DNA of 64,000 bases from Lama glama. Taxonomy: Eukaryota. Position 1 is the first letter of the stretch; every line of letters begins with the position of its first letter. Positions 1 through 64,000 of this stretch are shown here, piece by piece. Under the pieces are notes generated by a model. The model was not told the DNA's origin. It worked only from the letters and a program-made list of their open reading frames with translations, and did not search any database. The stretch is from assembly GCA_028534125.1 (NCBI GenBank), contig CM052816.1, positions 64,420,001 to 64,484,000 of the forward strand, given 5' to 3'. Made by a program: the position numbers and the translations under genes.

Positions 1-444
1 GGAGTTTGTAGCAGGGAAGAGGGGACAGACTAGTGGACAATGGCTGCCTACCCAGCACCCATTCCTTCCTTCTTCCTAGCAGAAGCCTAACACTACACTA
101 TTTTGAATCCCCTCCTTCACCTGTCCTACACACACATACACACACATACACACAGAGCCTGTTTTAGGGGTAGGGTACAGGGAGTGTGAAGACAGGAGCA
201 GAAAGAGAGAAAGAGTCAGAGCTGAGTTTAAGGTGAAGGGAGAAGGGCCTGCACTGAAAAGTTCATGTTGTTACTGGGAGGACTGGCTGTCCTATTCTGG
301 AGCTGAGCTGCAGGTGCTGCCAGGAGAGGAGCCACACAGGCCAATAACAGTGGAAAGAAAGTCAGTGTGTAGTCGTGGTTCATTCATGAACCACCAGAAG
401 TGGTTCAGTGTTCTTAATATTATACTGTATGAATAGATACAATT

Positions 445-1680
445 TATTTATTCGTGTAGTCAGTGGGCATCAGGGTTGTTTCTAGCCTCTTGAAATTGTG
501 TTTTTTGAGGGGAGGTGTTACTATACAGAACACTGTTAGAAACATCCCTAAGCAGGTCTCCTGGTACCTATGCGGATGCTCACATTTAAAAGATAACACC
601 AAATTGTTTTTCCTGTGATGGTACCTACTGACATTTCCATCAACAGTGTGTAAGTGTTCCATTTGCTCCATATCCTCACTCATGCTTCATTTCATAATAT
701 TTTTTGGTTTAAAAAAATCTAATGATTTCCAATGTTAGTATGAAATAAAATTTTTCTGATTACTGCATAAATAAAAGATAAAGGAATGAAGCATATTATC
801 ATGAATTTTGGTCATTTGTGTTTCCTGAAACATGAAAGCTTGTTCAACCTTTTTGCCCATTTTCATTTTGAGATATCTGTATTTTTTCTAACTGATGTTT
901 AGGGGTTATTTATATATTCTGAATAATAATCATTTGCCAGTTGTATTTGCTCCAAATATCTTCTTCCATTTTGTAATACACATTTTCACTTTTTAAATAG
1001 TGTCTCTTAACAAACAAATACTCCTCATTTTTATGTGGGCAGATTTGTCAATATTTTTTTCATGGTTAGTACTTGTTTGGTCTTTTTAGTATGTCCTTCT
1101 TTGCTCCCAAATCATAAAGATATATTCTTCTATTTTCTGCTAAAAATGTTAAAGTTTTGTTGTACACATTTAAGTTTAATTCACCTGAGATTCATTATGT
1201 ATACAGTGCAAGAAAGGGACCCAATTTCACTTGTTTTCCATATGTATAACCAAGTGTCCCTGGACAATTTATTGAATTTTCCTCTCTTTCTCCAATCATT
1301 GCAATGCTACCTCTGTTGCATATTAAGTCTCCATATGTACAGGTCTGCTTTTGGGTTTTCTATTTTGTTCTATTGACAATTTGTTTAGTCCTGAACCAAT
1401 ATCAGTTTTTCTTATTTACTGTAACTTTATGAAAAAGTATGCTATCTGGAAAGGCAAATTTTCCAACCTTCTTCTGTAAGACTGCTTAGCTATTCTTAGG
1501 CTGTGTTCATCAATATACATTTACAATCGATTTGTCAAGTTCTTTGAAGACCTCTGTTGGGATTTTTATTGGAATTGCACTGAATTTATAGATCAATTTG
1601 ATGAAAATTGGCATCTTCATAATACTGAGTTTTCCTATCCTTTAAAACAATACATCTTCATTTATTTAGGTCTTTTAAAA
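445..1680 (-). mobile_element. Ancient L1M(E) fragment
   Basis: T-rich antisense L1 ORF2/3' sequence (ttgggatttttattggaattgcactgaatttatagatcaattt). Confidence 0.75.
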
Positions 1681-1689
1681 ATGTTTTTA

Positions 1690-3830
1690 TTCACTCAAAA
1701 TTCAACTGTTCTGTGCCAGACACTCCAAGGGGTAAAAATTCTTGCCCTAATGGAACATACATTCTGGCAGGGAGAAGACAATAGATTCAATAAATAAGTG
1801 AAAATAACAAATAAATAAAACAAATAAGTGAAAAACTAATAAGTGAAAGATCAGAAGGAAGCAAGGAAAACAGCCGCATGCCTATCTGGGGGAAGGCAGA
1901 GGGACAGCAAGTCTAGGCAGTTTCATACAGGAGTCTGGGGTGGCTGGGGTGAAGACAACAAAGGCAAGGGTTGTAGGAGATGAGGTCAGAAAGGAGACAG
2001 GGACTCATTCACATGCATCAGAGTGATGCTGGGCTGATGACCAGAGGAGGGACGTGATCTGACTATGCATGACAAGACTGCCCTGGCTGCTATGAAACAG
2101 TAAGGAAGCAAGCAGGGAGGAAGCAGGGAGGCCACATATGAGTCTGCTACAATAATTCAGATAAGCTGTGATGATGGCTTGGACCAGAGTCATGGCAAGG
2201 GGCTGGTGAGAAGTAGCACCAAGAGGATTTGCTGATGAACTAGATGTAAGGTGGGAGAAGATCCAAGGATGAGTGAATCCAAGAGATATGCCTAAGCAAC
2301 AGGAAAGACACTTACCATTTACCAAGACGGGGAAGAACAGGTTGGAGAGAGACTGTCAGGAGATCAACACTGGACATAATAAGTTTGAGATTTCTACTAG
2401 AGAGCTCAGAGGAGGTGCTTTGTGGCCTGCTAGATACAGAAGACTGGAGTTCAGAAGGGAGACTCCAACTGAAGTTATATATTTGGAAGTCACCGGACTT
2501 ATCAGTCAGGATCCCAACAGAAAATATTGGCATATGCAAATAAGGAATATTTAAGGGGGGTTTATTTACAGAGGGACTATTTTTAGAGGTGGGCATTTAG
2601 GGAAGCCCTAGGAATCATGGAAAACTCTGGGTGTTCCAAATACCAAAAGAAAAGGAATCCACGGGCTATAGAAACTGGGAAACAATTGGGTAGGGAAGGG
2701 GGTCTTGAGAGGAGACATCTTTAGTTAAGAGTCCTTACCCAGAAGGAGCAGAGAGAATAAATACTCCAACATTACTTTTCTCTCTCCCCTTAATATCCTG
2801 CCATTACACACCATTGTTTACAAGCAAACAGAAGCCAGAAGGCATGGAGGCCTGTTGATAAAGCATATACAAGCCAATCTCCTAAGACAAAGAAGAAGAT
2901 GGAGAAAGACGGAGAATAGCTCTAGAGGGAAGGAAAAGATACTTGAAGCAAGCAGATAAGATGGTATTTAAAGTGATGAGACTGAACAAGATGACTAGGG
3001 AATGCAGGTAGACAGAATAGAGGAGAGATCCAAGGACTGGGCTCTGAAATATTCCAATTCTTAGAAGCCGGATAGATAAGAAAGAGTCAGCAAAGGGGAC
3101 TAAGAAGCAGTGACCAAAAAAAAAAAAAAAAAAAAAAAAAAAATTCTAGGAGAGTATGGGGTCTTAGAAGTCAAGTGGAAGTTATTTTAAGGAGAAAGTA
3201 TCACATGCTGCTGTTAGGTCCAATAAGTTGAGGGCTGAGAACTGACCACTGGATATGGCCAAGCAGAGGCCACTGGTGGGCTTGACAAGAGCAGTAGTAA
3301 TGGGAGAGGGACCTCACTGAAGTGGGTCTAAGTGAAACTCAAAGGACTGAGAATAGACGACACTCTCAGGGAATTTTGCTATAAATTATAAATTATACAT
3401 AAAGGGGTTAAGGGAAATGGGTGGTTGCTGGAAGGGAAAGTGGGTAGGTTTTTGTTTTTAAGATGAGAGGAAATAATAGCATATCTGTATACTAATAGGA
3501 AGGACTCCAGTATAAAGTGGAAACAATGGATAATGCAGGAGAGAAGCAAATTGCTAGAGCAATGCCCTGGAATAGATAAGAAGGAATGGGGCCTGGTGCA
3601 TAAAGAGAGGGCTTGGGTTTAGTCAAAGCTTGGGGAGTTCATCTATAGGAACAGGAAGGACTATAAGCGTGTGGGTGCAGATGTTAGTGGGGGAGCAGAT
3701 GTGGTGGGTGGTTCATGGGAGGTTATAGTTTTCCTTTGATTGCTTCATTTTTCTCAGTGCATAGAAATTAAGATCATCAGCTGATACAATCTGGGAGAAG
3801 CTGGCATTTTGCAAAGAGAAAAAATGTCAA
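1690..3830 (-). mobile_element. L2 element, interrupted by an LTR-like insert (~2495-2940) and a poly(A) tract (~3116-3142)
   Basis: Purine-rich antisense L2 signature (gtaggagatgaggtcaga, ggacataataagtttgaga, gagaactgaccactggat). Confidence 0.75.
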
Positions 3831-4459
3831 GTAGTCAACAAACTTAGTATTCATCAAAATTTTTGCTTACAAAAGTAATTTTGAAAAATGATGTCTTCTT
3901 GTATATTTCAAGGTGACATCTAGAATTTTTTATCATAAATTTAAATCATTGCAAAGGATATAAATTCACTTATATAACTAGTTGGGAAGAGGAGTTTTGT
4001 TAAAACAAGTTACGGAATTTTTGAAACGTCTGAGTTATTTATCAAAATCTCAAAGAATTATTTTTATGAATAATTTGTATCTATTATCAAAAATTATTTT
4101 TAATGATCTGTCAGCTGACAACTCAATTAGCTCTTGTTCAGTTTAATTAAAAGTGAAGAATTGGAAAATAACTGAGTTATAATAATCAATATTACCCAAT
4201 AATGAGTTATTCATTTTCTCAACACATACAACAATATTTCAAATGATTACTTCATCTGATTTCTACCCACTAGGGCCATGCACCATAGCAAGTTTCATAT
4301 TAGATGAGATGCATGATTAAAAATTTTTTTCATACAAAGGAAAAGGGCAAATGTGAAAGGGGACCCCGCCCCAGACATTCTTAGGCAAATTAGTTTGAGG
4401 AAAGAATATACATACAAAGTGACTCCCCTATCCACATGTTTCTTCAGACATATGAAGAT

Positions 4460-5150
4460 GTCTACTTTTTTTAAAGTGTAGTAAAATACACATAATATAA
4501 AATTCACTATTTTAACCATTTTGTAGTGTAAAATCAGTAGCATTAAGAACATTTACACTGTTGTGCAACCATCAACTACTATCCGTCTCTAGTACTTTTT
4601 TACTTTCCCAAACTGAAATTCTGTACCTGTCAAACAACAATTTCCCATTCCTCCCACACTCTGTTAGGTTCATCAATTTCCAAATTCTTCATAAAAGAAA
4701 ATCTTTTGAAATGTTTTCCAACTGTTTGTTGCTAGAGTGCACAAATAAAATGGGTTTTAATATATTGATCATATTATCAAATCAGCCTGAAAAAAACTCT
4801 CTTATCCCAATACTTTGCTTTGGGCTCTCTTGCTAGTGGTCATATCCTCCATAAACATTATCAGTCATGCTTCCTGTTTTTCAATCTTTATGCTTTTGTT
4901 TCTTTTTCATGTCTTGCTGTGTTGGCTAGTAACTCCAATATAATATTAAATATAGTAGTGGTGATAATGTCTACATTAGCTTATGACTAATTTTAAATGG
5001 AATTCTTTTAACATTTTATCATTAAAAAGATGTTTACTCCAGGCTTTTGGTAGGTATTCTTTGTGGATTATATTTATGTGTTTTTTATATTAAATGACTT
5101 GTCTATTTCTTGGATAATCTCAACTTGGTCATGATGTAATATATTTTTAT
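4460..5150 (-). mobile_element. L1M fragments
   Basis: L1MB-type 3' end (aaattcactattttaacc...ttgtgcaaccatca) and a diverged ORF2 piece. Confidence 0.6.
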
Positions 5151-6695
5151 GTGACTGGAGTCTTTAATATTCACAGTCTAAGGAGACAGGGTTTATTATG
5201 ACCATTTTACAGACAAGAAACTGAGACTTGGAGAAGAACATAATACACATAAGATTTATACCCAGCAGGTGGCAGAACAGGGATTCAAACTCAGGTCTGT
5301 TTGATTCTAAACTTATACTCTTTCCATCAGCTATTCTCCTTGAGGGCAGAGACCAGGTATTTTTACTGTGTCTCAAATGCTCTGGGCAGTGCTGAGTTCA
5401 TGGTACCCATCTAAGAAATTTGTTGAATGAATAATGAATAGATGCTTCAGGACTCTATAAATTCTTCACAGATTCCTTAGCTGGAAAAAAAAATTTAATA
5501 ACACTTTCCTCATTTTAGGTATTGGTCACAAAATGATGTTAAATGCAGACAGAAGAAAGATCTATAGAAGTGAATCTAAAAGATAATCTCAGTAGTTCTT
5601 TATTAATACAGTTCTTTAAATTCTTCATCACATTGCAATGAATTTAAAAGGAGCCAATAGGAGACAAAAGTAATGAAATCAAGAGAAAGTCTCTTAAAAT
5701 GTAGAATCTCTCTTGGTCAATGTTTTTAACTAGTATGTTCATACTCAGGACCAAAGAAATCAAAACCATCAATGGTCAAGTCTTCATTGAAACTTCTTCA
5801 TTTCTTCAGCCCAAAAAAGTGGTATTTCTTGGGCAGACATGTTCTAGAGAGACTGGGAATAAGCTTCTCCACTTAGAAAAAGAAGAGCATGCAAAGGCAT
5901 ATCTGAGCATGGTGTTAGGCAGTGAAACCAGGTCACAAAGACTCTGGGTGGGGGAATCCCCCTCCATCCTGCAAGACCCTAGGACCAGCCTCTGGGGCAT
6001 AAACAAGGGCAAGAGACTCCCTACATAACACATTTGCCAAAATAGGATGAAGGAGTCAATAGTTGTAGCCAAAATAATATTTCACAGCTTGTCGAAAAAC
6101 AGGCAGGAAAAACTACACTGTCACCTCTTCTGGGAAAAGCAAAAATAAAGTTGTATTTCAACCCTAATTTTCCACCTTGTGGGCAAAAATAAAAGGAAAA
6201 TTACTTCTGGGCAATACTGCACATATTATAGAATAATAAGCTGTTTTAGGCAGTTGAGCAAGAAGCAGAGCAACCAATGTTCTTCTCTCTAGAAAAGAAT
6301 AATGCAGTGAGTTTCTTAAAGTAAACCTTAAAAAGAAATGCTGTCTCCAAAAGGAGATACAATGAATACACCATGAAGGGCCATCTAAGAGTGCCACACA
6401 CCTCTACTGAAGAGACAGCGTGACACTTGGGAATAAAATGGAGCGTAGCATTTGGGAGGATGGTCTGAGTCACATACAGCTCTACTGCTGACTTATGGAC
6501 TGGTCAACTTGAACTTATTTCACGTCAGTTCTCTTCTTTCCTTCCTTCCTTCCTTTCTTGATTTCTTCCTTCCTTCTGCCACTCTCTCCTTCTTATGTGT
6601 TTAAATGTTGATGTGTTGAAAAAATCCAACAAATTTTTCTGTAAAGCTGTTATTAAGATAGTCCCAAACACTGTCAGCTTTCAAGACTGGCTTCT

Positions 6696-7570
6696 TTTTT
6701 TTAAAATTTTCTTTGTTAATATAATCTAGAATGATAGTCATGACATGGAAACAGCCTAAATGCCCATCAACAGATGACTGGATAAAGAAGATGTGGTACA
6801 TTTATACAATGGAATACTATTCAGCCATAAAAACTGACAACATAACACCATTTGCAGCAACATGGATGTTCCTGGAGAATGTCATTCTAAGTAAAGTAAG
6901 CCAGAAAGAGAAAGAAAAATACCATATAGATCGCTCATATGTGGAATCTAAAAAAAACACCAAAACATAAATAGAATGATAGTCAAATAACTTTTCAAAT
7001 GTAAATTTAAAATTTTTGATTTATGATGTTGTATTATTTTCTGGTGTATAGTATAGTGACTCAGATATATATATCTGAAAAAAAAAGATATATATATATA
7101 TCTAACTATCTTTTTCATTCAGATTAATGGAAGTCACTGAATATAGGTCCCTGTGCCTTGTTGTTTACCTATTCTGTGCATAGTAGTTTGCATCAGCCAA
7201 TCCCAAACTCCCAGTTTACCTCTCCTTCCTCTCTTCCTCCCCTGGTAACCATAGTTTGTTTTCTATGTCTATGAGTCTCTTTCTGTACTGTAAATAAGTT
7301 TGTTTGTGTCATTTTTTTTTTAGATTACACATATTAGTGGTATCATTGACTGTCTTTCTCTGACTGCTTACTTCACTTAGTATGATAATCTCTACGTCCA
7401 TCCATGTTGCTGCAAATGACATCATTTCATTCCTTTTTATGACTGAGTAGTGTTTCATTGTACATATATATCACATTTTCTTTATCTATTCATCTGTTGA
7501 TGAACATTTAGGTTGCTTTCATGTCTTGGCTATTGTAAAAAGAGCTGCTCTGAACATTGGGGTGCAGGTC
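6696..7570 (-). mobile_element. 5'-truncated L1 (ORF2 end + 3'UTR) with 15-bp TSD, interrupted by a nested L1
   Basis: Perfect TSD TCAAGACTGGCTTCT at 6681-6695 and 7571-7585; poly(T) at the left end; TT|AGAA endonuclease-type site on the minus strand. Confidence 0.9.
6741..6971 (+). mobile_element. Young L1 fragment (ORF2 C-terminus) nested in the older L1
   Basis: Encodes TWKQPKCPSTDDWIKKMWYIYTMEYYSAIK...; direct repeat TAGAATGATAGTCA at 6727-6740 and 6972-6985. Confidence 0.92.
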
Positions 7571-7616
7571 TCAAGACTGGCTTCTAATTGCACAGATGTG
7601 GCCTTCTCCGTGTCTC

Positions 7617-8247
7617 TGTGTTGACAGAATTCTAAGATAGTCACCAAGATTTCTGCCCCTAGTGTATGTGTCCTATATAATCCCTTCCTACTGAGTGTGA
7701 GAGAAACCTGTAAAAATAATGGGATATCATTCCCATAATCTTGTTGTATGGTAGAGGGATTTACAGATGTAATTAAGATGCCTAATTAGTTGACTTTGAG
7801 TTTATCGAAAGAGTGCGCCTGACCTAACCAGAAGAGCCCTTAAAAGAGATCAGAGGGATTCTAAGTGACATAGATTTTTCCTGCTGGCCTTGAAGAAGTG
7901 AACAACCATGTTGTGAATTGTTTACAGAGGAGGCCGTGTGGCAAGGACCTGATGGTTATCTCTAGGAACTGAGAGTGGTCCCTGACCAACAGCCAGCAAG
8001 AAGCTGGGGACTTCACTCCAACAAATCCAAGGAACTTAATTCTACCAACAACTAGTGAGATTGGAAGAGGAACCTAAGTCTCAGATGGGATTGAGTGCTT
8101 GTTGACACCTTGATTTCAGCCTGATGAGATCCTGAGTAGAACATCTAGCTAACCCAAACCCAGACTTCTGATCCTTGGAAACTATGAGATAATGAATACA
8201 TATTGTTTTAAGCCACTAAGTTTGTGCAGCAATAGAAAACTTATAAC
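7617..8247 (+). mobile_element. MLT1E-like MaLR solo LTR
   Basis: Starts tgtgttgacagaattctaagat, ends ttttaagccactaagtttg...gcagcaatagaaaac. Confidence 0.8.
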
Positions 8248-8379
8248 TCTATCCTTGAGGCTTAAAGTTTAATGACAGAATCCCTAATCTGAGGTTTTCA
8301 GGTGTGGTGAGGGTTTATTTAACGTGGGAAAAGAAGTTAATGAGCTCCTTCATTGGCTAGAAAAAGTTGTCTCTATTGT

Positions 8380-8760
8380 TTTAGTTGAGGGCATGTTATA
8401 GTCATTCCTGCTGTTCACCAAGTGTTTCCAGCTCTCCCTCCTCCAGACCCATGACAGCCCTGTACTATCTATCTCCTTGGTGCAATCCTTGTTAGATGGA
8501 CCATATGCATCATGCTTGTCAATGTGTATCACTTCTGGGCCAGGGCACTTGGCCAACGCAGAACTCCCCAGAGCTCCCTTTCCCTCTGTTCTAGTCACAA
8601 CAATGCTTCCAACAGCCTGGGTGGGTCCTAGAGTGAGGTTCCAAGGGCAGAGCCTATCTTGCTGACCCATGATTTAATTGGTAGAGTGAAAAATAAATCT
8701 TATTTGAAGACACTGCAACTTTACAGCTGCTTGTTACTGCAACACAACTTAGTCCATGCT
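8380..8760 (+). mobile_element. Old MLT1 (J/K-like) LTR fragment
   Basis: 3' motif gtgaaaaataaatct...ttgttactgcaacacaacttag. Confidence 0.5.
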
Positions 8761-11700
8761 CTCACATGGGGAATTACTGAACTACACAGCCAAAATGAAC
8801 AGCCAGAGACTCAGACATGAGAAGATAAGAAGACAGGAGGACACACAACTTCTTACATGTTTTCACTTGCCTACATTATTTCCAGTCCTTGTTGCAAACA
8901 AGGAAAACAAAAAATAAAACAAAAACTGCCCTAAGTAAGTGTAAGTAGAAAAGAAAAACATGAGAATATCAACCACCTCTCATCTATGTTGAAAACGATG
9001 AGGAGCACAGGATCCACTGAAGTCTGAGAAGGCAGACCCAGTGAAGCGGCTGCCTCTTTACTTTGTGGAGGGGAAAGTGAGGGAAGCTCTTCTTGGACAA
9101 CTCTTCTTAGACAAATGCCATCATCAGTCTTTGGGGTTTCCATCTTCCCTTAATTTTGAGAGCCTAAAGGGCAGAGTCTCCATACCTTGCTCAGCAAGAC
9201 CATCAAAAGATAATTTAAAAGGAGTGTATGTACCCAGCAGAAAGAAACAATATAAACAAAAGGTCTGATTTTAAAAAGTGCTACAATAGGAAAAAAAAAA
9301 AGAGATGGGCAGTACAACTCTGTTTTTAAAAGGGAGAGAGAGAGATATAGCATCATGTTAGCAGAGAGATGTGTGTTAAATGATCGGGTTTGATCAGTTT
9401 TAAGGTCCTTTTGAAAACCATTCAGATGGTTTCTGTAGCAAACACTAAACTTAGATCTTAAAGATAGAGGTTCTGGTGAGATGTTCTTTGGGAAATTAAC
9501 AGAAATTCCATTCTAGCAGATTTGGATTTTGAAGATAAAAATACCACTCGCTCTGTGAAGAGTGGGATACTTAAAGCAGGCATGTATAAATTAAGCTCAT
9601 CCTGTGCATATCTTTTCAAAGTGTTATTCTGTTCAGACCACATCAGTAATGTATAGCCAAGGAAACGGACTGAGTAATGAAAGAGATCTCTTGACTCCAG
9701 CACCCAGAGACTCTTGACCAATTATTAGAGAAGTAACTAGATAATACTTCTCAGAGTTAAATTTGATCAAAAAGATACATCACCAAGAACTGGAGCTAGA
9801 CACTACTACCTGTGGAACAGTTTTCAATTTAAATATATTAGCTATGTCTACATAGTAAGAGGAAATGGAACACTGAGATAATGATTGGGTAATTTGGGCT
9901 ATAAGTTTATATTTACAATGAAAACATACAGCAATTGTGACAAAATAGGTTGTTAAATTGAATCACCTAAGATAATTGCTTCAATTCCCTTATCCCACCT
10001 TTATTTTTTTTTTTAATAGATGTGTAGTCATAGCCTTTAGGAGAGATAAAGATATTGTGGGTACCTGGTGTTGGACTTACATGCCAAGGGACACACTCCA
10101 ACTGATAGTTCAAAAGTTATTCTAGGTGCAAAATTGTTGTCTGCTAGTCATATGCTCTTCTCACTCCAGTGCTAGGTGATGTTACCAGCATATGGCTCCC
10201 TAGGCAAGCTGTTTGCTATACTTGTTAGGTTCTATCTATATTTCCTTGGACCCGTGCAATGACGTCATCTGGATGATGAGAACAAAACACAGCATTCTCT
10301 TGAAAGGAACGTCTTTCCGCTCTCACAACACAGAGATATATTTAATGTACAATTAAATGTAAATAAATGCATCAGATTTAGCAAACCAAAGATATACTAA
10401 ATCAGGCCATTGCTGGCCTTCCATGCTTCACCTGAAATTGTAAAAAGGCGGCACAAGAGGTAGTTTGGGTCTTTAGAAAGAATCCCTTCCTTTCTAGAGC
10501 CAGTTATCCCCCTTGGTTTCTCAGCTTTTCTTCTAAATAGCAATGTTGATGCTTTATTAGTTAATCAATAAGACATGATACAGAGTATGGTTATCATAAA
10601 ATAATCATACCCTGGAGCATTTTGAGGCATGAGCCACTTGCCTCTAATCAGATTGGGTTGAGATTACCTCTGGATAACCACACTCTGGGGAACTGTCTCA
10701 TTTCTATTAAGAGTACATTTTATAATAGGGAAAATGTACATTCCTGTAAGGGGAAAACGAAGTTGGCAGCTTATACCTAGCAATCATTTCAGTTGAGCCA
10801 AGAAACACTCCTCGTTTTTGAACAAAGTCAAACTATGCTTCGTCTATTCAAGCAACGTCAGAGAAAAGAGGCAGCTCACATGCCGTGTGGGTAATGCGAT
10901 ACAATAGAGACTGTATTTTACTTTGGCATTGCAAGCTCCAAATTATACGCAAACATTCAAAAAGGGCATTTGAAACTTGGCATGCATGTTTATAAATGGC
11001 ACATTCTGAATCTGGAGTGGGTTTAGGTGTCTAGGTTACAATAACAGATGATCTCCAATGTAAAAATGGAACAAAGCCTTTCTTTAACTTCCTACAGAGA
11101 AAGATGTTCATTTCTGCTTCAATTATAATACCAGGCACACTGGAGATTCCGCTAAGAGCAATTTCTCTCTGTTTCTCCTTATCCTGACCAGCCAAAAATT
11201 TTAATCAAATTACATATATTGGAAAGTTAAAGACAGAAAAGCCCAGTGAGCCATGAAATACACTTTACAACAGCGTGCACAGCACTTACCCTACTGGTTT
11301 AGATGAATAGAAAAATCCATTTAAAATGTTAGATGAACACACAGCAGAGACGATTATAAATTCTTAGAGTTGTAGGTTTTAATCCCATTTTTTATGCATA
11401 GTTTTATATCCAGGAATTTTAAACATGGGATAAATGATAAAAAAAAAAGATGGTGAAAGAACTTACATGAATTGTTCTATGATGGGAGTAAATAATTGTA
11501 ACTAATAATGAAATTGAGATACAAGAAAGTTGGACAGGATTATTGCCATATTGATAGAATCAGATGATATTCTTTGTGTTTTTTAGCTATATGGGTGTCA
11601 AAACAGAAACAAAATTATTTCAGGTTGGTCTTTTGAATGGAAGGAGAGAAGGTGGACACAATCCTGGGACAACAGAAAGACAGTCTCATCTATGGGTTGT

Positions 11701-12707
11701 AACAGTAGAATTAAATTTAGCTTCTATAGGGCAACACTGCATTTGATTAAACATACCCCTTTTCAATGCTGGTTATTTCAAGAGCCTCAGAATACCTGTC
11801 TTGGGTCCAAAAAATTGCTTAATGCTTCCTACTATTTCATCAGAATTGTACTTGATTTCCACAAAACAGCTAGGGCAACTGGGCTCCTGGCTTGACAGAA
11901 ATGAGAACTGGCCAAAAAGAAACCACATAAGGATTTTCACTCATCATTAAAAATTCAACTCACAGAACCAGATGAAAGAGTCAATTTTTAATTATTCAGA
12001 GAGCAGAAAGGCTCCCTACCTCAGATTTCCCCAGGTTGGTAGATTTCTCATGTTTTCTACTAAAAGTCTCATTTTGTTTTGCCCAGAAGAGTCCAAAAAC
12101 AGCCTAAATGCTACCTCACACATCCCAGAATGAAAGTCAATTGAGGGCCCTGCAGACAGAGCTAGACTGAAAAAGGCCTGGGGACACTCCTTCTCCTCTA
12201 GAAGCAGTGACTCCTGGTCCAGTCCTGCCCCTGACTGCTGTGGGAGTTCTCAGAGGCCTGGACCTAACACTCCTCTTCCACCACTTGAACACCCCTGCCC
12301 ATTAATTTCCTACCACCTCGACTCCGACGTTACCACCGAACCACAACGGTTTTCTCTAAGGTCACTGCATAGTCAAATGAGTAGCTTCCCCAACGTTCTC
12401 CTTGAACGCTGCCACATTCTCTTCTACTAATCACCAGGCTCTTGAAACTCCTTCCTGCTTATGTGACAGTTCATTATGAGTTCCTCTCCTACGTTCTGCT
12501 CATCTTCCTCTATTTTGCTAGGTCCCTTTCCTTTCCTAGATAGTAAACATTTTCACAAAACCAAGAGTGTTTTTGTCCTTTTGCTTACCTCTCTGGGTAA
12601 TAAACCCTCTCTCATGGTATCAACTGTGTCAGACCCACAAGTCCCACTTTGACTTTTCACCTATCACTAGATTCTTGTCTCCTACTGACACTCAAATTTG
12701 AAAGGAT

Positions 12708-13263
12708 TGAGCTGCAGAATTTCAAGGTGACTCCCTTTGATTCCCATCCCTTGGTATCCATACATTTGCATCATACCCTCCCCTTCAGTGCAGGTAGAGC
12801 CTGTTACTTGAGTCTAGCCAACAGAATATGGCAAAGGTGAAAAGAGTGAGCAGATGTAACTAAGGTCCCTAATCAGTTGACTTTGAGTTCATCAAAATGG
12901 AAATTACACTACATGGACCTGACCTAAAAGAGGGTGCAGGCTCTCCTTGAAAGAAGAAATGTTAAGCAAGAGACACTCCCCTGTTGACTTGGAAGAAGCA
13001 AACAACCATGTAGTGAACTGTTTAGGGAGAGGACAGCCTATAATTGCAAGGAACTGAATTCTATCAATAGTCTGAATGTGCTTGGAAGAGGACTCAAGCT
13101 CCGTATGAAAACATCATCCCTGGCTGACACCTTGATTGCACCCTATAGGACCCTGAGCAGAGGACCTAGTTAAACTCTGCCCAGATGCTGACCCACAGAA
13201 ATTGTGTATTGTTTTAATCCACTAGTTAGTGGTAATTTGTTTTGCAGCAATAGAAAACTAAAT
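12708..13263 (+). mobile_element. MLT1E/F-like MaLR solo LTR
   Basis: aaggtccctaatcagttgactttgag ... tggtaatttgttttgcagcaatagaaaac. Confidence 0.8.
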
Positions 13264-14194
13264 TCTTACCTTCCTAACCTATTTATTATTGTCCTTTCAG
13301 GCTCAAATTTCTCAAGTCACCTGTGACTCTTTCCTTTCATCAGATACCAAGACTTGTCATTTATTCTTGACCAATATCTATTAAATTAAATTACATTTCT
13401 CTATTTTATTCAAACCTCTCATTTATTCAGCAAATGTTTACCAGACATTTTGTCCAGCTCTGGTTATGCAATAACTGAATTTATGCTGAATAAGATAGGT
13501 ATGGTTTCTGCTCTTATGCAAAGTAAAGTTTAGTGGATAAAATGAATACTGAACATATGATTGCAAGGTGCTTTGAGAGAGTTCTGCAGGGGACTCCAGC
13601 CTAGTCTGGTTGAGGGATGAGGCAGGAAAGGCCTTCCTACCTCAAGCCTGAATTACTGTGCCAGCCATCTACCGAGTCTCCCTACTTCTCATTCCCCCAG
13701 ACAGTACATTCAGAGTTACTGGATTTCCCTTTCTCAAAGATAGTTTAAACCTATTGGCCTCTGCTTGAGGACTTTCAGTGGCACTGTATTACCCCATAGA
13801 TATAATAAGCACCATGTTAATAAGGTTGCAGCAAACATCAATTGTCTCTTACCTAACAAAGGCCCAGAATGGTTTAAAGACTTGGCTGAAGCCACAGAAG
13901 TAGCAGAAATAGGATTGAATTCCCTGTGAGCTAACTCTGAATCAAATTCTTTTTTTCACGATTGCTACTTCTTTCATATTATAAAAAGAAAAAGATCTAA
14001 TCATGAGTATGGAACAAATATTATAGATAAATTAGGTATAGTCCCCAGAGGAAAAGCACATCACCCACTTATGGTCTACAAGCTTGAAGCCGATTGAAAA
14101 TCAACATTTGGTTAACACAGCTGGTCTCATAACCCATGACTATAAAATGAGGGTCACATTTACACTGATACCTAGATTACAATAAATCTGAAGC

Positions 14195-14642
14195 CCCCAC
14201 CTGCCAGAGGGGAATATAGCAGCAGTGTTGATGCTCCTGATCCTCTGTCCAGCCCCCTTTAACTGGTGTGCATTCACTACTATGTTTGGATTTTAACAAG
14301 GCACAGCTTCCCTTTCCTTCAAAGAACTGCCCTCAGAAGCTTCTTTATTGGGAAGGCTGTTCCAACCCCCAACACTTGGGCCAAACTTCAGCCAATGACT
14401 GGCCAATACTCTACAAAAGACCAGCCCCTCTTGACTCAAGGTGGGACCAGTTATGAGATGAAACCTACCCTCCAGAGCTTTTGTGTGAGTTCTGACTGAA
14501 GCTAACCTCCAGCTGAGACCTCATTCCTAGGTTGCTATCTTCGCCTCCTTACCATGTTTCTCTCATGCCCTTCTCCAGAGAATAGTCCTCAAATCAATCA
14601 CTTGAGTAAGAATTCTCACCTCAGACTCTGCTTTTAGGGAAC
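14195..14642 (+). mobile_element. LTR16-like ERVL solo LTR
   Basis: ccagcccctcttgactcaaggtgggac ... ctcagactctgcttttagggaac end motif. Confidence 0.65.
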
Positions 14643-17600
14643 TTATTCCCAAAGAATAAACTTATTCAAAGTGTCCCTAATTTGTTTCAGTGAGCCTCCA
14701 AAGGGGGCCTCATCAATGTCTACTGGCCACTCTGTCACGGCAGCTTCATGGGGCATCCACCACTTTCCCTCTCCCATGCATATGTCCTCACCACTGCCCA
14801 GGAATCTACTTGAATGAACCCCACTGTGATCTCTGCTGAAGGCTCTCATTCTGAGAACAACAATGTCCATAACAAGGATGCTAGCAGCTTTTGGATATTC
14901 CTTAAACTGCCAGTCCTCAAGATGCCATAACTGATCTGACTTCCCTGCTGTTGGCAGAATGGCCTCTACCTTCACGTTCTGGATACTGGATACTTTCTGG
15001 ATAAAAGTCCCACAACAGCTCTGCTTTTGCCCAAAGTTTTAGGAGGTCTGGTTTCTGACCTTTATTTCTCTAATCCTAAGGGATCAAACCCATTTCTAGT
15101 TGCAGAAGGCAAAGCTGACACCATCCCTTTAAAACCTTCTTGCAGTATATGTCCCCAACCAAACATATCCCTCTTGTTCCAGCTAAAAAAGCAAAGCCCT
15201 ATGATGTGCATGAGTGTGCTGGGAGAGAGTGTTGTCTATACTAGCATCTTCTGGCATCCAGTTCAAAAAACTTTTTTTTAATTTCATTTTTATTTTAAGC
15301 CTGTGTTATCACGGAAACCTCCTCCCTGAAACGATTTTGGCTAGAGAACTTCTGCAAAGAAGAACAGATACAACCTGTTAAGAAATTATTCTTTCATAAA
15401 AGTTATTAAAAGGTACTTAAACATACATAGAAGAAACTTTCAAGGTATAATTCTTTAAGCTGTTATCTACTTTAGTTTTACATAAGGAAATTCTAAAATG
15501 AAATTCAAGGTGTTTTCCATTTCTCTTTCATAGAGATTTAATATTTATTTTATTACAAACATTTTCAAGCATACAGCAAAGTTGAATTTTACAGTATACA
15601 TCTCTCTATACATCACCTAGATTCTACCACTATACTTGCTTCATCATGTATCTGTATATCTATCCATTCCTCTATTCATCCATCCATCAGACTATGGTGG
15701 CATTTTAATTATTTTTAAAGAATATTTTATACTTTGATTTAGAATCAGAAAGTCCATGTGAAAATAAATTCTACTGGAAATTCTATTATCTCTTCAACGA
15801 TAAAAATATTATAAGAAGACATACTTGACAGGGTGGCCTGGGAAAGAAAAATTATCTTTAAAAACACTAGTTCTGAGTAAATACTGTTTTCAAGCCATGG
15901 GTAAATCTGTCATAGAATAAATCTTATGGAAAGCTGAGCAGAATGCCAGGTACAGTTTTAAGTAATAATTCTCTAAAGCCCTGGTCTGTTCCATTGTCAA
16001 TGTGGGAAGCTATTTTTATTTAATCAGTAGTAAATGTGCCTATTCATTAACAATTGTATATAAAGTCAGAAACTGAACTCTACTTACAATGTTAATGCAC
16101 TAAATGGAACCATATATTTTAACACAATGATTTAAAAAGATTCAATCACTTCTCTAACATTTACATTTATATGATCTAATCACCCAAAAGTGTTAAATTA
16201 GGAGCAATATGTTCCATTCTGTGATGTCATTTTTGATAGGGGTCCAAGAAAAGAGACACAGAAGTTTGATTTAGCAGACATGCATTCTGTTTCACTCTTG
16301 TAAAAGTAAAATTTAATCATGTTGGTACACTCAAAATAGTTTTTTATTTCAAATAGAATAACCACAGTTGACTCAAAGAGAGAATTGGCTTATTTATTCT
16401 CTACCTAAAATTACTAATTCCTTGAGAGTGCTGTAAGAAGATGGAGTGGTGGTGAAAACCAAATACCTACATAAAAACAGAGCAAGTAGACAGCAAAACT
16501 CAAAATCCATGGACTACATTTACAACCAAACTTGGTGATAAACTATCTCTATGAATCCCGAGATATAAGTGGGGTTCAAACCACCAGCAACCACAAGATT
16601 TGCCTAGTATCAGGAGCTATGCAAGGGGAATCACAGAAAAGTTACAGAGTATCTGCCAGATATGAGAATAGGAAATCTCAAAATTGCCTATAGGAATTCA
16701 CTGAAAGCATAGCAGGCCAGTTAGAAGACAGCAGCTGAAACTGGCAAAACTTTACCTACTCCCATAGAGGGTGAATGCAAGGTACACAACAGCATCTAAT
16801 GGAGTTGTTAGAGTCTATGAACGTTTGAAAATGACCAGCCAGGGTTCCCTTCCAGGCCAGGACTCTGCACTGTAGAAAAATGGCTGATAGAAGAATATAG
16901 CTTGAGAAGAATGAGGACAATAAAGACCATACAAAGAGGTGGTCCAGATAAAAGCAGGAGAGGGAAACAAAACCACGAAATTTAAGGACACAATTCTTAA
17001 ATTTAATTCTTTATAAAAACAAGAGGGAGCTCTCTGAAATTAGGAAGGCTAAATGAACCAAGCCTCCTTCTAAAAGTTAAGGAAAACTCACATAAAAATA
17101 AGCAATATAAAATTACTGAAGTCAAATATCATACTAAGTTATTATTTTTAAAAACAAAATAAGGAACATAATAACATCCCTATAGTCAACAAGAGTATGC
17201 CAGAAAAACAGGCCCATAAAATAGATAAAGCTTAACCTACTATTTCAAAATGATCTAAAAGGCATTAAGAAGATGACATAACAGAATAACATAAGTCAAA
17301 ATCAGAAAAATGAGTTGAGAGAATTCAAGAAAGATTTAGAAATGAAGGAAAAATTTATTTTAGAAATGAAGGCTAAACTAGAAAGAGCATGTGAATGAAT
17401 AAATAGAATATAAAATGCCTTAAGAGAAATAGAAAGTGAAAGGGGATTTTTCTTTTTAAGTAAAAAGAAAGATATAAAAAGTATCTGAGAAAAAGTAACA
17501 AACAGAAAACAATCAAGGAAGATGCAATGGATAATAGAAGTTCTTGATGAATAAAAGCAGTAGAAAACAACAGAACAAATACTAAAAACTATAAATTAAG

Positions 17601-18144
17601 AAAAAAATTCCTAAAACAAATATTTGAAGCTACTTTTAAACTCAATGGACTTTAAATAAAAAGAAAAAATTGGGGGGGCATTTAGCTCAAAAGGAAAAGA
17701 AATTACATTACAATCAGACATTCTAATAGGAATGCTTTATGTCAAAAGAAAATTGAGTAACATATTTAAGACAAGAAAAGAAAATATGAGCCAAAGATTA
17801 TCTTTGAGCAATATATATCTTCAGGTACAAAGGGCACAGACTATTTTCAATATGTAAGCACTCAGGGAATGTTGTTCCCATAAGTACTTTCTCAGGGACA
17901 AGAGAGTAAGATTCAGACAACAAAAATGACTCAGAGATAGCTTCATAAGGACCGATGGAGAACAATAAATATATAATTACTTGTAGAACTACATGAAGGT
18001 TAAAAATTACATAATACTTATATGCACTGACAGCATAGCTATAGCACAAGCATGAAAAATATGGGTGGGGTGGGTGGTAAGAATGGGAATACTGTATGCC
18101 AAAAAAGAATTTTAACTGCTTTCAGTAATCACAATTGTTGGTGC

Positions 18145-18252
18145 TATTATTAGTAACATTAGTATTATTTTATTAATATTAGTAATGAGGATTACTAGCA
18201 TTAGTATTATTAGCATTATTAGTACTATTATTATTAGTATTAGTATTAGTAT
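18145..18252. repeat. Degenerate (TATTAG/ATT)n microsatellite inside an L1
   Basis: attattagta/attagt units visible directly. Confidence 0.8.
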
Positions 18253-19053
18253 TCTGAGACTATAGTACAGTTGGGTAAAAACAAAGGAATTATTATGGGC
18301 TATTCTAATTTCATCATCTCTTACATTCTTGAGAACCAAGACTCGTGGTGTAGAAAAACGGAGATAGAGATCTAGAAGAGGTGGGTAATCAGAATCCTCT
18401 ACCAAGCCTGAGGCAAGAAATGTTTAAGATGAACCTGGAACATCTTGTCATACCAGAGAGTAAGGAAGCTACCAAAGAACACTAGGGTCATGTCAAAAGG
18501 ATCCAGGAGGTGACTTAAGGAGGCTCCTGTTGCCAAAACTGGAATATTTTTGAGCTTCAACAAAGGTAGCAGTGTATTTAAACCTATAAAATCTATTAAA
18601 TTCATCTGCTTATCATGATATCTTAAAAAATTATCTCCTTCAGTGGATGACAGGGAACCAGCTCATTTTCTTGAAAACTGATAAAGGAAAATCAAGTATT
18701 TACCTTGCCTTTCCTATGTAAACTGCACTACTGAGTTACCAAATAGTAGATGAAAAAAAGCACCTCTTTTAAAAATTACTACAGTTAGTAAATGAAAATG
18801 AAACAACTGAAGATTATCACCATTTTGCAACCCTAGGAGTTAATACATCTAGACAATGGTGACATTACAAAAGAGAGAAAAGACAGCCACCTGCAATCTT
18901 ACTAAAGGGATGTAACCTGAGTGTGATCAAGTGTCTGGACCCAGTTTGCAGGAAATACAGAAGAAAGATGAACAAGATAAATAAGATGAACAGTATCGTG
19001 AACCCTAATCCTAACTCTAACTCTAATCCTAACCTGCAGTGGAAACACTGCAG

Positions 19054-19121
19054 GTCAAAATTACCCACATCATTCAACAGATAAACTGTCAAAATTACCC
19101 ACATCATTCAACAGATAAACT
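19054..19121. repeat. Perfect 34-bp tandem duplication
   Basis: GTCAAAATTACCCACATCATTCAACAGATAAACT at 19054 and 19088. Confidence 0.95.
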
Positions 19122-19639
19122 GTGAGGAAACAAAAAGATGTATCAAATAATCAGGCAAGACTGAACTAAACTCAGAGTGTAAGGATGCATGCTTGGATGA
19201 TAACATCATAAAGAAACATAAGGAAGTAGGTGCTATAGTCAGGAGAGTGGTTACTTTTGGAGAGAGATATGAGGGCACGATACGGTTGGAGAAGCACATG
19301 GTGGGGCTCTTGGTCTATCTCTTGACCTGGGTAATGATCATGAGGGTATTAACCTTTTAATAACTCCCTAAATGATGAGATGAGAGGAAACAAGCAATTA
19401 GATGCACAGGTCTGGAGTTCTAGGGAGAAGTCAGGGTTGTATTTGGGAGTCAAATAGATGATATTTACATTCATTACTTGTTAGGATTGAATAAGGTCAC
19501 CTATGAAAGTGGTTGGCTTTTTAAAAGACTAGCAGCTCCAGGAAAGAGCCATGGGAATGTCAACATTTGGATGTGAAACAGAGAAAACAGAAAAGGGTGG
19601 GTAGTTACTTGAGAAGCATGTGACTCCTGTAAATCTCCT

Positions 19640-20145
19640 CAATCCCAAAGCTTACTCCTGTCTGCTGTCATGACAAGACCCACAAAGGCTTCAATGGCGT
19701 CACACGGGTGCAATCAGAGAGCGTCTGCCTCAGGTAGAAACCAGGTACCTCCCTGTTCCTGCCCTGGGGAGCTTCTCTGACCCATGGAGTGGGATCCTCA
19801 GGAAGCTACTTGACATTTCTGCATGAGCAGTGACTGGGACAATAACACTTGTGGGGCCCCAGTCCTGAGCTGTGGTGGACGAGATCTGACGGATACACAC
19901 TTCCTCTTTAATCCCCCAGGCTAATAGTTCAGAGGCATATCTTACAAGGCTCTTCAGGGCCTTATAAATCAGTGCCTTATGAATCAAGCACTGGTAGTAC
20001 CAGTCACCTATAGGCATGGCCTGCTTTATAACATAACCTTTCTCTTCTTTTCTGTGATCTCTCACCTTAGCTCCCTGGAATCTTTCCCCAAATAAACCAC
20101 CTACACACAAGTCTTTGTCTCAGGTTCTGCTTTGGAGAGAATCAG
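19640..20145 (+). mobile_element. LTR33-like ERVL solo LTR within an L2
   Basis: cccaaataaaccacctacacacaagtctttgtctcaggttctgctttgg end motif. Confidence 0.55.
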
Positions 20146-22789
20146 TATTTTAGGGAGAGAGGACTCAATTGTGTTGATGCTGCTGACAGGTTAAGGATCC
20201 ACAGAATGTGGCTAGATGGAATTCCTAGGTACCCTGACTAGAGCAGTTTCACTGGAGTGATCGGGCAGAAGCTCGATCAAGGTGGGAGGAAGCTCTCATG
20301 GGTCCAAATTCTGTGGACCCTTGTCCTCTCGGCAGCATTCAACACAATCCACTACTCTCTCATTTTTGAAATATATCACATTTGCCAGTGACTGGGGAGA
20401 AGAGAAAGGGTCAGTAGCTAGACTTACACGTAGGGTTAAAGAGAGGCTTTTTAAAGCCAGGAGACAGTAGACCACGGGGATGATGAGACTATCAAGCAGA
20501 GAGGGAAAAACTCATGCCAAAGAGAGAAAGGAATATTGAGAAATGGTGGAGGGGTAGAATCTTCAGCCCAGGTGTCAGGGTTGGCCTTTCATCCACAGAA
20601 GCAAAGAGAAGGCAGAACACAGACAGATATGGAGGAGGGTTGGTTTGATGGTTTAGATGGTGGGGAAATAAACGAATTCACTTCTGTTTCTATTTTCTCA
20701 ATGAATTACCATCATTTCAAAAGCTGAGGGAGAGCAGTAGTGGGTGTAGGAAGATTGAGAAAAGAAGAGGAGGGAAATAATTTTGGAAACAGAGAACACA
20801 AACATTAGCCAAGTGATTGCTGAGCTGAACTGAGTGTCCATTTTTTTTTATTTCATGGGAGAGATTGCTAACTCATTTCTATCCCATTTCTGGGAGAATG
20901 GGCTTTTTAAGGCCCAGGGTTATACCTGGGTACTGTTTATTTCTAAAAACTCTTTGTTTTCAGCTCCAAAATGATGGAGTTGGAAAAAAGGTTACAAGGA
21001 AGAAGAGCAAGACAGAGATCTAGCTTCTCAAATCAAAAGTAGGTGGTAGTGAAGACCAGTTGAAGAATGACCGCTCAGAGGAGCATGGTCCAAAAGGAGG
21101 GATATTTTAATTCAGGTCACAGAATTGGCTCAGTGTTGTTAAGGTCCATAAAAAAAATCCTGCTGCAAATTCACAGATGGTTTTTCAGAAATAGTATACT
21201 TCGGAAGATATATTTTTCTCCAAATAATGCATTAAACAGAATGATATTGTTTCCCCCTTTTTCCCCTTAGAAAAATTAAAGTTGTATGAATTTATTACAG
21301 AGGTGGAGGGGAAACTTATTAAATAACTGTAGGCTTCTCAAACCATGAGCCTAAGTAGAGAAGTTAATAAGTTCCACGCTGAGCAGTGACATCATTGTTT
21401 CCCTAGTTACCCAATGTGGAGGCAGAAATGAATAAGCTAGATATAAATGCAATATCTAATAGGGTGGGAGTGTTAGAACTTTTTATGGCCATGAGGTTGG
21501 CAAGCCTTATAACTCAAAATGTGGTCGCTCAAAACATGTAACCAAAAAATGTCTCAGGGCCTATCAATTCATTGCTTATGGCTTTGGCAAAATATGTTCT
21601 ATATCCATGTACCTGGATGGAAGCTAAACGTAGGTGGTTCACTGGCTATACCTAAAATCCTGGACTAGGGCTTTGTGGATATGTCAACACAAAAACATAC
21701 ACATATTTTGTATTTTACACAGAGCTAGTAGATAACAAGTAGGTAGTAAATATCACATGATTTTAAAATATGTATTGCTTATTTATATAATACACATGGT
21801 TCATTCCTTTCAGTTAAATGACACATACTCATGTAGACACCCTGAAAAGCTGAAACAATCCTATTCCTATTTTGATATGAAATTCAGCTTTACTTTTCCT
21901 GTGTGCTTATTTTAATAAGTAACAACCAAATAGTCTTTTTTTGTTTTTAATGTGATCGTCTTTCACAATCATCTTAACTACTTTTTGGAGCAATTCTAAT
22001 AGGTAAGCTAGAATGATCATTTCCATTTTAGAATTGCAAAACTAAAGTACAGATAGGATACATTTCTGTACAAATTCAGCTTTTACTGTTGTTATACATA
22101 TTTTTTTTTTCCAGATTGGATGTGAGATCAGTGACCAAAGAAGATGGCTTCTGAATGGTACCTCATCCTTATATTCTAGGATCTGGAGACTTGTATTTGA
22201 GTGCCAAGCTTGATATATAGAAACTAGAAGATTATACACACTGTCTATGGCTGACAGACACAATGTCAAAAATTCACCCTAGGAACTGCTAAACATGCCT
22301 GAACAAAATTTCATTTTCCATGAAAATTATAGAACATAATTTTTTTTGAAAATTTGTAGAAATCCTCATTTTCCAGTGTTTAACAATGTCACATTATTTG
22401 GACAATAATTTTTCTAGTCTTCAGTTTATCAAATAGCAAGTTTTCAATTATTTTTATGGAGCTTTTCCTTTCAAGCAGAATATCTTATTTTTATTTTCAT
22501 CTCATTCCCAAATAAAAGTGTAACCTCTTTTCAGAATTTTAGGGCTGTGCACTATAGCCATCAGGCTAACAAAAATCTTTACAGATGAATAGGATTTTCT
22601 TTTCTTTTTTCCTTTCTTCTTCTTTTTTTTTAATTTGCCATGTGTAAAATGGCAAAGAAATTGACTGAAAACAATTGGCTGAAATAACAGATCAACTGAC
22701 AGGTTAAGTTTAGGCAAAATATCTTCAGACACAAGTTTCCACTATTTTCTATTAATTGTTTCTTTTATTTTTAGTTAACTCCAATAACC

Positions 22790-25700
22790 CCTTATTATTT
22801 TTAATTTTTACCAAAGTTAGAGATTTTATAAAGTTTTAAAAGTCTAACAGCTTTAAAAAGCTTATTACAAACTTCATTTCTCACTCCCAACCCCATCACC
22901 ATATTTCCATGCAACCTTTTAAACTCTTGCAGCAGATTTTCTTGTTTACTTACTTATTTCTAAATAAAGTACTTATTTTGTGACTCTTCCCTTTTAGGCA
23001 TTATCTATTGATTTCCCAATATAGAAAATGAGGATTTAATTATCTTTTACTTCCTACTCCTCCACACAAATACACACTTTTAATCCCTACCATGATTTTA
23101 GTTAGATCACTATTCAGTACTTAGACTATTAAATGCAGTCTCCATCTGTGCCACATAATACACTATGCTTATATTTCCTTTCTTACATAATTTTTTTCTG
23201 AGGTGCACAAATTTGAATTCATTATAATTATAGTTCATGACACATAATTATCATTGGTCTATGCATAGCTCTCTTTTATTTAGTTATTTAATCAGCTGTT
23301 TTCATTATAACTAGATCTCTTGAACTGATACCTAAAATGGAAGTTAGAGCCTTGAAAATAACCTGCATCTAAACATCTCCTTCCCAACCACAACCAATTT
23401 ATCGTTCTGCTTCCTTTCACCTAAATTAATCATAGTCCTGAATCTTGTGTTTGTCATTCCCTTACTTTCATTTTTAAAAAACTTTATTGCATCTATATGT
23501 ATTCCTATGTAAAGGGATTCACAGGAGTGGTAGATAAAAAGGGGGCTTCACTTTATGGTAAACTTTGTAACTGGGGCCAATCCTTCCACTAAGAACAAGT
23601 TGAAATGCTAGAGAAAATATTTCCAAAAATCTACTTGAAATTACCAGAGAGATACCAAAACAGTAAAGAATTGTGAGATCATTACCGGGGAGAAGAAACC
23701 CAGAGAGGTGAGGAATTTGAGGCTATATTCCTCTTAGTCATCTGCTGTTTTTGGAAGAGGTGACTAAATAGCTGAGCAAAGCTTCCAGTGGACATGTAAG
23801 ACCAACAGACAAAATTGGAGTTCAGTGCCCACCAAGGCAGTGGTTGTCTAGGATATCCTCCAGGTTTTAGATTGAGATCCTAAAAGCTAAATACTAGGAG
23901 TAAAATGTGAACTGAATCCAGACTGGACCTAAGACTTTGAAGCTGTAATTTTCTCAGTCCTCTAAGAGATTAAGGTGATCCAATACTACTAATGCCCTTA
24001 GTAATCTTCTGGAAACAAACGCAAATCTTTGCTGGAGTAAGACAACCTCATCTTAGATCTCAAAGTATCTGTACAAGCTTTCACATAAAATGCCTGGTAT
24101 TCAATAAAAGATAACCAAGCATATGAAAACATTATGAAAAATTTGAAAAACAATGGACAAGAGAGGATCAAAATAATGGAGTCATCCAAGACAGACTTTA
24201 AATTAACTACATTTAATATGTTCAAAGAATTAAAAGACAAGATGGAGAATTCCAGTAAAGAACTGGAAGCTATAAGATAGAATAAAAAAATTCTAAAACG
24301 TTAAACAACAACTATTACTGAGACCCCGATGAATAGATCTAATGGTAGATTAAACACAATTGAAAAGAGAATCAGTGAATTGGAAGATAGATCAGATAAA
24401 AAAACTTAAATGAAGCAAGTAAGAAAAAGAATAAAAAGGAAAGTTTTTCCTGTTCTTTCTTGCAGCTTATTCTTTCTGTAAGAAATATAGATGACACAGA
24501 ATGGAAGAAGGAAAACTGGACAGAAGTAATACTTGAAGAGATAATGACTTAAATTTTTCTAAAAATGATGAAATACTCCAAATCACAGATTCAGTCATAT
24601 TATAAATTACAAACAAGATAAACATGCACACACACATGCCCAGACATATAATAGTATACCTACTAAACACCAAGAACAACAAGAAAGAGAAAAACGGACA
24701 GGAAAAAAAAAAAAAAGACAAACTGTCCTCAAAGGAACATCTGGTTAAATAGGAGCAATGGAAACCAGAAGACAATGAAACAGCATTTTTAAAGTGAAAA
24801 ACAAAAAAAACAAAAAAACAAAAAAACCCAGTCTAGAATTCTATTCCCAGAAAAAGCAATGCTTAAAAAAGAAAGTATAATAACAAGATTTTCAGGGGAA
24901 AAAGTGAGAGAATTAAAACATGTTCACCAAGCAGAAGGAAAATTATTTCAGGGGAAATTTAGAAATGTAGAGAGGAATGAAGAGCAATAAACAGATAAAT
25001 ATGTGGGTAAATCAGGTCAATACTGATTGCAGAAAACAATAGTCATAAATGTACTGTGGAGCTAAAAACATAGAGATAATTAAAATACAACAATGACAAC
25101 AATGGTAAATAAATAAGAAGAGTGATAAATAGGATTTAAATTTTTTCAAAAGTCTCTGAATTGTCTAGGAAGAGATAAAAGTACTAATTTATATTAATTA
25201 GACTTTATACATCAAGGATATGAGCTATAATCTCTATGATAACCACAACAAGCAAAAGAATATGTGACTAATAAGTGACTAGAAAGCAGGAAAATCAAAT
25301 GTTAAAAAATTTTCTATAAATACATAAGGCTGTATATACTTGAGACTTACTTTTTCCACTTATAGAATCACTCTGATTCATCTATGTAATTATTTGTTTT
25401 AACTGCTTAAATGATCAGCTTGTTCATCTATTCTCCCACTGATAGGCAGCTTTTGGGTTATTTCCAGGTTTCTGCCAAATAGTGCTGTGGTGAAACTTCT
25501 TGTACATTTCTCCATTATATATATTTAAAACTTTCTCTTTCCCCCTAAAAGAGGAATGCTGGGTCACAGTGTATGTTTTTCTTCAACTTTGGGAGCTAAT
25601 GCCAAAACATTTTTTTTTAATATTACCAGCAACACATAAAAGGTTTTGTGAATCTACATCTTATTCCATATTTGGTATTACGAGTTTAAACATTTTGCCA

Positions 25701-27560
25701 ATGAAGTGGCTATATAATTGTGATCTTGTTTGATTTGTATTTTCTTCATCATCAGTAATGTTGAACATCTCTTTGGGTCTATTGTCCACGTGTAATTTCC
25801 TCTTCTGTGAAATACTTCTTTATATCCCCTTCCCATTTTTTATTGGTTTGTTTGTGGTCTTCTAATTGGTTTTTAGAAGTTCCTTTTATATTCTTGACAT
25901 TTTTTGTCATTTATGTATATTGTAAATATCTCCTCAAGATTCTTATTTTTTTCACTTCCTTTTGATGAGTACAAGTTCTTAACTCTAATAAGCACTGTAC
26001 AACTTTTTAATTTTCTCTGAAATTAACAATGGTCTTTTTGTAGATTTACTTGCTTTTTATGCACTTGTTGCTTATATAATACAGATCCTTTCCAGAGTGT
26101 GCAAGTTTCACTTGAGATATTCAAATTAGGTATTCTATCAATTTTATCTTCCTGAAGAAATCCTTCCTGGAACCTTGTGACCTGTTCCATCCCATATGTG
26201 TTGCTTTCCAGGCACGGCTGTTACCTGGAGGTCTCCATTTTACCCATCCTGGGGACTTGCCTTGTCTCTATGTTTCTTGGATCTAGCTTTTACTTTTTCT
26301 TACTTCATTTCTTGTTCTGGTGGAGCACATCCTCCTGTAGCTTCCTGAGAAGAGGTGCAAGGAAGATAGATTTTTAGAAATCTTCATTATGCCCTAACAT
26401 TTTTGATGGAAATAAAATTGAAGCTGGAAATAATTTTCCTTCAAAAGTTTGAAGACATTGTTTCATTGTCTTACAGCTTCTACTGTTATATTTTGAGGCA
26501 TTTGGTCTTGAGTCTGGTATGAAATCTTTCTCCAGTCCTCTGGAGATTGTAGGATTTTTTCCCCTTAGTACTTTGAAATGTCATAATATGATATGGTGTG
26601 GGATCTATTTTAGATCACCATGAGGGACAAGCATGCTTTTCACTTCTGAGAAATTTTCTTGAATTCCTTTTAATAATTTCTTTCCCTCCATTTTTTGTTT
26701 CCTCTTTCTGGAACTCTTATTATTTAGGTATTGAATCTCCTGGATTGGTCTAATTTTTTTTTCTCTCCTACTTTCTATATTTTTGTCTTTTTGTTTTACT
26801 GTTTGGGTATTTCCTAAACTCTATCTTCTGTACATATTTTCTATTTTACCTACACTCCCTTAATATCTGCTATCATAATTTTAATTTCCAAAAGTCTGTT
26901 TCTTTGTTCTCTGAGTTTTTTTTTTTTTAACATGTCACCTTGTTCTTCACCTGTGAATGTAACAGCTTCTCTTATCTTCCGAACATCCTGTTCATAGGGA
27001 AAACTTTTCCTGTCCTTTTGGCATTCCCTGGCTATTTGCTTATAGCAAAAGTTGTCCACCTGAAAGCTGATTGGAAACTCTGTGTATGTACTTGTAGTTT
27101 GTTGACTGCAGTCTTCATTGTAAGGTGATCTAGCTGGGCCTATTCTTTAGGAGATTCCCAATGTCAAGATCCTAGTTCTACTCCTTGGGGACATCCTAAT
27201 ATCAGGATTTTAGATCTTTTCTCTCTCTGACAGAAGATTTCTATTTTTCTGCCAGTTGCATGTTGGTTGACAGTCAGCAGTCAGGGAGCTGAGAAGGTCA
27301 GGGGCAGTTTTTGTGTAAAGTGGGAAAGGGATAAAAGAATAATTGCTTCATTAACACACTGTCAGAGAAGACGTAACCCCATCTTCACCCTTGCCTTCCA
27401 GAGATACGTCAGTCTTGGGGGATTTTGCAATGTAAATTGAGTTGCTGTTCAGCTCTCCTCACTGCCAGTTTAGGATTGCTTTCTCTAGTGTGCTAAGTCA
27501 GTACATACATACTTTCCAGCCTGCAAAATTTTGAGGCTGTTAACTTCCTGTTCTGTCTTT
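22790..27560. mobile_element. Cluster of ancient L1M/HAL1 fragments (23.5-25.3 kb on +, remainder on -)
   Basis: ORF1-like remnant (agacagactttaaattaactacatttaatatgttcaaagaattaaaaga) and antisense L1ME-type pieces. Confidence 0.6.
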
Positions 27561-28169
27561 TATTTTAGGTTTGTGCCTTTAACTGGAAATTCTACTTAAG
27601 CTTTTTAAAGCATTGTCAGGTCAATTCAACAAGCACATACTGAACACCTATCAGGTGCCAGGTTCACAGATCCATCACAACATTAATGGATCGGTGGGCT
27701 TTGGCTATTATTAAATTCTGAACTGAAATGACAGATGCTTCTCAAGTCTTTATTGTTCTCCTTGCAACCACTGAGCTACTTCCTCCAACCCTGAGGTATT
27801 TTGCTTATTATTTTATCTCTGGGGTACCATTAATTCTTTTCCTCATTTTCTATCAACTGGAAACATTTTTTCTCATCTTAAATTTCCTTTTAGACTTAAC
27901 TACATAACCTATTTCAGAGTCTACATAAAAATGTCTCCTTTACCAATCTCAAATAAATAGAGAGGATTTTAAACTCTGTATAGTAAGAAAAATTACTTCC
28001 AATTTGTGTTCAAGCTAAAAATGGATCATCCTCCCTACTCCCATCCAACAGTTCCATGATTCTTCCTGTGTCATAGACCAGGCAATAGTGATTCAGAGTT
28101 GTTGTAATTAATCACTTTATATGTTAAAATGGTTATTATTTACTAGTGCCCACTATGTACTGGAAATTT

Positions 28170-28600
28170 TCATATGGTTTGAGTAGTACTGGGTTCTAGA
28201 GGTCCAGTGTCTGAATTCCAACTTCAAAAATTATTAGTTATGACTTTGGTTGAATTATTACTTTGTGCTTCATTTCTTCATCTGTAAAACAAGGGAGATA
28301 ATGGCACCTATCTCAAATGACAATTTTCTCTTCTATAAAGTGAATATAATAGTATCTCCCCCAAAAGACCATTTTTGAAGATTAGATGACAATATATGTC
28401 AAGTGCTTAGCAGAGCACCTGGTACACAAGAGGCAACCTGTGCTGTCTGTTAATACTATTGTTGTATTATAATTATTCTATTCTCATCCCATCTAACAGA
28501 TTAGGAAATATAAATTCAAAGTTCATTTAATTTGTTCTTGGCTGCATAGTTAGTCAACCTCGAAGGTGGAATACAAACTCTAGCAATTATGACAAAACTA
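28170..28600. mobile_element. MIR cluster
   Basis: MIR core (catttcttcatctgtaaaacaagggagataat...gtgcttagcagagcacctgg). Further MIRs near 5.2, 13.85, 35.37, 45.85, 49.85 and 50.76 kb. Confidence 0.7.
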
Positions 28601-28902
28601 CCACCTTTTTCAGAGTGTCAATACAGCACATGTCCATTAAAAATATAATTCTTTTTAGTCTTGTTGATTAAGTATTTATTAACCAACGATTATGTACTAG
28701 ACATCACAGAGTTCAAATGGACCAGTTTCTCAAATGGATGAGAAGAGAAAGTAGGGAGGTGTCCTTGCAATGGGGCAGTCTGGCACAGGGTGTCATAGCC
28801 TAGGTAGGATGAGGAGGGCTTCCATGGAAGGTGGGGGCTGGGGAGGAGGTAGTAGCTGCAGCCCTGGGCAGGGTGTCAGAGCCCAAGTGGGATGAAGAGG
28901 GC

Positions 28903-29637
28903 ATTTTTTAAAAACATTTTTTAATTGAGTTATAGTCATTTTACAATGTTGTGTCAAATTCCAGCATAGAGCACAATTTTTCAGTTATACATGAACATAC
29001 ATATATTGTCACTTTTTTTTTGCTGTGAGCTACCACAAGATCTTGTATATATTTGTATATAATCTTGTTTATCTATTCTACATATGCCTGTCATGATCTA
29101 CAAATTTTGAACTCCCAATCTATTCCTTTCCTTCTTCCTCCCCCTCGGCAACCACAAGTTTGTATTCTATGTCTATGAGCCTGTTTCTGTTTTGTATTTA
29201 TGGCTTTTTTTTTTAATTCCACATATGAGTGATCTCATATGGTATTTTTCTTTCTGTTTCTGACTTACTTCACTTAGAATGACATTCTCCAGGAACATCC
29301 ATGTTGCTGCAAATGGCATTATGTTGTCAGTTTTTATGGCTGAATAGTATTCCATTGTATGAATATACCACATCTTCTTTATCCAGTCATCTGTTGATGG
29401 ACATTTAGGCTGTTTCCATGTCTTGGCTATTATAAATAGTGCTGCTATGAACATTGGGGTGCAAGTGTCTTTTTGAAGTAGGGTTCCTTCTGGATATATG
29501 CCCAGGAGTGGGATGACTGGGTCATATGGTAAGTCTATTCCTAGTATTTTGAGGAATCTCCATACTGTTTTCCACAGTGGCTGCACCAAACTGCATTCTC
29601 AGCAGCAGTGCAGGAGGGTTCCCTTTTCTCCACACCC
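28903..29637 (-). mobile_element. Young 5'-truncated L1 (ORF2 C-terminal ~140 codons + 3'UTR) inserted in an older L1M 3' segment
   Basis: ORF 29589-29173 [13 protein letters not shown]...CTPMFIAALF...WIKKMWYIHTMEYYSA is the L1 ORF2p C-terminus. Only a 7-bp candidate TSD (AAGAGGG). Confidence 0.92.
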
Positions 29638-29844
29638 AAGAGGGAAGGGAACAGCACTGACAAAGGGAGACTGGTTACATGCATGGGAGTTAATTAAAGA
29701 AGTAAATGTTTTAAGGATAATGGGAGACAGATTATCGCATTGTCAGAAAAGGGAGTTACATATATGGAAAAGACGAAAACTAAATTCAACTTTGTGGTGT
29801 TGGATTGGAATTGAGGGTATTGGTATGAACTACACATCTGTAAA

Positions 29845-30275
29845 AGAAAGGATAGTTTATAACCTTCCCACAAAGAAAATTTCAAGTTCAGATGGCTTCT
29901 GGGTAAATTCTCCCAAAATATCTAACGACAAAATAATAACAATTCTATTCCAGCTCTTCCAAAAAATTGAGAAGAAATACTTCCTGAGGTCAGCATTACA
30001 ATGAAACCAAAACTCAGACAAAGATTTATAATAAGAGAAAATTACAAAGTGATATTCCATGTGAAGATAGATGCAAAAATTCTAAATGAATTTTAGCAAA
30101 TCAAATCTAACAATATTGTAAAAGAACAGAACATCACAACCCAGTGGGATTTGTCCTGGGAATGCAGGGTTGTCTTAACATTAGAAAATCAATGGAATTC
30201 ATCATGTTAACAAACTAAAAAAGAAAAACATGATCATCTCAAGAGATGCAGAAAAGACATTTGACAAAATCCAAC
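29845..30275 (+). mobile_element. Old L1 ORF2 (RT) fragment
   Basis: Remnant IHHVNKLKKKNMIISRDAEKTFDKIQ, similar to L1 RT. Confidence 0.8.
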
Positions 30276-31162
30276 TGAGCTTCTGCTACCATGTTGTCAA
30301 GGGAAGCCTCTGTTGAGAATCATGGTTTTAGAGAAGAGGGTTAACATACAGAAGACTATCTGTTCTGTTCTTAAGGATATGCAGAAGTGGGACTCGATAG
30401 CCATTCTTTTTACATGCTGCTAGTATAGACTCTAACTTTCATTATTATCTCTTACCTAATTACATTATGTTGCACTTAAACTCAGTGTTTCCCAAACTCT
30501 GTTCCTTAAAAACACTAGCATCGTTTGAAGTATAAGGCTCTTCTTGTACCCTAAATGCACATTAACATATTAAAATTTCTAACTTCAGGGAAGAAATAGT
30601 ATCCAAGATGTTTTTCTTGCATGTGATTTTCAATCATTGCTTTCTTATCAGGGTGAATTATTCTGTATTTGCTACTAAAAGTATTTTATTTTTGACTCAC
30701 CTGTTTGTCATTGCTTATATATTTTATAATATTTATAGGAGCACAGAAAATAGCATGGTTAGAATGGTCTGGGACAACTTCATGAAAGGCTAGATGTTCC
30801 TGACCCTAGCCTGCTGCCAGCAGAATTTTCTGAAAGTGATAACCACTTTTGTCACAGCACTCCGCTCATATACCTTCCTACATGTGCCAATGCTATACCA
30901 CCACCATGGAAACTGGAAATTTTTCTTATCCACTTTTCCAATTCTTTGCTCTTAATATCTTTTAAGTTCATAAAAGAATCTAAAATGTTTATCCCAGATT
31001 AATAAAAGGAATAAGTTGTCAAAAAATATTTAAAAACCACAGAAGACATCAGTCAAAAAGATACTTTCAGTTGACCAGCAGAAACACTTTAAAAAGGCTT
31101 CTCTCCATATACCAAGAGAAAGCCATGGAGTAGAAATGAAACTTCTACTGGTGTTTGCTAAC

Positions 31163-31435
31163 TGCCATGGTCTGAATGTTTGTGTGATTATGTCATAAGG
31201 GTGGAGCCTCATGAATGGAATTAGTCCCCTTATAAAAGAGACCCACCTTTCTATGTGAAGTTTTAGCAAAAAGAAAGCTATGAACAAGGAAGTGGGCTCT
31301 CACCTGACATCAGATCTGCTGGTGCCTTGATCTTGGACTTCCCAGCCTGCAGAACTGTAAGAAACAAATTTCTGTTGTTTATAAGCCACACAGTTTATGG
31401 TATTTTGTTATAGTAGCACGAACAGATCAAGATAC
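31163..31435 (+). mobile_element. MLT1A-like solo LTR (internally deleted)
   Basis: tgccatggtctgaatgtttgtg ... ttggacttcccagcctgcagaactgtaagaaacaaatttctgttgtttataagcc. Confidence 0.85.
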
Positions 31436-32884
31436 TACACAGTGTTTCTTCCTATAAGCATGGAAAACACATTAAAGGGAATTCTGTTTTGTGAGAGGTC
31501 ACTCTATAAAGAAGCTGGGCACCAAGTCATAAACCCACCACAGAAAAACAAAATAAAAAGGGAAATCCAGCTGAGCATTTTCCTTTCATACATTCAGGGG
31601 ATTAGTAACTTATTCTTTGCACCAAGTACTGCACGTCTTGGAAGCAAATGATTTAAATAAATTAGTAATATATTTAAGAGCACCTTTTGAAAGTTACAAT
31701 CCCAAAGGTAGACACATTGTAAGAATCTTTTCACTGCAAAAAAGGAATTCAAACCTTTCATTATAACAAAGGAGCAAAATGAATCATGGTGTGGGCAGCA
31801 TGCTGAATTCACGAGAAGCAGGGTTCTCTACCAGTCTGATAATAGATAAGTAATTTTTCATTTAAAGTGCCTTTTCCTCAATACTTGAAATAGTTCTTGG
31901 ATGAGCTGTAAAGTCATGATGACTACATTAGACCAATGGTCATTTTGTGTAAGTAGGAACAAGACTTAATAATCCAGAATAGTTTGACAAACACTATTTT
32001 GATTCTTCTGCTGAAGCTGAAGCTTTTGAACAAAGCCCATAAAAAACAGAAAGATACTGAAATCAATTTACTGTAATCTAGTCTTAGCTGGCAAAATTAG
32101 CTAAGCCCTAAAATACATATGCTTTGAAGCACAGGTCTGACGGAAGTGATACAATTCTGTCTTAGTGTATTGTCCATTTTGTCTTCCATTTCAAAAGCCA
32201 AACAAAAGGCCCAAATTATAATTTTAAAAGGTCTCAGAAATACTCTTAACATTAACTGCACCTAGGACATGTACAGATTTGGTAAAAAGAATTATGGGGA
32301 AAAAAGACTGACTCATTCAAACTATTATTCTTCATTTTTCAGGAAAGAGGCTTTCAAAACAGAAAAAGTTTTAAGTTAAACTGATCCATCATTATTCCTT
32401 TTTATGGGCCTGCCGCTTGGAAATTAAAACCATTTGTACAAATAATTTTACTCCACAATGTATTTATTGAGGCAATGCATAATTAGTGGGGACTTTACAT
32501 CCTTCTAGCATTGCCGTGGTCTCAGTGAAGAATGTAAAAGAAATGTGAGATACATTCTCTGCCCTCTAAGGACATTTCATCCTGTTAATTTTAGAATTCT
32601 AGAAATAATACCAGAGACAGTTTAAAAACTAAAACTGATGATCTTCTTCTTGATGACACATGCTTGCAGACATGAATCTTAAGCAAAGGTACAATCCTGG
32701 ATATTTTTTATTCAGCTGGATGGAAATGGCCATCTCTGTGTCCAGATGCACCTACCACTATAGAATAACCAAAATAATGGTTGTTTTCTTTCATTAGATT
32801 ACTGGTTCACTCACTACATTTTTGTTTAGAAAAAGATAGTTTCATTGCCCACTGTCACATTTTTAGTTTGTATTGACTAGGACT

Positions 32885-33500
32885 ATGCCCAATAGAAATG
32901 TATGCCCTGTGGACCAAGAGATAGCATAAGAATAGTCACGGTAAGGTCATCTGAAGTAGGGGCAAACTGTAATCAACCGAATGTCTAACACAGCAGAATG
33001 GATAAATGAACTATGGTGCACTTTTACCACAGAATACTACAAAACAGTTAAAAACCACAGACTGCAGCTACATTCAACAACGTGGATAACAAATGGAAAA
33101 AGCAAGATTAAAGAATACATCAAGTATGATTACATTTACATAGAAGTTCCCAAACACATGGCAGTAAACTATATGGATGTATCTGGTGCATATAGGTGCA
33201 CATTCAAGTGGTAAGACCATAAAGAAAGCAAGGAAATGATTGTATACAAAGTGAGGCTAGAGTTTATTCAGGGAAGAGTCTGAGGAGAGGGCTGTGATTG
33301 GGAAGAAATTCACAAGGCTTCTGTATGCCAGTCAAATTTTTCTAATTCTACTAATTATTCACCTCCTCCCCTCCCCTCCTCTTTCTCCTCCTTTTTCACC
33401 ATCGGTGGCAGTTACAAGGGGTGTTTACTCTTAGAACCATTCGTAAACTGTACATGTCACATTATCACTTTTTTATGAGTATATTACCCTTCACAGTAAA
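32885..33500 (+). mobile_element. L1ME 3' fragment
   Basis: gaatggataaatgaactatgg...cagaatactac (EWINELW...TEYY). Confidence 0.7.
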
Positions 33501-36500
33501 GCACACCTAAAAAACCCACAGGTTACTATGCTAAGTATTAAACACATACATGCATACATGTGTGTATATAATACATAGACTAAGCTCTTTAAGGTTCAAG
33601 GAAAACAACAGGGTGATTCTGTATTAGACTTCTCTTGTTACTCCCCTCCCTAATCGCTTCTGCTGAGCATATAAAACCAGAAACATACTTAAATGAAAGA
33701 GATAAGGGTTTTTAAAAGTACACCAAAATGTACTATTCCTTGTCATGAATGTTATTTGAGAGTTTGAAAGACTTATGTGGCTTTTTGGCTGATGGTGGAA
33801 TTGTATGTATATATTTCCAGTCTCTCCTTTGTCTACTGATACAACTTACACATATAACTAAGCAGAAGCAATACTTGAGGAAAATGGGCATCTTCCTGTC
33901 CTTACAGCTGTGACACAGAAGAAGCTGTACTTTGATCTTACACCTACTGGCTTGCCCCTAAGTTTCCTTCTAACAGCATTGTTGATTCTAATCTTAGCAC
34001 AAGTCTGCTTCTTTGAAGAGAAGGGAAAACAAAAACAAAAACAAAAAACAACCCAACAAAACCCTGAGCTAACCCAGCTGTATCCACCTATAAGTTATCT
34101 GACTTGAGTTAAGCCTTAATCAACCTATTTTTCTCCTGAATTAGCTGGGTACTAAATTACTGTCTTACCCTTTCATCTGCCCTGGATGAAATCTACAACA
34201 TCATCTAAATACTGGTGATACAATATCCTCAAAACCTCTCTCAGCAATAATCCTGATACAAATCTTGGTTAACAGGCTGACAAGATCGAACTCTGACATA
34301 TTACCCAAGATAGAAACTGGGTTGACCAACTGCCCACCCCTCTGCTCCAGAATACATTTTCTAAAAGGAGCACAGAAAAATCTGTACAGCAACTTCGTTC
34401 TCCTCTCTGGGATCATTATTATTGCATACCTTCTAGGTAGATCAAAACCAATTTCACATTTAAGAAAACTTGAATCTGACCCATGTTCTTGGAAGTTAAA
34501 TTTCACTTTTCAAAATCAGTACCACCACATAATATTTTGGTAGAAACAATGGAGAGGGCAATACACTTCACTCTTGATCTTCCAAAGGTTTATCCACAGC
34601 ATAGCTTACTTCAAGCAAACCTTGATCCAAAGTTTGATCCAACAATCCTGCTCAAGTCACATATGATCAACACTCTATTTAATCTAACATCTAGAATTAA
34701 GGCCTTAAGGGCAAAATACTTATTTGCCTCTCTTCAGCCTAGCAAAGGTAAACACTGAATATAAATAGGCATCTCTTTTTGGGCTGGTGCTTTATTTCAT
34801 CCTGAGTTATTAAATCCTCTTATTGTTGTTTTTTAAATAAGGAGACTTGGAATGAATTCTGCAAGGAGGAAACAAAAAAGACAGACATAGAGCAAGCTTA
34901 TAATGGAGTTGAATTATCCTACCTAAGTTTTGTCTACATTATAGCTCACTCCTTGACTCAAAAATACTATAGGTCAAAGAATATTTCCCCAAAGAGAATG
35001 ATATACAATGAGAACACGACTTAAAAGAGTGATAGACCATAACTGGTAACCCTGTTCCCTAAAATCACTGCTAAAAATGTGGTGACACTGAATTAGCTTC
35101 CCAAAATATCACTCACATTCAAATACAAATTCTAAGACATTTCAAAATCAAATCTCATTATGTTGAAATTAGTGACCATTTGGCTTATATATACCATGGT
35201 TGCCCTCACTAATAATGAAATAAAAAACTGACATACAGTACACAACTTTTTTATGGAGCAGAAACAAATGTGTTCTGAGGCCAAATGTAAACTTCATATA
35301 TTAAAAAAATTTGAACAGAGGAGAGATAAAAATAATCCGCCTTACATTTGTGAGCAACTGGAATTCAAACTCAGGCCTTCTGAGTCTATGGCTGGTGTGA
35401 TTTCAGCACACCACAGCTGTCCTTAGTTTCCCTGGTAACGACTTACCCAAAATCCTCATGTGAAAAAAGTGATTTTAGTAAGTAACTACAACATTTCAGT
35501 CTTTTGTTTTTAATTATACAACCATGCATTCTTATTTGTTTCTACCACCCCCTCCCAATTACTTATAGAATAAAATTTGAGTTAAAAAACATGCATTTTC
35601 TAAGCAAACTGTTTCCCTAAAGGTTGACCTGAAAAATATTATGAGAAATTAGAAGGTCACAGCCATATGTCTGCCTTTTCTACTCCTCTGTGGTAGTCAG
35701 TGACCAGAGTGACATAACCAAAGCAAGAATAGGATCTAGAGCCTAAAATCGTATAGATGATTTTAATTGAACACTGGATCAGAAATTAAGTGTAAATGGT
35801 TTCTAAATAAATGTGGTTAAAATTAATTAAATACTTATATCAAGAAGCTTAATTGTTAATTCATTAAAGTCAAGATCACACTTATTCATATAATTTCAGC
35901 CACCCAGCAACTTCAATTGTGATTTTATTTCCTTTAATTAATTTCTCTTAAGATACATACAAGCATATAGCAAAATCATTATTTTTTATCAGGTTACACT
36001 ATTAGCTTTAAAATTTTATAGGCCAGTATGGTAGTTATTTGTACAAATGCTGGAGTTCTAGTAAAGGGTGTCAACCATTAAGTTCACCATCTATGAGTAA
36101 ACAGTTGCTGTCATGTTTAAAATCAAGCTTCCCTCAGGTTTTGGACAGCCAGTGATTGCTTAAATAAATAACGTGCTGTGCGGACATAGAAAATAAAATT
36201 TTAAATACTTATCTTTGTATCAAACTGTGTTAAACAAGGCAAATGAACAGTTCTCACTCAATGTAAAAACCCTCTCGAGTTAGATATTTTAAAGATAACC
36301 AAGTCAAAGAAGGAATTCTAAAACAACTGCTAAAAGCATGAAAAAACATGTCACCCTGGTGGATAAGAGTTTCATGAAATTAACTGTTTAAGAAGCTATC
36401 AGTGTATGAAAATGGAATAGAAAAGTCTGAAACACAAAACTTTGGCTATCAGGAAAAATTTCAACAAGTTAACAATCACTTTAGAAAAATTTGCAGGCAA

Positions 36501-36689
36501 CCATTTTATATCCATCCGTGGTCTTTGATTAATTGTTAATTGTCGCCTTTCGGTGACTCAAGTACCTCTCATGCAGTGGCCTTGCTTAGGCTCAAAGTTG
36601 ACTCAGCTGATGAAGCAGCAGGGCGAGTAGCCCAGGAGAAGCTGCAACTGGGTTTTCTTGAAATCACGAAGTAACAGAGTTGTCGAGAT

Positions 36690-36867
36690 CAGTGGTTCTG
36701 AAGCTTGTCTGCACACTGCAATCACCTGGGGAGATAAAAACACTCCTGATACTCATGTCCCACCGCCAGAAAGTTTGATTTAATTGTCCGGGGTCTGGCC
36801 TGGGCTTTAGAAGGTTAAAAGAGATGTACAGGTGATTCTAATGTGTAGACAAATTTGGGAACAGCTG
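36690..36867. mobile_element. MER5-type hAT MITE
   Basis: TIRs cagtggttctgaag ... tttgggaacagctg; internal aatcacctgggg/caggtgattct. Confidence 0.8.
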
Positions 36868-38339
36868 TTCTATATTCTTTTATATTTTTAGCTTAAAATT
36901 TTTTTGACAAAATAGATTCATATTCATTTTCTCATACTTCCTGTATCAGTCTCATGCCATTCTGGGAAATCCATGGAAGTACTACATGTTCTGGAATATT
37001 CTCACAATTGTAAATCCATGGAGGTAAACTAAGACCCAAAAGCAAAAGTACTACACAATGTAATTCAATTATTTATCATTGCCAAAAGGAGGAAAAAAGT
37101 GGGAAGAATAAAGGCAAGAATAAGCTATAGTTCATAAAATATTTCATGACCAGAATTACTAGTGTATAAATTTTTTTCCCCAAATCCAAGTCCTAGAAAC
37201 TTTGTTTCCCATCCTAAAACCAGATGGAAGACTTAAAGAACACTGCCTACAATAATCTGGGTTAAAGTAATGATCTGGATTTGTGTGACCTGTTCCAACT
37301 TTCCACTTTATCAGATGGAGCTGGAGCAGCTGCTGGAACGAGGAATAAGGAATTGCGTCTTACACATGAATAAACCTGTAGAGATACTAAGTTCATTAAT
37401 GTTCTTGTTTGCAGGAATCAAAATGACTTAGAGGCAGCCAAGTTGAATTACAGGTTTGATTTACTTAGGAGATACATGCTATGCAGACATCAGCATTTTT
37501 TTTTTTTTACACCAGCCTCAAGGCAGGCTTGACAACCAGCGTGCCATTCTGCCTTTCACAGTAAGATCCAGTTGTATTTCCCTGTGGCTTCTCTGCTTCC
37601 TGTGGGGGCATATGAACTATCCAGACTAGCAAGGAAAGAAAGTAGTTTTGAAAGTTAAAAAGTTTATTAACAGTGAATAATGGGGACAGTAGATACCCTT
37701 CCTCCTTAAAAAAAAAAAAAAAAAGCACCCACAACAGGTGAGTAGATTGAAATTGGAAAGCATGTTACAGTGTCAGAGATTCTTAATAAGAACATATAAC
37801 TTCACTCTGATACATGGGGTTAACATGCTTTAAATAGATTGAAGCACTGAGCTGAATGTATCACTCCTTTGAAATTAAAACAATGACCAGATCATAATGA
37901 GGGTATGCAGATGTCACCATATGAGCTTTTCCACTTCGTGACACAATGTAATCTGATGTCAGTTTAAAATTCTACTAATAGTTGGGCAAACTAAGTCATT
38001 ACTCACGTTAAGTAGGAAGTGGGGCAAAGGCGCCCAAGGAGAAGCATGTGGTGAGTGAACTGTAACCAGTGGACAAAAATCAATGGTAAAATACGGCCTA
38101 TATGGGTCAATTTTAAAGGTTTCTTTGGTTTAGTGAAATAGAATGCTTTCTAAAAGCCAATATAACTAATTCTCAAGATCTTCCTGGTCTTAGTGAAAGC
38201 TGACTGCAAATCACCAAAACACACAGAGAAAAACAGAGGCTATGTTCTCAATTATTTCCAAATACACAAAATAATCCACAAATATGTGCTCTTTTGGTAA
38301 GTGACTTGGCATTTGGTTTTCATTTCTAGTGCCAGCTGC

Positions 38340-39030
38340 AACCAGTTGTTTCTTCTGAGTCTTTAAACTTAGGTCTGAAACCAAACTGTTCATTTCCCCA
38401 TCTTCTGCTTTTGCTTCCCCCATGTTTGCTGCCAAAGTTACAGTCTACCACCCACACAATGGCCAAGCCAGAACCTGGGAGTCATCAGGGGTTCCTCCCT
38501 TTGCATTTCAGTGCCTACCTCCAAGTCCTATTCATTATGTATCCTGTAAAAGCAAATTAATCCTCCTCTCCATCCCTTACACCGCTACCACATGTCGTCC
38601 TCATCCTCACTGGTCTCTGTACCCCAATTTTGTGTTCTGCCAACACTCCCCTTACAATTCTGGAGTTTTTTCTGGAGCTCATATTACTCAAATGTGAACA
38701 TACCAACTCCCTGCTTATTCTCTAACAACTCTGTGACTTTACTCTTGTTTTTCTTTTGCCTGTAATGTTCCTCTCCCCACTTTCTTGCTAACTAGCTTTT
38801 TCTCTGTCAAGCCTTTTCTGGCTTTATCAAGCTGAGCTAGGTGTTTCCTTTTCTGTGCTTCTTATACGTGCTTATACATGACTCTACTAGAGCATCTGCC
38901 ACAGTGTTGACATTGTTTACATGTTGGTCTTCTTTCCTGGCCTGTGAATGAAGGGTGAACTCCATATCCCATTCAATATTATAGCACCTACACCTGGCAC
39001 TCAGGAGGGCTTAATACACTGACTTAGGCT
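38340..39030 (+). mobile_element. L2 fragment
   Basis: Pyrimidine-rich L2 3' region ending cctggcactcaggagggcttaata. Confidence 0.55.
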
Positions 39031-39034
39031 AAAT

Positions 39035-39203
39035 CAGTGATTCTTCATCTACTCACTTGAATTACCTGGGGAATTTTTAAAAGACTGAGGCCCTGGACCC
39101 CACCCCAGACCAATTCAAATTAAATTTTTGAGGGCAAAGCCCAGGCACCTGTACTTTTTAAAACTTCCTTGTTGATTCTAATGTTAGTGGTTGAAAACCA
39201 CTG
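39035..39203. mobile_element. MER5A-type hAT MITE
   Basis: cagtgattct ... gaaaaccactg TIRs. Confidence 0.8.
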
Positions 39204-39304
39204 TGTTAAATTATTTATCAGGCAATGCTAGTTAAAGCTGTACCAAGAAAACACAAAGTTTGAGGGTCTTTTGTGAGTTTTTATTTTTTAAAAGGACACT
39301 GTTT

Positions 39305-39835
39305 TAATAATCTATGGCTGAATAACAAATTACCGTCATATTTAGCAGCTTAAAATAACCAAAAATTATTATCTCACAGCTTCTCTCAGTCAGGAATCGG
39401 GGCATAGCAGAGCTCAGGTCTTCTCAGGAGACTGCATGCATGGCGTTAGCTGAGGCTGCCTCATTTCAAGGCTTGACAGTGAAGAAGAGCTTGCAGTCAA
39501 GCCCACTTGTGTGGTTATGGAAGGATTCAATTCCTCACTGACTGTTGGCCAGAAGCCCTCCCCAGTTCCCAGGCCTCCCTGTAGGGCATCTAAGAGCTTG
39601 GGAACCTGTTTCCATTAAAGTGAGCAAGTGAGAGCCAAGAGAGGGTGAGCAAGATAGAAGCCAGAATCTTCCTATAACCTTATCTTGTAAGTGACATCCC
39701 ATCACTTTTGCTGTACTCTGTTCATCAAAATCATGTTATTAGGTCTAGCCCAAACTCAACGGGAGAGAGTAACAGGGGCATGGATGCCAGGAAGTAGGTG
39801 TCATTAGGAGCCATCTTAGAAGCTGCCTACCACAG
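39305..39835 (-). mobile_element. MLT1F-like solo LTR
   Basis: ctgaataacaaattac...ttatctcacagcttct...gaagctgcctaccaca. Confidence 0.75.
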
Positions 39836-41289
39836 GTATTTAATGATACTTGGCTTAAAAATTAACCCATCTTAACATTAGAAGTATGCACATCATTGGT
39901 TTCCTTGTAAAGCTGAACCAACCTGCTTTGACAGAGATGAACTAAAAGTAAACTGACAGGTGTATTTTCCAATAATAAATTTATATTTTTTGTTTTATTA
40001 TCTAACTATAGATGCATTCATTTAATGCTATTTTCATGAGATGATATTAAGGCAGGTCAATTTGCATAACTCCAGCCCTCACCTGGTCCTAGGAGTTATG
40101 TCAGTGTGTTTTCCAAAGATTAAAAGTGCTCCTCTTTCATTTTCCAAACATCCTCCCAGTCATATAAGTTCACAGAAAATAAGGCCACTTTAAGAATTTA
40201 ACGTAAATTTTGTTTTTAGTGAAGGCAGGTAACAGCAAATCTAAAGGTAGAATACCAAGCAAAACAGGCAAAATTAGCACAGACTTTATGCTGATTAAGA
40301 GTAATCAATTTTAAGTTCACCTCTCATTTTAGAGGGAAAAGCCAATGTACTGGACAACAATGAACACCGATTTTAATAACCAAAACGTAAGCCCTCCTCA
40401 AAGATCCTATCAATACAAAAGACTTTATTTGTCTTTGGACTACTTACCATTTAATGCCAAGATGGCAAGTTGAAATTGCTTAATATTTAGCAAGACTACA
40501 CAAAGTAATAAAAGCAAAAAGAAATCTGTGTTAAGGCACAAATGACTGCATCCTTGAACCTGATGATGACAGCACATTTACATGAAATCCTAGACTCTTA
40601 ATTTATACTCCAACTACAAAATACCATCTCCCAAAAATCAATTGGTTTTTGGTGCAGAGAGAAAGTGTTAGCCTTCCAGATGCCTTTAATAGCACCTTTT
40701 TCTTTGAATCATTTCCTATATATTTGTTCAAAAATATTAGTAGCTCATACAACCTGATGTGATTTTTTAAAAAAGATATGATCATAATACAAGGTTATAA
40801 AACATATAACTGAGAAACTGTTGGACAGAAATGACATATGAACAATTTATGTAGTTTGCTTTTAGAAAAAACAGCACCTTTGAGGGGAAATCTGCCCTTT
40901 CCCTTAGCTGAGGTGGCAATTCTTCATGACATGATTATACTAAGACCTGGAAGATAAACTCATGATCAGCTACTATTACCCAACATAAACAATTCTGTGT
41001 CAAGCAGTGTGAATTATGGCAGACATGAGGATTAAAGCTAGTGACCTGGACTGCTGAAGCCCTCTAACCACTCATTCTCTGAGCCATCCAGTGTCATGGC
41101 CTAGACATGCTTATTTGGGGCTTAAGTTTGCATTTATTAACCTTACTTAAAAGATGGCTTTTCAGTTGCCAAATTGAGAAGCTGGTTGCAAACAGATAGG
41201 TCATCTAAAAATCTAGGAAGTTTTTTTTTTGTCTCCCCCAAGTAGTATGAGTCAGCAATTCTAAAATTACCTTCCATGTAATCTAGCCT

Positions 41290-41910
41290 TGAGCAAATAA
41301 GTAAATATACTGAGGATAATGGTGGCCAGGTTTTTTTCTGTTGAGGGAGTTACAGATATGAAAAATGGAAGACTGCAAAGTAGCAATAGACTGGAATTGA
41401 AGGTTTCAGTATAAACTTGCAGTTTTTAACAGACATAGAGATAAATATATTTATATGTATGTCTGTCTGTTGAGAGGAATTACAAGCAAGGACACATCAG
41501 CAACAATGAGAAAATCTAGCACTCAGATCATGGTTCCTGAATAGCATTCTCCATGAAAGAAAGCAGATCTCCTTGAAGAAATGGTTGATTCCAGGGCCGG
41601 GGCAGGAAAAGTACAAGATGAGCTGGGAACATCTGGTTATACCAAAAAGTAAGAAAGGGCTCAAAGAATGATGAGGACATGATACATCTGGGGCTTCTGA
41701 CACACACAGGACACATTTTCGAACACTGGTCACATCTAGGACAATGAGAACACTGAAATAAATGATAATAATGGATTTTAATCTGTTAACTAAAAACTCA
41801 TAAATCCATCTATTATAAATAAATAAATGAGGGAGAGAGGAAAACACTTCCTTTTATTAGAATGTCAATAAATATAGATGGGATGATGGAGTTAGAAAAT
41901 CAGTCACTCA
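41290..41910 (+). mobile_element. L1MC/MD 3' fragment
   Basis: Same motif set as at 18.3-18.6 kb and 29.65-29.83 kb. Confidence 0.65.
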
Positions 41911-44088
41911 GATAAATAGGCACTGGGAGAAGGGTGAGGTTTAAGTGTCCCATGGCCAAGTGTTCAATCTCTACAGGGCCCAATGATAGGCCAAGAGCTG
42001 TTTCTTAATGGGTATATAGTTTTCTGCTGCAGGTGACATGGCTGTGCTCCAGAATCCCAGGGGCCTGTGTTCATTCTTCCACTAGACTTGTCATGAATTG
42101 ACACCACTAAGGTCTGCTGTATCACATGGTCCAAGTGTTAGTCAGGGCTTCTTGCACTGAAGCCTGGAATTGTGGCAGAGCCCTTTTCTGCTCTGGGTCC
42201 CATTCAAAGCTGGCAGCCTTCCATGTCACCTGGTACATGAGCCAGAGCATTATTCCTAGTTGTAGAATGTGTTGACTCCAGAAGCAAAAGTGTCCTACTT
42301 CTTTCTTTGCAGTAAAGGCTGCAAGAGACAGTAATTTGTCTTTCACTTTGGAGGGGCTATTCTGGCGCTTCCCTGGCTACTGGACCTCTAAAAACTTCAC
42401 TGAAGTGGCTGGACCCTGAATCTTCATAGTGTTTATCTCCCATCCTCTGGAGTGCATGTATCTTACCAAAGTCTTCAGCATACTGGTCACCTCTTGCTCA
42501 TCTGTCCATTCAGCAAGATGTTGTCAATAAAATGGACCAACGTAGTATACTGAGGGATATTTAAGTGGTCCATATTGCTTCACTTTATATTATGACTGAA
42601 GATGGAACAGGTAACATAGCTTTGAGGCAACACTCAGTCTCAATGAGTATTGTTGACTATTCTTTGTGAATGTGAACTGTTTCTGATCCTCTTTTCCAAC
42701 TGGAATGGAGAAAACACCCATATTGCCAAATCAATCACATACCATGTATCTGAGCCCTTATGAATCTGTTCTAGCAATGAGTCCAACATGGAACAGCTGC
42801 TGTGATCAGGGTCATTACTTGGTTAAGTCAGCAGTAGTCTATAGTCATTCTCTAGGATCCATCCAGTTTCTTTAAGGGCCAGACTGGTAAATTAAAGAAA
42901 CAGGACTGGGATTAGAACCCTGTATCCTTTTGGTCTTAAATGGTGGTACTATTCCTCAGCATTCCCCCAGGATATAATATTGTGCCTGATTTACTATCTG
43001 GGCCGGGGTGACAGGAAGTTTCAGAGGGTTCCATTTGGCAATCCCCATTGTGGTAACTCCTCTACCTCCAGACTGGCATCCATTGCAGTAGTTACTCCAA
43101 CTGTCACAAATAAAAATTCCAACTATGCACTTGGAGAAGGGAAAATGATCACTGGGTGGGCCCACTGTGAGACTAACTTTAGCCAGAACATCTGGTCTGG
43201 TAGGCTGCCATTCTAACAGGAAGGCCATGATGTTGCTTTAGATCTCCCAATATAAACATCAATGCCGATCCTGTCAATAGTCCTCAAAATACCTGTTTTT
43301 TCTTTCCCCAGGGTAGTCACTCAAATAGATGGCCAGAGTCCTTTTGGGGGAACTGCCATGTATTTCTTGCCATGGTGTGGTAGGGTTCTTTCTCCTAGAG
43401 ACCCATTCATATATTCAGTTCTGTATCTGAAAATTGTCTTAGGTCTGGGAACTAAGCAAGAGATCATGACTTTCATTACAGCGACTGCCCTCAGCCTCCT
43501 GTTCCTCTAGTCTGGCCTTTTATGGTAATAGATGTTAATGAGCAGCCTTGTGGACTGCCCATCTATCTTACCCCTAGGGATACATATTGTCTATTAGTTG
43601 TCTCCACAACTCCTCCTGGGTCAAGCTCCTTTGGCTGCAAGAATGACCTTGCCAGTTATTATGGTAATTGTGGCCTTCTAGCTTCTGGCAGTTAAGCACA
43701 ACCACCTGGCCTCTATTTCTTCAGGGCTCTATTATTCCCATGGATGTTAATAAGCCAGCTCAGTGGCTGCTTCTCTTACTTCTCCTTCCCTGGCCTGCAA
43801 ACTTCTTAGTGATGCTGATGCCTCTCTCACCACTGCTTTCCTGATGGCCTTGGATGAATGGTGTATCCTTTGGGCACTCTCATGAAGCATAATCTTCTGA
43901 TGGGTCTTCTCGTCTTATCTGATATATACACTCCAGCATGCCCACTTTGCTTGGCCTCTTTGTTCCTTCCTCCACAGTCTGCCAGTACAACTCAAGACAT
44001 TTTTCACTTTGCTGAAAACTGGCTGCTTTTCCTGCCCTCACTTCCTAAAAGCCATCCCATTAGCAAGTTTTCTCAGACCATTGGGGTC

Positions 44089-44424
44089 TGACTTAGTCAG
44101 TGTGGGCTGCCAAAACAGAAGACCACAGACTGAGTGGCTTAAACAACAAACTTTTATTTCTCACAGTTCTGAAGGCAAGGAAGTCCAAGATCGAAGTGTT
44201 GGCAGATTTGGTGTCTGGTTAGAGCTCACTTCCTGGTTCACAAACAGCTGTCTCTGCAGTGTGTCTTCACTGGAAGGGACAAGTCCACTCTGAGGCCTCT
44301 TTTATCATTCCATTCATGAGGGCTCAACTTTCATGACCTGTCTCCCAGAGGCTTCACCTCCAAATCACATTGGGAATTAGGTTTGAACATACAAATTTTG
44401 GGAAGGCACATTCAGTTTATAGCA
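44089..44424 (-). mobile_element. MLT1A/B-type MaLR solo LTR inserted in the ERVL gag
   Basis: TG...CA ends; 5-bp TSD GGGTC/GGATC (one mismatch); typical MLT1 motifs (ggcttaaacaacaaac, ttctcacagttctg). Confidence 0.85.
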
Positions 44425-44975
44425 GGATCCTTGCTAGGGTGTTAAATCCTCCATACCTGAGAAAGTGCCGCTTGCCAAGTCAACAAATTCTTATTCATCT
44501 AATCTAACTTTCTCACCCTTTGAACATCTTTAAATTTCAGTCCCAGGAGTCCTCTCCTGATTCTGGCCAGTACAGGCCAATTAAACTGTGCAATTTTTTG
44601 GGGGGGAGGGTTGTCTCTTTCCTTCCTTATCAGACCCAGCACGTCCCAGCTGGGCTATGCTAGGATTTACCAGTTACTGGATTTGTTATTGGTTAGATAT
44701 TGGCTTGGCAGCCAGGAAAGAAGGAGGTGGGCAGCGTAGGGAAGTAGGGCTAGTGCCTTGTGGGCAAGAGGCTTCTGTAGTATCTTTCAGCACAGCAAAC
44801 ATGCTAGCTCTCACTAAATAAAGATTACCTATCTGCCAGCCCTGATGGTCCAGAGGGAGTCTTAGGGGCATCCATCCAGATGACCCCATCCCATTGTTTA
44901 GGATCCTAGGTTTCCCCACTTTCACATTAACAGACCTGTCCTGGCTAAACATTCACTGCTCAAATGCCTCTGGAG

Positions 44976-45068
44976 CTAACTCTTCAGTCTGCAACTCAAC
45001 TGAGTGTTGTCTTCCACTATCACCTAACTCTTCAGTTTGCAATTCAACTGAGTGTTGTCCTTCCACTA
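44976..45068. repeat. Imperfect tandem duplication (period 48) in ERVL gag
   Basis: ctaactcttcagt(c/t)tgcaa(c/t)tcaactgagtgttgtc at 44976 and 45024. Confidence 0.9.
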
Positions 45069-45425
45069 CAGGTGATAAAGGCCTCTTTCAAGCTACCACA
45101 GAGGCTCTAAGGTCTCACACTTAGCTACTGCTTGTTAACAGCTGTTTCTTGTTTTCCTTCAGCAGTGCCCCAATACAACTTACAGTAATCAGCCAACTCT
45201 GTTGTCTTGGTAGGTATTACTCCTCCCATATTTTTCAAATACCTGTATAATCACACCTACAACAGTTCCCCTTCACTTGAATATTGTCTCAAGTCAACAC
45301 TGGTGAAACCTTAACAATTAACCTGCAACCTTATGCCAGGGGTGATGAGTGCCCCACCTACCCACCAGGGTGGCATCTTCAGGCCAGGTAATGGATGAGC
45401 CTGTTCTGAATCCCAATTTTATCAT

Positions 45426-45825
45426 CCCAGAAGCCAAGATGGAATTAAATGTGAAAGATTTTTATTAGAATATCTGAGAGAAAATGGGGAAGGAACTGGC
45501 AAGACTGTTGCACCAGGATGCAAGTCTGACCCCAAGTGAAAGAGAAGAGGAAGATTAGGTGGACGTGTCCTATACTGCAATGTAGTCTAAGGAAGGCTTG
45601 GCAAGACAAGGGGAGTCCTTGAACCCTCACTGGCCATCAGAGGAGTCTTCTGTCTTGCAGAAATAGGCTGTAGTATCTCTTCTATGCTCAGTTGCTGAGC
45701 TGTGGAAGAAGCGAAGTCTCAGCACAAACGCAGTGATGGATTTCAGAGCACAGCAGCTGAGGCCCTCGGTCAATTATGTTCCTTGCAGTGGGAGTCTGCA
45801 AGGTGCCTTCTCATAGCCACCTCAT
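45426..45825 (-). mobile_element. LTR16-like 5' LTR of the ERVL relic
   Basis: Resembles the LTR16 consensus as recalled; minus-strand AATAAA near the junction with the internal region. Confidence 0.65.
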
Positions 45826-48800
45826 CACCCTAGCAAGAGGCAGAGCTGGGATTTAAACCAGGAAGTTTGGTTCCAGTCTATACTGTCAACCACTGCATTA
45901 AGAAGGCATCTCTTAGAGCTGTAGAGGTCTGAAATAAATGGTCCTCTATCACATCAAAAACTTATACAGCAGGTTGGTCCAGATTTGTAAGAATCATTAA
46001 GCTCCTCTAGGAGTTTGTACTTAATTCTACAGACAGTAAAGCGGGGAGAGGGGCACATCACAGATTAATGTATGTGACTGTATTCCATATGCATTGCATA
46101 TACACTGGAATAATTTACAGACTTACGTGGAACTTTAGTTTCCTGTGTTATAAAAGGGTTTTGCAGTCTTGAAAACAGCTGCAACAATTCCTGGACTGCA
46201 TATACGGTAAGATAATCATTAAGTGCTGACAAAACATTCAAATCTTTTAGGATATAAAAACTTGAAAAAAAATGGACACAGACATTCATTTTCACTATTT
46301 ACAATCATCACTCTTTATAAATTCTTACTGTGGTACAAGGGATCAAAGATTCATTTAATTTTTACTATTCTATTACTAGTATTGAGAGTTATCTTCTACC
46401 ATTTTTATGCAGACGTACTCTTTCACTTATCCATGTGTCAAATAGCCATTTACAGGCTAAATGTGGAACTTAACCACTATTTATAACACAACTCCCTGGG
46501 AATCTGTATAGGCTCCCAACAATCAACTTACAAATGAATTCTATAGAATCCAACCTTTTATAAAAAAGAGGCTACATATTTATTCATTAACTAGTTGGTG
46601 TTGCAAAAAACAGATATTATTAATTCTATTTTATGGACTCAGGAACCCAGGCACAGGAATATTAAATGACTTCTTTGGTCCACATAATAAGATCAAATAT
46701 GAACCTAGAACTAGAGATTAAATCAGATTGTTATACACCGATATTAACAATACAAATCTACAATTGTCATATAGTCTTACAATAGACTATTCAAACCTAG
46801 AGATGAAAAGAATCTCAAGAGAACACTAGTGCAACTTTCTGTATGAAGGTAGGTATTATCATCTGCTTATTACAGAGAATGGAAAATTAGTTGATCAAGG
46901 TCAATTCTAAAAATGAAGGAAAACTCCAAATTTGAAGCCTCCAAAAACTTATCATATGCACCAGTATAATTTATTACACTTCCAGAGGAAATATGTGAAT
47001 CAGAATGGGGTTTCTGGATTTCAGACTGCTTCACTTCCTGACTTTAAGCTTAAAAACATAAACTGTGAACTCAGCAAAAGCAATTTATGAATTTGGGACT
47101 AGGATATGTCTCTAAGTGACGGTTTAGGGAACTATATTTATAGCCTGGCACCAGTAAATTTTTGTTCACTTTTAAAACTGGATTCCAAATATACACATTA
47201 TACTCTGAGGGCTATTAAAGGAAAGAACTAGTTTTTAGAATTAAACTTTGGGATGCAATTCCAAACAATGATTTCCTATGTTCCTTAGTTCTGAATGATA
47301 TGATTATAGTGCAAGATTTTAAAATAAACATAAAAATTAAAAGCAGTGGAAGAATTTTACTAGCAAATAACTACTTGTTACATGTCAGACATCTTTGTAA
47401 AAGTTCTGGATTTCAAATACTTGATCTACAGGCAAACTATACTGTGCCTTTTTCACTAGGGGCTCGAGGTATCTTACTACATGAACATATACAATAATGA
47501 GAGGTATAGAATATTTGTCCTAGGATAAATACATTTTTTAAAAAATGAAAGGATACAAGTCAGGATGAATGTTAGACATGAATTTCAAATTTGGCTCTTG
47601 AGCTTCCCGTCAAATCAAAGGTAAAATTCTTCCTATCAGAAAAGTGGCTTCCAAAACTTGTTTTAGAATTACATTGTAAAATATCTTACATGGGACTTTA
47701 TATAAAGGGCACTGTATGACACAGAGGACAACATACCTGACAATATCATATAGCAAAAACAGTTATGTCTGAGATGGTTACTTCCAGTAGCTTGCTTAGG
47801 TGAAGGTGGAAAGTATCAAATTCAAGTGCTACTCAGTGAAGGTGATGCTACTAGGGGCTGCTTTTGCAATACACATGGTTTCTACACCGAAGGATTCTTA
47901 CACATGAATCAATTTTCTCAGTAGGAGAGCAACCCTTTAAAGGCTAGGAGATGCAGCACAGAAATTAAAGGTGACTTTTCATGGCTGATATAATTACATC
48001 ATTTAGGGGTAAGCCTAATATTTAAACTTTGGGGTTCAGGAGGAAAGCCTAGTGTCTCTCATACTCTAACAGGACTGCAATCCAAGGCTTCAGAAGAATT
48101 TACTGGAAATTTTAACCTTCCAAAAGGTGCTCTCTAATTATAGGGAATTAGTTTGCTGCATGTGCATGTATGCACAGTACATTCTGGAGATACAGAATTG
48201 TAAATAATTTCAGTGTTAAAAACACTCTATTTTCAGTATTATGTGAAGATTTCTATAAACTTCCTAAAGCAGCAATCAAATCACCCATACTGACAGTGCT
48301 CAAACACACTGAAATGTTTCTGAAATGTGCAGAAAGGGCCATGGGCAGCAAGGAATAAACAAAGAAGCAACTGCTATCTAATATTTCTCTTGCAATCTGC
48401 ATTGGGAATCATAAAGTCGGGAAATATCTAGAGAAGGCATCTAGTCTGCATATACGTTCTTACCCCATTTTCAAAGATCTCTATTTAGATCTCTAGTCTA
48501 GCTTGTTCTTATCTTGAATCTTAGCACCTACAGTCTAGGACTAATCCTTTCATCTTATCAATGAAGATGATGAATCACTCTGTTCCTTGAACATACTTTT
48601 ACATACTTGGAAATCCTTAAGAAACTAGTCTTCTTCCATTAACAAGATAACCACAATTATTTTTATCTTTCCCCAAACATCTTATTTACTAACCTTTTAG
48701 ACCCATTCTTCCGAGGGCATCCCTTATTACTTCCAAAACATACTACAAGACTTTGGTACTTTAACATGAGCTTCACAAATTCCTGGGATTTATATTATTT

Positions 48801-51800
48801 CATGATTCATTCAAACACCAACAGTGGCAGTGTTTTATCTTGGAACCAGTTACTCAAAACAATATTCTAGGTACTGTGGTAACTGATTTCATATAGCTTA
48901 CATTCTCGTGGGAAAGAGTAAACAATAAACAGTAAACAAGATGTCAGACTTCAGTGCTGTGGGAAAAAAAAGTGACAGGGGTAGAAAGGGCTTCTGGGAG
49001 GAGGTATTACCTGATTTGAAACCTCTAGAAAGGCAGTGGCTTGCAAAGATGGAGAATAACGGTCCAAGGAATTTTTGGCTAAGGTAGGTTTCACTGGTTA
49101 TTCTGCTTATATATACGAATATACATATTGAGTTATATGATCTTTCACTGCTCCCTACTGAATCATCTTATTTTGAAGACAATTTCTCTTTTAAAAGCTT
49201 TTCAGTACCTCCTTAATTGGTATATCCCATACAGTTTAAGAAGCATGCCTTTGAAACAAGTATTTCATAATAATATTAGCTAATTATTTAGTTTAGGATG
49301 TGTGTCTGCCAAATTACATTTAACAATGGGTGAAAAATAACAATATTCCGAAAAAAAAAAAGGTCTTTGTGTTGCTGGATAGGCCCGAATGAATTTTCCA
49401 GATGCTTTCTTTGTAGGCAAAATAGGCTGAAAGCAAACCGGCAGAGTATGACCCATCCAGAAAATGAGGCAGAACGGAGGATGGAAGGTGGAGCGAATCA
49501 CTGATGGGTTGGTCTAACAGTAGTGAAAGTGTCCAAGAGAGAAGCAGAAACTGACAGGTCTTGTGTGTTGGATGAAGAAAACCTTTCATACCACATGAGC
49601 TCTGAGACATGCTGCCACCACCTGGGCAATAGGCAATTTTGAACTATGGGAAGATTTTAGTTGTGATTATTAGTTAATTAACAATTACAGAATAAAAAAT
49701 ATATTTTAATTTTATGAAATCAGCATTTTGGTCTAGTCTTTGGACATCAAAAAAAGAGCAGGGATTTTCTTGGCCAAATCTGTTTAGAATACTGCTCTAC
49801 TTCTTTAAAGTCTCTGGTTCCTTATCTGTAAAATGGGTAAAAGATTACCATCCTGCAGGGTCATTTAATCTCAGGATTAGTGATAATATATGTGAAGCAC
49901 TAGCCTAGTACCTGGTACATAGTAAGTACTCAATAAATATGTATTATTTAAATGTATTATTCTGTAGTATGATCTTCTAAATACCACTAAGACCTGACTT
50001 ACTTTTTTTTCACATAAATGTACCTATTAAGCAATGTATCTACATTGTTTTAATGGAAGGAAAAAAACTCACAAAACTTAGAGAAGAAATCAATTTCATC
50101 AAAATAAATTATATGTGATGTTACTGCAGGGAAATAAGCACAAAATGTTCAGCAGGTGAGAAAGCTCTCAAAATCTTTAGTTAAGTCTAGATTATTGTAA
50201 TATAATCTTATTCAGGTTTTATTCATTCATAATTTTGACATTGGTCAAGGTGAAAGGTAACTTTGTACCATCTAAAAGACTTTTTAAACCAACAAATGAA
50301 AGACTACGCCTTACCTTCTTAGGAGGAAAAAACAGAAATTTGTAAGGCTCCATTTTCAAAATATAATTGCAAAATAGTAACTAGTGTGGATGGTGATGTG
50401 ATATACTACAAAGGAATTATCCTTATGCAAAGACAAGCCTTCCTTAATTAACAGTGCAAGGTTTAGTTAATTTGGTTAAAGTTACATGGACAGTAAGATT
50501 GTATTTCTTAAAAATAAATACAAGCAGACCATATTTCCTTGTTAGTTTAAGTTGGTATTCTGAGAAACATTTGAGAGATAAAAGCCCAATTAAGGATCTT
50601 TCAAATAAAGAACAAGCCCTTAAGCAAACTGGCTATGTTTCCATTAAACTCCTTATTCTGCTGCTGCTTATGAAGTTAGAAAAATGGCCAAATCCAGTCC
50701 AATCAACAGAATTTTCAAGCTGAAAGAACCTCAGAGATAATCTAGTAGCTTTCTACATACAAGAGAGGAAACAGGCTCAGAGTGACTTATCAGAGTATCA
50801 GATCAGCAGAGACAGGGTCTGTAAATCTCAATTCACAAGCTAAGATTCCTCACTCTACAAAGTAGTCCACTGCATCTGAACCAATCTTGACACCACTTTT
50901 CATTAAGGCAATGCAGGTAGCAGTAGGAAGCTCTGCTGTGGTAATCCCCATGCTATTCCTGGGCTTGCAGCATGCCCCAGAACTGGAAGCTAGATCAGGA
51001 ATATTAGACTGCGAAGGCCTGGTTTACACTAGAGCCAAAGAGCTACAGATGCTTCCTTCTTATGTGCCTTTCCTTCCAGCCTAAGACTGCTATGCATTCC
51101 ACAAGGGATGCAGCAGAGCAAACTACTGGGGAGGCAGTGATTAGGAAAACTGTCTAACCATTATTAAAATAACACATACACATACTGGCCTCTGGAGTGA
51201 AGGATGTTAAAATAAATTCTGACTCTCTCTTGGAAATACTATTTGGGCAAATTTTTAAAAATCACCGAGTCACCACCAGCAAGTCAGGTTTTCAGTACAC
51301 ACAATCCAGTGACTGAGCCTACTTTTTCTGGCTACTACAGGTACAGGCTAGGTCCAAGCTGCACACGCTTTGAAACCATCATCCAAGTTTTCAAAGAAGA
51401 ATCAGTAAGAAAACAACCGCTGCTTATACAACATACAAACATTAACATATGCCCAACGAACTGTATTTTAGATCATTAGATTATTTTCCAAAAGCCTGTT
51501 CCCTGGTAAATAATAGTTACTGTTGTTATACATAAACTAGTTATACATGTCACAGCTTGTTCCTCAAAGAGAACATTCTATAGTCTTTCAAGAATAAAAA
51601 CCTGCTTTATTTGGCACACAACACTGAAGAGGTCTTGCAACATTTGAAGAGGTAGTCAAACAGAGCAATTCAGTGCAAGGGATCACAAAATTTGATCACC
51701 AACCAAACCTGAATTAATCTCTCAGTTCCTGTAGATTAGAAGATAATATTAACTCATTCTTTCTGCTTGTTGACTTTTGCATCCCTTTATTTGTGTATTG

Positions 51801-52099
51801 AAAGAACAAGTACCTCTGTGGGAACTCTGTGCCCAGAAAGCTTGATTATTTATCAAGTTTACTTTGGGCAAGTATCCATCATTCTCTTGTGAAATGAATG
51901 AGGTTATTAAATTAAGCAAACAGCAAAAACCCCTCTTCACACAGAGTGCATTTTCCCTTAGTAATAAGGTTCAGTGGATACACCAAGGTCCAACTGCTGC
52001 TTTGTCTCCTCGACGTGAGGATTTAACTACTGTCCAACCAGAAGATGTGAGGGGCAAAGGGTGGGGTGTGAACGAGAGGAACTCACTAGAATCCTTTAG

Positions 52100-53300
52100 G
52101 AGTCGCTATGTGACCCTCACCTTGACTCTGGGCGGTTTGTGGGGACCAACTCCTTTCTCGCTGCCGCTCTTTGGTTGGAGTTTCCGGGGGTCGCGCACCT
52201 CACCCACCGGGGCTCTCCACCAACGGCCGGGCTCCTGCAGGGGAGGGGCTGTTCCCCGGCTGACTTCGGGGGCAAAGGTAGGGGCTCTCAGCGCTTCCGG
52301 ACCGGCCCCGGGAGGCCGCAGCCCACCCGCGCCTCGGGCAGGAGGCCACCCCAGCAGGAGGTGCAGGACGCGGGCTCCGAGCCAGAGAGCAGCCGGGCGC
52401 CACCGTTCGCCCCGCGCGGCCTCACCTGCCGCTCCCCAGAAAGCCGCCGCCACCCCACCCTCCCCGCGTCCTCGAAGTCCGGCGTCCGGTACTACACAGC
52501 AATGGCGCAGCCGGAAACTGGCCCCCCGACTTCCTCAGGCCCGATCCAGGCGAAGGCCGGCCAGTGGGCGGGTCGGGAAAGCCGCGGCTTCCGCCTTCCT
52601 GCTTCCGGCCTGGCGGTGAGTTGGGAGTAGGGGTCCGAGTGCCCCGTCTCGGGCGCGACGTAGGGGAGGCTGGTGGCTGCCGCTTCAGTGGTTTTACCCC
52701 CGTACCCAGCGGAGGAGGTCACGGCGCCGGGGGCGCCAGGTGTGGCGGGGACGACCCCGGATTCCCGAGGACCGCCCGCTCTGCGAGCTGCAACGGGCCC
52801 GCGCTCGCCAAGGCCGACGAGGGTCGGGTGAGCGTGACCCCCGGGCCAGGCGGCAGGGTTGGGTGAGGAAGGAAGGTTGAGCGAAGGGGAAACGCGAGGA
52901 CGGGAAGTGCGGGTGGCGGTGAAGTGCTATCAGTTGCAACTTAAGGCGCCGCCTGGGTCTGGTCTGCAGTTCAAGCCCTGTCGACCCCTTTCAGAAGGAA
53001 GAAGCGTAGTATTTATTCTACGTGTGGGAGGCGCGTACGTTCGTGTCCGAAATTGAGGTGCGCGGCAAATGTGTCTTGTGGACGGTAACTCCTTTCTCTG
53101 TTGATGGGCAGAAACTTTGCCATAACCAGATCCTTCCGCTTTGCTCTTTTATTGCGGAGTTCTTTTGCTTATCTCTGAATCTTGCAATAGTTAATTCATT
53201 AATGGGTTGGAGAGGCTGAAGGAACAGATGGATATTTGTAGAGCCTAGTCGCGACGTGTGTGGGAGTGGCGTACGAACGGTGAGGGGGAGGCTAGGATAT
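52100..53300. promoter_or_regulatory. CpG island / TATA-less promoter of SMIM15, probably bidirectional
   Basis: Abrupt GC- and CpG-rich stretch in AT-rich surroundings. ETS-type CCGGAA (~52512) and CTTCCGG (52602-52608), GC box GGGCGG (52566-52571), YY1-like AATGGCG (52501-52507), ACTACA (52491-52496). Splice donors point outward on both strands. Confidence 0.92.
52570..52615 (+). other. SMIM15: SMIM15 non-coding exon 1 (start approximate)
   Basis: Consensus donor GCG|GTGAGT (GT at 52616) just downstream of the ETS/GC-box cluster. The TSS cannot be determined from sequence. Confidence 0.7.
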
Positions 53301-53915
53301 TTGAGGATATCTTAGGCACTTTAATGTCTTCAGTTGAAAATGTGGAGGAATTGTAATAGGATATAATTAAAACCAGTGGTGGTAATTTTATTTAGGTGAT
53401 GGGACTGTGGGTGATTTATATTTTGTTTTGCGTAGTTTTGATTTTTCTATAAAGAATATAAATTGTATAATGGGGAGACAAAACCTTGACGAGTAAGACG
53501 GTGTTTGATTTTGCAATTGTATACTTAACCCTATAAACAAATTAATTGACATTTTTAGTATAAAAAGTTCAAGATCTGGGAATGGATATGCTGTAACATA
53601 TCAGTGAGCTAACTTTATGTTAGTGAGCTTCGTAATTAATTTTATTGTTGAAATAAGTAATTTAGTAAAATATTTGATCTTCAGTAATTAGGATTTTCTT
53701 ACAGGACATTTGCAATTGTGTAATTATTTCTTTCTTCAAATTAGAAAGAAATATATGTTAAATGTGTATAATGTGCCAGGCAGTTTTACATGTCATTTAT
53801 AGATTGCATATAGAGAATTTAAAATTTTTCCATTTAAAATTGTATTACAATTATCCTTAGAGTTGTGACTTTAACTTTTTCTTTTATCTGTTCTTTTCAA
53901 CCCACCATTATATAG

Positions 53916-54037
53916 AACTTAAGCCTTCTCTCAGAAGTGTATGGTGACCTAAAGAAGACAACCAACCAAGGGTCATATGAAATTGTGATTGGCTAATAAT
54001 CCCAGGACAAAATTAGAGATCACTACTCCAGCATAAG
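53916..54037 (+). other. SMIM15: SMIM15 putative non-coding exon 2 (acceptor at 53916 or 53935)
   Basis: Pyrimidine tract then tatag| (53915) or tctctcag| (53934); donor AAG|GTAGAT (GT at 54038). Consistent with the three-exon structure I recall for human SMIM15. Confidence 0.6.
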
Positions 54038-54968
54038 GTAGATGATTTTTAAAATTCTAGCTGAAAACTTAAGTGACCGTATATATACCCATTCGTACAC
54101 AGTATTCTAATTCTCCACTTTGAATAGAGATTGACAGAAATATGAGAGGTTGAAAAGCCTCTGGGGCAAAATAGAAAATGTCACTCAAATCTACAACATC
54201 CTCATTTGCCAGATGGCCCTCCCTTACCAACTCAAAATGGAACAAAATGCATGACACCTGTAATGGTTAATGTTCTCATTTATTAAATTTGTTCTCATTT
54301 ACTAAATTATGTCCTCAGAGCTGAAAGAGGGCATAAAATAGCATGTCACCTTTTGCTTATTATCTCTTTGCATATAAATAGATATTATCATGGTTCCCAT
54401 ACTGTCTTATTTCCTTCCTGGAAACAGCCACCCGTTACCTCCTTTTCTCCAAGCATTTCACATACTCTGTGGCTTGTCCTTTTCAGACACCAAATTTGAT
54501 GACTGTACTTTTGTTAATTAGTACTTAAGGGTACTAAGGCTATGTCAGAAAATGACAAACAGTATTCATCTATTTCCTGGAATGAGCACATAAAACTCAA
54601 GATTCTTATAAAACTCTGCTGGTAAATAAAGTGTGTCTTGAATATAGGAATATGTGACAATGCATAGTCCTTATGACAGATTTCACATGGTTTTTACTTT
54701 TATCATCTATACCTTAACACCTTTTAAGTGTCGCTCTTCTGGTTGTCCTAGTTGAATTATTCTTTCCTACTGGAAATATTAGTCCTTATTAAAATATAAA
54801 ATAGTACTAATTAGTACTTTTTATAAACAAAAAAACCTGTTGAGTGATAATAGACTTCTGTTTTAACTGATTGTATGATGTAACTTTTTCAAAATTTGAT
54901 TAATTACATAGTCTTTTCTCTTGTTCTCTCCCTCCCCCCACCCCCCTTTTCCTAAGACCTCTACAAAG

Positions 54969-55193
54969 ATGTTTGATATAAAGGCTTGGGCTGAGTATGT
55001 TGTGGAATGGGCTGCCAAGGACCCATACGGCTTCCTTACAACAGTTATTTTGGCCCTTACTCCATTGTTTCTTGCAAGTGCTGTACTGTCCTGGAAATTA
55101 GCCAAGATGATTGAGGCCAGGGAAAAGGAGCAAAAGAAGAAACAAAAACGTCAAGAAAACATCGCAAAAGCTAAACGACTGAAAAAGGACTGA
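54969..55193 (+). CDS. SMIM15: Small integral membrane protein 15 (UPF0542/C5orf43), 74 aa, single coding exon
   Basis: ATG at 54969 (acaaagATG, A at -3) gives [74 protein letters not shown], recognised as SMIM15 (one TM helix, basic tail). A long pyrimidine tract and AG acceptor (54955-54956) precede it. Adjacent to NDUFAF2 as in other mammals. Confidence 0.97.
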
Positions 55194-56067
55194 AGGAATG
55201 AACAGGCTCTGCAGCCAGAGGAACATCATTTGGAAAATTATGCAGCTCTAGAAGGCCCCACTAAGGTTTCTTTTCTGGATCTTGTGACAGTATTGTTTAG
55301 GAAACAAAGTCTGAGCATATGGAAGATCATGTTAGCTCTCACCTGTACTGTAGCAACTTTTGGGCTTTGCTGTAGAAGTCTGTTGACAGTTAATTGTACA
55401 CTGACATTGGTTATGCTACAGGTTCTTTATAATGGATCTAGTCATTTGCCTTTTTGCAGCTTATATAGTATAATGTGAACATCCTGTGGTGAAGAAGGAC
55501 TTTAGATTATTTAGACTTTAGAACTCTACTCAAATAATGGCTTAAAATGGGGTCCTGCTCTGGACAAAGGAATTTATGAATGTAAAAATCAGAACTGTGC
55601 TGAGGTGAAAAGTGTGCTTTGGCTTAAAAGAGATACAGTATATTAATTACATCTATCACTATTGCTTATTTCTTGGAATAGAATCATTTCTGGCTTTCTC
55701 AAAGCAAAATAATATTCTTCAATGAGTACTTCTCTATTTTCTGGATTTTTCTCATTTTAGCTTTTGAGATACTGGTAATTGACTAGACATTTTTTAAAAT
55801 CTAATTTTATAAAGAATTCTCTTATTATCTTGACTATGTAGAATACCATTTACTGGATACAACAATTTTTGTACTTATGAACACTGCCATTTTCTTAGAG
55901 GTGGCTTGAGTAGAGTAACACTATGATTTAAAGCTTGCAGTAAAAATTCCAAATCTTGTAGTACCTTGGAACCAGTTTATTCTCATTTATGCTAAGTAGA
56001 AATGTGAAGTAGTTAAAATGTCTTATCAGGTAATTTGCTGATTATATAGATACCACCTTTGTTTTTC

Positions 56068-56895
56068 TTTTTTCTTTTTTTTTTACATTTTTTATTGATT
56101 CATAATCATTTTACAGTGTTGTGTCAAATTCCAGTGTTCAGCACAATTTTTCAGTCATTCATGGACATATACACACTCATTATCACATTTTTTTCTCTGT
56201 GATTTATCATAACATTTTGTGTATATTTCCCTGTGCTATACAGTGTAATCTTGTTTATCTATTCTACAATTTTGAANNNNNNNNNNNNNNNNNNNNNNNN
56301 NNNNNNNNNNNNNNNNNNNNNNNNNNNNNNNNNNNNNNNNNNNNNNNNNNNNNNNNNNNNNNNNNNNNNNNNNNNNNNNNNNNNNNNNNNNNNNNNNNNN
56401 NNNNNNNNNNNNNNNNNNNNNNNNNNNNNNNNNNNNNNNNNNNNNNNNNNNNNNNNNNNNNNNNNNNNNNNNNNNNNNNNNNNNNNNNNNNNNNNNNNNN
56501 NNNNNNNNNNNNNNNNNNNNNNNNNNNNNNNNNNNNNNNNNNNNNNNNNNNNNNNNNNNNNNNNNNNNNNNNNNNNNNNNNNNNNNNNNNNNNNNNNNNN
56601 NNNNNNNNNNNNNNNNNNNNNNNNNNNNNNNNNNNNNNNNNNNNNNNNNNNNNNNNNNNNNNNNNNNNNNNNNNNNNNNNNNNNNNNNNNNNNNNNNNNN
56701 NNNNNNNNNNNNNNNNNNNNNNNNNNNNNNNNNNNNNNNNNNNNNNNNNNNNNNNNNNNNNNNNNNNNNNNNNNNNTCACATTTTTTTCTCTGTGATTTA
56801 TCATAACATTTTGTGTATATTTCCCTGTGCTATACAGTGTAATCTTGTTTATCTATTCTACAATTTTGAAATCCCAGTCTATCCCTTCCCACCCT
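56068..56895 (-). mobile_element. Short L1 3'-end insertion in the SMIM15 3'UTR (contains the assembly gap)
   Basis: Poly(T) tail at the left, 3'UTR related to the L1 at 28.9 kb, perfect 15-bp TSD CCACCTTTGTTTTTC at 56053-56067 and 56896-56910. Confidence 0.9.
56277..56776. other. Assembly gap (500 N)
   Basis: Run of N; the flanks share an identical 94-bp sequence. Confidence 0.99.
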
Positions 56896-57353
56896 CCACC
56901 TTTGTTTTTCATTCCATTCTTTGTTTTAAGTCATGTTGTGGTGATGTTCTGTACTTTTTGATCAAACAGGTTCACGGTGAAAATTAAAATTTCAAAATTT
57001 TTAAGGAACTTTTAAAGAATAACAATTAAGTCATATTTCATAAGTGGTAAAGAAAAGGCTTAACATTTGGAAGAATTTTGTTTGGCCTAGTAGTAACTGG
57101 GTGAAAGGTGTAAATTATGTCAAACTGAGAATATGTTATGATTAGAAATAGAGCTAAAGGATATTTCCTTTAGTTAAGTAATATAACTGGAACTTTTTAC
57201 TCCTTAACATGGCTTTTATAAATGCATGGTTAATAATTTTATTTGCTATCAGTAATGAATAGCTTATTAATGTTTTCCTCACTTCTGACAATGAATTTTA
57301 AATTACAAAAAATTGTCCAACAGCTTTCATTTAAAAATGAAACCAGATATTGA

Positions 57354-57359
57354 AATAAA
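57354..57359 (+). terminator. SMIM15: SMIM15 polyadenylation signal
   Basis: AATAAA followed by T-rich and GT-rich downstream elements, just before transposon-derived sequence resumes. Confidence 0.7.
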
Positions 57360-57496
57360 TTTGATACTTTTTTTTATAAAGAGGTCCCTGGGCTTTGTTT
57401 TTTTTGGTGAGGGGAGAATAATTCAATAATACAAGTTAGATATGTTACAGAAATTACTTCTCAAATGGTTATGAATTTCCTTCATAGATAAGTATA

Positions 57497-57775
57497 CAGT
57501 TGACCCCTGAACAACACAGGGGTTAGGGGCACTAGCTCTCCCTTGCAGTTGAAAATCCCTGTATAACTTATAGTAGGCCCTCCCCATATACTATTCCTTT
57601 CTATATGCAGTTTCTCCGTATCTGCAATTCCAAGGTTCCTCTGTACTCACAGTTCCACATCCCTGGATTCAACCAACCCTGGATTGTGTAGTACTGTAGT
57701 ATTTACTATGGAAAAAAAAATCTGTGCATAAGTGAACCCATGCAATTCGAACCTATGTTGTTCAAGGGTCAGCCG
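57497..57775. mobile_element. Tigger2-derived MITE
   Basis: TA-flanked TIRs CAGTTGACCCCTGAACAACA / TGTTGTTCAAGGGTCAGCCG. Confidence 0.88.
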
Positions 57776-58266
57776 TACTCGTAATAGTTCAGAGCATTGC
57801 TTCTTAAGTATGAGAACCTAAGGACCTCTGAGAATCTTTATGGACTGGTTTGAACAATATTTATTACTATTATTTTAGGTTGTCAGTTCCTACTTGGTGC
57901 CAGTGCACATGCTGCAGCTCCAGGCACTAAAATAATTTAGTGTTTAGTTGTGAATTAAGTTATTCAGGTGCTGTAGGATATGCTTTTTATGATATTGAAA
58001 TTAAAACAAACTTAGAATTATCTACTAAAGCTATGGTTTCACTGTTCATTGTGAGAATTTAAAGGTATTTAACTAAAATATATTTTCCTGTACTTTGTTA
58101 GTCTTAATACAATTTTATGTTTGTTTGACATAGGCCATTTGTTGTTTCTTCAGCTTTTTTCAACATCTGTGGAGCCTTTTTGTACATGTAGGATCAACAA
58201 GGTTTTACAATATTTGTCTCTATGTTTGTGTGTGTTGTGGGGGAGGGGTATGTAAATTAGAGAGTA

Positions 58267-58768
58267 CAGATCTTCCTTGATTTACAGTGGGATTACCCTT
58301 TGTAAGTTGAAAATACTGTAAATTGAAAATGCATGTAATACTTAAGACCAAACCAACCAAACTTCATAGCTAAGCCCTAGCCTTATACCTGCTCAGAACA
58401 CTTACATTAGCCTACAGTTGGGCAAAATCATCTAGAACAAAGCCTATTTTATAATAAAGTGTTTGAATATCTCTTGTAATTTACTGAATTGAAAGTGAAA
58501 CTGTACTGAAAGTGAAAAACAACGGTTGTATGGGTACAGGATGGTTGTAAGCATGTCAGTTGTTTACTTGTGATTGTGTGGCTGACTGGGAGCTGTGGCT
58601 CCCTGCTACTGCCCAGCATCACAAGAGAATGTCCCACCGCACACCACTAGCCCAAGAAAAGATAATTCAAAATTCAAAGAACGGTTTCTGTTAAATGTGA
58701 ATGTGTATCATAAAGTCGGAAAATTAATGAATATGTATCATAAAATCAAAATTAAGTCAAGGACTGTG
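58267..58768. mobile_element. MER47/Tigger5-like DNA transposon derivative
   Basis: gctcagaacacttacattagcctacagttgggcaaaatcatct motif; TA|CAGAT start. Confidence 0.75.
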
Positions 58769-61700
58769 TTTTGTGAGGTTTGAGGTTCTTCAGAAAAATC
58801 AATCTTTCACTATAACAAATACCACTTATTGAAAGAATCCCATTTACTACTATGCAGAATGCTTCTTTAAAAAATTGCCTACCTCTTATATTGTTTCTGA
58901 AGTTCTGGAAACTAATACAGTCAATTACCTTTTTATGGCTGGTTGTGGGGAAAAAACAAATAGGCTGAAAATAGGTTGCCTGTAACAAACATTCTACCAA
59001 AACAAACAAACAAACAAAAAAATGCGTGTCAGAATTTGATCCCTAGTGTCCTTGTGGTAAACTTCAGCATGGGGTGTTACTGTATCAGATGTGCAAGGCA
59101 TTTTAAATTTATTTCTTGAAATTACAGTGAGCAAACTGGAAATAAGCTTAGGATTCTGTGAGCTGGAAACCCAGTTATAACTAACAGCTCTTCACCCATC
59201 CTTTATGGGCACTTTATACCGCATCTGGTTATAAGTTAGAGGAAGTCTGCTTCCTATTTAGGAAAGATTGCTTTTATGTTTGCAGCTGATTATAGGATTA
59301 CTCTGATTTATTTCAAATCTGGAATAAATATATAAGGACAAATTCTGTACTTCTCAAACATATTGAAAGGGATTCTGTGTTAGAAGTTTGGGAAACACAA
59401 GGTAAGACAATTCATTCCTGCATGATTTCTTGCAGTCTTTTAATTTGACTATCATAGACTCTGCTCACTTCTGTTTTTTCCGCCTGAAGAACACAGTATG
59501 AGAAAGCCTAATCTAAATGAATTCAGGTTACATTTTGAATAGTGTGGTTAATGAGATAGCATTAAAAAAAGTCAGTATGATGGTACTGAATCAAGACTGA
59601 TGAAATTAAGAAATAAGTGACAACCAGAAATCTGTTAGTAAAAATAGGAATGGAAAAGGATATCAATGGGGAAAGATTATTTCCTCCATTTTGTTGATTT
59701 TTAACTTCAAACATCCAAGGCATAGCTAATAGGCTAGATTTATATGATTAAGCCTAACAGCCAACATGTGTTGTATATTTGAGCAGTCTGTACAATACAG
59801 CCTTTGGGGGGAAAATGCTATAATACGCACATATAGCAGAGGTATAGGAAGTCAGGAAGGATTATCTGAAAGAGCACTTAAGTTATATTTGACACTCTTA
59901 ATTATTTGAAAATGAACATTTTAACTTTTGAAGTTAAAACTGCATAGGTTTAAAATGTGTCTTGAAGAAATGAAGAAAAACTTCATTTTTTCATTTAAAA
60001 AACTTATGCCAAAATGTAACTATTTAAAAATGTGAAATATGATGGACAAGTGAATATTTTATGCAAACTTTGACTCTGCATGCATCTAAAAGCCAAGTAT
60101 AAAGACAAGATTGTTTAGAAAGGCAATCTTAATTAGGCCAAGATTACATATAGTTCAGTTTTTATGCGGGACTAAATGTTCTCAGAATTCTATTCTATAC
60201 TACCTAACAGTATAACCAGTCACCCTAAGAATGAGGAAAGGAGTGTAGATGGATTACTACAAACTACTCCCATCTCTCAAAAACCACTTCGAAAGTGCAT
60301 GGTTTACTAATAATGGGTCAGTACTATCTTACTATATATAACATAACTCTTGGCTAAGATTTTTTTTTATTTATGTAAAATAGGTATTTTTAAATAAAAC
60401 CATAAAATTAATATAAACTGTCATACATTAAGACATTTATAAACAGCCTATATAGCAAACATTTGTAAAAGATGTATATATAATACACTTAATAAGTTAA
60501 TAGGAATTTGGTAGTAGAAACATTCTATTTGGCATGTTAGAATTTATAGTTTTTCCTGTAATCTAGGATTCAAGAACATCTTAATTTACAGTCAATTATA
60601 CAATAAATTCTACCTCCTTTTATATTGCCTAGTGGCTATTTTCTTTTTTGCCTCTTTGGTAAAATGTGATACTACTTTGTAATGATATGCAGAGATAGAA
60701 TGATTAACCTGATATTAATGGGGCTGCTGGAATGTTAATATTACTACCTAGGGATTTTTTCTGTTTTTCAGTAAGTGTTGTGATTACATTTTATTACTTG
60801 TTTCAGTATAACACTTTATAAAATTGTATTTTCTGTAGTTTATTTCTTAAGCAATTAAAATTTTTACCTTCTATTAAGGAAAAATCTTAACCTATGTGTT
60901 TATAGGAATTCATTGTTTAACATTTAACCAAGGATTTCCTTGTATTTTTCAGAGCATTAAAATTTGGGTCATTTATTCAGTACCTATTTATTGAGCACCT
61001 ATTACAATGCCAGACACTGAGAAGACCTCTACATTAGAATTAGAACTCTGTGAAAATGTATGACTTTACAGAAACGCTTGTACATAATCTGTTTTAACAC
61101 TGTCATCTGTCTTTAATTTCTTCAATGTACAAGCCACTGTAATCTTCACTATCAGTGAAATCACTTTCTGAGAATCCTCCCCTATTTTCTATATTCTCAA
61201 AGTAATTTTTAATCTCACAGAACTATAGTTACTGTATCATTTCTCTGTTTACTGTCCTTTCAGACTTTTGTGAGGGACTGTCTACTTCTGTTGGTCCTAA
61301 TTTCTCCCTTCACACTCCAACCTCAATCCTACCATAAACTAGCTTTTGTCCCACCTACTCATCAAGATCTTTATGTGTTTTTTTTCCATTTATCAAATAA
61401 ATTTTCTTGGATTCCACAAGTTTTATCCAAGTTCATGTTTTTGATTAGTTCATTAGAGTCTTACAGAGTGCTTCTCCAAAAATAGCAGGATTCTCATTTT
61501 TTCTTTTATATTTGATCATTTAGGAGAGCTCAATATTTACCCTTATCACTTCTACCAAGATATATTTTGGGTGGTTTCAAATGGTTCTAAGGATTCAAAA
61601 TGTACTAAGCATTTACAGCTACAAGATACTTTTCGAGGGAACAATCCAAAGAGGGAAAAACCAAGCAAATTTATAAATAGAGAATGATGATTAAATCAAG

Positions 61701-61832
61701 TGAAGGCTTTAAGTTTAAAAGAAGTTAGGGTTCTATAATTCATAACCTCACACTTATTATTCATACTAAAAACAAGTTCTTAAGCTTAATGGACTAGAGA
61801 ACTACTGTACAGTTGGAAAATACAAAGTAACT

Positions 61833-61838
61833 TTTATT
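61833..61838 (-). terminator. NDUFAF2: NDUFAF2 polyadenylation signal (short 3'UTR)
   Basis: AATAAA on the minus strand ~54 nt after the stop codon, with T-rich sequence downstream. Confidence 0.75.
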
Positions 61839-61891
61839 TGTTAAAATAGTCACATGCATAAAAATGAAATGATTTTACCACAGTGCATTTA

Positions 61892-62140
61892 TTAATTGTG
61901 GCTCTTGCTATCTTGCGGCATCCAGGATCCTGGCTGAAAGGTTTTACCAGTGCTGGTGGGAGCCACTGAGGGTTCTTCTTTTCCAAAGTACCGAGCGGAG
62001 GCATGACCTTTAATCTGAGTTTGGACTGGTGGAGCCAAGAGTTCCTTGTTGCTCTCTTCATCAAGGAGTTTTTCTTCTTCATAAATATCTTTGCTTTTCA
62101 TTTTAATTTCTTCTCTATATTTTACATTTTTTAGTATTTC
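61892..62140 (-). CDS. NDUFAF2: NADH:ubiquinone oxidoreductase complex assembly factor 2, last coding exon (82 codons + stop); upstream exons lie beyond the right edge
   Basis: Acceptor atgcag|GAA (exon starts 62140, phase 0). Translation EILKNVKYREEIKMKSKDIYEEEKLL...PPVQTQIKGHASARYFGKEEPSVAPTSTGKTFQPGSWMPQDSKSHN* matches the NDUFAF2 C-terminus. Confidence 0.96.
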   Translation of the reverse strand, partial: EILKNVKYREEIKMKSKDIYEEEKLLDEESNKELLAPPVQTQIKGHASARYFGKEEPSVAPTSTGKTFQPGSWMPQDSKSHN

Positions 62141-62856
62141 CTGCATGCATATATAAATGGAAGAAATCATTAAATTTCCAGTTAGAAGAAAACCCAAACG
62201 ACAGGTTTTATAAAAATAAAATAGCTAGTAAGAAATAAAGTACATATGTACATGTTACTTGCTTTGTATTTAAATAATAGATAAATGCAGAGTAAATCTG
62301 AAAAAACTATCTGATATATTAGTGTTACTTGGATTACACAACTCTGTCCTTGTATACTATAATAAAAAGATGGGAAGGATCACAAAATAGAAATATTTAC
62401 TACCCAGTAAGTGAAACAAACCACTTAACATGAAATATTACACAATAGCATAACAGTCACTCTTATCAAAGATTTTCTAAATTTAACAGCTATTTTCCGT
62501 CTCAAAAACTAACCAGTGATTGTACTTTCTGCAGAGGATGAAGCAAAGGTGAGATGGATGGCCTCAGAAAGATGCCCCTACCACCAGTCTTCTTTTCTCT
62601 GTGGGACTTAAAAGCATGGATGCTAAGGCCACCCTCTGTAGTGCCAGGACCAAGTCTCATCTATTTTCCTTTCTCCTCTGGAGTGATATGGCAGTGAAGA
62701 GGACAGGAATGGAGTCAGAGTTCAGCATGCCCTAGACACCAGTTCCAGAGAGAAGCTTTGCTATTGGAAATGCTTCCTCAAATCAGTGCAAGCCATTTGT
62801 GCAACACGGTTCTGTCACTCAGGTTTGCTATACCCCAAACAACAATGTATCTATTA

Positions 62857-63010
62857 CTGTATTTCACTGAATGCAAGACCATCAGATTTAAGATGCTAAA
62901 TCATTGATAAATGTTATCACTAAAAAAGGCAATTAAACTCCTTCACATACCCTGATTTCAGAAATGTTAAAATCTGAAAGATAGGCATCTTAAAAACAGA
63001 TGAAATATAG
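62857..63010. mobile_element. Small old Tigger-type MITE in the NDUFAF2 intron
   Basis: TA|CTGTATTTCA ... TGAAATATAG|TA inverted ends. Confidence 0.55.
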
Positions 63011-64000
63011 TAATTATTTCTTTTATCTTTATTGATTCCTTCTTCCTCTTCTATCTTAAAAATGATTATTTCCAAATGGGTGACATTTTAAAATGTTCAT
63101 TTTGCTTATCTATATTTTCTGATTTTTCTTTAAGAATATATGTTACTTATAATATGAATGTTAATATAATTAATATGACAACATTGAGAAGTTCTCCCAA
63201 GTTACTTTTCAATTTCAATACTTAAGAAAATGACATATCTGAATATCCAAACGCATGATGCAGTCTGTCTCTAACATGAATTTCAAGTAGTAACAGTCCT
63301 TTAAAAAGGTAAGCACTGATATTTAAAATCACACTTAAAATAACGGTTTGTACTTATAGGAAAAGATCTGGGAAGGTTATAGAGTTACAGACTTTCAGTT
63401 TTAGATACAAAGGGCCCATCTAATGAAACTTAACCCTGCCCCAAAGCTAATATGTGAGGGAAAGAATATTTATAAATATTATTCTTGTAATTTCCACAAC
63501 ATAGATCAATTCCCCATGAGTGGTTGAATACCACAATAACTTAGGTTAGGGACAGCTGCTATGAGTGAGGGTGAGAGAAGTCAGGATTTGCCTTTCAGAC
63601 GCTCTGTAGAATTCTCAGGTGAGGTGACTATATATATCACAAAGGAAATCCCTCAATATGATACTGGAAATAATGGAAGTAGATGGAAGTATTTTTCAGT
63701 CTGAGGACATCTCTTCACTTCATCTCCATACTCTTCAAGACCCTCTGCAAAATGCTGTGTCTGCATGGAATCTCTTTCTCCTGAGCAGAATGAATGGTTC
63801 AGGACTGGGTTGAGCTTGCACTGGGAGCCCACCAAAGGTAGCAAAGCGCTACTGGGAAGCTGGTATGCAGCTTGGCTGGCTCTGGTATCAAGAGCATCAG
63901 TCATGTCGCCTTTATGGATTTCAGCTCTACTGCTGCGGTCTTACAGCTGGTGCGAGCCTATGCCGTCTGCATAAAAGGAAACTAAGAGCAGAGAGCTGTT

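Follow-up and report, generated by a model that had tools for sequence, protein, structure and literature searches.

We report that the minus strand of a 64,000-nucleotide stretch of the llama (Lama glama) genome (contig CM052816.1; hereafter the window) on balance appears to carry an ordinary divergent, long, spliced, non-coding unit that starts at the SMIM15 promoter and is probably the positional counterpart of the human long non-coding RNA (lncRNA) SMIM15-AS1. A first-pass annotation had proposed a chain of minus-strand exons here, read either as a lncRNA or as the fossil of a lost protein-coding gene. The lncRNA half of this proposal is supported by a shared CpG-island promoter whose first donor on the divergent side is strong, by syntenic lncRNAs reported in human and pig, and by a strand skew that gives out close to where the chain stops; the unitary-pseudogene half drew no positive result from frame and composition tests, Pfam or other protein searches, the protein searches being low-powered on old relics. 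In the mechanism that we propose, polymerase would clear early strong 5' splice sites and elongate for ~44 kb to polyadenylation signals near 8.3–8.7 kb, and long germline transcription would have left the skew; some of the listed AG..GT segments would be exons and others chance pairs, and the exons would turn over freely among mammals and encode nothing. Splicing and full-length transcription of the unit are predicted from the DNA. If this ordinary reading holds, little is gained beyond the likely 44-kb extent and the candidate exons of the SMIM15-AS1 counterpart in another mammal.

The gene order around the unit, NDUFAF2 – SMIM15 – gap – ZSWIM6, is that of human, and the neighbouring gene is identified by its coding exon:
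54969–55193, plus strand: SMIM15 coding exon (Pfam PF15086, E 4.7e-35; cluster of named SMIM15 proteins)
ZSWIM6 and NDUFAF2 are named from their translations, and a ZSWIM6-like first exon lies 84 kb before the window start. PMC12659240 places only the lncRNAs SMIM15-AS1 and LINC02057 in the human SMIM15–ZSWIM6 gap, and PMC7350310 describes a syntenic pig lncRNA, LOC102161888, without BLAST similarity to the human RNA. The llama unit resembles both in lying by SMIM15, on the opposite strand and towards ZSWIM6, a likeness that is positional, as is that between the human and pig RNAs. Nothing is named between ZSWIM6 and SMIM15 in a koala gene list (legend of bioRxiv 2025.07.22.666211), and the region is tabulated as a schizophrenia-associated genomic regulatory block in PMC6906185. 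None of the literature searched describes a lost gene at the SMIM15–ZSWIM6 locus.

The start of the unit is predicted from three features:
52001–53400, no strand: CpG island, inferred bidirectional promoter common to SMIM15 and the divergent unit (CpG o/e 0.8, GC 0.68)
52426–52520 (5' end approximate), minus strand: putative exon 1 of the divergent transcript, with the donor CAG/GTGAGG (score 8.3)
52121–52234, minus strand: candidate exon absent from the first-pass list, with strong acceptor and donor (scores 7.1 and 7.4)
The head-to-head arrangement is visible in the island and in two opposed strong first donors within it, at 52425 (minus) and 52616 (plus), which are ~190 bp apart and enclose ETS/GABP-, YY1- and SP1-like motifs. 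The former is the strongest minus-strand donor from 53.2 to 44 kb, and further strong ones follow at 52120, 50314 and 47736. Seven runs recorded as RNA contain 0.37–0.49 of the words of 45.8–52.6 kb; these word shares are not counted as evidence.

Promoter-upstream divergent transcripts are a known class at bidirectional CpG-island promoters, and the llama locus is like them in its closely opposed first donors, its single CpG island and its early poly(A) hexamers (AATAAA at 51791 and 51611, <1 kb from the promoter on the divergent side). It is unlikely, in our view, that the locus makes only such a short, unstable transcript near 52 kb, with chance AG..GT pairs downstream in regulatory DNA that is rich in AT and poor in repeats, and with a skew left by replication. 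The early hexamers, the weakness of several listed splice sites and the frequency of exon-like AG..GT pairs on any strand (0.1–0.5 per kb) fit this account, but the skew change point close to the chain end, the strong early donors and the annotated lncRNAs of human and pig speak against it. The strong early donors and the 44-kb skew suggest productive elongation over early termination.

Skew was calculated on the plus strand as (T-A)+(G-C) after incomplete repeat masking (16% by self-comparison, with further masks set by hand). Between 9 and 52 kb it is -0.055 (95% CI -0.091 to -0.018, overlapping the intergenic interval), compared with -0.058 in NDUFAF2, -0.154 in ZSWIM6 and -0.012 in the intergenic DNA from -82 to +9 kb. 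It fades at ~4–8 kb, a little beyond the final exon of the list, where the best free change point lies (permutation p 0.052), and a fixed split at 8 kb gives p 0.006 for the change. The minus-strand skew from 52 to ~8 kb is likely a new sign of long-term transcription over ~44 kb, and replication from the CpG island can be an alternative source of it. The first-pass caveat that GTAAGT shows no obvious strand excess does not hold for 9–52 kb, where the minus strand has a mild excess (15 vs 6). Donors scoring >=4 in the same interval number 45 on the minus and 29 on the plus strand (p 0.04), a statistic noisy enough to take the wrong sign in NDUFAF2 (41 vs 63) and to range in strand ratio from 0.39 to 2.11 across 43-kb windows, as chance pairing would allow. 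The minus strand of the unit shows no shortage of AATAAA (43 vs 45), in contrast to ZSWIM6.

Between 50 and 22 kb the candidate exons are the segments listed here, all but one from the first-pass list:
50315–50405, minus strand: candidate exon with strong donor and weak acceptor; ATG at ~50353 in good Kozak context
47737–47943, minus strand: candidate exon in which each frame has 4 or more stops
46127–46243, minus strand: candidate exon with one open frame and a weak acceptor
40448–40495, minus strand: candidate exon of 48 nt with AG and GT ends
38007–38203, minus strand: candidate exon with AG and GT ends
34169–34360, minus strand: candidate exon absent from the first-pass list, with 52 open codons
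22162–22250, minus strand: candidate exon with a poor donor
All seven segments of the earlier list have minus-strand AG and GT ends and the donors quoted for them, with one start corrected from 47944 to 47943. With splice-site weight matrices built from general frequencies, the acceptors at 50405 and 46243 rank under the 80th percentile among AGs as a whole, and 22250 has a weak donor. The broken peptide reported at 21.15 kb reads as quoted, though the displayed sequence has no consensus donor after it. The segments 50405, 47943, 40495, 38203, 22250 and 21158 and those at 12.1–9.2 kb are single-copy in the genome. The segment 46127–46243 has no relatives in Pfam, the ESM Atlas or a word-based search, and 34169–34360 has no own-genome paralog and no Atlas match.

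The chain closes with a compact group of segments:
9186–12149, minus strand: five exon-like segments, including 9280–9186, in nearly repeat-free DNA
8273–8678 (8678, 8319 and 8273), minus strand: polyadenylation-type hexamers, a possible 3' end, just beyond the last segment and at the skew fade; such hexamers are common in general and mark a 3' end weakly
The cluster announced at 12.1–10.1 kb is present, as 12149–12020, 11886–11757, 11663–11467 and 10268–10081. Across 1.33 Mb of strand sequence only three places, one of them this cluster, have four strong AG..GT pairs within 3.2 kb, and 2 of 150 local Markov simulations match it, with thresholds that were chosen after the cluster had been seen. 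As an observation that runs against our favoured reading, a 44-kb unit ending in five tight exon-like pieces resembles a coding gene more than a young lncRNA.

Xist, derived from Lnx3, is a lncRNA that came from a lost coding gene. The corresponding proposal for the llama locus is that an old multi-exon protein gene, arranged head-to-head with SMIM15, disappeared before the placental split, and that its promoter and some of its splice sites now make a lncRNA, which we regard as rather unlikely. Equally doubtful is its more specific version, an unnamed vertebrate gene missed by published fossil-lncRNA lists, with 3' exons at 12.1–9.2 kb that keep strong splice sites. The gene-like length, the skew that stops where the chain stops, the rarity of the terminal cluster, and a non-coding first exon followed by one with the Kozak-context ATG speak for such a gene; against it, the other two equally strong clusters lack a chain of open frames, and a phase-consistent reading of the present one contains 12 stops in ~246 codons, near chance by hand count (14 and 20 in the other two). 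The prior for such an origin is at most ~5% by the abstract of PMC5577775 (Hezroni et al. 2017). The GLCP-derived lncRNAs described there are like the llama unit in being long and multi-exon-like and in lying by a conserved promoter, where two conserved genes flank a syntenic gap; they are unlike it in that neither an intact syntenic gene nor a protein match came up in the gene list and searches used here. The locus was not found by name in the searched fossil-lncRNA or PhyloCSF supplementary files of PMC5577775, PMC10195156, PMC5644071, PMC6158594 and PMC6886504, where coordinate-keyed tables could hide it. It is also absent from the 12 human chr5 lncRNA rows among the first 30 of 78 'chr5' places in table S4 of PMC5577775. 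If the fossil reading is right, it would add an ancient gene loss absent from the published lists, and a human lncRNA next to the schizophrenia-associated regulatory block (PMC6906185) would have a coding origin.

Tests for residual coding signal bear directly on this proposal. Several segments had been called stop-free, and 4 of the 7 do have a stop-free frame, a number that dinucleotide shuffles also reach; a comparison of 13 segments with such shuffles gives Fisher p 0.89 for stops and 0.24 for frame contrast. The power figures of the frame test are understated because its ZSWIM6 positive control contained an intron. The argument that a single C>T or G>A would explain the stops is empty, since every stop codon can be reached by one C>T from CAA, CAG or CGA. 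The mean T difference to flanks is +0.012 for the 13 segments, -0.004 for 130 pseudo-exons and -0.14 for 2 true coding exons. The T-poor step that marks such exons is missing in 11 of the 13 segments and seen in 11886 and 10268, the two that favour a lost gene. By a GC-confounded amino-acid composition score, minus-strand candidates fall below controls. Open frames, codon bias and exon-like composition yielded no residual coding signature, the frame tests being weak after decay and the composition test less so, and there is no intact protein-coding frame, with stops in the chained frames and frameshifts against homologous DNA.

Protein searches named no relative. A search of 1.8 billion proteins returned only frameshifted genomic reading frames, likely of other mammals, and phmmer with one frame of 9187–12249 gave 7 matches, 6 of them unnamed genomic frames and the seventh a repeat protein (P0006, 1229 aa) rejected as a low-complexity match. 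Pfam, with 14 peptides and 21 frames of 7 regions, gave nothing beyond one chance match (E 0.19); three frames of 9187–12249 had no PDB match; word-based homolog searches scored nothing in 3 of 3; and none of 9 open frames from the stretch was found by exact look-up in the collection. The best ESM Atlas matches (0.77 and 0.80) are bacterial hypotheticals, rejected as noise, and a SMIM15-anchored metagenome scan led to a weak, unrelated-looking candidate (L022; residues 18–50 only, E 2e-5), also set aside. Own-genome searches for retrocopies or paralogs found self or chance-level matches only; the lack of a functional paralog in the same genome is expected of fossil lncRNAs yet unspecific for them. 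Rfam on 1–37400 gave no hit, nor did a bacterial promoter scan, which is irrelevant here. These null results sit with a simulated power of 0–28% at 0.22 substitutions per site, and Pfam overlooked a reverse-transcriptase-like relic that is plain to see in the window, so that they leave room for a lost gene.

Ten homologous frames, compared at the protein level, align as well in flank as in exon for two of the segments, which is expected under neutral decay and under never-coding DNA alike. All carry frameshifts, and differing ones, consistent with early loss of a gene; the 10081 donor is missing in P0001 and P0008, and the 12149 acceptor in P0005 and P0011. One part of the cluster stands out in this comparison:
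10510–10630, no strand: block conserved far above its surroundings (identical residues with P0008: ~38 of 41 in translation, versus about 45–70% in nearby alignments)
Judged by this conservation, the block is likely a conserved non-coding element and possibly an enhancer. Under our favoured reading of an ordinary non-coding unit, such internal conserved blocks would likely be regulatory DNA of the SMIM15–ZSWIM6 block rather than protein relics.

The window is AT-rich, CpG-depleted mammalian DNA with a single CpG island at 52-53.4 kb. SMIM15 is encoded on the plus strand at 54969-55193 (Pfam PF15086; the product falls in the cluster of named SMIM15 proteins), a minus-strand last exon near 62 kb is presumably NDUFAF2-like, and a first exon beginning 84 kb before the window is presumably ZSWIM6-like, both names being taken from the translations; the gene order at the locus is the human order. 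A 500-N assembly gap at 56277-56776 lies between two identical 94-nt copies (56183-56276 and 56777-56870), probably the result of overlap in the assembly. The corresponding human gap is described as containing SMIM15-AS1 and LINC02057, both non-coding (PMC12659240), and the pig LOC102161888 as a syntenic lncRNA that shows no similarity to the human lncRNA by BLAST (PMC7350310).

The interpretation we favor, with somewhat better than even confidence, is a long divergent lncRNA unit starting from the SMIM15 bidirectional promoter, in which real and chance exons are mixed. The signals placed along such a unit are as follows.

52425, minus: strong first donor in the CpG island
52616, plus: strong first donor in the CpG island, opposed to the former
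52120, 50314 and 47736, minus: further strong donors
8678, 8319 and 8273, minus: poly(A)-type hexamers near the skew change point

Strand skew, defined as (T-A)+(G-C) on the plus strand with repeats (partially) masked, is a known mark of germline transcription. It amounts to -0.055 at 9-52 kb (CI -0.091 to -0.018), compared to -0.058 in NDUFAF2, -0.154 in ZSWIM6 and -0.012 (CI -0.031 to 0.006) in 91 kb of intergenic DNA; replication from the CpG island could also produce the skew at 9-52 kb. When no boundary is imposed between -82 and +52 kb, the best change point lies at 4-8 kb, just beyond the last segment of the first-pass annotation (permutation p 0.052), and a fixed split at 8 kb gives p 0.006. 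On the minus strand there is no depletion of AATAAA. RNA runs exist with about half of the words of 45.8-52.6 kb, a share that we do not count as evidence; minus-strand splicing, the strand and the transcript ends are what we infer. The first-pass annotation saw no obvious strand excess of GTAAGT, but a mild minus-strand enrichment of donors is found (45 vs 29, p 0.04), which carries little weight because the sign is reversed in NDUFAF2 (41 vs 63), ZSWIM6 having the same direction (102 vs 71). A GC-rich 241-codon open frame over the CpG island (51894-52619, plus strand), absent from the protein collection, is probably non-coding.

The first-pass annotation listed seven minus-strand exon candidates and considered that they might be remains of a lost protein-coding gene. 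AG and GT ends are present in all seven, although the acceptor is weak in two and the donor in one, and the coordinates are correct except that 47944 should read 47943. The remark that several are stop-free applies to four of the seven, yet 13 segments (these and later additions) show no difference from dinucleotide shuffles in stop counts (Fisher p 0.89) or in frame contrast (p 0.24). Intact exons of SMIM15 (p 0.003) and NDUFAF2 (p 0.01) do differ in the same test, most of whose power is gone after sequence decay. That the stops could be explained by one C>T or G>A change is uninformative, as this holds for every stop codon. A short promoter transcript accompanied by chance AG..GT pairs is an unlikely reading, about as likely as a fossil gene.

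Composition gives a further comparison. In two real nearby coding exons the T content is lower by 0.14 than in the flanks; the mean difference is +0.012 for the 13 segments and -0.004 for 130 pseudo-exons, and a T-poor step is found only in the segments starting at 11886 and 10268. A relic at about 0.2 decay would be expected to keep part of this step, which counts against most segments as old coding exons, the reference being the two exons and general knowledge.

A fossil gene would have its strongest case in five exon-like segments within 3 kb of nearly single-copy DNA.

12149-12020, minus: exon-like segment
11886-11757, minus: exon-like segment
11663-11467, minus: exon-like segment
10268-10081, minus: exon-like segment
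9280-9186, minus: exon-like segment

Four pairs in 3.2 kb at strict thresholds occur at 3 places in 1.33 Mb of strand sequence, the two other places having no chain of open frames, and local Markov simulations reach the same count in 2/150; this rarity is only suggestive because the thresholds were picked after the cluster had been seen. Read in phase, the five segments contain 12 stops in about 246 codons by hand count (14 and 20 in the other two phases), which is near chance. A fossil coding gene is an unlikely explanation, and it would concern chiefly the 12-9 kb cluster. At 8931-9512 (minus), a frame of 194 codons interrupted by only one stop covers the 9280 segment and extends beyond it; by chance, roughly one span of this kind would be expected in 44 kb, and a 70-aa part of it is absent from the protein collection.

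The phmmer query was one minus frame of 9187-12249 with X for stops, searched against 1.84 billion representatives of a collection in which named proteins of fish, lizard and turtle are present. The 7 matches are one repeat protein and six short, unnamed frames of Logan or ENA contigs; these six run straight through the exon borders and are thus likely genomic DNA of other mammals. In the homologous frames, alignment is equally good in flank and exon, and frameshifts fall at differing places. Judging from the translations, the 10081 donor stretch is missing from the frames P0001 and P0008, the 12149 acceptor cannot form in P0005 and P0011, and the 12020 donor is seemingly kept in P0004, P0010 and P0011; if a gene was once here, it would also be dead in these lineages. 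Pfam, PDB, Atlas, word and own-genome searches, all of low power, gave no match for a lost protein. The blank searches are weak evidence because simulated phmmer (25 replicates) finds a relic in 0-28% at 0.22 substitutions/site and 16-60% at 0.15, and because Pfam gives no match for reverse-transcriptase-like motifs seen by eye at 42-43.4 kb.

Up to 5% of the lncRNAs conserved in mammals are estimated by Hezroni et al. to derive from lost coding genes (PMC5577775); among the matches listed in their table S4, the 12 lncRNA rows for human chr5 do not include the locus. It is not found by name in supplements of PMC5577775, PMC10195156, PMC5644071, PMC6158594 and PMC6886504, where coordinate-keyed tables could hide it, and a koala gene list (bioRxiv 2025.07.22.666211), possibly omitting unnamed genes, names nothing between ZSWIM6 and SMIM15.

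A genomic regulatory block is tabulated for the human locus, its target being SMIM15 and its bystander ZSWIM6 (PMC6906185), so the repeat-poor blocks are explicable without a lost gene. Among the pieces seen, conservation is highest at 10630-10510, which agrees with the mammal-like P0008 in about 38/41 translated residues and begins upstream of 10611, the nearest candidate acceptor. TAAT-rich motifs occur in this piece and CpG is raised (o/e 0.39 over 10300-11000); it is likely a conserved non-coding element and may serve the SMIM15-ZSWIM6 regulatory block as an enhancer.

The reverse-transcriptase-like motifs lie in a decayed LTR-retroelement-like stretch with many stops and frameshifts (41800-45500, minus), which we take to be of ERV-L/MaLR type. 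More LTR-element-like, GC-richer stretches lie at 12400-15100 and 19400-20400, 12851-13272 is similar to 7764-8256, and presumed LINE-1-like fragments occur in both orientations at 6731-7583, 28888-30275 and 24125-26997.
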